A stretch of 63,718 nt of DNA, counting the filler, from Reclinomonas americana ATCC 50394 (Eukaryota), in NCBI GenBank assembly GCA_048213135.1. It is 6 parts of 6 records of this genome, joined end to end, with 100 filler letters (N's around TTAATTAATTAA, not from the genome) between each part and the next. Parts side by side here need not be neighbours in the genome. Positions count along the whole stretch, not along the records: positions 1 to 21,596 come from PS015871.1; 5 more parts are not named here. One strand, 5' to 3'. Below are positions 1-63,718 of this stretch, piece by piece. Position numbers and translations under genes: made by a program. The number at the start of each line of letters is the position of its first letter. The first letter of the stretch is position 1. Under the pieces are notes generated by a model that saw only the letters and a program-made list of their open reading frames with translations, made no database searches and was not told where the DNA came from.

Positions 1-1066
1 TGGGAAAAACAGCATTCACTGCACCTTGTGCATGTCTTGTTGATGTTTCTTCAGCGCCGACTTGGTGAACATGAGCTGCTCCTCGAAGAAGGCCTTCTTC
101 GAGCGGAGGCACACGTCACTGTGGATTGGGGGAGATATCAGCAAACAGAAAACTCATAAAACTCACAACAAACGACAATAACATACCAGAAATGCAGCTG
201 ATGGGCGGTACGGGCGTGATCCTGCAGCTCGCGAAGGTGCTTGAAGCGATGTCCGTCGGCACACGCCGAGCACGTGGGCCGTCGCAGATTCCGCAGCACC
301 GTCAGCGTCTCTCGACTGTCGGCATACACCTGCCACACGCGATCGAGCTGCAGACCATCGGGGCCACTACCGCTGCCACCGGCGCCCTCCGCCTCGGGCA
401 CCTCGACGCGATCCGCCACGCTCTTGGCCCGCATGAGATCCTCAAAGCGCACCGTGCGATCGGCCGTGACCACCAACTCGGCCATATCCTGCTTGCACAG
501 CGGGCAGCGCCGATCGCGATGCAGCACGCGCAAACGGAGCGCGCACAAGTGGCAAATGTCGGGGTGGTTGCAGGGCCCAACGCCCCACAGCCCACGCTCC
601 TCAAAGCACACCACGCAGTGCCGACCATCGCCACTCGGACTAATCGTCACTGTCGCGGACGCCGATTCCGCAGCTGCAGTCACCGGCAGCTGCATGCGTG
701 CCGGGCGACGCGCATCCGCCGGCTTGTTTCTGTTCCTGTTCCTCTTGGAATGTGCTGGCGCCGAGTCCGCGTCAACTGCGTAACGGGGAGCCATTTTGAG
801 ACAGGGGGCGTATTTCTGGCTCCTTTTCTCTATAAGTGCATACCGCGTGACTCTGCAGCCGCAGTGTCTGCACCGGCGTGGCCTCCACGTCGACGTGGAG
901 GCGGGCGAGGTGCTGCTGCTGCTTCTCCGGATCCGCCTGCTGCCTCTGCGCGTTCTCCTCCTCCTTGTCGTCGCGGATGCTGATGGCGACGACGAGCAGA
1001 GGAAGGCATGTGAAAGGGAGGTGCATCGGAACGCAAGGAGCCTCCACCGCCACCGGGATCACTCAT
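1..1066 (-). CDS. ZNF598: RING E3 ligase, ZNF598/Hel2-like (ribosome quality control); 3' part runs off window
   Basis: RING CVVC..CNHPDICHLCALRLRVLHRDRRCPLCK followed by C2H2-like fingers (CSAC..FKHLRELQDHARTAH, CDVC); GT-AG introns near 776-843 and 119-186. Confidence 0.8.
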
Positions 1067-1837
1067 TGTGTTATTAAAAAGAGAGAAAGAGACGGACGAG
1101 GGGGAAAAGAGAGAGAGGGGGGATTACTTTAGTTTAACTGCGTGTGTGTGAGAGAGTCAGTGAGTGATTGAGGGTGGTTGAGGGATGCGTGCAAGGCGTG
1201 CGTACCTTAAAAAACTATTCAACAGACAAGGGAGAGAGAGAGAGAACACGCGTGCGTGCGATCGATAGTGCAACGTGATTTAATTTCCACGGGCCGATCC
1301 AGTCAGCCGACATTGCTTTTTTGTGACTAGACGCAGCAGGTGCGCAGCGTTCTCTCTGTCACACACGCACATCTGTATGCGTGTGTGCGTGTGTGTAGCT
1401 CTCACGCGTGTGTGTGTCACTTGCATGTGTGCGTGCGTGCGTCAGCAGTGTAACGTTTGTTTTTTTGGGAGAGATGTCGCACTCGCACTCTCTCGCGTGC
1501 TCTCATGTGGCACTCTACCTCTCTCGCTCTCTTATTGTGTGTGGGTGTGTGTGTCTGTCTGCACACGAGGTGTGTGTGCCAGTAATATTTGTGGTTTCTT
1601 TTGTGTGTGTTGTGCGTGCAATGACTGACCTTCGTCTTGTCCACCTCCGTCCTCATCTTGTCCACAGTGTCTTATCCCCTTCTCTCTCTCTCTCTCTCTT
1701 TCTCTCTGTCTTTCTCTCCTCTGTGTTGTGTGTGTGTGTGCTTGTTGATCGCTCACACACGCGCGCGTGCTCACTTCTCTCTCTCTCTGTGTGTGTGTGT
1801 GATCACTTCCGATCTCTGTGTGCGCAGACAAAGGAGA

Positions 1838-3175
1838 ATGGCAGGCATGGAACGACGATTGCAGCGTTGCGTATGCATACCTCACACTCTCAACACACAC
1901 TCTCACCACACACTGCTGCACACACCAGCTTTTCTCTGCCTCACTCACTTACATCCTCTCTCTCTTTTTGTGCTCACACTGCAGGCGAGATCAAGCAGCT
2001 GCTTGAGAGTTGCGTCCGTGTCTCGCTCTTGCCCTCTCCCTGCGTTGTGCTATTTTCCGGGAGATCGAACGCAGCCATGCTCATATTAGATTTTTTTCGT
2101 GTGTTGTGCAGCTCCTGTGGATGGCATGGTGGTAAGACCGTCGGAGGAGAACTTCCGCTACTTGCAGGTGGAGCTGATGGGTCCCGTGGACAGCCCGTTT
2201 GGTGCGTGTTTTCATTTTGGTTGATCTGTGCTCAAGTTTGAGTGTCGCACTCACTGTTTGGTGCTGCTGCTGCAGAGGGTGCGTGTTGCTGGGTGTTCAT
2301 TTTCAGCACCGGCTATGATGATGATGTTCATGTGTGCACAGGCGGAAAGTTCCACCTGGAGTTGTTCTTGCAAGATGGGTACCCACTGGACCCACCGAAG
2401 GTGTGCTGCAGCATGTACCCAACAGTGTGGAGCATTCTGTGATGCTCACCACGCCATTTCTGTCGCAGGTCCGCTTCCTGACCAAGATCTATCACGTGCG
2501 TCGACTGTGCACGCGTGTGTGTGTGCTGGCTTGAGTGTTGTGCTCACTTGTGCGCGTTGTTTGTTCCCGATAGCCAAATGTCGACCGTGTCGGTGAGTCG
2601 TGCATCAATCATGCGTGTGTGTCGTGGATATGCATTGATTCTGATCTGCGTCGTGATGGTAGGACGCATCTGCCTGGACATCCTGAAGGTTGCTTGCGCT
2701 GGAAGTCTTGCTGACAAGCGTCGTGCGTTGTTGCTCATTGTTGCTCTCGTGTTTTTTCTTTGAAACCTCCTCCAACAACAGGATCGGTAAGACGAGTCGC
2801 TCTCTCTTTTCTCTGCATTGTGGGAACACGAACTCTCACACTCTTTCCTTGCTTGATTTTCACATTAGCTGGTCACCCGCTCTGACTGTCAGCACGGTGT
2901 GTGTGTGTGTTTTGCGAGTGGATGTGCCTGTGAAGCGCAGCTGCTGATCGGTGGTGTTTCCATGCAGGTGTTGCTCTCCATTCAGGCACTGATGAGCGCC
3001 CCCAATCCGGACGACCCACTGGTCAGTGCCATGCGCTTCTGTCTCTCTCCTTCTCGTCGTCCCCCTCATCCTTCCTCACACTCCTCAGGACAACACAATC
3101 GCCGACATGTGGATCCACCGTGAGCAAGAAGCGCTGCGCCTTGCGCGCGAGTGGACCCGGTTGTATGCCATGTAA
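1838..3175 (+). CDS. UBC13: Ubiquitin-conjugating enzyme E2, Ubc13/UBE2N-like, copy 1 (12 exons)
   Basis: Spliced product [98 protein letters not shown] motif and catalytic Cys intact. Confidence 0.9.
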
Positions 3176-3318
3176 TCTGCCACTCGACGCCCCACCGTGT
3201 GACAAAAGTAAACTCTCGATCGTCACTCGCACACCTCTCCCCTCGCGATGAAGGAAAAAATACCGATGAGAAATTACGTCAGTCACCAGTCTCTTCCGTG
3301 CGACCCAGGAGAGCAGCC

Positions 3319-4481
3319 ATGGCGAACATGGGCAGGTAACATTGTTAGAGAGAAGCTCTCCTCACATCTCCCTCCATATCCTCACGCATGGCGACTTGTG
3401 TGCAATGACAGACGTGTTGCAAGGGAGGTGTCGGTGCGTTCAACACCCCCCCCTCTGCACTCACTCACTCACTCACTCAACTCACACTAATGATGCTTTG
3501 CCTCTCTCTGTCTCCATTGCGCAGGATCTGCTGACCCGACCCGAGCCCGGCATGGTTGTGCGTCGCGGATGGGAAGTGAATGATCGGTACTCATCGTCTG
3601 TCTCACTCTCTCTCCTCCCTGCTCCTCGCCTCTCCCTCTCTCTCTCACACGCACTCTCACTGCCACAGATACCTCATTGTCAATCTGGACGGCCCGCCAG
3701 GCACTCCCTACGAGGAGGGTGCGTGTGCATCACTCACTGCTGTTGTCTCTCATACTCTCACCTCACTCACTCGCAGGCACCTTTGTTGTCGAGTTGTTCT
3801 TGCCTGGTTCGTCTCCCTCTCTCTTTCCCTCTCCACCTCTCATGTCGCCGCCACACGCTCACTCACTGATGATTGCAGACGAGTATCCTCTCGGTATTGT
3901 TCTTCTCGTTCTTGCCTCCTTTCCCCTCCCGCTTCTGCCACTGAGCGTTGCGCAACAGTGCCACCTCGCGCGCGGTTCTGCACTCGCATCTACCATCCAA
4001 ACATTGACCGAGTCGGGCGCATCTGCCTCGATCTGCTGAAGGACAAGTGGTGCGAGCTCACTCCCTCCGCTGGCTGCTGTTGGTGTGATAGAGTCCTGAC
4101 GCTTCTCCGTTGCTGAACAGGAGTCCGGCACTGACAATCGAGAAGCTGTTGTTGGCGTTGCAGGCGTTGATGTGGTGCGTGCTCTTTTGGGTTCCTGGCC
4201 GTCGCTCCGTTCTCATTCCTCGTGCGCAGCGATCCGGAGCCCGATGATCCTCTGGTGATTGTATTCTTGAAGGAAGTATGGTTGTTTTGCGCCACCACTC
4301 ACAGCGTGCGCTCGCAGGATACGACCGCGGCCGATCACTGGAAGAGCGATATCGAAGACGCGCATGCCGTTGGTTCGTGTGGGTGTGCTTGGCCTACCGT
4401 GCACACACACGCATTGTCTCCTCACTCGCTGTGTTTTTCACTACACCAGCTCGAGAGTGGACGTCGCGCTTCGCCACCTGA
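3319..4481 (+). CDS. Ubiquitin-conjugating enzyme E2, Ubc13-like, copy 2 (11 exons)
   Basis: Spliced product [86 protein letters not shown]. Confidence 0.88.
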
Positions 4482-4629
4482 TCTGCTGCTTCTCGTTTTC
4501 TGCCGTCTCTCCTTCTTCTGCTCACGCTTTCATTTTGTATTGTGTTTGTGATGAGCAACAAAACAATGCCGATACAACATGTCTTCACCACCCACCCGCT
4601 CCCTCTTTTTTTTCTCCTGACGCACTCGT

Positions 4630-7600
4630 CTACGGATCGCTGGTGAGATTTCGCGTCGTCATGAGCACTCGTCGCTTCGTCCAGTGGGCGCGGTCGTCGC
4701 AGCGGAGGCGAGCGTAGCCCAGCAACTCTGTGTCGTCGCAGCGAATGTGATAGACCGGGCACAGGTACGCCGTCGCCACATCCGAGTCACGCCGATCAAA
4801 GGACGCCGGTCGAGCCCACAGCTGNNNNNNNNNNNNNNNNNNNNNNNNNNNNNNNNNNNNNNNNNNNNNNNNNNNNNNNNNNNNNNNNNNNNNNNNNNNN
4901 NNNNNNNNNNNNNNNNNNNNNNNNNNNNNNNNNNNNNNNNNNNNNNNNNNNNNNNNNNNNNNNNNNNNNNNNNNNNNNNNNNNNNNNNNNNNNNNNNNNN
5001 NNNNNNNNNNNNNNNNNNNNNNNNNNNNNNNNNNNNNNNNNNNNNNNNNNNNNNNNNNNNNNNNNNNNNNNNNNNNNNNNNNNNNNNNNNNNNNNNNNNN
5101 NNNNNNNNNNNNNNNNNNNNNNNNNNNNNNNNNNNNNNNNNNNNNNNNNNNNNNNNNNNNNNNNNNNNNNNNNNNNNNNNNNNNNNNNNNNNNNNNNNNN
5201 NNNNNNNNNNNNNNNNNNNNNNNNNNNNNNNNNNNNNNNNNNNNNNNNNNNNNNNNNNNNNNNNNNNNNNNNNNNNNNNNNNNNNNNNNNNNNNNNNNNN
5301 NNNNNNNNNNNNNNNNNNNNNNNNNNNNNNNNNNNNNNNNNNNNNNNNNNNNNNNNNNNNNNNNNNNNNNNNNNNNNNNNNNNNNNNNNNNNNNNNNNNN
5401 NNNNNNNNNNNNNNNNNNNNNNNNNGGGCGCCACATCCTGCGCCGTGGTCGGATTGCCGACGTTGAACTCGAGCGTCACGCTCTCCATCGACACGCGATT
5501 CTTGCGCGCGTAGGCCACACGCAAACTGCTCAGCAGCGACGACGGACGCGCCACGTCACCCAGGTTGATGGCTAGCGGCGCACCCGAGGCAGTGTCACTG
5601 GCAAGCCACTCGCGCAGGGCGGCGACACGCCGCAGCACCACTTCGTGCACGAACTGATCGATGGGAGCCGACACGTACATGTCTGCGACACCGCGGCTCC
5701 CGCTGCTGCTGGTACCACTGCTGCCGCAGTGCGCCAGCCACGACGATGGCACACCGGTGCGTGCCAGCAGCGCGTTACGCACCTCGTCAAAGTCCTCACG
5801 AGGCCGGCCACCACGCAGCACATCCAGCACGCCACGCAGACTGCCACCGATACTGTCGAGCAAGTCGTTGCATAGTGTCAGCTCGTCGTGCAGCACCGCG
5901 TTGCAGGGTGTGTGCAGTGTGGCCGGTCGCTCGCGTCGCACCCGCGACAAGTCGAACATAGGTGGCAGGCGCTGCAAGGCGCGCGTCACCGCCGTCGACA
6001 CGCGCTCCGAAGCGGTGAGTGGCAGGCCGGCATCCATCAGTGCGCCAACAGCCACATCATCCAACTGCTGCTCGGTGCCGTCCACGGCATCCACCTCGTT
6101 GCCGCTGCTGGTGCGCTCCAGAGGTCGCAGGTGCGACGGCATGTTGAGTGCCACCAGTACTTGCTCTCGGTCGCGGTTGTAGCGGAGAGGCGCCACCGAG
6201 TCAAACAAGCCACACAGTGCCGGCGGCACGCAGTCGGGAAGGCGACGCACACGTTCCTCCAGCGTCAACTCGTTCACATCAATGGCAATGGCCGCCGTCA
6301 GCGTCTCAGCGGCCGGTCGCACATGAATCAGTCGGTGCACCTCAGTGGCAATGCTGAGGCGGCGCGTGGACGTACGATCGATCGGGAACAGCATGGTGTC
6401 CGGACCGCCGAGGAAACTAGTTTGTACGGCCGGACCGCCTTTGCTGCCTTGTCGCAGCATGCGCGGCAGCGCCGTCGCCCCTTCATCGATGCTTCCGTCG
6501 ATACTGACGCGCAAACGAGTCATTGTGGCGGCGACCTTATCCGGCTCACGGAACACGTCTTCCACTAGCGCAGCCAGCACTAGCTCATCCACATGTGTGC
6601 GCACACGACCGCCTGTGTACGAGAGGATTTTTGTGAGTGAAAACGCGCCGCTGATGAAGGCTTGTACTTCCCAGCAAAACTCACCATAGATGCACTCGGT
6701 GAGCATCTTGCACAGTGTCGGCAGGCACGACTCGTCGGCCGCCGCATTGCGCATCACGCCACGAAGCATCCACAGCGAGTAGTCGACATCGCCGCCGGAG
6801 AACTCGTACCGTGCGCTCCAGCCATGATTGCCGTACTCTCCGCGCTCCAACAGCACCGCGTGCAGCATGGAGAGCAGCACCAGCGTCCGATCCCACAACT
6901 CTCGTCGACTGGTCGACATGTCGCCCATGGTCGGCACAATGGTCTGCGACATGACTTCCCCAGTGGCGAGGCTGCTCAGCAGGCGATCTCGCAGCGTGCG
7001 ATGCGGCTCCCACGCAAACACCACCGCCTCGTCCAACAGCGAGGCGGGAACGCCGGAACACAGCGCACTGTGCATTTTAAAGGGCCTCTGGTTAGTTCCT
7101 TTGGATCTCACTACGAGGTGAAGAAGTGCTCGCAAACCTGGTCAGCCACAGACGGAAGTCGCTATGCACCGGCACGTTGCGATCACGCAGCACGTGTCGC
7201 AGTTCATGCAGCTGTGCTTGCAAGCTGCTCGAGTCCAGCAGATGCAGGCCCTGCAGGACCACCCAGTGGCCCCAGACCATGCTCTGAATCATGGCCGACC
7301 GATCAAAGGAACGGTTCTTGTCGCCCAACGCCACAATGCTCACTCGGTCGCGCATTTGCATCGCCGTGGCCGCATCCAGCAACGCCGACAGCGCATCGTG
7401 CTCGGGACTCGACTGCCACACCAGAATCGGTGTTTCGCGTGTGCTGATGCGCACCAATGGCCGCAAGTCGCTGACATCTTGCGTGTCGGCAAACGCCATA
7501 CCCAACTCGTCGTGCTGCACAGAGGAGACCGTGAGGAGAGGAACTCAAGAGGCTAAGCGACTGCATGCACGCCAACACTCACCAGGTACTCGCGAACAGC

Positions 7601-10600
7601 CGGTTGGAACTGATCCGGCCGCAAGGCGCACACCACCAACAGTCGCGTGAACGAGGTCAGTCGCGGCTCCGGCACAGTCAGCGTCGAATCGTCATCCTCG
7701 CTCTCGACAGGTACATCTTCCTGGATGTGCCGATGGCCGCCGGCGTTTGCGTTGCTTGCGCGGCGTTGTTGTTGCTGGTGAAGCGACGGAACGGCCAGCG
7801 ACATGCGACGCATGTCGACTGCACCAGAATCACGCCGCTGCGACTGCTGCACCGACGGGCGTCGTGAGTCGGTCACAGCCGGCGCAGCTGCCGACGCCAA
7901 CACTGAAGGTCTCCGATCACGCGATTGCTCAGACGCCGGCCGCTCCACAACAATCATAGAGTGGCGGCGAGCAGGATCTTCCTCCGATGCACGTCTCTCC
8001 GTGGCCAGCGACCGCAGTGGCTGTGTGCTACTGCTGTCGGCGGTGGCGACTGATGGCCGCCGACTTGGGTCTGACGGCCGTCGTTGAGAGTCGGCAGTCA
8101 GCGGCGACGACAGACGACCGTCCAGTGATCCTCGGCCGAGGCCTTGCGACGCCGGCCGTCCTTCCGACTGCTGCCGAGCGAGTCCACTGTCACGCGGCGA
8201 CTGATTGGAGGTTGACTCTGTGCGCGAGCGGTACGGCGTTTCGCGTGGCGCGAGGCGATCGCGCGCCGGCACCACCGATTTCGGGTCGACCTTGGGAATG
8301 GCCCACGCCATGCCCGGCAGGGGCCACAGTGCCGACTCGGCGTGGTCGTGCCACTCCTCCCACTCGTTTGAGCTCTTGTGAATGGCAGAAATCAGATCCA
8401 CCGTGTTGGTGGCCACGCAAACGCGCAAGAGTCGCTGCCAGCGTCTCTCATCAAGCCAGTGTGGCGCCGTGCGGCAGGCCTCCGGCACCGCGGTCAAGTG
8501 CTCGTCCAGATCGCGACCGGCGGCCTCAAACGGATCGAGCAGCAGTCGCCATTCGGCCGTTGTGATCCACCCGGACGCGAGCTGCATCTTGCTGCACATG
8601 AGCAGGCCGAAAGCTAGTCGCTCACGCGAGAACAAAGAGCGCGAGGCGGCACGATACAGAGAAGCGTTGAACTCCTGCTGCACCTGCAACTTCCACTGCT
8701 CCAGTGCACGTTCTTCCCACTGGTTGAAGGCGGCAACGGCCGCCGCCTGCAGTCGCTCTGTCGCCTCCTCATCAATCTCACCAGTGACCGAGTCGTACAC
8801 CTCGCTGCCGTCGTCGCTTTCACCATCGAAACACGCAGCGCTATTGACGCCGTGTGGCGACAGCGACGGCCTGGCCAGCGCGACGGTCTCCTCCAGCGAC
8901 AAGCCCAGGAACGAAGATGGCTCCGGGAACTTGACGCGATCCAGAGCCTGCTCAAAGAGACCGCGCAACCACTTGCCGGAGTATGCCGTGGTTGCCAGCC
9001 GATGCGCCGTCAACCCACGCAGTAGGAGGAAGCAAGTCACGGCACCGTCGGCCAAACTCTGGTATCGTGCTCGGCGAGCCACCAATACTTGTCGCTGTCG
9101 TTCCAGCTCGGGCAAGTGCACGGCAAGACGGCGGGCCCGCTCGCGACAAGACTCCAAGTGCATCAGCAGCTCATCGCTGTCGACGAGAGCATCCATGTCG
9201 GTGTTCGCCACTGCCGTGACCACGGCGATTTCGTTTTCTTCCAGTTCCTTCTTCTCCCTGGTGTGCACCTGCTCGTTGCGCAGACATTTCGCCTCCAACT
9301 CGGCATCTGTGTGCATATGCACCAGACACACAATTCAGTGACTGCTTCTTATAGATGGAGAAAAGTGCACGAACCTCGGCGAATGGCCACATCGGCGCGG
9401 AGGCGATCGCGGAGTGACTCAACCGTCGGTGTAAAGTTGATGAGGTTGACGTATGCTGTCGAGTAGTCAATCTGGCGCACGAGCACGATGAGACACAGAC
9501 AAAAGGAGCACGACAAAAAATGGACAGTAGTGCGAATAAGTGTCACCGACCTTGCTTGGCGGTGAGTGCCGGCGAGTGATGATGAACAGACGGAAGTCTG
9601 GATGAGGATCCACGGGACCATCCGGCAGCACCAGGGGACCAGTCTCGTGCACTTGTTGCCACTTTGTGTTCATGTGCCGAGTGAAGACTGTTAGCAACCA
9701 ACAGACCAAGCTGCACGGCTGCGTCGACTCACCGGTCGCTGCACCAGTCGGAAGAGGTACGACGACAGCTCCTCGCCCACTTGGACAATCAGAGTGGTTC
9801 CGTTGACCACGGCATTGTTCACATGCTGCGCAATCGAGTCCTCCAAGTCGAGCACCATTGATGCGGCTGGTGACATGGCCTGAATCCACTGCTGGCAGTT
9901 CATTTCCGGATCTGCAATGCCACAAAATGTGAGTCGTGGCCGAGGAAACAAGATGCACTGTGACACGACCAACCAATGATAAGAGGCCAGGTACATGACT
10001 GGCGCTCAACGATGCACGTGATGATCCCGCTCTCCGTGTTGGAATCATCGATGAGCACATTCTTGGCGTGCCACTGCGCAATCTCTTGCGGCTGCGTTCG
10101 AATGATTGTCAAAGTGAGAGGAATGCAACACTCCACAGCGAACAAAGTCGCGACACGGACGCAACGTCTCCAATGGCGGCGATCAGATTGAACGATCCCG
10201 GCTGCAGCTCAAACATGGTCTCCCATCGCCCGATGATACGTTTGCGGAACTCAATAGGCATCGGGGCGCCATACACCACCACGCCAGCCGCCATCATTGT
10301 CTTCGCAGTGACCACCAGCATGTCCTTGCGCAGTTGCACCACTTGTGCCTCCCAGCGTACTTGTTCGCGAGTCAGCGATTCTACCAGGGCCTTGGCTTGC
10401 ACGAGTCGACGAACTGCCACTTCCAGCTGCAGACACACATATAGCATGAGAATGACAGTACAAGTGCAAGCATTCCGTGCGACAAAGGACCAACCTGCAG
10501 CTTCATCTCCTCCTGCCTACTCTCCAGCTCGTCGGCCTTAGCCTTCAGCAAGTTGTACTCTCCGGTCACACGCATGCGTGCTGCGTCCTTGGTTGCCAGT

Positions 10601-13600
10601 TCCTCACGCAGCTCAATCAGACGCGCATCAATCTCCTTCAGCAGCGCCTCCTTCGGTTTGAGACTGTCGGTGATGGTGCGGTACTTTTCCGAACTGCTCA
10701 GCCACGAATACAAACGGAAGGCGGCCACACTTGACGACGCCAAGCGCTCTGCACTCATGTCCGGGAGCGAGAGGTAGTGGCGAAGCTGGCGCAGTTGCAG
10801 GTCGGTGAGGTGGCGCGGCTCCATGCTGCGCAGGCGTGTCATAAAGTTGTCGGAGAGCAGTCGGCGACCGGCGGCCCAATAATCCAACACATGACTGCCG
10901 GCACTGGGACCTGCAACGCGGTCTGGCGACACCTCAAACAGCACACAAATGCACTCCATGGTGATCTTGAGGGCCGCCGAGGGAGCCTGAATGATGCGCA
11001 GTTCGGCGATTTCGCGTTTGCTCAGTTGTGAGATGGCCTCCTGTGCGTTGGCCTGCAGACACACACACACAGCGAAGACAAGTTAGTGAGTGAGTGATTG
11101 AACGACTGGAAGAGTGCGAGTGGACCGACCAGCGCAGGATAGGCACGAGACAGTTCGAGTGCACACTCGTCACGCAAGCGTTGCGCACGAATGTTTTCCT
11201 CTTTGGCATTCTCTTCCTCCTCCATGCACTGGCGTTGCGCGGCGTGGGCGGCGGCCAGGCGCTGCGGCAGCTCCTCCATGATACCCGCACTCTGCAGAGA
11301 CACTCAAGTTGTAAACATCATGCGTGGCAAAAGCGTGTGACAAGCGCGCGCGCGACGCACCTGCTCGCGTGCCTGCCCGATCTCGATCTGCAGTCATAGG
11401 TTTAGCACACTGTTGCATCGCGAACGAAGGGAGCATGGAAGACTGCCACACCTGCAGTTGAACTTGTCGGTGCTGCAGGGCATCGACCTGGTCAGTGGCC
11501 TTGAAGAGACACGCGAGTCCTTGCTGCACTGCCATGAGACGCCGCGACACGGACCCGAGGTGTTGCACGAGGAGCGGTTGACTGACGCCGAGGTAGCGAC
11601 CAAAGGTGACGCTGTTCACCACGGACGGCCACGTATCCTTGAACTCCAGCGACATGCGTTCGGCCTCCTGATGCACCTGCACGGCGATGCGCACAATGTC
11701 CTTCATGTCGTCTTCGGAGACCTGTTCAGACTCGCGCAGACTGGCAAATGCATCCTCGGCGAACGCGCGCAGTGGAATCGCTTCGAAGCTGCAAATCACA
11801 CAAGAAGCGTAAGGCATTGGATGGTGCAAGGTATGCAGTGCTGCCGCGTACGCACCGGTACACTGTCGCTGCCGTCACGGTGCTCTGATGATGATGCAAG
11901 TGGGTGGCGAACTTGAAGGCAGTCTGGTCGACGCAGAACATCACGTGGAGGTTGCTGCGCACGCGACGGCGGAAGCATGCGGCGAGTGCACGCGGTCGAA
12001 GAGCTTTTTCGTTTGCAATGTCGGTCCCCGTGAGAATCCCGGCCAGCTGCGCAAGTGCCGCGGACCATTCTTCACGCGAAAAGAGACCTGTGTGCGCACG
12101 AAGCGTGGTGCTCCATTAGCGACAAAACGCACACGACAATACACAGGCCAAGAGGTGACGACAAACCTGCCACCTCGCCACCGTCCATCAACTGAGCCAG
12201 ATCCTCCCAGCAACTCTCACTGGAGAGCTGATCGTCGCCGACAAGAAGCGCCACTTGTTGCGGATGCAACATGGCAGCGCGCAGCACCACAGACCGCAGA
12301 TCGGCGCGCCACGCCGCATAGCTCGAGTCGTGGACCAGCGAGCACGATGGTGGCTCGAACAGTTCACAGTCACTCACAAACGCTGCAGTCGACAACAGGA
12401 GTGATTGAGGTTGCTTATTCAAGGTCTGTATGTGAACAAACACAAATGCGCACCTGCCAAGCGACACAGTGAGCGACGACCGGATCCTCGCTGGCCAATG
12501 ACCAGGGCATGCGAGTGTGGTCGACGCAGCACGCGCTGCAGTCGACACAGGTGCATCACTGTTTCCTCTCGAACAACAATGCGCAGTGGCTCTTCGCTTG
12601 CATGCGTCTATGAAGAAGCGCAGAGATGGTTAGGAACGATCGCCACCGCGCATTGTACTCCACGTTGAGGCACGCAACTCGAGTGTAGTGGTCAATATCG
12701 TGACGCACGCGTTGTGTCAGCGCAGTTGAATCTCGGACTTCACGGTACAGCAGAGCGCCGACCTCGGAACCCTCGCGCTCAAAGGCTGCATTGCGGCGTG
12801 TGAGTGCATGGGAGAGAGAGCTCCGTGGAGAGTGCATGTGCCGCCAGCTTACCGAATAGAACCGGGTCCTCACTACGATACACCGACGTGTCGCTGTCGC
12901 ACTTGGTGCGCAGCGCCGTAAGCACGAGGTCATCCACACGACGGCGATCCGACTCGAACACTCGATCGGCGTACACGCGATACATCTCGTTCAGCCACAC
13001 TCGGAACACATCTTGCGGCTCGCACTGCCGCAAATCCACGGCCACCACACCACGCAACACGTCAGTCAGAGTGCTCATGGTGAACGTGTAGTGTGGTCGC
13101 ACGTCGGTGGGCGGCATACTGCGTCGCAGCTCCTCGTAGACCATAATCGACGTGTTGACAATCTTCTGCATCGCACGGTACACATCGGCGGAGAAGTCAC
13201 GGGCGCACGCTGAGAGCATCTCCAGCAAAATGTGTTGCAGTGTGGTCGTCTGTTCCAGAAGGAAAAATATCTCGGTTAGTATGCTATGCACACCTCCTGA
13301 TCCTTCCAGCCGCCGGTGACGCAACATTCTGCTCTGGTGAATGAATGCACCAGAAGTGGCGTGCGAGCTTGCTTGGCACCGGCACGCGCTCGTCCGCAGC
13401 GCCGACGAAAACCGTGTCCTCCAACTTGAAGAGAGTGCGCGAGCGCGGATGCACGAGCTGCTTGGAGCCAATGGTGCTGCGCAGCAGCTCCAACGGTGCG
13501 TCGCTGGTGGCGGCGTGCACCACCTTGTCCACATCGTCCACGTGCACCACGGCCACCTTGTTGGCAGGTGCACCGAGAGCTCCCGACCTGAGGCGCTGCA

Positions 13601-16600
13601 GCTGCGACTCCAGTATGTCAGAGACCTGGAATGCGGTGTGACTGGCGGCGAGAGGAATGCGAGAGAACAGCCGGCGTTTCTGCGAGCTCAGCGCCTCGTG
13701 AATGGTCGATGTCTGTGCACAGTTCATAGGTTAATCGGGGAGTCAAATATAATGCGATTCGTGCCGCACATTGTCGTCTCACCTTGCCGTTGCCGCGCGG
13801 ACCAATGAGCATCATGCTTAGTCCATGGCTCGTGCCCAGCCGCAACAAATGGGCCATGCGCACCGACTCGGTTGTGCTGCGCAGACACTCAACGTGGTGA
13901 GCTCTAACAAGTCACACGACCTAGTCTTGTCAGCACCGATGGTCTCACTCACGGGATAAAGACATCGTCCAGCGGCATACTCGGCGGAGTCAACTGCAAG
14001 GCCACGCTCTCCAGCCACGTGACAAAAGTGCCGGTGATGTCCGAGTACACGTAATCGTGCAGTCGTCCCTCCGCCGGCAACGCATTGACCAGTCGAACAC
14101 GAGGTGGTGTCTGTGGTAACTCGAACACGGGCAACTCGTACTGCTGCTCGCCCATGTTGGGAGCCGATTGTGACTCCTCCGCCTCCAGGCGCATCAGCTC
14201 ACTGCGGGCAGTGTCGTCAGTCAACTGGCCGATCATGAGGCGATCTCGTTCCCGGAACGCACCTGAACACATATCGACCCTGGTCGCTCATCTGTGCACC
14301 GACTGTCCACGTCAGTGCAAACACAAACGCCTGCTGCACACGGACGCGCTCTTCCGTTCGCACACCCTGTTATCATCAGTGTGCGACTCGGCGATGAGTA
14401 CACAATTGTTTCGTGGTCGATGTGGATGCTGCTGACGTACCACGCGCGTCCGAGCAATCTCCAGCATCAGCGCTTCAAGGACCTCCACAAACCAGCGAGT
14501 GACAGCAATCTCCGAGTGTGGCACCGGATTCTTGCCTTCGTTGAGCAGATCCAGAGCGCGCACAAAGAGCCTGCGTGTTTTTCACATGTGAGCACCGACA
14601 AGGAAAAAAAGAAGTTCACGATCATTCCGCACCATTCCATCATGATCGCAATGTCACTCGACCACAGGTGCACCAGCGGCGGGGCTGTGGCCAGCCATGA
14701 ACGAGCAATCGTTCGCCACCCACCGTCCAGAGTGGAAGGCTGTTGTAATCGTCCGCATCAGTCAAAAGACAAAGAGAAAAAAGGGTTGTACGCGTGATTC
14801 GTTGCTTACCATGTGAACCACGCCGGCTTGGCGAATCGTGGCCGGAGACGCAGCAGCGAGGCTGTCGGTCTCGAAGATGAACGAGCACGTCTTTGGCACA
14901 ATCAGTGTCTCGCACGACGGCAGCACCAGTTCGTTGGGGTGTTCCAGCGCGGTGCTGAGGCTGTCGGCCCACGCGCCGATTGGACCGTCCAACACAAACC
15001 AGTGGCGCTTGCGAGGATCATTTTCCTCAATGTGCTTGCGCAGCGCGACAAGAAGGTAGCCATCGACCCATTCGTTGGAGCGTTTGTGCAGTGACTGTTC
15101 ATATTGTGCAGAGGGGCAGTGAGCGAAACGACGCAGTGCTGGCGACATGCAATAATGAAACAGCACGCACTCCAATCAGATCGGTAGCGCGCATGCCACC
15201 CGGCGTGAATCTGGCCAGTGCAATGGGGGCCTGATCGGCCAGACCGTTGAGCGCAGACATTAGCACAGACACAGCCGTGGTCTTGCCCGAAAGCGACGGG
15301 CCAACCAGGATGACACCTGGCAATCAATCGATGGGGGTAGTGAGCACACCAAATCTTCATGAGCAGCGCATGCTGACTGACCGGTGCGAGAGGTGAGGTT
15401 CTGGAAGAGTTCCAGTGTCTTGGCCGCAAAGGTGTTTGCGCGAATGCCGCCAGCTGCCGCTGCATCACTGTCTGACATGACCCAGGCGCCGGCAGCCAGC
15501 TGCTGGTGAGCGCGCTCCAAACACGTCATGGTCAGGTGCCGAGCCGACCCTTCAGAGATGATGGCTTGCTGAATGCGCTCGTCCAGTGCATCGCGAGCCG
15601 ACGGCAGTGGGCACGCTGACGGAAACAGATCACTGCACAGTTGCTGGAACACCACAATGTCGCACGAGTGCAGCCGTGGAAGGAATGCGCGCACAAAAGC
15701 GTCGCACACCACAACCAGTTCGTCGGCAGACGCTCGAGAAGCTCGTTGTTTCACTGCAATGACACAGGCGCAGGGTGTGAGCTGGTTTGAATACACACAC
15801 GCGCGCGCGCAACGCAGAGAGATGGACGCAACACGCAGCCAGCAAGATGGTCTTGAAGGTGGGCGCCGAAAAATCGTAGTGGGCCTTCTGTGACAGAACG
15901 TCACTGGCAAGTCGGAAAGCCGCAGAGAGCTTTCGTGCCAGTGTTGTCGGGTCGCGGAATCCGTGAGCGGCAAGGGTAATCTCGGCCACCAATTGCAGGT
16001 CCGGCATGGAGACAAAGGTCGGGCGGAACAGCGACCGCAGGTACTCGGGCAAGCCACTGCTGGCGCTACGTGCCGCACTGGCAATAGACACTGTGGCAGT
16101 GATTGCCGTTGCTGGATCGACCCTCAGGTCAGTGCCGTCAATGTTCACAGTTTCCGACTCGCGCAGAGACAGATTCTGCATCACGTTCCACATGTGCTGC
16201 GCCAGCACCGACACCACGTCGACGCGCAAGTTCTGGACCTCGGCCAAGCACATCCACGCTCCGCACGCGACTGCACCTTTGACCAGCTGCAAAGCAGATG
16301 CCACATCCACCGTGTCCACACAGTCGAGGCGGCGGAACTGCCGACCGCACAGCCTCGACAAGTCCTCCAACATGGCCACACGACCAACTCCCGGAACACC
16401 AGTCTGAATACAAAGCAAGTGAGTGTACAAGATACCAGTATCAACGCATACTGGGTACGCACCAAGCACGCTCCAAGACCATACGACACCGCACTTGTGA
16501 CCGCACGGAAAACGTGCTGCGTATCGGGTGTGAGAACTAGACGCGGCAGGCCGCCGAGGTACTCGAATCCGTAGTGCATGGTGCAGTCCATAATTCGCAG

Positions 16601-19600
16601 CACAATGTCCACACTGTCGGCATTGGAGGTGTCGAGATGCAGCCGCACTGAGCCCTGGAAGGCGAACTCATCGGCCGATGGCGCCGCCTGCGTGCGCGAT
16701 GCCTCCGCCAGCAGGGAGCCGACCAGGTCCCTTGAATGCAGGTTTTGTGTGACGAGCGCCGACAAGGTGAGTTGCTGGCTCCACGAGCACTCGCCCGAAC
16801 GCAGCAGCTTGAAGAGCTGCTCATTCTCGCTGGCAATTCTGTTCTTCAGCTTTCGCAGCATTGAGGCGCTGTCTGACCCGCTTAGTGCGTCGGCAAACTC
16901 GGCGGATCTGCACGCAGACAATCATGAGACGAGACGACAGCGCGACGCGCATTTTTGCACACGATGTCGTCACTACTCACCGGACCAACTGCAGTACCAC
17001 ATAGACCGCTTGCGCAGGCCACTTGACAGCCTGCATCTCGTGGTGTGAGACAGAGTAAGCGACAAACAGCACACACATATGCTGACGCACCCACTGCGAG
17101 ACACTGCTCTCCTCTCGCGAACGGCTGGCCAGCATGATGAGCCGACGCAGCGACTTCTTCATCGACTCCTCGAGGTGACCGAGCCAGAGTTGCGGCTGCT
17201 GCATCTTGGTGGTCACACTTTCTGTGAGCCCAACCAAATCGCGGAAGCTACCGGAGATGGCCTGATGTTGGCGCGATGATGTGAGCGCAAGAAGCTGAAA
17301 TGTTTGCTGCTACACGTATCACATACCGACACGGTGCCCGAGTCGTCCATTTGCAGGTGGTAGATGCCAGGGAAGATGCTCGGCAAGTACCGCTGAATGT
17401 TCTTCGAGTCGATGGTCACCTCGGTAAACAGTGATACCAGTTGACTGTCGGACATGAAGAAGAAGCGCGGAAACACCATGCGCTTGCGCTCAATCCACGA
17501 ACTCATGCCTGCGTTGGATGGAAATGAAAAATGGACCAGCAACAATCGACATGGTGTCGCTGCTGTCGTACCGTGCTGAACCCGATCGACGATCTTGCTC
17601 AGCCGTCCAAACTTGAGTGAGAGAGAGGCATGCGGAACGGCAGCCAGCGATCTGTTTGCCTGCGTCTCCTCGACGATGATCCGAAGCGCGTCGTCCAGCA
17701 TACCAAACACTTCGGTCTCATGCGGAAGTTCCTGTGGTGCAGTACCGTAATCAGTCAACGCAACAGTTTTTGCGTATGGCAGGCGGTGGGGAGTGGCGGC
17801 ACCTTGCGAATGAGTGGCACAGCAAAGAATGGACCCAACGACACCCACACAGGCTGAATGCGATTCCATGTTTGCAAGACATACTTGGTCTGCGACAAGG
17901 AAAAAAGGCGAGTGAGTGCAAACGTCTGCACCGCCACGGACCTCATGGCCACTTGCCTGGTTCAGCCTGCTCAGCCACTCGGTGGTTGGTCGAATGTGCA
18001 CATGGATCAGTGGGTGACACATCAGTTGTTGGGTGCGTGCAATCTGGTCGTCGAGAATGGTCTGCCACGATGCGCACAAACATGATGAGTTGACAGAGAG
18101 GCTGCGTTTGTCCACGACCTGTGGCGATTTACGTACCGACAGGCTGCTGGTGGAACAAATGACATGCGTGTCGCCGTGTGGCGCGGTCTTGATTTCTGCC
18201 TTGCGCAGCTCGAGACGCATCGACTCTAGCAGTTTTTCTATCTGGAATTCCTGCATGGCGCGCTCACTGACATTGCGCAGCTGCACCTCGTACACCTCCA
18301 ACTGTGGAAACATCGAAAAAATGAGAGCTGTGTCACAGCACGTTGCAGAGTTGTGAGCGATGCAAACGCAACATGTCGAGAAATGACTCCGGCCAGAGTC
18401 TCATTCGGCAGTGCCCTGATGCGCACACCGCAAACTTTCTCCATTTCCTCCCAGTGGCGGTCACGCATGCCGCCGTGGCGCAAGAGGTTGATCACTGCAC
18501 GAGAGATGTCATGAACACGCACACTGTGTGGTAANNNNNNNNNNNNNNNNNNNNNNNNNNNNNNNNNNNNNNNNNNNNNNNNNNNNNNNNNNNNNNNNNN
18601 NNNNNNNNNNNNNNNNNNNNNNNNNNNNNNNNNNNNNNNNNNNNNNNNNNNNNNNNNNNNNNNNNNNNNNNNNNNNNNNNNNNNNNNNNNNNNNNNNNNN
18701 NNNNNNNNNNNNNNNNNNNNNNNNNNNNNNNNNNNNNNNNNNNNNNNNNNNNNNNNNNNNNNNNNNNNNNNNNNNNNNNNNNNNNNNNNNNNNNNNNNNN
18801 NNNNNNNNNNNNNNNNNNNNNNNNNNNNNNNNNNNNNNNNNNNNNNNNNNNNNNNNNNNNNNNNNNNNNNNNNNNNNNNNNNNNNNNNNNNNNNNNNNNN
18901 NNNNNNNNNNNNNNNNNNNNNNNNNNNNNNNNNNNNNNNNNNNNNNNNNNNNNNNNNNNNNNNNNNNNNNNNNNNNNNNNNNNNNNNNNNNNNNNNNNNN
19001 NNNNNNNNNNNNNNNNNNNNNNNNNNNNNNNNNNNTTTGCGTGACTTTATGGACACACTGGCTCCTCTGGTGGATATTTCTGCGTCCGAGACTTTGGCTG
19101 CTGGTGGTATGTGTGTATGTGTATGCATGTGTGTATCGAGACACAGCCATCTCACTGTCAAGTGCACAGTGGTGGAGAAGGCTGAATCGGTGGCCTTGGT
19201 GGCCAGCACCGGTGCGTCGCGAGTGACTGACATTGAGGAGGCATATGTTGCTGTGTTCCGCGAAGCGCTTGATGCACTCGCAGAGCGTGGTCGAGCCATT
19301 GAGCGTGTCCTCAAGGCACCCGAGTGTTGCGTCAGTGCTGCTACAGCGTCCTATTCGCTAGACCGTCGAACCTCACGGATCTGCTGCATACAGTGTTCTT
19401 CACGGCATTCCGCCTCGATGTGAGCGAGGCTCGACGCGTTCTTCGCGAGCGCGTACAGCACGCCATGACCACCATCCTCGACCACCTGTGCAAACATTTG
19501 GGCGAACGAGTGGTGGTGCTGAATGAGAGATACGAGAGCCTGTACCATAGCATCGCCAGGCAACCGGCCACGCCCGATGGTGAGCGCTCCTTGATGTGTG

Positions 19601-21483
19601 TGCCTGCAGACTGACACAACAATATGGTACTCACCAGGCGTGCCGTGCCGCACACAGACTTGCGCTTGATGAAGCACATTGTCGAGCAGCATTCTGTGGT
19701 GTCGGAGTCGTGGATTGAAGAGGTGCGATCCATGCACTCGGTGCTGCAAGTGCTCGACACGCACCGCCGTCTGCTGTCGGACGACCAAGCTTCGCAGTTT
19801 TACACCCTGCAACAGTGGCCACGACGTGTACACTTTGCCATGGCTGGTGAGANNNNNNNNNNNNNNNNNNNNNNNNNNNCAGTGGCGTGAAGCACTCTCA
19901 GTGGCTGCGAAAAATAATGGCAGGTGGCAAGTTTGACGCACCGCTGCTCGGAAACATGGCACTGCTTGAGGGCCATGTCGTAGGCGTGTCTCGCATCGGC
20001 CCACGACTGCTGGTGAACTTCCTGTCGCACGGCGGGAGGCAGACGTGCACCGGCCAGTGTCCCCACTCGTCGCTCAATGGAGCGCACAGTGTCTGTTTTG
20101 ATCAAGCATCAGCGTACATGCAACTGTTGCACGGGAGCGACAAGAACGCACCGTCGCTAAGCGGCGTCACCACTGCGTCGGACACGTAGTGACTCAGATG
20201 GTGTTCGAGACGCGCAGCGTACTCGGCTCGTTCGCGCCACATCACTGCGTGAAGGATGCGCTCGTTGAGCAATTCCGGTGACTCCATTTCGAAGCGCAGG
20301 TTCAGCCTGCAAACAATTGTGTCAGTTTACATGGCGGTGCAAGTAAAGGGCACAATGACTGGTCTCACCGGCGGACATGTTTCTGATGCGTGGAGACACT
20401 CATGGTCGACGACCATTGGATGAGGAAGAGCTCGCTCACGGGGTCGTAGTGCAGCACGGTGCACGGTCGCCACTCCCACGTGTCTGTCCCGGTGCAGTAA
20501 ATGGAGAAGGCATGAACCACGTCCTGTGCGTGCGCTTGTCAGTCAACAGGCAAGTGAATCGAAAAAGTCAGGTGCGCAACAGTCTTGGCGATCCAGGTGA
20601 ATGGTGCCAACTGCTCGAGTGTGGGGTCGTCGAAGAGATCGAGGGGCAAGAAATGGCCCAACGGCAGCTCGCCAGCCTGCCATCGATTGTACTCGTCGGG
20701 TGTGAGACGCCGCTCTGCGGCCAGCTCGTTGGCCACCTCTGCCGTGATCGAGACGGTGCTGTGGCTGCGAGTGGTGCGCGTGGTGTACGGTTCATCGGCG
20801 CCAGAGTCGTAGCTGTCAATGCTGGCAAACGCCGCCCGTCCGCGCTCCACCTCGGCGTCCTCGTCCACCTCGTCGTCACTCTCATTTGCCTCTTCCTCCT
20901 TTGCCTCCTCTCCTTCTTCCTCTTCTTCCTCTTGTTCTTGCTCGTGGTCCTGTGCAACATCAACAGCACTGCTGTCTCCCACGTCAGTGCCGGCATCCTG
21001 TGAATCCACATAGTCCGCCCCATCGTCACGGTGCTGCTCGCCCGGAGTGGAAGGTCGGGGTGACTGGGTGGCGCGAGCAGACGGCACTCTGAACGAGAGA
21101 CCCTTGCCAATGGGAAATTCGTCGGCAAGGTCGCCACGCAGTCTCAACTCTGTGTTGCTGTGCTCGCCCATGTGACCGACTGTCAGTGTGGCGTGTGAGG
21201 CCGCCAGCAGAGGCGGGAGCGACGGAATGATGCTCGACATTCGACGGTGACGATTGTAGACGGCCTGCGGCAGCGGCGACGGTGTGCGTGCTTGTCGCGG
21301 GCTGGAGGGGCACGATATGCTGCCGCGCCGTGATGGTGGTACCATATCTGTAACGGCTGCGGCAGTAGCAGGGGTGGTGGTGGTGGTGGTGGTCATCTTG
21401 ATCATGATACACGGGTCGGGTCTGTTGTCTTCGCTGTCTTGCGCCGATGGTGGTCGCAGTGGTGACGCGCTCTGGTCGCGATA
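4630..21483 (-). CDS. Divergent axonemal inner-arm-type dynein heavy chain (DNAH1-like N-terminus); gapped, 5' end uncertain
   Basis: N-terminal LPLDLFDD..W, WRPCTVLHYD, RLNLRFEMESP; linker KRMVFPRFFFMSD, YGFEYLG..RLVLTP; AAA2 GPSLSGKTT; AAA3 GPRGNGKT; AAA4 GQRGSGRRS; stalk/MTBD; AAA5-6 (FRLWLTS, YGGRV); C-terminal YLCPVY..HWTKRRV. Confidence 0.92.
19036..19851 (+). other. Dynein tail exons on the opposite strand between two N gaps (probably a mis-oriented contig)
   Basis: + strand spliced exons (VFFTAFRLDVSEARRVL..YESLYHSIARQPATP..LQQWPRRV) resemble the inner-arm dynein stem missing at this point of the - strand gene; bounded by gaps on both sides. Confidence 0.75.
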
Positions 21484-21529
21484 GCTGCATTCATGATCAC
21501 AGTGCTGTGAGCAAGCCGATTCCCCCCCC

Positions 21530-21531
21530 CA

Positions 21532-21583
<52 letters not shown>
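21530..21583. repeat. (CA)n(GA)n compound microsatellite
   Basis: Direct reading; similar CA/GT/CT/GA tracts fill many introns in the window. Confidence 0.95.
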
Positions 21584-21584
<1 letters not shown>

Positions 21585-21640
21585 GCGCGTACCTCCNNNN
21601 NNNNNNNNNNNNNNNNNNNNNNNNNNNNNNNNNNNNNNNN

Positions 21641-21652
21641 TTAATTAATTAA
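21641..21652. other. Artificial scaffold-joining spacer TTAATTAATTAA (also 47811-47822, 55262-55273, 57504-57515, 62060-62071)
   Basis: Identical 12-mer with stops in all six frames, always embedded in N runs. Confidence 0.95.
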
Positions 21653-21695
21653 NNNNNNNNNNNNNNNNNNNNNNNNNNNNNNNNNNNNNNNNNNN

Positions 21696-24600
21696 NTGTC
21701 GTTCGCTGCGCGCACCTGGACGAGCGCATTCGTGCAGTGTTTGCACACTTGCTGCTCAATTTGTACTTGGATGTGCCGCAAAAGACGCCGCTGGTGCAAT
21801 CGATGTGGGTGCGTTCAATCGCGCGGTCCTCGTGTGTGCGCCTTGCCTTCTTGGGGTGTCTGCCTCCTCCTCTTGCTCACTATGGCTGCGCGCAGCTGTG
21901 GAGTGACATTGAGCAGCGAGCGTACAGTGACTTGTCGCCAGCCTCTGTGGCCTCCAAGATGCCGCTGACTCGTCAGTTCAGGTGCATTCTTTTACATCGT
22001 CCAGTTTTGCGCTGCTTCCACAGCTGATGACGACGATGTCACTCTGCGCTCTCACAGTGTGCCGACCATGGGCATGTCGCCGTCGCAACTCGAAATGCTG
22101 CTGCGTGCCAAGGAGGAGGTGCTGTCGTACGTGATCGACCTGGTCAAGGAGAACGCCGTGCAGGACGTGGCGAACTCGCAGGCCAATCGACTGACCATCA
22201 CGGTAGGGTTGTCTCCATCTTCAACATATGATGATACATCGTCGAGCTGACCATGGCAATGCAGCTGCTGAAAGTGCTCGAGTCGCTTCTTCTGCAAGGC
22301 GTGGTCTCGAACGAGGTCATGGCTTCGTCACTCTCCAGTGCCCTCTTCCTCATGCTCGACGGGCGCACCGACGTGTATCGCGACAGTTGCGTGCCGTTCT
22401 CTGTCTAACTTTGTCTGCATGTGCGTGGCACGGCACATTGACTGTCTCGATTGCGCACAGTGGCCATGGATGCGAGGTACAAGCGCACGGAGAAGAATCT
22501 CATTATCATGGTGTGTGTTAGTTTTGAGAATTGTAGTCCTCTGTCTCTTATGCGTATCCCCACACTGTGCAGGAGTGCAAGCTGAAGATCATTCGCTTGC
22601 TCAACATTCTGTTCGACATTCGTCTCAACACGCGCATCGATCTGTTCCTGCAAGCATTTGCACGCGATCCGACAACTGCCGGTGACTTTTTCCGGGATTT
22701 GTTGGCGGTGAGCCTTATCCTTTCTCCGTCTGTTCATCTCCACACCCGCTAACCAGTTGGGTGTGTGCAGGAGTACGACGACATTCGGCAGCAGTTGGAC
22801 TCGGATCAAGTGCTGTTGCATCTGTGTTTGTACGACTATGAGCCGCTGCGTGTGCACGCCTTCCGCTTCCTGTTCCGCGACCACCGGTGCGGCCCGTTGC
22901 TTTGTGTCTTGCCCGAAATGCGTGGCCCCACTGACTCGTGTCGTGGTGCAGACAAGCGCCAGACCTGATTCGTGCACTGGAGGACATTCAGTTGCTGTTT
23001 GGCGAGGCCAAGACGTCGCTGACTGCGCGCATCAAGGAGCAGGTGCAGAATCTGGGCGGTGCCCTCGCCAACTCGGTGTCGGTGTCGGCCGCCGACCGAC
23101 GCGCCAGTGAGCACCAGCTGCTGGCCACCGTGGAGCGTCTGATTGGCATTCTCCGTTTCGTGTACTCGCGCTGGTTTCTGTGCCTCATGCAGCTGACATC
23201 CGTGATCCACGCAGGGGATCCGTGCTCGGAAACTGAGTTCAAGCAGAAGCAAAATCTGCTGCGCAGTCTCGGCTGCCACAAGGTGCTGCTCAACATCTTG
23301 CGCCAGCCCTTCGTGCTTTCTTCGTCGACTGCGCCCAGCCAGTCGGCGTCCGCCAGCAGTGTCCTGGATCGCGTCAAGCAACCGATGCGGGCGACTGACG
23401 GCGATCAGCACAGTGACATTTGCTCCGATCTCGATTTCGTCGAATCCGATGAGGAGGAGGATGTTGATGACGGCGACGATGCAGACGATCGCGAGAGTGG
23501 TCGTCTGAATCTCTTTGGCTCCATCTACTCCCTGCTTCAAGTGGTGCGTGTGTGCGTGAACAGTCGCTTCGATGAGTGATTTCTGTTGACCACGATGCAG
23601 TTTGTGCAAGGCAACGAGGAGAATCAAATGGCACTGTCGCCGTACTTGAATCTGTTCATGTCGCAGATGGGGTTGCGTAACGCGTGTGCCCGGTTTGGCG
23701 AGCTCTTATTTCACAAGTATTCACTGTTGACATTTGTGCGCAGTGCGAGCCTCGGTGCCACCGAGACCATGACGGAGATGGTTCGCGGCAACACGGCACT
23801 GTGCTCGTCGCTCGACAACTCGGTCATCCATCACATTATCCGCACGATCTCCGAGCGATCCAAGCACGCGCGCTACGTGGAGTTTTTGCGGGTGCGTTGA
23901 ATGCGTTCATGTTCCTTTACGCCACCCCAGTGCTGAATGCATGCCTGCTTGCGTGTGTGCAGGTCATTCTCGAGAGCAGCCACCGCGTGCACCAGAACGT
24001 CATTCTCAACGCGCTGGCTCAACGGCCACACAAGACCATTTACTTGTTCCGCGGCCACGAGGGACGGCAAATGAGGTCCGTGCACGTCAACAAAAGGTCG
24101 CACGAATTTTGCACTCACTCGCGACAATTGGCACCTGCAGGAGTCAGCTGATGCAGGATCGTGATCATTTGCGCAATCGGCGTGAGAGTTTGCTGGCCTA
24201 CTACATTTCGCTGGTCAAGGTGCTGCTGCTGTGCTGCAAGGACAACACGTACACGATGGTGAGTTCCACAAATTGTAGGCTTTTGTATAAGCATTCCACT
24301 CATTGTGCTGTGTTCTCTCAACAGAACCGGCAAAAAGTGGCGCGCTACCTTCCTCTGGACGAGTGCATTTTGCAAATGTTGGATCCGACCAATGTGGTCG
24401 AGGTCAAGGATGTGCTGGTGCAGTTCCTGATCGAAGTGCACTTCCGGTACCTGTCGCCTGACTTGGTCAGCGAGTATGCCACCGACGTCGGCCGGCTGCT
24501 GCAGTCATTTACCGAGGATGCGGATTTCTTGAGTCGATTGCATTCGCGCAAGGTGTGCGCTGTCAGCAGCGAGATTGAATTGTCAAGTCGGGAAACCGCT

Positions 24601-27600
24601 CACGGCAGTATGTATGCAGGTGGCTGTCGATCCAGCGTACGCCAGCTTGGAGGCCATGGAGGCCACCTGGACGTCGTACTTTGTGGACGCAGTGTGTCCG
24701 GCAGTGACCATGGTGTTCGAGCGTGAGACCATGGTCGAGACCCTGGGACTGCGTGTGTTGCGTGTTTCTTGGCCGTCCAGTCCCATCCTTGCTCTCGCTG
24801 ACCGTGTCATTTTGTTGAACCAAACACCCACAGCGACGGCAACAACCTCGGCTTGCTGCTCGGCAGTTCGCTGGCAGAGCTGTATGAGGGCACCGAGGAC
24901 AAGGCGCTACAGAATGCACTGCTGCGTTGTCTGCAGATCATCAATCGCGCCGGCTTCTTGATCGGCGACGCCATGGAGGTGCGCAGGGTGAAGCGTTTTC
25001 TCTCCCGTGTGCTTCTTCTTGGCATTGACGTGTGTGTCTGTCACAGCGTTTGCTGAACCTCCCACCACGGGTAGGAAGTGGCGGTGATGGAGCTCTGACC
25101 GAGAAGGTGAGCGACGAGGAGCGCGCTGTGCGTGCGCGGTTTGCCGAGATCATTGAAGCACTGTTGCGTCTCGACCGCGTTTGCACCTGGTGTGTGCCAC
25201 ACTCGCGAGTCCTGATCATGTGACGAGCGCAACAGACGCGACAATGAAATGATTGCACGCGAGTCGGCGGCTCTCTGCCAGCTGTTCAGCATCAAGGAGG
25301 AACCGAGTGGTCGCTTGGTCAACGCCGAGCGTCTGGTCACATTCATGCGGTTTGTTTTTGTGGAGCTCGAATGCTTTTTGTCTTGCATTCTTGCTCGTGC
25401 TGATCTCGGCGTGTGATGGGGGGGACAGTGAGAGCATTGAGGCCGGCACAATGACGGAACTCAAATTGCAGCCGTTGTTTGTGACGGCACTGAACGTGTT
25501 GACTCAGCTGCTGCAAATGCACGGCTCTGGCGAAGATGACGACGTGGCGGAGGAGAAGGTGCTGCTGCAAAACGACCTCAACAGTCTCGGGGCCACTGAG
25601 CTGGTGGTGTCGCTGGTGGAGACGGGAGACGAGGATCTTGTGCGCGAAGCTATACACTTTGCGGTTGAATTCCTGGACGGCGGCAATGCCGACGTGCAGG
25701 TGCGTGTTGCCTTGACTTGATGTGTCTCAAATTCAGCTGCCTCACTCGCATTCGTCTACGCAGCGCTCCTTCTTTGAGGTGCTGGCCAGTCATTCCAGCG
25801 AAAAGTTCTACAAGGAGCTGCAACTGCGCATGCATCGCTCGGTGCTGGAGACCAAGAGTCGACAGAAGCTGGTGTCGAGCAGCCGTCGTGCGACTGTGGA
25901 GAAGGGCGGCGATGGCCAACCTTCGTCATCGTCCTCCGACATCTCCAAGGACTACACGTGGCACATTTTCCGCCTGCTGCAGCTCTTCTGCGAGGGTCAC
26001 AACTTGGAGATGCAAAATTACCTGCGTGAGCAGCCCGAACGCCGTGCCAACGTCAACTTGGTCCGCGAGGTCGTCGACTATGTGGTGGCGCTCGAGCGCT
26101 TTATCAACGACGACAATCTGCACATTATCACGCAGGCCTTTGTCACTCTCACGGAGATGATGCAGGGCCCGTGCATGGGCAACAAGGTGCGTGAGTTTTC
26201 TTTTTCATGGTGTGTGTGGATGTTGTCTCACCCTCACCCTCTGCTCCCTCCCTCCCTCCCACAGTTGACCATTACGCAGTCGAAGATCTACGTGGTCGTC
26301 AACCGTTTGCTGGTCTTCTCGCCAGACTCGATGATGAACGATCCGGCCTTCCTGGAACTGCAGGTTTGTGACTTGTCGATCTCTTTTGTCTGCAAAACAT
26401 GGTCGGTGACATAATGGGTGTGGACGTAGGGACAAGCGGCCATCACTGCGCGCACGGTGATGGAGGGCGAGCACTTCCCGAGCGGCGTGCAAATGCTTCG
26501 CGAGAGTCTCGACATTCCGCACATGGTAGGAAATGGAAAAAGAACATTGTCTCCGCAGCTACACTCACGCTGCACTGCATGCACACGCAGATCTTCCGCA
26601 TGGAGAAGTTGCAGAAAGTGCTGTGCGTGCCCATGGGCGTGACGCCAGAGTCGTGGGGAGAAGACCTGGCCACCGGCATGGATGTTCTCGAAAAGGACGA
26701 AGTGCTTGGTGCGCAATTCCAAGTCGGCCGCATCATGTACGAGCTCATGCGGTACTTTGCCGACGAGCCCGAGTACCACGGAACGGTCTGTTGCATCGTT
26801 CTTTCATGATACTCCATTGCCGCCTCACATGTGTGTTTTGTGCGCAGTACGATGAGCTGTTGAAGAACATTTTCCTCTTCCCAAAGTTCACGGGCCGTGT
26901 GGAAATCGTTCGCGACAAGCGACTCGAGAAGGTCAGGGTGGTTTTGCCCGTCCATCATCATCCGTTGCTTATGCATGATTGCAGGTGTACTTCCCCATTC
27001 CACAAATCTGCTTCTGTCTGCCTGAGGAAACCAAGGAAGCATTCCACGATTCGTTGCGTCGACAATGAGAGGGAGGGAGAGGAGGCTTGGTGAACAGTAT
27101 GATGACAAGAAATGGCGCGCAGAGTGGAGCGTGAGAACGCAACGGCCAAGGCGCACGGACTCTTCAAGGCGCACCCCTCCATGATGAACCAGATGCGACA
27201 CGAGGTGTGTATCATCATTGCGTCGACCGTATGATTTCTGTGTGTTTTCCTCAACACACACGGCCACACGGTGTCGCCACTGTGCAGAATCAACTTCGCC
27301 GCAACCTCTTCTTCCGTCCCTTCCGACAGCACTATCGCACGCTGCAGATGCTGAGTTTCGGCCTGTCGCTGCTGATGAATCTCATGCTGCTGCTGTCGTA
27401 CGAAGTCCAGGACCGTGACGAAGATGGAATGTTGCGTGTGTGTGTGCATGTTGTGTCACCGAACCTCCGTTGAGACTAACGGAGCGCGCGTGTATGTGTA
27501 GTATGGCGGGCCATCGCAGCTGGATGCTGGCACCAATAGTGCTCTTCATGGGCTTTGTACACACCATTGTCACCATCACGCTCTTCTTCATCTACATTGT

Positions 27601-29352
27601 CAAGAATGGAACACTGCACGTCATCAACGAACTGCAGTCAGAGTCGGTGAATTCCCTGTTTTGCTTGGAATGAGAAGAGCGAATCGTCTCGTTGCTGATT
27701 CGTGTACATCTGCAGCCCGGACCGCTGCCGAAAGGCTACAAGTTTGCCCTGCTCTACCTGTACAAGATGTGGTACGACACCAACGTCATTTATCACGTTG
27801 CGCATCCATCATCCTCGTCACAGCATGATATTATCACCGCTGTTGTTTCTCACCTGGGCTCGCGCATACCATGTGACAGATGTTTTGTGTCGGCTTTTGC
27901 GTGCTCGGCTTGACCGTGCACGACTTCTTCTTCGCGTTCCACCTGCTGGATGTGGTGGCCAAGTCCAAGGTGCTGCAGAGTGTCGTGCGTTCCGTCACCA
28001 AGAACCTCGGCTCGCTGGTCGTCACCGTTGCGTCACCACCACCACTGCTGTCACTGCATCTACTTCTCAGCGTGTGAATGACCATCGTTTTGTGGCTGCA
28101 GTTGCTGCTCGGCGTGTTCGTGGTCTACATGTTCGCCATCATCATGTTCATGTACTTCAACAACCAAGTCAAGACCGACCTGGCCGACAGCGGTGTCACC
28201 TACATGTGCTCGACTCTGCTGTCGTGCTTTGTCATGCTGTTGAATTTTGGGTGCGTGGTTGGTCCTGCACGATGTGATGCATCGCGCGGGTGTTGTTGAC
28301 ACGCGTGCAATGCAGAGTGCGCATGGGCGGCTCCATGGAAGACATGTTTGGCGTCTACGTGGGCGCTGCGCGTGTCGTGTTCGACATGCTTTTCTACATT
28401 CTCCTCATCATTATTCTGCTGAATCTCATCTTGTGAGTAGTCCACACATGCATGTTGCGGAAGTGGATTGTCATTCTCACTGCTTGGTTTTGTTGCATGA
28501 TCTCAGCGGTATTATTCTCGACACTTTCGGCGGTACGTTCTGGTGTTGTGTACACTGTCGCGCTCTTCTTCTTGGTGCTTACGCGCGGGGGGATTGCAGA
28601 GCTTCGTGCCGAGCGTGATGCGATGCTGAGCGATCAGGAGAATCGCTGCTTCATCTGCCACCTGGATCGATCAATCTTTGAGCGTGCCGCCAATGGTGAG
28701 TCGCAGGCAGGTGTCGTGGCACTCTCCGCACGTATCGACTCACACCTTATGCGCAGGCTTCGAGGAGCACATCAAGCACGAGCACAACATGTGGGCCTAC
28801 GTGGCGTTCCTCACCCATGTGCATCTGACCATCTCCACCGAGTACACGGGTCTCGAGCAGTATGTCAGCGAGCTGGTGCGTAACAGGAGAAGGAGGTTGC
28901 ACGTGATGTTATCTCATTTCCACGCGCGTCGCAGGTGGAGAGACGTGACATTGGGTTCTTCCCGGCCGAGCGAGCGTTTGTGCTGGAGCAAGTGCATGCC
29001 AGTGGTCTGTTTTTTTGCTTTCTATCTCTTTCTCCCTCCCGCACAAGCTAACTGTGTGCATACACAGCGCACGAAGAGCGAGCAGACGAGGACCATCAAT
29101 CGAATAACAACTCGCAGCAGAACGAGTCAATGTCGAACACCGCAGCCACGCCATCGCTGGGCTCGACGACGGTGCGTCAGCTGTAGCGCAGCAACCCATG
29201 GTCACTGTTCTGCATGTAGTAACATCACTCCTGTGCATGTGCAGGATGTGGCGGCCATGACCTCGACTGCACTGGTGGAAGAGGTCCAGCGAATGGCCAA
29301 GCGACTAGACGCCATCTCCCATCATCTGCAGACACACATGACAGGCAGATGA
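21696..29352 (+). CDS. IP3 receptor/ryanodine receptor family Ca2+ release channel, 5'-partial, about 30 introns
   Basis: RIH-associated [56 protein letters not shown]6 [54 protein letters not shown]. Confidence 0.93.
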
Positions 29353-30384
29353 CGCGTTTCCATCTACAACCAATACTCCTCTTCTTCTATGTTTTTTTGT
29401 GAAGAGNNNNNNNNNNNNNNNNNNNNNNNNNNNNNNNNNNNNNNNNNNNNNNNNNNNNNNNNNNNNNNNNNNNNNNNNNNNNNNNNNNNNNNNNNNNNNN
29501 NNNNNNNNNNNNNNNNNNNNNNNNNNNNNNNNNNNNNNNNNNNNNNNNNNNNNNNNNNNNNNNNNNNNNNNNNNNNNNNNNNNNNNNNNNNNNNNNNNNN
29601 NNNNNNNNNNNNNNNNNNNNNNNNNNNNNNNNNNNNNNNNNNNNNNNNNNNNNNNNNNNNNNNNNNNNNNNNNNNNNNNNNNNNNNNNNNNNNNNNNNNN
29701 NNNNNNNNNNNNNNNNNNNNNNNNNNNNNNNNNNNNNNNNNNNNNNNNNNNNNNNNNNNNNNNNNNNNNNNNNNNNNNNNNNNNNNNNNNNNNNNNNNNN
29801 NNNNNNNNNNNNNNNNNNNNNNNNNNNNNNNNNNNNNNNNNNNNNNNNNNNNNNNNNNNNNNNNNNNNNNNNNNNNNNNNNNNNNNNNNNNNNNNNNNNN
29901 NNNNNNNNNNNNNNNNNNNNNNNNNNNNNNNNNNNNNNNNNNNNNNNNNNNACATGCATCTCACATCAACATCACAATGCACACAAGAAGAAGAAACGAA
30001 GACTGTGCGCGCGCAACGTTGCTGTGGCATACAAGATAAACACAGTGGCCGACTTCATCAGTGCGGCCTTGGCCTCGCGGGCCACACTTGCACCCTCGGG
30101 AAGCACACTTTTTGACAATCAGAGAAAGAAAGCTCACAGTCAGAGAGTATAAGAGTGCGAGAGCATGCATATAACACGAAACGCTTTGAGAATTCTCTGC
30201 ACAACAGCCTTGGGCAAGTCGAGGTCTGACATTGCGTGATTATGATGGTTTGCCTCAGGACAGTTTCTGGCCGCGAGCACCTGATTGTGGCGGGAACAAC
30301 GGGGTTCTGATACTCAACTCAACTCCGCAGCGTTGTTGTTGGAGCGCGCGCTTCTTGCTTGCTGTCGCGTCTCTCGCTTCCCAG

Positions 30385-32667
30385 ATGGCTACAACGATCT
30401 CATTGACCGTGCCGAAGGTGCGTGTGACTGTGTGTGTTTCCCGCGCAACTTGTTTGGTTTCTCTCTCTCTCTCTTGTGTCTCACTCACGCGCTCTCTCTC
30501 TTCTTGTGTGTATGTGCAGATGTCGGTGACGGCCATGGTCTCCAAGGCCGATCAATCGTTGCGTGTCTTGTGCTGCTGCTTGAGACATCGCGCGCGCAAA
30601 AGTGGAGATGGCGCTCTCTTTCCTCTCTGCGCGCGCGCTCTCTCTCTCTATTCACTCACTCACACTCGACTACGCGCCACAACAGAACCTTTGTGCAAAC
30701 CGCGAAGAAGTTTGTGCTCGGTGCGTGTGTCTGTGTTGTCGCACATGCCACTCTCTCTCTCTCCACAGCACACTCCTCATCTTGTGACACACACAGAGAA
30801 CAAGGTGATGGCGGTGGCCGCTGCCGTGTGCCTGTTGCGTACTCGCCTTCTTTGTATGCGCATCTCTCTATGTGTTGCACTCATGATCGCGCTTTTATTG
30901 TGCTCAGTGGAGGAGGCGCGTTCATTGTGCGTCAGTTGTACGACAAGCGCGATCGTCCACTGTCGAGTGTGGCGACCATGGCGTCGGCGAATGAGAAGCC
31001 GAATGTGAAGGTCGACAAGCTCTTTGCCAAGCGCATCATTCGCATCCTGCGCATTCTCTTCCCGAAGCTCTACGGAAAGGAAGTCGGCATGCTGGTACGC
31101 TGCTGCTGGTTTTCTCTTTGTTGGTGTTGTCTGGTGTTGTTGTTGTTCACCGCTGCTGAATAGATGTTCCTGTCGGCGTTGCTGGTCGGCCGCACGTTCC
31201 TGTCGGTGGAGATTGCCGATCGCATGGGAGATGCCGCCAAGTCATTGGTCGATGCATCGTGGGAGCGCTTCCTCGGTGCTCTCGCCAAGTTTCGTGTGTC
31301 GCACCCTTCGTTCACAGCACAGCGCTCACTCCCTTTCCCACCGTTGCAGGATTGTCTTGGTGTGCATCCCGGCGAGCTTTATCAACTCGTTCCTGCGCTT
31401 CGCGACGCAGAAGCTGTCGCTGCTGTTCCGCCGCAACCTGGTGCGCCGCATCCACCAGGACTACCTGACGGACCTGACCTTCTACAAGGCCGCCAACATT
31501 GGTCGCCAGCGCATCGACCAGGCCGATCAGCGCATCACTCAGGACATTGAGAAGTTCTCGACGTCCATCAGTGAGCTGTACACCAGCACCTTCAAGCCCA
31601 TCCTCGACGTGGTGCTCTTCTCGCGCAAGCTGGCCCGCTCGGCTGGCCCCGAGGGTCCGTTCCTCATGTTCCTCTACTACTTCCTCTCCGGCACTCTGTT
31701 GCGCTCCATTACGCCACCGTTTGGCAAGCTCACCTCGGAGGCACAAAAGCTGGAGGGCGAGTTCCGCAACTGCCACTCGCGCCTCATCCGCTCCTCGGAA
31801 GAAATCGCTTTCTACGGCGGTGCTCCCCGCGAGCGTGAGATCATCAACGGTGCCTTTGACGACCTGTACCGACACGAGTCAAGCATCTACAAGAAGCAGG
31901 GCATCATGGGCGTGTTTGAGAACGTTGCGTGGTGCGAGGGTGCAGTGTGGAGCAGGCATCACAATTTTATCTCATCTTTCCCCCCCTTTTCCTCCCGCAG
32001 TTCTTTGTCAAGTACGCCGCCTCGTTGGTGGGCTACGGTATCTGCGCGCTGCCGGTGTTCGGTCCGGGCGCTGCCGCCAACCAGACGAGCTCGAGCCGCA
32101 CGCAAGACTACGTCACCAACACGCAGCTGCTGATCAACTTGGCGCGCGCCATTGGCCAGTTGGTCATGTTGTACCGCCGTGTGATGACACTGGCCGGCTT
32201 CACCTCGCGTGTGTCGGAGCTGCTGGAGACGATGGGCAAGAAGCACGAGACGCTGGCGCTGGAGCTGGCCGGCATGGCCGACGATACGCCGCCCACCGAC
32301 CCGCAGGACGTCAGCGACCCGAAGGTGGCTCGTGCGCGCCGCGCAAGTGGCGTGCCGGTGCCGGGCGTCTACCGCACTGGCGAACTGATCAAGTTCGAGC
32401 ATGTCGACATTGTGACGCCCGACCGTACGGTGCTGGCCACCGATGTCAACTTTGAGATTCGCCCCGGCACCAACTGGCTCATCTCGGGACCCAACGGCTG
32501 CGGCAAGTCCAGCCTGTTCCGCATTCTCGGCGGTGCGTGGGAGGGGGCGGAAGGGATTGGAGTGTGGGGGAAAGTGTTTTCACTTTGAGTGTCTGCAGAG
32601 CTGTGGCCGCTGCCGTGCGGCGTGGTCACCAAGCCGGATGCCAACCAGATCTTCTACATTCCGCAGG
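30385..32667 (+). CDS. Peroxisomal ABC half-transporter, subfamily D; 3' part lost in gap
   Basis: DQRITQDIEKF, KPILDV, EGEFRNCHSRL..SEEIAFYGG (EAA motif), LAGFTSRVSEL, Walker A GPNGCGKSSLFR, FYIPQ. Confidence 0.93.
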
Positions 32668-33029
32668 TGAGAGTGGGAAAGGGATGGAGGGAGTGAGATC
32701 TTTGCTGAATCATTCATCATTGTGTGTATTTCANNNNNNNNNNNNNNNNNNNNNNNNNNNNNNNNNNNNNNNNNNNNNNNNNNNNNNNNNNNNNNNNNNN
32801 NNNNNNNNNNNNNNNNNNNNNNNNNNNNNNNNNNNNNNNNNNNNNNNNNNNNNNNNNNNNNNNNNNNNNNNNNNNNNNNNNNNNNNNNNNNNNNNNNNNN
32901 NNNNNNNNNNNNNNNNNNNNNNNNNNNNNNNNNNNNNNNNNNNNNNNNNNNNNNNNNNNNNNNNNNNNNNNNNNNNNNNNNNNNNNNNNNNNNNNNNNNN
33001 NNNNNNNNNNNNNNNNNNNNNNNNNNNNC

Positions 33030-35265
33030 AAACACACAGCGCGAGGCTGATTTCCGCGCGCTTGCGCCTTTGGTGCACGACAACGTGCCTTTTCATGTGA
33101 TTCTGTTGCCTCGGCGACCGGCCGAACCCATCATTGAGTCGGGTGGCGATGAGGAGGAGGAACAGGAGGTTTTGTTTTCTTGTGATGCCTTTTTCCTTCA
33201 TTGTTGTTGTTGTGTGCTCACTGGCGATCGAAAAGGTGGCTGCACCGGCTGTGGCAGCAGTCAGCGCATCGTGTGCTGTTCCTCCGCCACTTCCACCCCC
33301 AGTGCAAGCATCGCAAGCACCTCCTGTGCAGTCGCCAGCAGCAGCGCCAGCAGCAGCAACACCGCAAATGGAGATGCTGCGCAGTGTGTTCCCGATGTAC
33401 AGTGAGCCGGTGAGCTGATGTCGCTTGTCGCTGGTGCTTTCGCACACTCCTTCTCACTCGCGGGCGGAGTGCAGGTTCTGCGGTTCGCGCTGGAGGCGGC
33501 CAATGGCGATGCCGAGATGGCCTCGAACTTCCTGTTCGAGAACAGCGTCGACGACATTGAGGCCGAGCTCGTTGCGTGATCCGTGGTGATACTGTTGTTG
33601 TTGTTGTTGTTGATTAAACTCATGTGGTACTGTTGTAGCGTGCACGAGCGATGGCTCAGCAGTTTGCGCACATGACGCCGCAGACGGCGCAGTTTGTGCG
33701 GCGATGCCAGACGTACGCTGCGCAGGTCGGATCGTACGAGGATCCGGCGATGCAGGCTGCAGCACGTGCTGCGATCCCCGAAGAGGAACTGCGGCGCAAG
33801 GCTGCGCAGCGTTTCCAGGAGCGTGCCGAGGGAACCGGTCACCCGTCGGAGCGCGACTATTTCGTTGCGTACGCGTGCTGCTGCGTTGTGTGGCATTGTT
33901 TTTTCTGCTTCGATTGCCCACTTCCGCTCGTCACGTGCAGATCTGCGAACTTCTTCGCTGGTTCAAGCACGAGTTCTTTTCGTGGGTGAACCAGCCGCCA
34001 TGCTCCACATGCAACGTGTGTCCATCCTGTTGTCTGCTTTCGGACTCGGTGTGTGTTGTTCATCTAGTGTCGCTTCGCTTCGCAGGCCGGAACCAAGCTA
34101 CTGGGTGGTGCCGCGCCACTCCCGGAGGAGGCACGATATGGTGCCGGTAATGTGGAGGTGCGTACGGGTAGTAGAGGCGTTCAACTCTCAGTGAGATCTC
34201 TGCTTACGCTGTCGATGGCGTGCTGCAGGTGTATCAATGCAATGTGTGTCACGGTGAGTGCAGACAGTCGTGGGAATTGCTTCACCCCTTGTGCGCATGT
34301 GTGTAAGTGATGCTCACGGGTGCACTCAGCAATCACGAGGTTTCCGCGCTACAATCACGCCGGAAAGCTGATCGAGACTCGTCGTGGACGGTGTGGCGAG
34401 TGGGCGCAGGTGCGCTTTGATAAGTGGAAGCCCCATCTCTCTTGTCTCAGCCTGATTGACTCTATGCAGGCATTCACTCTCTGCTGCCGCGCCATGAATA
34501 TCGAGGCTCGGTGTGTTGCGCGCAGTTCTCTCCTGCTGTGCGAGCTGTCGCTTCTCTCACTTATCTGTGTTGTCGCAGATTTGTTCTCGATTTCACTGGC
34601 AAGTTGTTGTGCTTGGGGAGTCACGTTGTTGTCCATCGTTATCATTCCCCTTGCTCCGCACATTGCAGATCACGTGTGGACGGAGGTGTACTCGGAGGGC
34701 TACGGCCGGTGGATCCACACGGATCCTTGTGAAAATATTTTTGACGCCCCGTACACGTTTTCGTTGGCTGCACCAATCACCTCCTCCTTTTTATCGGTGA
34801 CTCACAGAGCAATGGTGCATGCAGATACGAGTGCGGCTGGGGAAAGAAGTTGACGTATGTGCTGGCGTTCTCCAGTTGCGATGCACTCCGTGTCCTTCCC
34901 GCATGTGATGCCACCGAGTTGTCATTTTGTTGTCGGCATGCAGAGGACGAGGCAGTGGACGTGACGCGCCGCTACACCAAGACCTTGAATCACGTCTTGA
35001 TGCGGCGCACCGAGGTCACCGAGCAGCAGTGTGCCGAGATCATGACACGCATGACACAAGCAATCCGCCGACAAGGCCGTCACTCGGCCGAGCAGTGTGC
35101 TGCACTCGATGATCGATTGGTACGTTTGTGCTTGCACTTCCGTCGCTTCACAGCTCGTTGCTGACGTGAGAATTGCAGCGGCGGGAGCAGGACGAGATGG
35201 AGCACCAGACGAGGGAGCATCTGAAGGCCGAGGAATTGCGCACGCGCATCAGTGGTCATGAGTGA
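33030..35265 (+). CDS. PNG1: Peptide:N-glycanase with upstream CUE-like domain, 5'-partial
   Basis: LLRWFKHEFFSWVNQPPCSTC, RFPRYN, RRGRCGEWA (catalytic Cys), DFTDHVWTEVYS (His), WIHTDPCE (Asp), YECGWGKKL, DVTRRY. Confidence 0.92.
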
Positions 35266-35381
35266 TGGGTGTGTCAAATATCATGGAGTGCCAGCAGCAG
35301 TGAAGGGTGTCATGTCAGGGTATTTGTTTTTTCTTTTCATCAAATAAGAACAATCGGAGGGGGAAACGAGCAACGCATGCC

Positions 35382-37403
35382 TCAGCGCCGTCGAGTCATA
35401 CCAGCGTATGGACTCGCGGCGGACGGAGCGGCAGCAGAGGCTTCGGGTGTGGCGGGAGGCGACATTGATTGTGAGGGAGCCAATGCAGCAGCAGCTGGGG
35501 CAGCGACAGGAGCAGGAGCCGCTGCAGCCGGTGGGGAGGCGACGGGCGGTGCAGCTGCTGGCATCTGGTACCCGTATGGCGCGCCGTAACCGACTTGTGC
35601 CTGCGGCGGGTACCCGTACACTGGCGGCGGGTAGTACGACTGCTGATAGCCTGGTGGGGCCTGAGAGTACGCTGGTGGCGCAGCTGCGTACGCTGGCGGT
35701 GCTGGGTACTGCGGGTAGCCGTAATAGTGTTGTTGCTGAGGGGCGGCAGACGAAGGCCGTGGTGGGGGCATCGAGGCACCGTAGGCCGCAGCTCCAGCGT
35801 CGCTGTTGGCGGGCACTGTGCAACACAACCACGAAATGAGCATAGGAAAACATGATGGCTACGCTGTGCTTGATAGGCTGACGCACCCCAGCCCGTGGGC
35901 GTCTGCACGTAGGTGACAGCCGGTGCCGCTTGCTGCACGGGTGCGCCCGCGGGATAGGCGTTGTACTGGCCGAGCTTGAGCTGTTCTTGAATGCGCAGCG
36001 CCTGCTCCACATTGCGCATCACTGCGTTCATGTCGACAGGCGGAGGAACAATGCCACCAGCGGCTACGGCTGGGGCGCCAGCGTACGGGTACGACTGAAC
36101 AACCACATTGACTGGCGCTGGCGGAGGCGGCTGAAGTGCATTCAGCACCGGTTGGGCCACAGCAGAGGCCGCCGCACCGGCAGCCGTCGCCAGTGCGGCG
36201 CCCACCCCAGCGACAGTGGGAGCCGTCGTGGTCGACGACGACGATGCGGCGTGCGAGGACGCACGCTGCGCGGCAGGTGCAGGCTCATACGGCCGACCCT
36301 CCTTGTAGGCCTCGAGACGACGGCAGATTTCATCTGCCACGATACACAAAGAGTCAGCCACGGAATGGAGGGGGGTGGTGACGAGAAGATGGTGCGCGCA
36401 CCAAACGCAGGTCGCTCGGTCGGATCATTCTGCCAGCAGTCCTCAATCAGCTTGACCAGCTCCTTTGGCCACGTCGGCTGCATCGGCGGCCGGTCGCCAC
36501 GCAGCACTCCAATGGCGATCTGCAGCACGATGCGCAATGACGAATCGCTCCCCGAAAGGAAGACACACGACCTTCACGAACCTGCGTCGCACTCTGGTCT
36601 TGGAAGGGGATCTGCTCCGCCAGGCACTCCCACAGCATCATGCCAAACGCATACGAATCCACCGCCTGCGCTNNNNNNNNNNNNNNNNNNNNNNNNNNNN
36701 NNNNNNNNNNNNNNNNNNNNNNNNNNNNNNNNNNNNNNNNNNNNNNNNNNNNNNNNNNNNNNNNNNNNNNNNNNNNNNNNNNNNNNNNNNNNNNNNNNNN
36801 NNNNNNNNNNNNNNNNNNNNNNNNNNNNNNNNNNNNNNNNNNNNNNNNNNNNNNNNNNNNNNNNNNNNNNNNNNNNNNNNNNNNNNNNNNNNNNNNNNNN
36901 NNNNNNNNNNNNNNNNNNNNNNNNNNNNNNNNNNNNNNNNNNNNNNNNNNNNNNNNNNNNNNNNNNGTCTCTTGTCTGGATGACTGACTGATGAGAGAGA
37001 AGAGTGAGAGAGTGAGAGTGTGTGTAAGGAGAGTACCTTGATAGCGACTTTGCTGCCATTCCACTCGCCTTGGAACACCTGGTTGTTCAAGTCAGTGAGT
37101 GAGTGTGGCCATGGCCAGTCAACTCCCGCTCACTCTCTCCTCTTCTCTCTCATTCTCTGTCTTTGTCTTTGTCATGTACGTGTGTGTCTCTTCTCTTCTG
37201 TGTCAACGTACCTCGCCAAAGGAGCCTTCTGAGAGCGGTCTCGGGTCAATCTTGACCTCTGTGAGAGTGCGCGCGGAAGATTTGTCTTGTGTAAGAGACA
37301 CGCACACGCTCTCTCCCTCTTGCGTGTTGTGTAAGTGTGTGTGTGTGTGAGTGTGTGAGTGAGTGTGTGCGAACGTACCTCGCGCATCCACCCAGAAGGT
37401 CAT
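35382..37403 (-). CDS. TKL-group protein kinase with Pro/Ala/Tyr-rich C-terminal tail (catalytic core partly in gap)
   Basis: LSEGSFGEVFQGEWNGSKVAIK; VDSYAFGMMLWE..IPF; RPPM..LIEDCWQNDPTERPAF. Confidence 0.85.
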
Positions 37404-37636
37404 GAGAGGCGACTGTGAGATAACAGAGTGACGGAGGCGAGTAATGCGCGCACAGACAGGAGGAGACAATGCTTCCTCTCTCTCTCTCTCTTGTCTCTCT
37501 CTTGTGTCACTCTCTCCTGTCGCCCTGACACTGCTGTGATGCGATGGATGACGAGTCGGCGGACAAGCGATTGTCGACGTCTTCAGTTTTTATCGATTTT
37601 GCCCTCTCTCTCTCCTGTGCTCATCCTCGCATCATC

Positions 37637-40516
37637 TCAAAAGTCCTCGCCATTGAGGAACTTGTCGAACATGTAGTAGGCGCGCGCTGGCCGGGTGGCG
37701 GGCACCATGTGGCCGGCGTCGCGGACTGCATGAATGAATGGAAATTGAGTGCACGAGAAAGAACTACTTGTCGCGGAATTGCAAACGCAACTTGTGGTGT
37801 AGGTGAGGCCGCGGAACTTGGAGACGTAGCCGCCCACTTGCTCGTCAACGTACCACGGACGGTGGATCTCGGTCTCGGGGAGCTGCAGTGCGGCGATCCA
37901 AGTGCGAGTGCCTGCATGCAAGCGATAAGACTCCACAGCATTTTCTTCGTCTCCTCCCCCCCACTCACCCTCAAACGGCACAATGCCGTCGACGTCGCCG
38001 CTGTACACCAGAATCTTGATGTTGGCGTTGGCGATGAGGTCGCGGTACACCGGCAGCATCGAGGTCAAGAGATCGGCGCGCGAGTATTGCACAATGTCGG
38101 AGCAACCGACCCACTTCATCGACGGCACGCCGAGAGCGGCCTGCACGTCGGCGCGGTTCAAGTACTGCGTGACGTAGTTGTCGATGCACGGCGGCGCCGG
38201 TGCGCTCAGCTTGTTCTTGGCCTCGAAGGGCACACGGTGCGGCGAGCGCGGTGTCTCCGACAGCAGGCGCAGGAGTCGGGTGGCCGGGGTCTCCGAGCGC
38301 GGGTTGCAGGCGTCCGTGTAAATGTCGTAAATGTCAATTGGGCTGTGTGCGACGTGAGCGTGGGAGGCGAGAAGAAGGAGAAAGAGAGGGAGAGGGAAGT
38401 TCAACGCAACCCCATTTGCGTCATGGCCATGTTGGTGGCCTGGTCGCACTTGTCGTCGTCGACAGTGGAGCGGCTGAGCACGTCCACCGACTGCTCCGAG
38501 AGCGGGCCGATGATGTTGAAGTCTGCAACATGGCGGAGAGAGTGAGAATGATAATGGTAGACGACACACACGAGGGTGAGGAGAAATGGAACACGAAACC
38601 GCAGTACTGCATCATGTTGTTGCGCGTCTCCAGCTCGATCATCGCATGACCGTACCAGTCGTCCACACAGCCGCGGTTGTCCATGTACGCATCCTGCGTG
38701 CGTGGACGAAATGAGAAATCATCAAGCACAGCACATTCTTCCATTCATCCATCCATCCTTCGTTCTCGAAAACACGCACCGTCCACGGATTGCCGACCAT
38801 GAAGCCGGCCAAGTTGATGCGGCTGGTGCTGTTGAGGTTGTTGTGGTAGATGGTCGACGCCAGGTTAGGCACGTAGTGACCGCCGTACGACTCGCCAGTG
38901 ATCCAGAACGGCAGCGAGCGCAGGCTGGGGAAATTGTTGAAGAAACCCTGCAGGAAGGTGTACTCGTCGTCGGCGGTGCGGCGATCACCCTGTCGTGCCC
39001 TGCGTGAGTCCACTGGAGCGAGGTAATGAAAGGCACACTTCACTGCCGCACGCAACGACAACGTAGTCGGCCGACACCTTGGAGGTGCTGAAGCCGACGC
39101 CAGCGGGCGACTCGACGAACACCATGTTGGCAATCTAACGCACGCAAACGCACGCACATTGTGAGAGGGAGAGAGTGGAGAATGAGTGAGACTGCGCTGG
39201 TTTTGACCGCACCTTGTTCCATGGGTACGGCGCGTTGACCAGGGAGTTGCCGCTGTCGCTGGGCCAGAACGGACCGTTCTCCGCAAACGCTGGTACGCGA
39301 ATGCCGACAAAGGGGGGAACGAGGGGGGAAACGCACTGTCAGCACCCGGTGGAAATGGGAGAGGAGACGGAGAAGGAGGAGAGCGTGAGCTACTCATCAA
39401 GAAGCGAGCTGCATCCGGGTCCGCCCGTGTTCCACAACACCACACTGCGCAGAGTCGGGTGTCAACATCAAATGGTGGAGGCGAGAAAGACGCGGACACA
39501 CGCAACGGGTCGGTCTTGGGGTTGCTCAGCGACTCAAAGTACATGAAGAACAGCTGTGTACACAACAGCGCGTAAGCCAAGAAACGCATGGCAGGGCAAG
39601 CAGGCGAGTGGTGTACGCAACCTGTCGCTGGTGCGTCGCGTCCACCGTGATGTAACCACTGCGGAAAGGAGATGAGCGAGAGAGGGGAGAAAGAGAAGAA
39701 AAGAGAGTGAAGGGGAAAGGGAGGTGAGGGGAGCAAAATAGAGAAGAGAAGAGAGAGAGTGCGAGAGTGGAGAAGCGCGAAGTGAGCAGACAGCGGAGAG
39801 AGAAAGAGAGTGATAGAGAAGGGAGAGAGTGATACGAAGAAGCCAAGCAAGAGAAGTGAGATGAGAGAGAGAGAGGGAGACGCATGCAAGGAGGAGAGAA
39901 CAGAGGCGAGAAGGGAGTGGAGAAGGAAGAAAGGAAGGAGAGCTCTCTTGTTGAGAGACTGTGTGTGTCTGCGTGTTTTCTCTTTCCTTCACACTTTTCT
40001 CGCCTGCATTCCGATAGCGAGTAATGTAAACTGCACTCTAAAGAGCGCTCTCCTCTCTCCTACCTCTCTTCACACAACAACTCCAGTCAAGTTGCACAAT
40101 AGAAAGAACCCCCAAAAGCAAAAAAGTCCGAATGCATTACTTCTCACTCTCCATCACCATGCACCATCACACACCTGAAGCACTGCCAGTGTGCCTTGTG
40201 TGTGCAAGTGCAAGTGCGTGTGCATGTGAAGAAAGTCCGAGAAATGAGGAGTCCAGTGCATTAACGCGTGCATTTTCACCGCACGCACTCCGCGAGAGAG
40301 AGAGAGAGGCACACAGAGAGACAGCAGGAGAGAGCACAAGTGCGCGTGTGCGTGTGTGCGTGAGAGAGAGAGAGAGAAACGCAACGCATACACATTTCCG
40401 GGATAACCCGCCGGCATGCCAGGCAACGACACCTTCTTCACCGAGTCCGCACTCACCCCCAGTGCAACTGCCACTGCCACCACCACAAACACACACAAAA
40501 CAACCGCGCGCGACAT
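37637..40516 (-). CDS. Serine carboxypeptidase, family S10, with signal peptide
   Basis: GGPGCSS..ENGPF, NMVFVESPAGVGFS, GESYGGHYVP (Ser), YSGDVDGIVP (Asp), RDAGHMVP (His). Confidence 0.95.
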
Positions 40517-40616
40517 TGACCCCACGACTCACTTCTACGTTCAATTGGGTGAAACCCTTTGTAATTCCGTAGCACTAGCGGTAACCCCATCGCAAACCCT
40601 TTCTCTCAGTGCTTGA

Positions 40617-40917
40617 ATGCGCATTTTCCATCTGGTGCCCAAGAGCGAGTGGGACGAATCCGATCGCGCAGTGGCCTTTGCGCCGGCGTGTCTGCACGAT
40701 GTGAGCTTCTGCGCGAGAGAAAGTGAAGGAGTCTGTGAGGATATTCTCATCTCTCTCTGTGTGTGTGCCCGCAGAGCGGGTTCATTCCATGCACGGCCGA
40801 GGCGGATCGACTGCTGACGATTGCCAACTTGTTCTACAGTGGAGAGCGAAGGAATACGCAGTTTGTGGTGTTGTCGATTGACACGGACAAGTTGAGTTGT
40901 TGCTCTTGTCTCTCCTG

Positions 40918-40963
<46 letters not shown>

Positions 40964-41213
40964 GTGCTTGCTCATTGTGCGTTCAGGCTCGGTGTGAAGA
41001 GCCGTGTGACTGAGGAGATCTCGCCGCTGGTCGACGATGGAATGCCGTTCCCGCACATTCATGTTTTGTCCGATCGGATCATTCTGCGTGCTGCGCGCGG
41101 GGTTTCCGTCCATTCTTCCTCATCTCTGCGCACAGGGTCCGATTGATCGCGAGGCGATTGTGGAGGTGCATGATGCTGTGCGCGCTGCCGATGGATCGTT
41201 TGTGCGCGTCTAA
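40617..41213 (+). CDS. DUF952-family protein (4 exons)
   Basis: MRIFHLV..W..GFIPCT..LSIDTDKL..E..FPHIHGPIDREAI, matching the DUF952 pattern. Confidence 0.75.
40919..40961. repeat. (GT)n microsatellite in DUF952 intron
   Basis: Direct reading. Confidence 0.95.
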
Positions 41214-41469
41214 TTCGCCTCTCCCCCCCCGCGCCCGCCTTCCGGGCTCTTACGAAAGATTGTGTCGTTGTTGTTGTTGTCGTTGTTTGTAAATACATCC
41301 ACCACTGCGTGTTGTACACTTTCTCAACACTTGCTCGTCGTCGTGGAGGATTGATCGCGCTCTCCGCTTGTCTCGTGTCCATCGCTGCTCGATAGGACGA
41401 CGCTGGCGAGTCTGTTTTTTCTCACTCTGCGGCGATCGTTGCCCAGTTGTTCACCACCTGCCGTGCTCC

Positions 41470-43127
41470 TCACGTGGGTGAGTCGGTAAAGGTGGGCTTG
41501 GCGCGGGGGAAGCGCCGCTGCGCCTCGGCCGGGATGCGTTCCGACGCCGGCGTGTGCACATGCAACAGTGGTGTCGGCGACGAAGGGGACGCGGGACTGC
41601 CTGGCATGCGAATGGCCACCGGGCTGCCGCTCAAGTTGTTGGCCGGTGACGTGCGTGGAGGCGACGAGGGTGATGCGCCTTCCGCGGGTGCCACACGGGC
41701 CGCCACCATGGTGGTCGATGAGCGACCAGGCCGCACCGGCGTGCTGGCCAGGCGTGCATTCGTCTGTGGCGAGCCTCGCTGCGGGGTGTTGGGCAGCATG
41801 CTGGCGTCCGAGCCGTCAATCTCATAATCGCTCGGCATGGTGATGGATGTCGGCACAATCTGTGAGAACAATCAGTGACCACCAGGCAAAGGACACACAA
41901 TAGAGTCAGGGCACGCACATTGGAGCGCGTATTGGGCGACTGCCGAATGGTGGGGGGCGAGCCGAGCACCGAGCGTATCTGCATGGACTGCATTTCCCTG
42001 CCGCCACCCACGGCGCCGTCCTCCTCCAGCAGGTCGGGCCGATCGGGATCGCCAAACTCGGGACCCGTCAACGCGCCCTGCAGCGACTGCGGGTAGTATT
42101 GCCGCATCTTGTCCTCCCACGCCTGCCGCTGCTGGAAGGTGGCCTTGACCTGCAGAGAGAATGTGAGGCCATGGGAGACGGAAAGAGAGAAAGAGGGAGG
42201 GAGGCGGAGGGCAAGCACCTTGACACGGACTTTGTGAATGAGGACGATGAACATGGAGAAGATGCCAGAGATCACAGCTGCACGAATGGAGGGAATGAGC
42301 AATCGCCTGCCTGGGAGTCGATACACTCTGGAGGCGAAACACACACCGATTCCGACGGCCGCCCACATGATTTTCCACGAGAAGCCCCACGTGTAGACGC
42401 TCTTGTCGACACGCAGCGTGTACTGCACCGCTCCAGCAGCCATCATGGTGGCGCCCACAAAGTGCAAGCCCTGCACGCAACAGCATCAGCACAACAGGAA
42501 CTGCGACAGAGAGAGAAGAGACACGCTGCGAGACGCACGACTCCAATCCACTTGAATCTAGCGCGGAAGTCATAGACGCGATAGAGGACCCACATGACCA
42601 TGCCACCGACGAGGAACACAATCGACAGCGCAGCCAGCACCAGCGTCTACAACGAAATGAGAGATGCAACACAGAAAACACCCCCATGGCATCGACGCAA
42701 CAATGAGCCCCACTGACGTGTAGTTGCCATAGACATCTCCCGGCAGCTTGACGCGCTCACAGAACGAGGTATCGTTGAAGCGCTGCACGCAAAAGGAGGC
42801 CATGTTGAGGCCGAGCGACGCCTGCATGTGACTATCCTCCATCTGCGCAATGTCCGATCAGCATCATCACACACACAGAGAGCAGTGTGTGTGCGACGCA
42901 ACAAGCCACTGCGGGGTGGCCAGCGCCACAATGCACGTGACCACAGCGGCAAATGCCCACGCCAGCAACACGCCCACACACACAGTGGCAAAGCGCGGTC
43001 GCATGCCCTCGCGACACCTCCCGTTCTCATACGCCCATCGACAGCAGCACCCAGCGACCCGCTGCTGCTTCACCTCCTGCTTGCCGCTGCCGGCGGAGGT
43101 CGGGCGTGACTTGCTCTTGCCACTCAT
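41470..43127 (-). CDS. Four-TM claudin/PMP22-superfamily-like membrane protein with long Ser/Pro-rich tail
   Basis: TM1 ending ALATPQW, loop with GL..C..C, two more TMs, TWGFSW before TM4. Confidence 0.6.
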
Positions 43128-43188
43128 CGCGATGTGAAAGAAACGGACATAAATTTCACAGTAACGCTTCCTAAATCGCGACGACGTG

Positions 43189-44859
43189 ATGGTGCTGAGG
43201 TTATGCGGCGTTCGCGGCGCGGTTTGGATTGTGGGCGCGCTGGCCGTGGCGCTGGCGCTGGTCCATGTTGTGTTGGCAGCGACGGTGGAGCAGCGCATTG
43301 TCGGCGGCACAGTGACGGTCGCCGGGAGAGTTTCGTTTCTCCCACTGTCTGCGCGCGCGCTCTCTCTCTCTCTCATTGTGTGTCGCAGTTCAACTCGTAT
43401 GTGGCGCTGCGATATGATGGCGTGCTTGTGTGCGGTGGTGAGTGCTGTGCCAGACGCCATTTGCTTGTGTCACGCTGACTCGATGCTGCAGGCGCGCTGG
43501 TTGCCACTGACGCAGTGCTCACTGCTGGTTCGTGCTGTGTGCCTGTGCGCATTGGTTATCGCGCGTGCTGACCTTTGCGTGTGTGGTTGCGCGCAACAGG
43601 TGAGTGCTTCAGCGCCAATCGGACGATCACGCCACTGCGTGCGGAGATTGGTGGCGGCATCTTGTTGGACTCGGAGGAGGTGCAGACGGTGCAGGTGCTG
43701 AAGGTGTTTGTGCATCCGAACTTCACCACGGGCTCTGTGGTGAACAATGTCGCCTTGGTGCAACTGGCGTCGGCTGTGACGTGCAACGCGTTGACGACGC
43801 CGACGAGGCTCAGCAACTCGACGCTGCTGCTGGCTGGAACGCCGACCATGTCGGTTGGGTTTGGGGCGGGTGTGGTGCGTCGCGTGGATGGTTGGGGAGG
43901 TGCGCTGTAGCTTCTCTTCTGCTCACTCGCGAGAGATGCCGCCGACAGAGTCCCGTGAAGAACAAAATGGCGGTGAACAGCGGCCTGCTGAAGCAGCTGC
44001 CCGAGGCGGTGTATCCGTGCGTTCTCTCCAACGGTGTGCCGTCGTACTTTTGTACACGCACGCAGAAATACGAGGGACCGTGCGCTGTTGCGTGTGCCTC
44101 TCCTCGCAACCATCATCCTTCCTTTGTGGACTCTGACATGGCAATCGCTCGCCTGCGTGCAGAATGACTTGGGCGACCCGGTGTTCCATCCAACCACCGG
44201 GCTGCTGATCGGACTGTCGGCGTACACCAACTACGACTGCGGTTCGCGGCAGGACCTCGTGGCCAACGTCAATGTGGCGCAGTTGCTGCCGTGGATCCAG
44301 ACCATTGCGCCGAAAGTGCAAATGGCCAGCCTGACGGCCAGCAATGGTGCGTCCGCCATTCTCGATATCTCCGTCTGTCTCTCGTGCTTTCTCTCGTCTT
44401 GTACTCAATGTGGATGCACAGCTGCTGCAGATTGTGACTTGTCTTTTCTTACTCGTTCTCTCTCTCTCTCTCGTCTGTGCGTGATGAGCAATCTGTGCAT
44501 GCGCAGCAGCCGCAGATTGTCTTTCTCCCTCCCTTTCCCTCCCTCTCCCCCTCCGCCCTCCTCTCTCTCTCTCTGTCTCTCTGAATCTCACTGTACAATG
44601 TGCAGGCACGTCGGTGTGTCAGACCGCTGGCTTCTCCATGTCGTCAAGCACCGTCCGCACCACGCCGCCCGACCAACCGCAGCCACCCGCGGAGGCCGCT
44701 GTGGGAGTGGGCGCTCGATCGCTATTCTCTGCGTCCGTGAGCTCGGCTTCATCGCGGTCGTCTTTCGTTTCTGTTGCATTCGCCACGTGCGGCTTTGCGG
44801 TCGTCGTGTGCGCACTGGTGGTGTGGGTTCGTTCGAGGAGACGGCACCCGCGATGGTAA
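43189..44859 (+). CDS. Trypsin-like (S1) pseudoprotease with signal peptide and C-terminal TM
   Basis: R|IVGG, CGGALV..VLTAGEC, VHPNF..NNVALVQL, GPCANDLGDPV; C-terminal hydrophobic helix followed by RSRRR. Confidence 0.8.
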
Positions 44860-44955
44860 TACATGTGTCATGTTGTTGTGTACCGTTTGTCGGGACAGGG
44901 GCATCGGGGATCGTGCCGTAGTTTGTTCTTGTTCTTCTTCCACACCGCCGCCAAA

Positions 44956-45556
44956 ATGCTGCCGGTGGGCGAGGGACTGTTTGTGTTTGAGGGGTGGCTG
45001 ACGCTGCTCAGCGGCATTGTGCTCATGCTGTTTCCCATGTTGCGTCGTCGTTGCCAGTGATAGCCAGAGATATCGCACAGCGTTTATTGTCGTGTTGTTG
45101 TCGGATTCTCCGACTTGTCTCCACGCCACAACGAATGTGTGTCGCTCTCACAGAACTTCGCTGAGTCTGATGGGTGTGGAGCGCCCCGAGGCGCAGAACA
45201 TGGCCGTCGGCATTCTGCGCTGGTTCGGCTGCTTGTGCATTCTCATTGGGTGGGCCGAGATTCGCTCACCGACCAACACCGGCCTCTACGAGGCCCTCCT
45301 TGCGGGAGAAGTGCTGTACACGCTGGTGTACTTTGCCTTTATCCAGGTGCGTGCGTGGGGCATGGGGGGAAGCCGCAGTCGTCCACCAACACCACCACCA
45401 CTGTCGCCAACGCGCCGACATCGACCGGTGAATGCATAGCGACACGGACGGTGGAACCCTGTGACATTGACATTGCTCTCTGCGCCGTTTCTCATGGCCC
45501 CGTTCCGCATTTCGTGGTTGTGGAAGTTGAAGAGCAGCTCGCCGAGCGCCGAGTGA
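44956..45556 (+). CDS. Small multi-pass membrane protein, unknown function (3 exons)
   Basis: Spliced ORF MLPVGEGLFVFEGWLTLLSGIVLMLFP..ILRWFGCLCILIGW..YEALLAGEVLYTLVYFAFI.. with about four hydrophobic segments. Confidence 0.6.
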
Positions 45557-45815
45557 AAAACCGATGCACGCAAGCATTTGTACGAGTTGTTCCGAAGTTT
45601 GACAGCGACTTTCGATACGCACGACACCGTTACGTGAGCTGTCTTCACGCTCAGCGAATAGCCACTGTCAGTCTTTTCCCGCTGCCTGCTTGTGCACTTG
45701 CGTCGACAACCGACTTCAAATCGCCCTTCGAATACCAGACACTCTCCGCCCAACAAGGACAACCGCGTTTTCCTCTCTCTCTCCGCTGAGCACGCACACA
45801 CCCCTTTGATCAAAC

Positions 45816-47714
45816 ATGAGCCACGCCCTTCGTGATGTCTTCCGCACCTTTGCGGCCTTTGGTCGCACAGGCGACCCGGTGAGCTCACTCTCTCTCTCTC
45901 TCACACACACACATGATGATTCTCTTTCTTCACTTTCTCACGCACACATCCTCCTCGGCCAGAACTCCATGGACGGCGGCAAGTTTGCCAAGCTGTGCAA
46001 GGACACTGGACTGGTCTCGCGAAAGGTAAACTCGTGGAGTGACTTGAAACGTGTTGCGGAAGGAGAGAATCTCACCTCTTGTCTGCCTCTCACGCAGCTG
46101 AGCACCGTCGATGTCGACCTGATCTTCAACAAGGTGAAGCAGCGCACGGAGCGCAAGATCAGCTTTGAGCAGTTCTGCGAGTCTCTGACGCTGCTGGCCG
46201 AGAAACTGTACCCCGAGCTCAGTCCCGGTGTGTTGTCTTGTAATTCGATTCAGCAGCTTTCAGCGTCCTCCTCACTGCCGCGGCTGTTGCAGACGCTGGT
46301 CGACAGGCGGTGGAGGATCGGTACTGTGTGCGCCTATGAGAGAGACCATTCATCGTCGTCGTGCTCACTGCTGTGCCGGCGCAGCATTGTCTCGCACGAC
46401 GGACCTGCCTTGTCGGGTGTGACGGAGACGGCCGGTGACTCGACGCTGGAGCGCCTCACTGATGTGTCGGGCTACACGGGCATGTACGCCGAGGTGCAGT
46501 GTGTGTGTGTGTGCTTGCCGTTGTTGTTGAACACGCACGTTTGCTGATGTGGATTGTGCGGCAGCGTTTTGCCGATGCACCGCCGCCTCCGACAGCGGAC
46601 ATGGCGAGACTGCAGGTGTCGTCGGCCGGTGGTCCACGTTGCGTGGTCGGAGTGCGTCTCCCACCCCCACCCCGCCTCGCATTTGCTCATTCCGTGAAGC
46701 GCAGCCAAGCCGCGATCACGTCCCACCTCGGCCGAGACTCGTGGTGCGAGTGGCAGTGGTGCGGCGTCGACCAACATTTACGAGCCGGAGCACGCCGAGG
46801 CGAACACGCTGCTCGGAGTGTTCCAGTCGTTTGTGTCGTTTGGTGATCGCACCAATGTCAGCGAGATGGACAACGCCAAGGCACGTGTGTGTAAGTCTTG
46901 ATAATTGTTGGGCTTCGTGTTTCTGACCAAGCACCAATCGCAGTGGGTCAAGCTGTGCCGCGATACGGGGCTGCTTACGTGCGTATGTGTTTACTTTGTG
47001 AAGCTGTGTCACTCTAGCACTGCATGCTCACTGTGTCGGTGTGTGCGTGCAGCAAGAAGTTCACGACGACACAAGCTGGTGAATTCTGTTGTTGTTGTCG
47101 AGAATGTCGCCAATGCTCACCTGGTGTCGTGCAGACTTGATCTTCTCCCGCGTCAAGGCCAAGGGCGCCCGGCGCATCAGCTTTGCTGAGTTCCAGCGTG
47201 CACTGGAGGCAGTCGCCGAGGCGGAAGGCACATCGTACGACGATGTGGTCGCGACGCTTCTCGCGGCTGGCGGACCGGGTTCATCAGGTACTGCGTCTTG
47301 TTCATTCCCGCCTTCTCTTCTGCCTCCACGCGTATCTCAAGTTCTGGCTTCTTGTTTCCGCGCACAGGCACTGTGGCCGAGAAGGACAGCACGCTGAACC
47401 GATTGACAGACACCTCGCAGTACACCGGCCTCCACAAGGTTACATGTGCTCCCCTCACTCCCTCGCACGGCCGCACCCGCTGAAGTTCACAATCATCTGG
47501 CCACAGGAGCGGTTCGACGAGCAGGGTCGCGGTCGTGGCACCGCCGGTCGTGACGTGGGCGGCAAGGTTTGCAATGCACAGACGCTTGGCTTCAAGATGA
47601 CGTGACTGATTTCTCTTGTCACAGGGTTCTGGCCACCTGCCCTCGTCCACACTCCAGTACCATGGCGGCAACGTGTCGGACTTGTCGCAGATCACGCGCG
47701 GAGGCATGAAGTGA
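45816..47714 (+). CDS. TPPP/p25alpha family protein with two p25alpha domains
   Basis: Twice F..F..FG..MD..K..KLC.DTGL..DLIF..VK....I.F.F and RLTD.S.YTG; second copy ends HKERFDEQGRGRGTAGR..VSDLSQITR. Confidence 0.9.
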
Positions 47715-48069
47715 GCCTCAAGAAAAACAAACCAAAGGAAAAAATGCGTCAGTGTACATCGACAAGNNNNNNNNNNNNNNNNNNNNNNNNNNNNNNNNNN
47801 NNNNNNNNNNTTAATTAATTAANNNNNNNNNNNNNNNNNNNNNNNNNNNNNNNNNNNNNNNNNNNNTTGAGATCGAGCGTGGGCAGCAGATCGTGGACCA
47901 GTGCGCGGAAACTGTGAGAGCGAGGTGTTTGAGTACACATGGACACAAGAGAGAGTGCACAGTCGCACGCAAACGCTGCGGGCTCCATTTATGTGGTGCG
48001 AAAATCAAGAGTAGCTAGGAGTTGTCGTACTAAGTACAAAGAAGTGCGTTTCTCGACGTTTTGTGGTTT

Positions 48070-49230
48070 TCATTTCCGCCCTCTGCCCTCGTCTCTTTGT
48101 GCAGCCGACGAGCCGCGAAGGCGCCTTGGTGACCAATTCGACAAGTTGAGCACGACGCCGCCTTCTGGATCGGTGGCGGCCACCGGCAGCAGGCCTGCGG
48201 AAGGGCGGCTGGCAGTGCTGGGCCCGCGACTGGCGCTGTGCGATCGGCGTCCGTGTCGTTCCTGCGGTAAATGTTAGTGACGACTCGCTGCGGCTGCGTG
48301 TGTGTGTGTGCGTAGTGGGTCAGAACTCACCACTGGAGCGGCGTAGTCGCGAAGTGAACCCTCCTGACTCGACCGCAGCTGGTGCAAGTTGAAATCGCTG
48401 AGGTCCAGCGAGATGCCGCCGTCGCGATGTGACTTTTTCCGCTGCAGAACACCACAGGCTTTAGCCACCGCGCACACACGAGGTCTTATTGTGCGAGTGC
48501 GCAACTCTTGGTGATATCCAGCTTCTGGAGAATGTACCATTGTGCTGCTGCTGTGGTTGCTGATGATGTTGCTGAAATGGTGCCTCGGCGTACATGAGTG
48601 GAGGCGGTGCATTGCCGCCGCCTGCATTGCGAGTGCGATCGCGCAGTTGCGAGGCCGTCATGGTGCCAAACTGTGTGCACACCCGTTTGAGCAGCAGCGC
48701 CATACTTCACGTCGCGAAAATTAACACACCTCCGAGAACGCAAGAGTGTCTCCCGCTGACGCCGACGACTCAAACAGCGGACCGGTGCGTTCCAGCACCT
48801 CGTGTCGCTTCCGCAGCGAGGCCTTGACGACCTTCTCCAGACTGTCGACAAACATGGGAATGGTGGTGACGGCGGGTGGTGGCGTCGCAGCAGCCACACT
48901 TGCCGCGGGTGGCCTCCGCGGTGGATGCTGTTGTGTGGATGACGGTGGTGGTGGTGGACGGCGAGAGGGCGGCTCGTAGCCGCCGCCTCCGTGCCCCGCA
49001 CCACCATCGCCCATCTCCAGTGCCGCGTTGCTGCCGAGCTCGGCAAGCAACTCAGCCTCGCGATGCTGAATCATGGAGAGGCGATGCATCACCGACTCCT
49101 CCAACACCTCCCGACTGTGCGCCACCAAATGCTCGCTCTCTGCCGCCAGCTCCTGCACCAATGGCGGTGGTGGCGGTGGTGAAGGCTGACGCAGTGGTGG
49201 CGGTGGCGGCGGTGGTGGCGGCAACTGAGG
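48070..49230 (-). CDS. C-terminal part of an unknown Pro-rich protein
   Basis: Open frame 48730-49230 plus plausible GT-AG-bounded downstream exons; no recognised domain. Confidence 0.45.
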
Positions 49231-50179
49231 NNNNNNNNNNNNNNNNNNNNNNNNNNNNNNNNNNNNNNNNNNNNNNNNNNNNNNNNNNNNNNNNNNNNNN
49301 NNNNNNNNNNNNNNNNNNNNNNNNNNNNNNNNNNNNNNNNNNNNNNNNNNNNNNNNNNNNNNNNNNNNNNNNNNNNNNNNNNNNNNNNNNNNNNNNNNNN
49401 NNNNNNNNNNNNNNNNNNNNNNNNNNNNNNNNNNNNNNNNNNNNNNNNNNNNNNNNNNNNNNNNNNNNNNNNNNNNNNNNNNNNNNNNNNNNNNNNNNNN
49501 NNNNNNNNNNNNNNNNNNNNNNNNNNNNNNNNNNNNNNNNNNNNNNNNNNNNNNNNNNNNNNNNNNNNNNNNNNNNNNNNNNNNNNNNNNNNNNNNNNNN
49601 NNNNNNNNNNNNNNNNNNNNNNNNNNNNNNNNNNNNNNNNNNNNNNNNNNNNNNNNNNNNNNNNNNNNNNNNNNNNNNNNNNNNNNNNNNNNNNNNNNNN
49701 NNNNNNNNNNNNNNNNNNNNNNNNNNNNNNNNNNNNNNNNNNNNNNNNNNNNNNNNNNNNNNNNNNNNNNNNNNNNNNNNNNNNNNNNNNNNNNNNNNNN
49801 NNNNNNNNNNNNNNNNNNNNNNNNNNNNNNNNNNNNNNNNNNNNNNNNNNNNNNNNNNNNNNNNNNNNNNNNNNNNNNNNNNGGCCGATCCATTACACCC
49901 CGCCTCGCTGGTAAGCTTGACATGCACACGCACACGCATGTGTACGCACGCACACACACGTTGCAGCGCGATGAGCGAGGGCGGCGAGAGAGTGTGTTGG
50001 CGATGATCGGGATCTTGCACGCACACACACGCACACACGCGCGCGCGCCCTTGCTCACTGCAGGCACGTACGTGTGAGCACGATAGAGATGCAGCACGCG
50101 CACACGTACAGGAAGGGGAGGCGAGAGACAACGACATGCAGCAAACGAGTGACACTGATTTGCTTTCCGATTTGCGCAG

Positions 50180-52728
50180 GCGGTGAGTGTGCTGACGGAG
50201 CTCATTGACGAGGCGTGTCGCGAGGTTGCCTTGCAGTGTCACAAGGCGAGTCGATTAGGCACGCTGGACTCGTCGCCAACCGCAGCGCCGCTCATGAATG
50301 GAGGAAACGACAGTGCAGTTCCGTCAACCCTTGCGCACACACACTTGACCCTCTTTGTGTCTGTACTCATGACACACGCGCGCGCGCTCTGCGACAGACT
50401 ACTGTGTCGTCGATGGAAGTGGAAGATGCCTCCAATGGAGTTGTCTCTGTGGTGGGCGAAGAGGGCGACGACAAAGATGACGATGATGATGATGATGATG
50501 ATGATGATGCGGCGGTGTCGCGGCATCGCGCGAACGGTGTTGTCGCGGAGTCGGGTTCGCGTGCGGGCGCGCTGGCAGTGAGCTATCCGAGTCGGCAGGC
50601 GCTGGCCAGGCGGAAGGCGCGAGAGAATGCAGTCAATCGCACGCTGTTGTTGAGGTGTGCTGCGCTGTTGCTATCGTCGGCCTCGCAACTGATTCGCGCG
50701 TGACAAGTAAGTGTGTGTGTGCGTGTGCACAGACATCCGCTGGCTGTGTGGCAGCATGAGAATGAAGTGACGACTGCGGCAGCAGCCGCGGCAGCAGCAG
50801 CAGCGGCGGCGGAGGCGGCGGCGACGGCGGCCGCAGCAGCAGCGACTCTTGCAGCGGAAGAGATGCCAGGTGCGGTTGTCGACGAAGCTTCTGTAGATGT
50901 GGTGATGCCGCTGGTGTTGGGACCACCGGCGCCGCCGACGCGAGGTCGTCCGAAAGGGCGACCGCGAACTCGTGGTCGTGGCGCTGCAAATGTGGCTCAG
51001 CCGCGTGGTCGTGGCCGCAAGCGTGGTGGTGCTGCTGCTGGTGGTGGCGCAGGTGGTGGATTGTTTGTCGGTGCCGACATGATGGAAGTGGCGACGGCAG
51101 CCGCGCCCATGGATGGCACGGCGAGTGTGAAACGGAAAAAGGCTGTACAATGGTTGTCGTCTGATGAAGAGTCGGCAAGTGGTGCTGCAGAGGAGGCCGC
51201 GTTGCGTTTCCGTTCGTGTGGCGCGCGCAGCGTGTGAAGGCGCTGACATTTGTCTATTGTGTCGTGCAGCAAATCAAACACGGTGACGTGCCCAGTGTGT
51301 AACCGGGCAGTCAGCGCGCTGCGCTTTGCGCCGCATCTCGAAAAGTGCTTGGCCGGCGGCGGCCGGCAGTCGAGCCGAAGAGCTGCCGCGCGGTGAGCAC
51401 AATAATTGCATGGCCCCTTTGCGTGCATTATGTGTGTGTCGCTCATCCATTATGTGACGCAGGTTATCCGAGTTGGCGCGTCGCAATCGGGAGCCATCGC
51501 CGACGCTGGATGCAGAAATGATGGCGGTGGTGGACGACGGAGAGTTCATGCTGGAGGATCGCTCCACTCCAGCGCCGCCTCCACCACCACCACCAATGCC
51601 ACCTGCTGCTGCTGCTGCTGCTGTGCGTGCTCGCCCGGCTCGCACCTCGGCGGCGCCACAACGGCAGTACGAGTACGTGGACGACTATGATGATGACGAA
51701 CCGATCTCGTCGTCGCCGGTGGACCCCGACAACGACGACGATGTGGTGGAGGTGGGCGCGTGGCCGTCGTCGATTGCACACCGGCATCGAGCGCCAGGAA
51801 TGGTCTCTGCTGTCACCACCACCACAACAACAACGACGACGACGACGACTGCGATGGCAGCGTCTGTGGCAGCATCGCCAGCAATGGTGCCACCTGTGGC
51901 CTCTGCGGCTCCTGGGCAGGGACGGAGCATTTTGCGACTGCGAGTCGTGTCGTCTTCGGCGCAAGCAGCGTCAGCAACCGCGCACGACAACAGTGACGAC
52001 GATCTTGACGAGGATGAGGATGAGGACGATGAAGAGGACGACGGCGACGAAGATGAGGACGAGGAAGAGGACGATGGAGGAGATGAGGAAGTGGACGAAG
52101 AGGAAGACGACGATGGCGAGGACGACGGGTATAATGGTGGCGTAGGTGGCGGCGGCGGCAGTGGTGGTGGTGGCGGTGGTGGTGGTGGTGGTGGCAGTGA
52201 GGGTCACAGGAATCGGGGCCACAATGGCAACACCGGGTACGAACAGTACGACGACGAAGAGGAGGAGGATGAGGAGGCGAGCGATGGTGGCCACCGGAAT
52301 GGCGGAGGTGGCCACGGAGGGCGTCAGCGACATCACCGACTGTCACATATTATTAACGGAGGAGACGGTCAGTTGATGGTGGCGTCGGTCGACATTGTGC
52401 ATGAGAGCGACGGCGAGCATGGTGAGCTTGCTTCCGATAGGTGTCGCGCTGTCTACCCTGCATCTCACACTTTTCTTTGGTTTTCGTGTTGCGCAGCCGA
52501 CAAGTATCATGCGAGGAAGCGTGCACGAGAGGGTCTGTCTGCTTGCCATTGTGTTGCTGATGATGCGTGAGGCTCACAAGCTGTGGCAATGTGTGCGCAG
52601 ATGGCGGTGCGAAGGGAGAAATGGACGACGAGCGGTGGCAGTGGAGGAAAAGGAAGGTGTGCAGGGCGCCCTCGCGCTCTCTCTCGCCAAACATCATCCG
52701 CTACAATGAAACAAGCATTCTACGGTAA
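50180..52728 (+). CDS. SGF11: SAGA deubiquitinase-module subunit Sgf11/ATXN7L3-like, with large low-complexity insertions; start and end uncertain
   Basis: N-terminal helix VLTELIDEACREVALQCHK and zinc finger VTCPVCNRAVSALRFAPHLEKCLAGGGRQSSRRAAAR. Confidence 0.85.
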
Positions 52729-55217
52729 TGGGGGTCGCGAAGACGGCGGCAGAGGTCGCAGGCCGTAATCCAGCGAATTTCCACGCAGCGAGTCCGTGCC
52801 GAGTGAGTGCGACAGAGAGGAGGGATGCAGAAGGTCGGGTGTGCCAACGGTCAGCGACTGCGGACCGTGCGACGACGAGGAGGCGGCGGTGGTCGGCGAT
52901 GCCATGGTGTCGGCGTCGCTGAAGAGATGCTCCACATCGCTCGGCGCGACATCCTCGCTGACGTCGAACAGGGATCGGCAGTGCTTCTACGTAGAGAGAG
53001 GAGAGAGAAAGAGTGAGAAGCGTGAGAGAGAAAGAGAGAGAGAGAACAACAGTGCAGACGAACCACCACTTGCTGGTAGATTTTGCGCAAGTGCTGACTG
53101 GCGCCGGCAAAGAACGAGAACAATATCAGCAGTGACTGCAACGAAGCAGTGTCAGCGGCAGCGTCGCACGAACAGCAGCAGCAGCACACAGCGCACCTGA
53201 TCGGCCTCGCACACCCGCAACGAGAATTTGAGCGAGGTCGACGGAAAAAAGCACTTCCAACCTGTCACGCACGAGTCAGCACACGGCAAAGGCAAAGACA
53301 CGCTCAATGTACGTGTGTGTGTGTGTGCACACGGACCTGCCAGTGCGCCGGTAGGCGTCCGTCGCCGCCGGCAGTGAACACCGAAACTCGACAACTCCTG
53401 CAGAATGAATGCCTCGCCGTGCTCCAGTGTGTACGGAACGCCCGGTTTTTCTCGTATTCTCATCTGCACGACACACAAGCAGGGGGTGAGGAAGGTGGGA
53501 GACGGAGGAGGGGGCAAAAGTAAAAAAAAAAAAAAAAGTAAAGATGAGAGCAGCCGGATTCGAACCGACGAATGCTGGAACCTAACTCCAGTGCGTTAAA
53601 CCACTTCGCCACGCTCTCAGGCACCAAACAACCAGCGAGACTTTCCCCATGGCTATTCTGCCCACCACCGCGTAATCTCTTCTCACTTCCTGTGCACCCA
53701 CGCAGCCTGGCGTCCGCACCAACACCTCTTTCCCCTCTCTCCCACGCCTACACACATGCCTGCGGACGTGCATTTGGACAATCCCGTCCGGTTTCTGCGT
53801 CTAAAAAGAATGTGCATGCAGTGTTGCCACGAGAGAGGGCGAGAAGGTGGGAGGGGCGTCGAGGAGATAGAAAGAAAGAATGGTAGAAATGAACAATAAG
53901 GGCAATTCTGACACATGAAGGGCGGAACACAGATATCGAGACAAGTCCATTTCTGGGCACACCCAGGNNNNNNNNNNNNNNNNNNNNNNNNNNNNNNNNN
54001 NNNNNNNNNNNNNNNNNNNNNNNNNNNNNNNNNNNNNNNNNNNNNNNNNNNNNNNNNNNNNNNNNNNNNNNNNNNNNNNNNNNNNNNNNNNNNNNNNNNN
54101 NNNNNNNNNNNNNNNNNNNNNNNNNNNNNNNNNNNNNNNNNNNNNNNNNNNNNNNNNNNNNNNNNNNNNNNNNNNNNNNNNNNNNNNNNNNNNNNNNNNN
54201 NNNNNNNNNNNNNNNNNNNNNNNNNNNNNNNNNNNNNNNNNNNNNNNNNNNNNNNNNNNNNNNNNNNNNNNNNNNNNNNNNNNNNNNNNNNNNNNNNNNN
54301 NNNNNNNNNNNNNNNNNNNNNNNNNNNNNNNNNNNNNNNNNNNNNNNNNNNNNNNNNNNNNNNNNNNNNNNNNNNNNNNNNNNNNNNNNNNNNNNNNNNN
54401 NNNNNNNNNNNNNNNNNNNNNNNNNNNNNNNNNNNNNNNNNNNNNNNNNNNNNNNNNNNNNNNNNNNNNNNNNNNNNNNNNNNNNNNNNNNNNNNNNNNN
54501 NNNNNNNNNNNNNNNNNNNNNNNNNNNNNNNNNNNNNNNNNNNNNNNNNNNNNNNNNNNNNNNNNNNNNNNNNNNNNNNNNNNNNNNNNNNNNNNNNNNN
54601 NNNNNNNNNNNNNNNNNNNNNNNNNNNNNNNNNNNNNNNNNNNNNNNNNNNNNNNNNNNNNNNNNNNNNNNNNNNNNNNNNNNNNNNNNNNNNNNNNNNN
54701 NNNNNNNNNNNNNNNNNNNNNNNNNNNNNNNNNNNNNNNNNNNNNNNNNNNNNNNNNNNCACACAGAGACATGCAATCAGAAGCTGCAGACAAACGCACA
54801 CAGCCCCACGCGATCGGAAACGCAAAAGAAAAAAGAAAAGACAAGCAAGCATCGTCGGGTGTGAGCCCACCAAAAAAAGTGAATGACAAGTGGGCCCACC
54901 CGCGAGTCGAACGCGGCTCCCTTCCGTCCAAGGGAAGAATTCTACCGATAAACTAGCAGGCCATCACTGTGTTCTCCCACTCACCACGTACTGCGCCAGC
55001 GTTGGCGCTGCTGCGGTCCGCGCATCCACGCGTGCTGGCACACCTGGCGCGAAGAGTAGCGAGTCTCCGCATCCACACACAGCATGTGCCCGACCAGATC
55101 GTGCAGCTCGGTCGACACGCGGTCCGGCAGCTCAAAGCGCGCACGCATAATCATGTCGCGCACCTCTGCACACCACGTGAGTGAGGCCACACACATGCCA
55201 TCACAGGTATCGGTGAC
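52720..55217 (-). CDS. CAMKL (MARK/AMPK-like) kinase, 3' part with KA1-like C-terminal domain
   Basis: Kinase C-lobe end FELPDRVSTELHDLVGHMLCVDAETRYSSRQVCQHAW (54990-55165); KA1-like LKFSLRVCEADQSLLILFSFFAGASQHLRKIYQQV (53065-53262); linkage across the gap is inferred. Confidence 0.6.
53522..53537 (-). terminator. Pol III oligo-T terminator of tRNA-Leu
   Basis: T16 run a few nt after the discriminator base on the - strand. Confidence 0.7.
53545..53618 (-). tRNA. tRNA-Leu(TAG), 74 nt, short variable loop
   Basis: GAGAGCG TG GCG AAGTGGTTTAA CGC A CTGGA GT-TAG-GT TCCAG CATTC GTCGG TTCGAAT CCGGC TGCTCTC A; all stems pair; followed by a long T run. Confidence 0.88.
54892..54962 (-). tRNA. tRNA-Pro(TGG), 71 nt
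   Basis: GGCCTGC TA GTTT ATCGGTA GAAT T CTTCC CT-TGG-AC GGAAG GGAG CCGCG TTCGACT CGCGG GTGGGCC C; T7 run at 54872-54878. Confidence 0.88.
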
Positions 55218-55317
55218 NNNNNNNNNNNNNNNNNNNNNNNNNNNNNNNNNNNNNNNNNNNNTTAATTAATTAANNNNNNNNNNNNNNNNNNNNNNNNNNN
55301 NNNNNNNNNNNNNNNNN

Positions 55318-57459
55318 AGCAGCGCAAGAACAAGGAGCGCAGTCGAGCCTCTGCTTCTGCCTCTCCGTCGCCCCACCTCAGCGGCAGTCGATCGGCGTCG
55401 TTGCCACTGCGCAGCCCGTCCACGCCCATGATGTTTGATAGCAGCACAGTGGAGGGACAGCCGGCGGAGTCGATTGAGGACTTGGTGCGGCGACAGATAC
55501 AGACGGAGATGCAGGCGCATTTCGATGCAGAGATTGTCAAAACGGCGGCGGGCCGTGCGGCGTTTACGGCGTGGTTGTTTAAGCTGGCCGACACGCATCG
55601 GCGAGGGGAGGTGACGGTGGGCGAGCTGCGACCGGTGTTGCATGCGGCGCACAATGATGGGATTCGTCTCGAGCAGCTCTTGTACGATGTCGATGGAAGT
55701 GAGTCGACAACGACAACGACGACTACGGCGGGCACAACGCTGCGACTCGTGTTGCCGACTGCCTCGCGCCTGTCAGCCTCGCCAACTGTGTCGCCGTCAC
55801 CGTCGCCGTCGTCCACGGCGGCTGGTGCCACGACGGCAGCTGGTCTGGGCCTGGCGTCATTAGCGTACGTACGCGCTGAGGGTTCCGACGGCAGTGCCTC
55901 GTGTACAACAACAACAGCAGCAACAGCAGCAACGGCGGCGACAGAGTCCGAGGAAGACGGGCTGGTGCGAAGAATATTCGACGAGTTTGACGAGGAGCGG
56001 CGCGGTGTGCTGTGCGAGGCGCAGTTTCGCTCGTTGGCCGGCTTGATTCTGCAAGAGTATCAGAGTGCATATGCTCGCGGGCCGGTGAGTCGATAACTCT
56101 GTGCTTGGTGTGTGTGTGCATGGTTGGTTGAGTTGATGCTGAACTGCGTTGCTGCACGAAATATGCGCGCAGACGCACGAGCGCATTGGCAGGTGGATGA
56201 TTATGCATCCGCTGGGCAGTGGCGCCTACGGTCGCGTGTATTCTGGCTTTGATCCGAACTCGAATCAGTTGTGCGCCATCAAGGCGGTGCGGAAGGGAAC
56301 TGTGGCCGACATGTCACGGCTGGACGTGGAGATCCAGGCGATGAAGTTGCTGCAGCACCCGAATGTTGTACATTTGGAGGAGGTGTTGTCGTCGGAGGAC
56401 AATGTGTATCTGGTGATGGAGATGTGTGGCGGTGGAACGCTGTTCGAGTTGTTGGAGTCGAAAGCTGTGGTGCGTGCGCCCGTGATGCGTTCGTTTATCA
56501 TCCTCTTCTGAGTGTGCAAGTAACACTATTCTGCTTGGCAGTTCTCCGAAGAGGTTGCGCGCTTTTACTTTACGAGAATCATGGATGGGCTGGCGTACTG
56601 CCACGAGCAGGGTGTGGCACATCGCGATTTGCGGCTGGAGAATGTGCTGCTCGACAACCAGGTGTGTGTGTGTGGGGCATTCTTTTCTCTTTATCGGGCA
56701 ACTCAATAATGTGTTTCGCTCACACCGCAGGGCAATGTGAAAATCACGGACTTTGGACAGGCCGGCATCTTCACCAAGGGGTGGGATGTGTTTGGCACAG
56801 ACATGACCAGCTCGATCTTCCACTTGTCGCCGGAGCAGGTGGAGAACCGCTCGTACAGTGGGGAGAAGGTGGATGTGTGGAGTGCCGGTGTCATTCTGTT
56901 TGCGCTGGTGGTCGGCCGGCTGCCGTTCGAGGGTACCGATTTTCGCGGTACGTGCATTTTCCACACACACNNNNNNNNNNNNNNNNNNNNGGGAAGAGGA
57001 ATGAGTCACTCTTATTTCACATCCACGCTTGCAAGATGGGCAATGGCCTTCGACGGTCGTTTGCCGACATTGACAAGAGTTGCGCACACAAAGCACTCGT
57101 AGACAGGCACACACACGCAGACTCAGACGGGCAAGGGCGTGCGTGTGACAAGTGGAGACGACATGCTCACCATCTTCACTCTCTCTCCCTCGCCCGTGCA
57201 CTCCGCACAGAGCTCGATGGGCGACTGGACGTGGAGGAGGTCTCCAGCAGCTCCTGCATCATCGGCCGCACCTGCTCACTGACCACACTCTTCTTTGTTG
57301 CGTCGCGCACAAGAGATTCACAGATCCTCTCTCTCACTCTTTCTCTGTGTCTGTCTCTTGCACAGTTTGACAAGAACAAGGACGGTCTGCTCGACTACGA
57401 CGAGTACGTGGAGCTTGAGCGGTACATTGAGTCGGTGGAGAAGCGCGTGCGCAAGAGTC
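55318..57459 (+). CDS. CAMK-group Ser/Thr kinase with EF-hands before and after the kinase domain (partial)
   Basis: EF-like FKLADTHRRGEVTVGEL, FDEFDEERRGVLCEAQF; LGSGAYGRV, AIK, HRDLRLEN, DFG, DVWSAGV; after a small gap FADIDKKLDGRLDVEE, FDKNKDGLLDYDEY. Confidence 0.82.
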
Positions 57460-57688
57460 NNNNNNNNNNNNNNNNNNNNNNNNNNNNNNNNNNNNNNNNN
57501 NNNTTAATTAATTAANNNNNNNNNNNNNNNNNNNNNNNNNNNNNNNNNNNNNNNNNNNNATACGTCGACAACTGTCTCTCTCCTTCGTCCACACAACTGC
57601 ATTCCCGGTTCACTTTCTTTTTGTTTCCCTCCTTCCTCCAGTCGACACACAAACAACAGCAAAACCCCTTCCATCTCCATCCACGCCC

Positions 57689-60471
57689 TCATTGCAACGA
57701 AGACGGCATCTGCGCCACATCCGCCAGGAAGCTGCACGACTCGAAAAAGTCAGTATCCGCCGCACTCTGCGCCTCCTCTCAGTGGTGCTACTGACCTGAA
57801 TGAATTGTGTACGGTGGTGCCGCCCAGCACAAAGACGTGCTCGCCTCCGTGCAGCTCGTTCAGCTTGCGCACCGACAGCGCCTCCTCGTACGTGGCACCG
57901 CCAATCATAAAGATGATGATGTCTTGCGGCTTGTACGTCTGTGGCTGCGGAGTGCGGGCGTACGGCCAGTCGACCTCCTTCAGCGCGCCTCTTGCAGCGT
58001 CGTTCAACAGAGTTGTCAGCAGCGGCTCGTGCTGCGTGTAAATGCTATCCGAGCCCTGTGCTCACACGTCAGCGCCGCAACACACACTAGGCACGGCATG
58101 CGCCACAAGAGACAGCAGCACCTTCAGGCTCTGCGGCTTCTTCTTCACGGCTCCGACCAGCGCCGACAACACACTCGTCGCTGTCGTTGGTGAGCCGCCC
58201 ACCACCAAGTCGGGTGAGCACTCGCGACTGGCACCATACTGCAGCATCGACGGCACCAGCTCCAACATGGCACGATCGAGTCCCCGATCGCCCAACACGC
58301 GCATAAAGTCCGACAGCCGACGAGCCTCCCGCCCGTAGCGCAGCGCGTACAGCATGACCACACGCAAGCAGTCGCGCGCCTGCACGCCCCGATTTGCCAA
58401 CACACGCTCCACTCCCTGCGAAGCAACAACAACAAGTAGAAGTGTCAGCAAAGGAGGGAGACAGAGCACACGAGACAATCGCGAAAGTAGCACCTGTACC
58501 GCATCACCGTGATTGGATTTGGTGGCCAGCTCCTGCTCCACCTCGGACACCAACAGCAGCTGGCGTTCTGTGATGATATCCGACATTTGCTGAATGACGG
58601 TGAGGTGCTTCTCCACACTGCCGCTCAGCTCGGCCAACTCCGGATATGAATGCAAGAATTCACGCATGTCCTCTGTAGCCGCACGTCAGCCATGCGGGGT
58701 GGGAGATTGAAGAGGGGAATGTGCGTGTGCGAGCGCAACTAAAGTCCCTAATGTCATCTCGGCGTGGTGTCTTGGACTTCAACACGTTGCCGAGTGCTGT
58801 CACATTCTCTGTCAAGTCGGCGTAGTTGTTGAACATGTTCTCCGAGTAAAAGTGATCCTGCTTCGGTGACAAGACAATCTCTTGCCTCTGTCCGTCCACT
58901 CTTGTCTTCACCACATTGTTCGTGATGCCGATCAATTCGTGCACCATGGCCTGCATTCACACAATGATATGTGAGGACAGCGGCAAGCAGCGCCTCGATG
59001 CGAGAAAAGATAGGGAGGGTGGCGAAACTTGATACGTCCATTGCGTGAGCAGGGGTGTGATTGAGTCGAACCGCCGATCCACAATCAGCAGCAGCGGTGG
59101 CTCCGAGCGCCGACCAAAGTCGAACAACACATTCTCTGCCCTCATGCGAGCCTACACCCCACCGCAGAAGGTGAGCCGCCGGGTGTCGCTGTGTGCCAGA
59201 AGTAGGAAGAAGCAGCAGATGCAGCGCAACATTCATCTCCTGCGCCAGCGTCTTGGCGAGATCAGAGCTGCCCTGGTACCGAATCGTGGGTGCCTTTTTC
59301 AGCGCCAGCAACACGGCCGCCAATCCATCTGCGCAGCATCATCAACAAACGGCCGCACACGCACACACCATGCAACGCCACGAACCACATGTCCTCTCAA
59401 ACACTGCATCCTCCCACGATGCACTCGACAGCAGACACGACGTGCTCGGCACATTGATCGAGAACAACTCACGGTTGACGGGGTAAAAGTCGGCGTACAT
59501 CTCCTGCAGCGGCATGCATCANNNNNNNNNNNNNNNNNNNNNNNNNNNNNNNNNNNNNNNNNNNNNNNNNNNNNNNNNNNNNNNNNNNNNNNNNNNNNNN
59601 NNNNNNNNNNNNNNNNNNNNNNNNNNNNNNNNNNNNNGTCTCACTGAGAGACATCGATGTTGTCTCTCTCTCTGCGAGGGAGACGAACCACCACACTGCG
59701 AACACACTCCTTCACATCGGCCTGCGCAAGCTCCTTCAACATGTCGTCGCTGATCAAGTTGGTAAACACTGCAGACTCGTTGATGAGCCACGCGGGGGGA
59801 CACGCACAATGTGTGCAACAGCAAGTCTCACCCAAAGAGTACTCTCCGTACAGCGGATTGCGCAGTTCCTTGCACAAATCGCGCACATTCTCCACCGTCG
59901 GTCGCAACAGACACACGGCCTTGAGGTGCTTCTGCGACGCACGATTCTCCATGCTCAACTTCTCCACCAAGTACACCTCCTCGCGCATCACCTCTGCGAA
60001 ACCGCGAACAAGTGACACAATCGTCATCTGTGCACATGCCACCGAGTGCAAACAGGTGAGCGAGGTGCGTGTGTGAGAGAGAGGCACTGCACAGGCAGAG
60101 AGCGCACACACACACACAAGCAGCAACAACAAGCGCGACATGACTGACATGCCGCACGCTCTCTGTTTGCAACTCGCACACACACACACGCGCGCGCGCG
60201 TAACTGTCTCATCATCGAGCAAGAGGATCTTGACGCCCGACACACTCTCCAGTGCTCTCTGCAGGTACCGATCGACCGCCGCAATGACATTCATGCGATC
60301 GGCGGCCTCTCCAGCCGCCGCCGCTGAGCCCGCCGCTGCACTGCCTCCAGCTGCTGCTGTGGCAGAGGAGCCGGACGCACCTCCTGCGCCTCCCAGGGCG
60401 GTGCCAGAGCCAGAGGCGAGGTTGCCGCGGCTGTTGCCGCCTCCCGCGGGTCCTCCAAGACGACGACTCAT
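57689..60471 (-). CDS. VPS45: Sec1/Munc18-family protein Vps45
   Basis: [98 protein letters not shown]. Confidence 0.95.
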
Positions 60472-60919
60472 GCTCGCTCTCTCACACACTCACACACTAG
60501 CGTGTGCGTCTGTGTATGCGTGTCAGTCTCCGGGCGACTGTGTGGTGAGAGTGGGTGATTGTGGCACGCAACGTGTCAGCGATGTAAATAACGAATTGGA
60601 GCAAGATGGTCGCGCGGGACGATCTCCCCCCACACTGACCCAAGTGCAACACAGAGACTGCGTAAAGGATTGCACACTACACTGCGCCATAGCTGTCGAT
60701 TCTCGAGCTTGCAGTTGCAGAAGTGCCAAACGACGTCGCGAAGTCCATGCATCACCATGTAAACAAACAAGACGTCGGCCGGCTTTCATACTCAATCAAA
60801 AACAAAGCACAGGTGGTACGCATACAGGGCACGACGACGACGGGTAAAAACACAGGATTCTAACACTATAGGAAGGAACTCAAAAACGCAAAACTCTTTT
60901 CTTGTAACCGGGGGTGGAT

Positions 60920-61990
60920 TTAGCGGCGGTGCATGAGGAGATCGGCGGAGGGCGCCTCGTGGCTGTTGGCGCGGCGGCGATTGGTGGCGGTGGCCAGTGG
61001 CGATCGAACGCCGGGGGCGGTTGGTGGCGGGTGCGGTCCGGCCGCGGTGACGTTGATGGTGACGGAGGAGGGGCCGGAGCCGGAGTGCGAGTGCGACTGG
61101 GAGCTGCTGCCGGCGGCCTGGCGACGGGCCTTCAGGCTGGAGCCGGCCGAAGCCGGTGTCAATGGACGTGGAGTTGTCGGGGCGGATTTCGCAGCCGCGT
61201 CCACCGAGGGGGCGTCGAGGTACTTGGTTCCCGACATGACATCGGCTGGCGACAAGTGTCTGTTGCCGAGCAGGGAGTGAGAACAGGGGAAAGAGACAGA
61301 TCGCCAACGCGAACCAACTCTCTCACCTCAAGTAGTCGGCCCGATCGCGCACCGGATCGCCAGAGGTCGGCACCATGGCGGGGAGCTGCTGTTGCTGCTG
61401 CTGTTGCTGGTGATGGTGGTGGTGTGAGTGCTGCTGGTGATGACGCTGGTTGTGGTGGTGGCGATGCCCCGAGTGACTGGAGTTGCTCACAATCTTGGTG
61501 CTGCCGGTGACTGGCCGCACAACGCGAAGCGAGCGGGCATTGATCGGCGGCGCCTTGTGCACGATATCGTCCAGCGCCTTCAGCTTATTCAGCACCCATT
61601 CCGAGTGCTCACCGGCGCCCCACAACGCAGCGGCGGTCGACACTGTCGACTGGTGGAGTGTGCTCGGACCGCTGCGACGAGCAGAGCCAAGGTTGTCGGG
61701 CGACATGGCTCGCGGACTCGTCAACCCCGACATACTGCGCGGCGTGCATCCGACCGACATGGACAGCCGTGCTGGAGGAAGCGCGTGCTGCTCGGCAGCA
61801 GCACTCGAGGCGCCCGCGGTGGCGCCAACGATTCGTGACGACCGCGGCTCACCCAGCACCGTGTGCTCGGGTTGGAAGCGAACCGTGCGATCGCCACCGT
61901 CGTGCGAGTGGTGAGATACACGCGCACGGGAGCTCGCTGCACAGAGAAGCCGGTGAGTGCAGGGTGCGCGCAGAAACAGTGATAACGAAT
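60920..61990 (-). CDS. 3' part of an unknown Ser/Arg/Gln-rich protein
   Basis: Two long open frames (61323-61950, 60920-61270) separated by a GT-AG intron-like segment; no recognised domain. Confidence 0.45.
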
Positions 61991-62115
61991 GCGCAAACCT
62001 GGCAGTGAGGTTGCANNNNNNNNNNNNNNNNNNNNNNNNNNNNNNNNNNNNNNNNNNNNTTAATTAATTAANNNNNNNNNNNNNNNNNNNNNNNNNNNNN
62101 NNNNNNNNNNNNNNN

Positions 62116-62444
62116 TGTGAGAGAGAGAGTGTGTGTGTATGTATGTGTGAGAGACAGACACCTTGGAGTTGCGAGGTCAGCTGTGAGTGGAGGATTGCAG
62201 AGAGATCGGCGAGAGTAGCGTTGGGTGTGGGTGCGAGGAACACAGAGATCTCCAGGCAGTATCTGAGTGGTGGAGGTGAGCATGTAAAGGGGAGTGTGTG
62301 TGAGAGAGAGACAGAGAGTGACCTCTTGTCGGCACGGAGCTGCAGGTTGAGGATGCGATTGCCTCGTGCGCTCTTCTGTGACCAGCCGGCGGGCACTTGG
62401 CATGTGACGCCGAATGAGTTCTCGTCCCACTCGTACCCCGACAT
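62116..62444 (-). CDS. 5' part of an unknown protein, weakly PsbP/Mog1-like start
   Basis: MSGYEWDENSFGVTCQVPAGW..; GT-AG intron 62263-62322; truncated by scaffold end. Confidence 0.4.
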
Positions 62445-62513
62445 GACTGACAACACAGAGACAGACAACCGCGCTTGTGACAACGAAGGTTGACGATCGA
62501 TAGGACTTGCGTG

Positions 62514-63718
62514 CTATATTATGACACAACAGACGTCGTTGCAGCACGACGTTCGTCGCTTCTGCTCTTTCCGATCGTGCTCCGCACGTGCCAGCTCCTG
62601 TGCGAGGGTGGGGTCGTGCGGGTCCAACTCGCGTGCGCGTTGCAGATCGATTACGGCGGCGGAGAAGTGCGTCATGGCGCATAGTGCTCGAGCGCGTGCG
62701 CGCAGCACGCCAACGTCGTCGGGCACCAGATGCAGCGCCCGTTCAAAGTCGAGCACGGCCTCGCGATGCTGGCCGAGCTCCTGTGAGCGCAGTACACCGC
62801 GCTGGTGTGCATGGAATCGTGAGCAGGAGAAAAAGAGCCGAGCGACGGAGCGAAGCGACGTACATTGTACCACGCCACCTGCAGCGCCGGATCGAACTGA
62901 ATGGCTCTGTCGTAGTCTGTGCGCGAAGAAAGACATGAGAACCGAGTGTGGGATCTCTCGACTGAGCGCAGTGCAGTCTCACCATGCAGGGCATCCTTGT
63001 GCTTGCGCATTTGTTGGAAAACGACGGCCCGATGCAAGCGCGCAATGGCGTGCTTGCGATGTAACCTGATCACATCGTTGAGGTCGGTCTGTGCCCGCCT
63101 GCAAGTGACATGTCAGCATACATCACCCAGCGGCATGCATGCTTCTGCACACACANNNNNNNNNNNNNNNNNNNNNNNNNNNNNNNNNNNNNNNNNNNNN
63201 NNNNNNNNNNNNNNNNNNNNNNNNNNNNNNNNNNNNNNNNNNNNNNNNNNNNNNNNNNNNNNNNNNNNNNNNNNNNNNNNNNNNNNNNNNNNNNNNNNNN
63301 NNNNNNNNNNNNNNNNNNNNNNNNNNNNNNNNNNNNNNNNNNNNNNNNNNNNNNNNNNNNNNNNNNNNNNNNNNNNNNNNNNNNNNNNNNNNNNNNNNNN
63401 NNNNNNNNNNNNNNNNNNNNNNNNNNNNNNNNNNNNNNNNNNNNNNNNNNNNNNNNNNNNNNNNNNNNNNNNNNNNNNNNNNNNNNNNNNNNNNNNNNNN
63501 NNNNNNNNNNNNNNNNNNNNNNNNNNNNNNNNNNNNNNNNNNNNNNNNNNNNNNNNNNNNNNNNNNNNNNNNNNNNNNNNNNNNNNNNNNNNNNNNNNCC
63601 GATATCGGCGTCGTGCCATGTAGATCTCGGCGCGATCCATCAGCGCCTGCACGAGCAGCGCGCGATCGGCCGCTCGTGCCAGCCTCCTTCGCCTGCGTCG
63701 CCGTGACACCGGATCCAC
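62514..63718 (-). CDS. TPR-repeat protein ending in a CaaX motif, 5'-partial
   Basis: DYDRAIQFDP..AWYNRG, AVLDFERALHLVP, AVIDLQRARELDP; C-terminus SCCNDVCCVII*. Confidence 0.8.

Follow-up and report, generated by a model that had tools for sequence, protein, structure and literature searches.

The window, by which we mean the whole 63,718-nt (64-kb) stretch of Reclinomonas americana DNA analysed here, was modelled as 22 genes with 199 introns, packed very densely, about 70 nt in length and equipped with a branch motif about 18 nt upstream. Apart from the main type of donor (class I, n = 114), we recognized a second type with U at +3 and the conserved G at +6 (class II, n = 47), made up of GTTGCG followed by T, C or A (40 donors), GTTTCG followed by T or C (4), and GTTGAGT, GTTGTGC and GTTTTGT (one each). 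Class II thus accounts for 47 of the 199 modelled introns (24%), a share taken from a self-trained, donor-aware gene model in which the use of GTTGCG is possibly inflated by the self-training (40 GTTGCG donors, against 27 in a model that knew only GT), and at least one GTTGCG donor occurs in 14 of the 22 genes. Every donor given here is placed by gene models and homology, and the models carry known errors.

On the plus strand, an E2 (UBC13-like) gene bears GTTGCGT at the start of its modelled introns 1 (1866–1872) and 2 (2009–2015), both confirmed by a paralogue-guided GT..AG alignment, and another GTTGCGT lies at 19326–19332 (gene model only). In the IP3R-like gene, where the modelled class II donors were also put to ten homologues, support is partial: the GTTGCGT in the channel region (28027–28033) was chosen by 10/10, GTTGCGC at 27797–27803 by 6/10, and GTTGCGT at 23672–23678 and 27053–27059 by 5/10 each, and four GTTGCGT donors received at most 4/10 votes, namely 22386–22392 (3/10), 24757–24763 (2/10), 25163–25169 (4/10, with varying acceptors) and 27431–27437 (4/10). 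The ABCD transporter gene has modelled GTTGCGT donors at 30558–30564 and 30834–30840 (gene model only) and at 31924–31930, where the Pfam match continues up to the exon's final residue, and a GTTTCGT at 31289–31295, over whose junction the Pfam ABC_membrane_2 profile positions tile exactly (57, then 61). The remaining plus-strand donors are known from the gene model, and comprise those of the PNGase-like gene (GTTGCGT at 33571–33577 and 33864–33870, GTTGCGC at 34515–34521, GTTGCGA at 34875–34881), GTTGCGT in the p25-alpha-like gene (46638–46644) and at 44087–44093, 45039–45045, 51201–51207 and 57297–57303, GTTTCGT at 43330–43336, GTTGCGC at 57079–57085, the sole GTTGAGT at 40891–40897, and two weak members placed by the gene model only, GTTGTGC (34606–34612) and GTTTTGT (41063–41069).

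On the minus strand, the modelled donors of the Sec1/Vps45-like gene are GTTGCGC at 59224–59230 (the Sec1 profile breaks off at 184 and resumes at 194, 8-9 residues lying in between), GTTTCGC at 59022–59028 (the profile tiles exactly, 225/226, across donor 59028) and GTTGCGC at 58733–58739 (Pfam tiling consistent). The serine carboxypeptidase gene carries GTTGCGT at 39615–39621, 39500–39506 (junction KTDP/VVLW..GGPGCSS), 39050–39056, 38404–38410 and 37785–37791, and GTTTCGT at 38593–38599. Gene models further place GTTGCGT at 42896–42902 and 42695–42701, at 18366–18372, 15826–15832, 13319–13325, 12672–12678 and 10159–10165 in the dynein-heavy-chain-like gene, and at 40379–40385, where the modelled intron of 382 nt is uncertain and homologues do not confirm it; GTTGCGC is placed at 20574–20580. 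Visible errors of the models concern the E2 exons, mended by the paralogue-guided alignment, and the N-terminus of the carboxypeptidase. An earlier note on this DNA had named 15 GTTGCG coordinates, the GTTGAGT at 40891 and five GTTGCG donors in the carboxypeptidase; the first sixteen are all donors in our intron table, and the five are those starting at 39621, 39506, 39056, 38410 and 37791.

In spliced alignments of the carboxypeptidase gene that allowed GT..AG introns only, 8/8 homologues picked its five GTTGCGT donors and the one GTTTCGT donor, and the alignments are free of gaps over all six class II junctions. Removal of these six introns, and of one class II intron in the IP3R-like gene, as GT-AG introns restores both frame and homology. 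The heptamer itself is in excess, with 38 exact matches of GTTGCGT in the window against 15.15 +/- 3.89 expected and 0 of 100 shuffles reaching 38; the strand of the matches agrees with that of the local genes, and 33/38 coincide with modelled intron starts. Among GTTGCG hexamers on both strands, 40/79 are modelled donors. A gene finder without any donor model beyond GT still ranked GTTGCG first among donor hexamers (21/166 and 25/263), and over all genes it used GTTGCG for 27/367 donors, where GTTGCG makes up 1.5% of the GTs in sense orientation (P=2e-11).

It is conceivable that these sites are a by-product of the gene models and that splicing takes place at a neighbouring GT, e.g., that at +6/+7 of the motif. 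All models are indeed ab initio or homology-guided, some of them visibly wrong, and at 27053 half of the homologues (5/10) prefer the GT at 27058. Nevertheless, the agreement of the eight homologues over six gap-free junctions, the concurrence of the GT-only model on GTTGCG donors, the position of most heptamers at modelled exon ends, the normal length, branch motif and acceptor of the introns, and the want of any consensus common to the downstream GTs make this explanation very unlikely. Judged by gene models and homology, GUUGCGU, to which a few GUUUCGU can be added, forms a real and frequent second class of U2-type 5' splice site in this organism and occupies roughly 20-24% of the introns in the window. 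In our literature search we found no GTTGCGT-type second donor class described in print.

Apart from the donor, class II introns are built like the others. They measure 72.5 nt against 68 nt in class I, a YTNAY motif lies 8-45 nt upstream in 41/47 as compared with 104/114, its median distance is 16.5-19 nt as compared with 18 nt, and the acceptor is YRCAG in both donor classes; with lengths, branch motifs and acceptors matching the main class, they are ordinary U2-type introns. A strongly conserved second donor class beside the main one calls to mind the introns of the minor (U12-type) spliceosome. We rejected U12-type donors as candidates, as 0/47 class II donors resemble RTATCCTT. The donor motif is a different one, class II agrees with the main class in branch motif, branch distance and acceptor, and its share of 24% far exceeds any known for U12 introns (about 0.36% in mammals; Tan et al. 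2016, PMC4856993), so that the minor spliceosome is practically out of the question. Scarcely more credible is the idea that GTTGCGT is no recognition motif but the terminus that mobile introns of one family (introners) have inherited. It would account for a motif stereotyped across seven bases and for class II junctions without the G/G look of a proto-splice site (the slash marking the boundary between exon and intron), but at +8 and +9 the information content is down to about 0 bits, a blastn comparison of all 199 introns with one another returned short low-complexity matches only and none family-wide, and the lengths and 3' ends are, as said, those of other introns.

The composition of the class II motif turned out to be governed by strict rules. 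The earlier note had read a large share of introns as having the conserved G moved to +6, and this is borne out by the 47 donors with G-U at +6/+7 after U+3. In logos split by the base at +3, as that note had proposed, +3T donors show the main motif displaced by one nucleotide (G74 C74 G75 T70 % at +4 to +7, against G70 C41 G81 T69 % at +3 to +6 of the main class, both from the donor-aware model), and G at +6 reaches 75% over a background of 17-36% G at +8 to +12; the GT-only model gives 46% at this position and hence the same trend. The pairs of donors that had been described as differing by one inserted T are borne out in part, with counts of 33/33 for GTGCGT/GTTGCGT, 4/3 for GTTCGT/GTTTCGT, 13/1 for GTGAGT/GTTGAGT and 4/0 for GTACGT/GTTACG. 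Class II is in fact nearly restricted to the GCG core and does not mirror the whole donor repertoire: the GAGT core is found in 13 main-type donors and 1 with the additional U (P=0.003), the GTGT core in 12 and 0 (P=0.0009), and C stands at +5 in 44/47. The extra base is U only: of the GT-N-GCG sites, 40/55 with T serve as donors, as against 0/78 with one of the three other bases. On the exon side, G at -1 drops from 94/114 in class I to 4/47 in class II (Fisher 2e-19), although it is present in 30/33 GTGCGT donors whose intron side is perfect and in 11/14 of those +3T donors in which G stays at +5. The background of G before exonic GTT is 12.7%, and class II does not lie significantly below that (P=0.27), which speaks for a lost preference rather than an avoidance.

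Aligned without gaps, the two classes form the same 8-mer bar one base, H-G/GUGCGU and H/GUUGCGU, and from this likeness arises the proposal that U1 snRNA may sit at the same place on both. The first G of a class II intron would then lie on U1 C9 instead of C8, U+2 would face C8 unpaired, U+3 would pair with A7, and G+6/U+7 would pair with C4 and A3; cleavage would still fall before GU, fixed later by U6 and U5. Since the mismatch at U+2 would break the helix, the remaining UGCGU would have to be perfect, giving a stereotyped motif, and since C9 would be occupied by G+1, a G at -1 would contribute nothing. The data do combine U+3 and a one-base displacement with absence of the -1G preference, and the base distribution at -1 of class II resembles that at -2 of class I (chi-square P=0.47); position -3 of class II is like -3 of class I and not like -4, which counts against the shift. 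Reading the pairing from such sequence statistics, we consider that U1 binding of genuine class II sites in a register shifted by one base has about an even chance of being right.

The same motif can be written as the main one plus one U, and the earlier note had thought of a bulge register. In such a register G+1/C8 and U+2/A7 would be kept, one U at +2/+3 flipped out, and GCGU paired one step further on. The U6 ACAGA box would need the same bulge anyway if it used G+6/U+7, a point in favour of this arrangement, and experiments in human cells support a +2/+3 bulge register (Tan et al. 2016, PMC4856993, Table 3). However, a bulge would leave C9 free for -1G, the preference for which is lost; the flipped-out base could be any, but U alone occurs; and a general tolerance should mirror the donor repertoire, which the GAGT and GTGT cores contradict. 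Of the reading as first suggested, the one-base displacement of the main motif is borne out; the plain bulge is less well supported in view of the restriction to U, the restriction to the GCG core and the loss of -1G, and we regard it as unlikely. The one-base-shifted register fits these three features better. Folding with ViennaRNA duplexfold against the canonical U1 5' end does little for either arrangement: class II averages -1.0 kcal/mol against -6.4 in class I and shows no coherent register, the full shift appearing in 2/47 and the bulge in 3/47 (the latter to be credited to the bulge), and 16/47 pair only G+6/U+7 and beyond, in a displaced register. Duplexes so weak and incoherent suggest that canonical U1, shifted or bulged, explains the strict motif poorly, and the C at +5 has no partner in it.

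Work by Roca and Krainer in 2009 is said to have found shifted-register 5' splice sites in human genes, as a rarity. Class II resembles these in its GU-U start with the consensus one base late and, as proposed, in G+1 on U1 C9, in the dispensable -1G and in cleavage at GU; it differs in amounting to about a fifth of introns and in its GCGU core in place of AAGU, and its U1 pairing is deduced from the motif. In human cells the existence of shifted as well as bulged U1 registers is established (Tan et al. 2016, PMC4856993), and Table 3 of that account attributes 68 and 51 of 201,541 sites to the bulge +2/+3 and +3 registers. These (see also Roca et al. 2012) share with class II the single extra U behind GU, but the proportion here is 47/199, the preference for -1G has gone and the extra base is U without exception. 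With non-canonical U1 registers known mainly as rare human exceptions, a genome in which a strict GUUGCGU class makes up about one fifth of introns would be a natural system for asking how the cleavage site is set with U1 one base off, and whether C at +5 is read by U1, U6 or proteins. Gene finders could gain as well, given that a splice model built on R at +3 and G at +5 would overlook about one in four introns here.

Finally, U1 itself might differ, its 5' end being complementary to GCG at its positions 4-6 (with G and perhaps C replacing the two pseudouridines), or a second U1 variant matching GUUGCGU outright; ACUUACCUG would then not be conserved in this organism. In the former case GGUGCGU would become the perfect site and GUUGCGU a site with one mismatch. 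The base preceding the conserved G in class I (C41 A27 T23 G6 %), with C commonest and G rarest, suits a G partner rather than the pseudouridine of canonical U1, and the nearly fixed C of class II and its very weak binding to canonical U1 in silico point the same way. To our knowledge the canonical U1 5' end is conserved almost universally, which tells against the idea, and a search of the 64-kb window for snRNA genes found none. A change of the U1 5' end itself would break an RNA sequence that is among the best conserved in eukaryotes, and if U1 differed in either way, the two donor classes would mirror one changed or two distinct U1 particles. Irimia and Roy (2008) had the same thought on the GTGCGTG consensus of Ostreococcus (PMC2483917), but in Mamiellophyceae, which have a GTGCGT consensus, a screen quoted in the same source found only single-copy snRNAs. 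On balance, an altered or second U1 is a doubtful explanation, on a level with the bulge. The main class here, G/GTGCGT, equals the AG/GTGCGT(G) consensus of Mamiellophyceae (Micromonas, Ostreococcus), including the C at +4, and the available parts of those accounts (PMC3879977, PMC2483917) mention no GTTGCGT class; as described there, canonical introns are scarce in those genomes and their branch point lies 43-52 nt upstream, in contrast to the dense, short introns with a close branch motif in the present window.

The 63,718-base window, from a scaffolded eukaryotic assembly, contains 21 runs of N with a total of 4,726 bases. Five of these are artificial contig linkers (N44-TTAATTAATTAA-N44, with stops in all six frames) at 21597-21696, 47767-47866, 55218-55317, 57460-57559 and 62016-62115, so the pieces on either side of a linker may not be genomic neighbours, and the linkers cut genes. 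By reading of the first 4 kb, genes are densely interrupted by introns of about 60-130 nt with CAG at the end. Introns were modelled with a small purpose-written generalised HMM, whose codon usage, acceptor matrix and intron length were trained on the window. Its GT-only form allowed any GT as a donor and thus had no built-in favour to a donor motif; its donor-aware form held separate learnt donor matrices for +3T and non-T donors. The donor-aware form gave 187 introns in genes scoring at least 40, including 37 GTTGCG and 31 GTGCGT donors, and a catalogue of 199 introns across 22 genes scoring at least 25.

We are highly confident that donors of the GTTGCGT class are real, a view that stands on computation throughout and on the 22 genes of one window. 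The heptamer GTTGCGT occurs 38 times, with 15.15 +/- 3.89 expected, a count reached by none of 100 dinucleotide-preserving shuffles, and the strand of the matches agrees with that of the local genes. The GC-AG counterpart GCTGCGT gave no signal in the same kind of count (31 vs 23 expected; 3 of 100 shuffles reached 31). GTTGCG was the top donor hexamer of the GT-only form (21 of the 166 introns from genes with a score of at least 40); after retraining it supplied 25 of 263 donors, vs 20 for GTGCGT, and over all GT-only predictions it made up 27 of 367 donors and 55 of the 3,731 in-gene sense-strand GTs (binomial P = 2e-11). Of the 79 GTTGCG hexamers of the window, the donor-aware catalogue uses 40 as donors and leaves 15 unused on the sense strand; 17 are antisense and 7 fall between genes. 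Moreover, 33 of the 38 GTTGCGT heptamers serve as modelled donors, and 14 of the 22 modelled genes carry at least one such donor. The table of modelled introns also holds every one of the 15 GTTGCG donors that the earlier note had named (1866, 2009, 22386, 23672, 25163, 27053, 27431, 27797, 28027, 31924, 33571, 33864, 34875, 44087 and 51201), together with GTTGAGT at 40891. Two GTTGCGT copies unused in the models could be missed introns, one inside a 397-nt dynein-like exon (13052-13058, -) and one where no gene is modelled (60566-60572, -).

Homology lends support to individual junctions. For the serine carboxypeptidase (-), a one-exon query retrieved 40 homologues (best 54% identical, none from the same genome), and eight full-length ones were aligned to the locus with a purpose-written protein-to-genome aligner that used GT...AG only, a flat intron penalty and BLOSUM62. 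Every one of the eight picked five GTTGCGT donors (39621, 39506, 39056, 38410 and 37791), one GTTTCGT donor (38599) and three ordinary donors (39212, 38779 and 37968). The spliced product is gap-free against two homologues at all these junctions, and conserved motifs flank the junctions on both sides, e.g., KTDP|VVLW..GGPGCSS and TYTTI|RDAGHMVP. One stretch of this gene, 39213-39444 (-), fits poorly: between the exon ending ..GGPGCSSLLD and the AFAENGPF exon no in-frame GT..AG intron was found, and the homologues disagree, with donor GTAGCTC at 39393 and four different continuations. An assembly indel in C-runs or an unusual intron is possible there.

For the IP3R-like gene (+), 150 representatives were fetched and ten long ones aligned. 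Class II donors, by which we mean the 47 with T at +3 and G at +6, drew from these ten homologues 10 votes at 28027, 6 at 27797, 5 at 23672, 4 each at 25163 and 27431, 3 at 22386 and 2 at 24757; at 27053 five agreed and the remaining five took a GT at 27058 with three different acceptors. Where votes are low, conservation is poor and the homologues' other choices are dispersed; ordinary donors in the conserved channel part received 8-10 votes of 10. Junctions in three further genes were judged by Pfam tiling: ABC_membrane_2 runs from position 57 to position 61 across 31289 (GTTTCGT) with the residues between accounted for, the Sec1 profile tiles 225|226 across 59028 (GTTTCGC), and profile positions are consistent at 31924, 59230 and 58739. 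Additionally, the donors at 1866 and 2009 were recovered when the first E2 locus was aligned with the protein of its neighbouring paralogue.

Among the 199 modelled introns, 114 belong to the main class (class I, with G at +5 and a base other than T at +3), 40 begin with GTTGCG (33 GTTGCGT, 6 GTTGCGC and 1 GTTGCGA), 7 have other donors that combine +3T with +6G (GTTTCGT in three, and GTTTCGC, GTTGAGT, GTTGTGC and GTTTTGT in one each), 14 have T at +3 with G at +5 or without clear pattern (e.g., four GTTCGT and four GTTTGT) and 24 have other donor types, shares that are estimates, as the donor-aware form may inflate that of GTTGCG and some modelled exons are wrong. A filter demanding a unique in-phase GT left 10 introns, too few for use. 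The displacement of the main motif by one base in +3T donors, as the earlier note had proposed, is seen when the logos are split by the +3 base, and is weaker in the GT-only form: class I has G79 at -1, G70 at +3, C41/A27/T23/G6 at +4, G81 at +5 and T69 at +6, and +3T donors have G74 at +4, C74 at +5, G75 at +6 and T70 at +7 (all in %). Outside the GT, class II carries 8.7 bits of information vs 4.8 in class I.

Class II does not amount to the whole donor repertoire with a U added. The matched pairs that the earlier note described hold for GTGCGT/GTTGCGT, with GCGT following GT and GTT 33 times each, and for TCGT (4 vs 3), but GAGT falls from 13 to 1 (Fisher P = 0.003) and ACGT from 4 to 0, so the pair GTACGT/GTTACG is without support; GTGT (12 vs 0, P = 0.0009) and CAGT (4 vs 0) are likewise confined to the shorter form. 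Furthermore, the extra base is always U: 40 of 55 in-gene sense-strand GTTGCG are used as donors, vs 0 of 3 GTAGCG, 0 of 26 GTCGCG and 0 of 49 GTGGCG, and the same contrast in the GT-only form is 27 of 55 vs 0 of 78 (P = 3e-13).

The exon side also differs between the classes. G stands at -1 in 94 of 114 class I donors vs 4 of 47 class II donors, and in 11 of the 14 +3T donors outside class II (pooled Fisher P = 2e-19). A strong intron side alone does not abolish this preference, since -1G persists in 30 of the 33 donors with a perfect GTGCGT. Exonic GTT is preceded by G in 12.7% of cases, and 4 of 47 does not depart from this background (P = 0.27), so in class II the preference for G is lost rather than G avoided. 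The -1 base of class II is distributed as the -2 base of class I (P = 0.47) and its -2 base as the class I -3 base (P = 0.44); its -3 base resembles class I -3, not class I -4, and upstream of -1 coding constraints probably dominate the exon bases. Three donors resemble the class with an extra A at +3 (GTACTGT, GTACTGC and GTATTGT at 46321, 47288 and 3894, all +), a number too small to judge; all three have -1G, unlike the GTT class.

How might such donors be recognized? Written without a gap, H-G|GUGCGU and H|GUUGCGU are the same 8-mer with one difference, class II being cut one base upstream. Pairing with U1 in a shifted register would then place G+1 on C9, U+2 opposite C8, U+3 on A7 and G+6/U+7 on C4/A3; such a register would make U obligatory at +3 and -1G irrelevant, and would require the rest of the helix to be perfect. 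We rate this shifted register as the best mechanism for class II, with about an even chance of being right. The recognition idea of the earlier note keeps its one-base displacement, and its plain bulge is less well supported, given the U-only extra base and the lost -1G: a bulged U with otherwise canonical U1 pairing accounts for the displacement, but for none of the obligatory U at +3, the irrelevance of -1G and the perfect remaining helix. Folding with ViennaRNA, in which an 11-nt motif with pseudouridines as U stood for the canonical U1 5' end, gave class I donors -6.4 kcal/mol on average and put 96 of 114 in the canonical register, whereas class II averaged -1.0 kcal/mol with no coherent register; against this motif, 2 of 47 class II donors adopted the full shift, 3 the bulge and 16 paired by the distal part only. 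The base ahead of the conserved G is most often C and most rarely G in class I, and is almost fixed as C in class II (44 of 47), a ranking more in keeping with a G opposite it than with the pseudouridine that canonical U1 has. Given the poor fit to canonical U1 and this ranking, a second U1, or a U1 whose 5' end has changed, is kept as a candidate beside the shifted register, albeit an improbable one. An Rfam scan of the window returned one tRNA gene only, between protein-coding genes (53545-53618, -; RF00005, 55.8 bits), and no snRNA gene.

As far as sequence features tell, class II introns appear to be spliced by the same spliceosome as the main class. Median intron length is 72.5 nt in class II vs 68 nt in class I; 41 of 47 class II and 104 of 114 class I introns carry a YTNAY motif at 8-45 nt from their 3' end; the commonest branch-like forms, CTCAC, CTCAT and CTGAC, lie at about 18-19 nt in both classes, and both have YRCAG acceptors. 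No class II donor is of the U12 type. Class II introns share no sequence past +7, and blastn among introns found short low-complexity runs only, which argues that they are not introners. Within class II introns, the 5' and 3' ends did not pair convincingly with each other (-7.17 vs -6.79 +/- 0.25 kcal/mol with permuted partners). Across all 199 introns the acceptor reads Y-R-C-A-G, with a purine at -4 (G about 60%, A about 30%), and branch-like motifs are most often CTCAC/CTCAT, in place of CTRAY, at about 18 nt upstream.

Shifted and bulged U1 registers are established in human, where 68 of 201,541 sites were projected to use the +2/+3 bulge register and 51 the +3 bulge register (Tan et al. 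2016, PMC4856993); a review agrees in general terms (PMC9311317). The main-class consensus G|GTGCGT is likewise that of Micromonas and Ostreococcus (PMC3879977, PMC2483917), for which Irimia and Roy raised matching snRNA changes as a possibility (PMC2483917); the excerpts of these two papers that bear on the consensus mention no GTTGCGT class. A full-text search of a limited literature collection found no description of a GTTGCG/GUUGCG donor class.

Several minor observations concern the E2 and dynein-like genes. In the UBC13-like E2 (+), paralogue-guided alignment alone gives a seeming 3-nt exon AGG at 2276-2278, which restores the E of the conserved SPFEGG, a seeming 5-nt exon GATCG at 2782-2786, and a coding sequence of about 450 nt split by 11 introns. 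The tandem E2 paralogues (1838-3175 and 3319-4481, +) have few intron positions in common, sharing the DPL|D junction and not the N-terminal introns, which hints at heavy intron turnover. A metagenome scan with a 30-nt stretch of an E2 exon had no match, and the one relative from a related-locus scan was, at 48% identity, too distant for intron comparison. The giant dynein-heavy-chain-like gene (5426-18468, -), with about 39 exons, is truncated by the gap at 4825-5425; its P-loop motifs are degenerate, and its exon at 7583-9306 contains a long insert rich in Ser, Arg and Pro.

Follow-up and report, generated by a model that had tools for sequence, protein, structure and literature searches.

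Dynein heavy chains regarded as non-motile have so far come from animals, where DNAHX was recognised by structure and DNHD1 by prediction. AAA1 is the module that drives the dynein power stroke, and mutagenesis of AAA1 abolishes motility (PMC2533788); a mutant of the AAA1 Walker A lysine is immotile and shows a constitutively high affinity for microtubules (PMC3937092). DNAHX (sea urchin XP_041462850) is described as a non-motile subfamily derived from the outer arm and found only in animals. It is trapped in the ATP-bound pre-power-stroke state and not in rigor, it pairs with another heavy chain to give a phi-shaped heterodimer, and its AAA4 small domain contains a folded insertion (10.1101/2025.01.18.633724). 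In DNHD1, AAA1 is poorly conserved and devoid of the catalytic Walker B residues (10.1101/2025.01.18.633724). This chain has been termed an orphan or ghost gene (PMC8754002), its class, DHC11, is reported from metazoans only (PMC5100056), and loss of zebrafish dnhd1 gives fewer and shorter cilia whose motion is unimpaired (PMC9749982).

Outside these two cases, Kollmar (2016) reported 75 orphan heavy chains and eight new classes as intact genes which keep the tails of their parents, and predicted that both new classes and orphans dock by tail type; that study left the ATP sites unanalysed (PMC5100056). Chlamydomonas DHC12/pcr4 (DHC_A) is described there as a divergent motor on a DHC8-like tail (PMC5100056). 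A literature search, which left most subscription journals outside its coverage, found no paper on an AAA1-dead protist dynein derived from the inner arm. Proteins of this kind are known; what appears undescribed is this particular lineage, the class from which it descends, and how far its AAA1 loss goes.

The window, i.e., the whole stretch of 63,718 nucleotides of Reclinomonas americana ATCC 50394 that was analysed, holds a full-length dynein heavy chain gene on the minus strand, which runs from about 21400 to a stop codon at 4630. Tail, linker, six AAA modules, stalk and microtubule-binding domain, and C-terminal domain are all encoded in one chain. Seven of the 12 pieces of the gene match a dynein family in Pfam, and the families follow one another in the order AAA_6, AAA_7, DYN_lid, MT, Dynein_heavy, and Dynein_C. 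Between 18498 and 5427, 36 introns of 54-79 bases each were traced. Across them the frame is open for 3,522 spliced codons with neither stop nor frameshift, so that the in-frame splicing claimed in the preliminary description is borne out and the frameshifts expected of a pseudogene are absent. The acceptor at 17037 is not AG in a second copy of the gene (described below), and when it is shifted to 17031 the count becomes 3,520 codons. One intron (17956-17890) is of the GC-AG type, and the donors at 18372, 15832, 13325, 12678, and 10165 have in common an unusual six-base sequence, the exact site being uncertain by 3 bases.

The 5′ tail exon (20566..21405, minus strand) was recognised by translation and by its tail match. 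It encodes an acidic low-complexity stretch followed by the start of an inner-arm-type N-terminal module, and the true start of the gene may lie upstream, beyond the contig end. Further tail exons (19882..20538, minus strand) continue the N-terminal module that is common to the IDA-a-type DHC7 tails and the DHC8 tails. A tail-coding piece flanked by two N gaps (19036..19852) stands on the plus strand; it has the orientation of the gene in the second copy and is a mis-oriented contig. Another tail piece is reversed in the second copy, at about 148900-149640 of G000:C86. A tail exon of about 1 kb present in that copy (C86 145760-146726) is absent from the window behind a 27-base gap (19853-19879), and parts of the tail are sequenced in neither copy.

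The linker and the start of AAA1 occupy nine exons (16463..18498, minus strand), defined by the gene model and by the start of the Pfam AAA_6 match, and are followed by the AAA1 core exon (15833..16403, minus strand; AAA_6 E 8e-40), in which Walker A, Walker B, sensor I, and sensor II all lie. The remaining features are likewise on the minus strand. Walker A of AAA2 (15279..15302) and that of AAA3 (13710..13803, interrupted by an intron at 13782-13713) both retain Lys and Thr, in agreement with the preliminary description. The AAA3 exon matches Pfam AAA_7 (E 1e-13), and its Walker B contains two Asp but lacks Glu. A Walker A-like motif of AAA4 lies at 12470..12496. The microtubule-binding domain and part of the stalk are encoded at 10495..11052 (Pfam MT E 2.6e-9). 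The score of 37 bits indicates a diverged domain. Residues 2-162 of this exon align with MT profile positions 93-247, that is, 161 residues over 155 positions, and by this alignment it is without a large insertion. The buttress, the AAA5 small domain, and a low-complexity insertion (7583..9306) come from the gene model and have no Pfam match. The insertion, read by eye, spans roughly 200 residues ahead of AAA6 (about 8280-7670). AAA6 follows at 7138..7514 (Dynein_heavy E 4e-13), and the end of its lid and the C-terminal domain at 5427..6612 (Dynein_C E 1e-18). The N gap which bounds this last piece is filled in frame by the second copy. The last exon with the stop codon is at 4630..4824. The stalk, microtubule-binding domain, and C-terminus had been described as retained, and the Pfam matches agree.

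The motifs reported earlier for AAA1 were all found as claimed, on the minus strand. Walker A (16377..16400), normally GPAGTGKT, reads GVPGVGRV, with Lys>Arg and Thr>Val; Walker B (16230..16250) reads CLAEVQN, with Asp>Ala and the Glu retained; sensor I (16083..16094) reads TVSI, with Asn>Ser and a remodelled loop; and sensor II (15861..15881) reads HYDFSAP, with Arg>Pro. The arginine-finger motif of AAA2, which acts on AAA1, is likewise present in the reported form ASPATIRQAG (14851-14822), where Arg>Gln is accompanied by an Arg one position earlier. The register of these motifs is fixed by the alignment of the 190-residue AAA1 exon with human DNAH3, which is end-to-end and almost gap-free (E 7e-29). 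The catalytic positions are named as is usual for dyneins and as in the DNAHX preprint.

Five of the six AAA1 catalytic positions are therefore altered, together with the arginine finger. From the residue set of an active motor (Lys and Thr, Asp and Glu, Asn, and Arg of AAA1, plus the AAA2 finger), the Walker B Glu is the sole survivor. The description of AAA1 as dead is a prediction from sequence, to be qualified by the retained Glu and by the Arg which precedes the finger position. For comparison, 153 dyneins were aligned over AAA1, namely, the best 150 of 2,303 hits plus three cluster members. Among these, the Walker A Lys is present in 146/153, the remaining seven being uncovered there, and the Thr in 142/153, with four Ser and seven uncovered. 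The Walker B Asp occurs in 149 and the Glu in 150 of the 153, the sensor I Asn in 148, and the sensor II Arg in 150, with two uncovered. Because each residue is near-universal in this set, the combined loss is far beyond normal variation, and the contrast is conservative since the set is biased to divergent chains.

An AlphaFold2 prediction for the AAA1 exon gave a pLDDT of 83.5 and a TM score of 0.87 to dynein-2 (4rh7), whereas a prediction from two sequences only gave 40.9. By the first model the exon has the dynein AAA1 fold. Driven as it is by 57 mostly canonical homologues, the model informs on the fold and not on the state of the pocket. In all likelihood, AAA1 is unable to bind Mg-ATP productively and hence gives no power stroke, because the ligands of phosphate and magnesium are lost, and the predicted gene product is very probably non-motile.

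When set beside DNAHX, the gene is similar in being full length, in having the same Walker A Thr>Val change, in having both sensor I and sensor II altered, in being judged non-motile, and in coexisting with canonical paralogues. It differs in depth of loss, since in DNAHX Walker B and a basic sensor II remain and ATP is bound (10.1101/2025.01.18.633724), whereas the Asp, the sensor II Arg, and the finger Arg are all missing here. The two differ also in origin, as DNAHX derives from an outer-arm chain and this gene, by tail and tree, from single-headed inner-arm chains. DNAHX has insertions in the stalk and binding domain, whereas the binding-domain exon here is without large ones. With DNHD1 the gene has in common an altered AAA1 and the character of an orphan chain; the catalytic Walker B residues are stated to be absent from DNHD1; here the Asp is lost and the Glu retained, and in the relative P0001 (described below) both are changed. 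DHC12/pcr4 is alike in combining, in an intact gene, a divergent motor with a DHC8-like tail, a combination also found here. In the study of DHC12/pcr4 (PMC5100056), which left the ATP sites unanalysed, inactivity was not shown. Compared with the canonical DHC7 and DHC8 chains, the domain order, the tail type, and the closest motor sequences are in common. Those chains keep all the AAA1 catalytic residues, and the branch of this gene is about ten times longer.

The tail was examined with a query joined from both gene copies. A profile built from 11 tails of the IDA-a/DHC8 type, picked because they already clustered with the query, gives it 280 bits, vs 49, 33, 24, and 5 bits on four other groups; the first half of the tail scores 143 bits on the same profile, with E values of 0.11 or worse for the four other groups. 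This tail type is carried by the trypanosomatid IDA-a, DNAH1, and Chlamydomonas DHC2, and the gene has accordingly the N-terminal tail of single-headed inner-arm chains of the IDA-a/DHC8 type. Searches of PDB and Pfam with individual tail exons yielded nothing useful, and matches to CagX and to a designed propeller were dismissed as chance.

In a quick motor tree of 20 rows and 1,777 columns, from which 11 of 31 rows were omitted for run time, the gene falls within a group of DHC7 and DHC8 (SH-aLRT 100), on the DHC7 side (98), with an end branch of 4.6 vs a median of 0.41 and an atypical composition. For groups named after the first tree had been inspected, placement with DHC8 is not rejected (p-AU 0.132) and placement with DHC9 is (p-AU 0.0048). 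Motor identity to the closest chains is 26-34% over trimmed columns, the top value of 33.5% being with the DHC7 of the same genome. As judged from tail and motor, the parent class is DHC7 or DHC8, and it may be from DHC7 (IDA-a type), and not from DNAH1, that the gene descends. This inner-arm origin is apparently separate from that of the animal non-motile dyneins.

The genome contains 90 AAA_6 matches, from which 30 loci were examined, two of them being the pseudo-dynein gene. The 28 other loci comprise at least 12 other dynein genes with a canonical AAA1 Walker A, haplotype pairs being counted once. Canonical DHC7, DHC8, and DHC9 genes are separately present. The C440 gene is closest to DNAH3/DNAH7 (243 bits vs 203 for DNAH1), and the C97 gene is closest to DNAH1 among mammalian chains (123-125 vs 103-107 bits). 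A separate canonical DNAH1 ortholog had been proposed as a check, and both DHC8/DNAH1-like and DHC7 genes with canonical AAA1 do lie elsewhere in the genome. Because canonical dyneins including the DNAH1-like C97 coexist with it, the pseudo-dynein is an extra gene and not the DNAH1 of the cell. A weak AAA_6 match (G000:C47:55608-55895, E 2e-4) lies within a 9,428-codon open frame, perhaps of a midasin-like or bacterial giant protein.

A second assembled copy of the gene is present on G000:C86, with 97.3% identity over 13.2 kb and a syntenic flank, and is for these reasons most simply the other haplotype. Haplotypes are assembled apart elsewhere in G000 (e.g., C97/C16, C113/C149, and C182/C424), with a synonymous difference of 3-7%. 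The size of this two-haplotype assembly, 108 Mb, and its short introns would suit a protist. The AAA1 residues of the two copies are the same, and a canonical AAA1 Walker A was not found in either. An alternative exon restoring the motifs was considered and rejected, as all four motifs are contained in a single exon of 571 bases, flanked by introns of 59 and 79 bases. Over the 3,522 codons the copies differ at 160 synonymous and 22 non-synonymous positions, giving a dN/dS of 0.045, and in AAA1 there are 12 synonymous and no non-synonymous differences. By a cruder method, which admits some intron bases, the value is 0.067 for the gene vs 0.063 pooled over seven canonical dynein pairs of the same genome (range 0 to 0.18). 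Of the indels between copies, 18/20 fall in introns or outside frame-sensitive exon parts, and the other two are of 9 bases each, one in a low-complexity exon and one at a contig edge. The gene is under strong purifying selection, level with the normal dyneins of the genome.

Among 1.84 billion database representatives, the top match is P0001, with 57% identity and 218 bits, the next being at 116 bits. P0001 is a 194-residue frame on a 2.2 kb contig and begins just after Walker A. The Walker B Asp>Ala change and the loss of the sensor II Arg are common to both; P0001 has Glu>Asp and lacks the sensor I Asn. In a quick AAA1 tree the two form a pair with a support of 100; the stem measures 3.57 and the end branches 0.8 and 0.72. 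Such a long stem with short end branches points to rapid change followed by constraint, the decay of the site predating the separation of the two hosts and its altered form being maintained afterwards. The open frame, the low dN/dS, the conservation of AAA1 between copies, this relative with a like loss, and the separate canonical DHC8/DNAH1-like and DHC7 genes uphold the earlier idea of a maintained pseudo-motor.

None of 4,726 candidates among proteins of 334-2000 residues was a further relative, which is weak evidence; a two-sequence profile gave eight matches, with P0001 as the sole close one; two metagenome scans confirmed 0/184 and 0/598 pattern matches as relatives; and an Atlas search returned generic dynein clusters only. 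A search with P0084 for DNHD1-like proteins gave three matches, none named DNHD1. Groupings with the Cymbomonas orphan P0027 (0.87 in FastTree, 88 in the AAA1 tree) and with other odd dyneins in the AAA1 tree were set aside as long-branch joins, and the kinship with DNHD1 suggested in the preliminary description is at most putative. Altered AAA1 motifs were seen in further database dyneins (P0009, P0027, P0033, P0036, P0084, and P0125). A sandfly 'DNAH7' among the altered dyneins has changes in the Walker B Asp-Glu and in sensor I, and a Cymbomonas chain has the Walker B Glu changed. AAA1 decay looks recurrent among dyneins. A protist case with a different parent class, a fuller AAA1 loss, and the constraint of a working dynein would show the origin of pseudo-dyneins to be a repeated event and their function to be a real one.

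Regarding function, the reading we prefer, with slightly less than an even chance of being right, is that of a non-motile dynein held in the strong microtubule-binding state, where it would serve as a static cross-bridge or brake; the scaffold, brake, or tether of the preliminary description is plausible. On this view, a single-headed inner-arm chain of the DHC7/DHC8 group was duplicated, and the copy would have lost its AAA1 ATPase and then come under new constraint. Without release triggered by ATP, the head would remain strongly bound to the microtubule, as in the Walker A lysine mutants; the tail would dock the dynein at an inner-arm position and the stalk would hold the neighbouring doublet or another microtubule. 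The resulting cross-bridge or brake would damp sliding in part of the flagellum, while the Walker A motifs of AAA2 and AAA3 would bind nucleotide and hold the ring together. The strong-binding step could be wrong, because DNAHX is locked in the opposite, pre-power-stroke state. The kept Walker B Glu, the conservative Lys>Arg change, the Arg adjoining the finger position, and the diverged microtubule-binding domain (37 bits) would also speak against it. Since beating would suffer if every repeat carried a permanent rigor bridge, the model requires a restricted placement. A bolder form, which we consider unlikely, is that of a nucleotide-insensitive, rigor-locked lineage derived from the inner arm and conserved across at least two distantly related protists, where it would form a permanent cross-bridge of microtubules. 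If true, nature would have produced its own equivalent of the laboratory AAA1 rigor mutant, a solution opposite to that of the weak-binding, ATP-locked DNAHX, and a direct test of dedicated passive brakes shaping the axoneme beat would become possible.

It is somewhat doubtful that the protein is instead a partner in assembly or transport, which like DNAHX would be locked in weak binding, pair with active single-headed dyneins, inhibit them, and aid their delivery into the cilium. The phi-shaped heterodimer of DNAHX (10.1101/2025.01.18.633724), the reduced number and length of cilia with unimpaired motion after zebrafish dnhd1 loss (PMC9749982), and the long low-complexity insertion before AAA6, a frequent feature of orphan chains (PMC5100056), are consistent with such a role. 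However, the tail is of the single-headed type, the Walker B Asp and sensor II Arg are lost, unlike the Walker B and basic sensor II of the ATP-binding DNAHX, and nothing in the binding-domain exon corresponds in size to the DNAHX insertions. A non-motile bundler or anchor of microtubules outside the axoneme, e.g., in flagellar roots or in the cortical or feeding cytoskeleton, is improbable, given that a whole inner-arm-type tail is kept and points to axonemal docking (PMC5100056). Even less credence is given to a slow or non-canonical motor that remains active through AAA3 or through what is left of the AAA1 chemistry. The kept Walker B Glu, the charge preserved by Lys>Arg, the Arg near the finger, the intact AAA3 Walker A, and the retained linker, buttress, and ring would allow it, but the changes at five of the six AAA1 positions and at the finger occur jointly, the Glu is changed to Asp in P0001, and the AAA3 Walker B has no Glu. 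That the locus is a decaying pseudogene or an assembly artefact is exceedingly improbable. The very long branch, the scaffold gaps, the mis-oriented tail pieces, and the tail parts sequenced in neither copy might suggest it; against this stand the 3,522 open codons, the dN/dS of 0.045, the 57%-identical relative P0001, and the indels, of which 18/20 lie outside frame-sensitive parts and the other two are of 9 bases. Whichever role applies, the gene offers a natural mutant for asking what a non-cycling dynein does (brake, spacer, or chaperone), because its stalk tip looks intact.

A ubiquitin-conjugating enzyme gene (3580-4480, plus strand) is arranged tail to tail with the dynein gene, its end lying about 150 bases away from the dynein stop, and beyond it lies a ZNF598-like RING gene (141-1058, minus strand). 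In a Pfam survey of the frames of the window, 15/150 were matched. The matches include an IP3/ryanodine-receptor-like gene (25716-26411), a peroxisomal-type ABC transporter (31009-32585), and a transglutaminase-like gene (34311-34850), together with a serine carboxypeptidase (37640-39988), two matched stretches of p25-alpha (45810-46544), and Sec1 (58065-60489). None of these Pfam-matched genes is evidently linked to dynein. The sole small-subunit rRNA match in the assembly is a bacterial 16S gene (L035, G000:C1:279109-280629), which indicates that a bacterium was co-assembled with the eukaryote.
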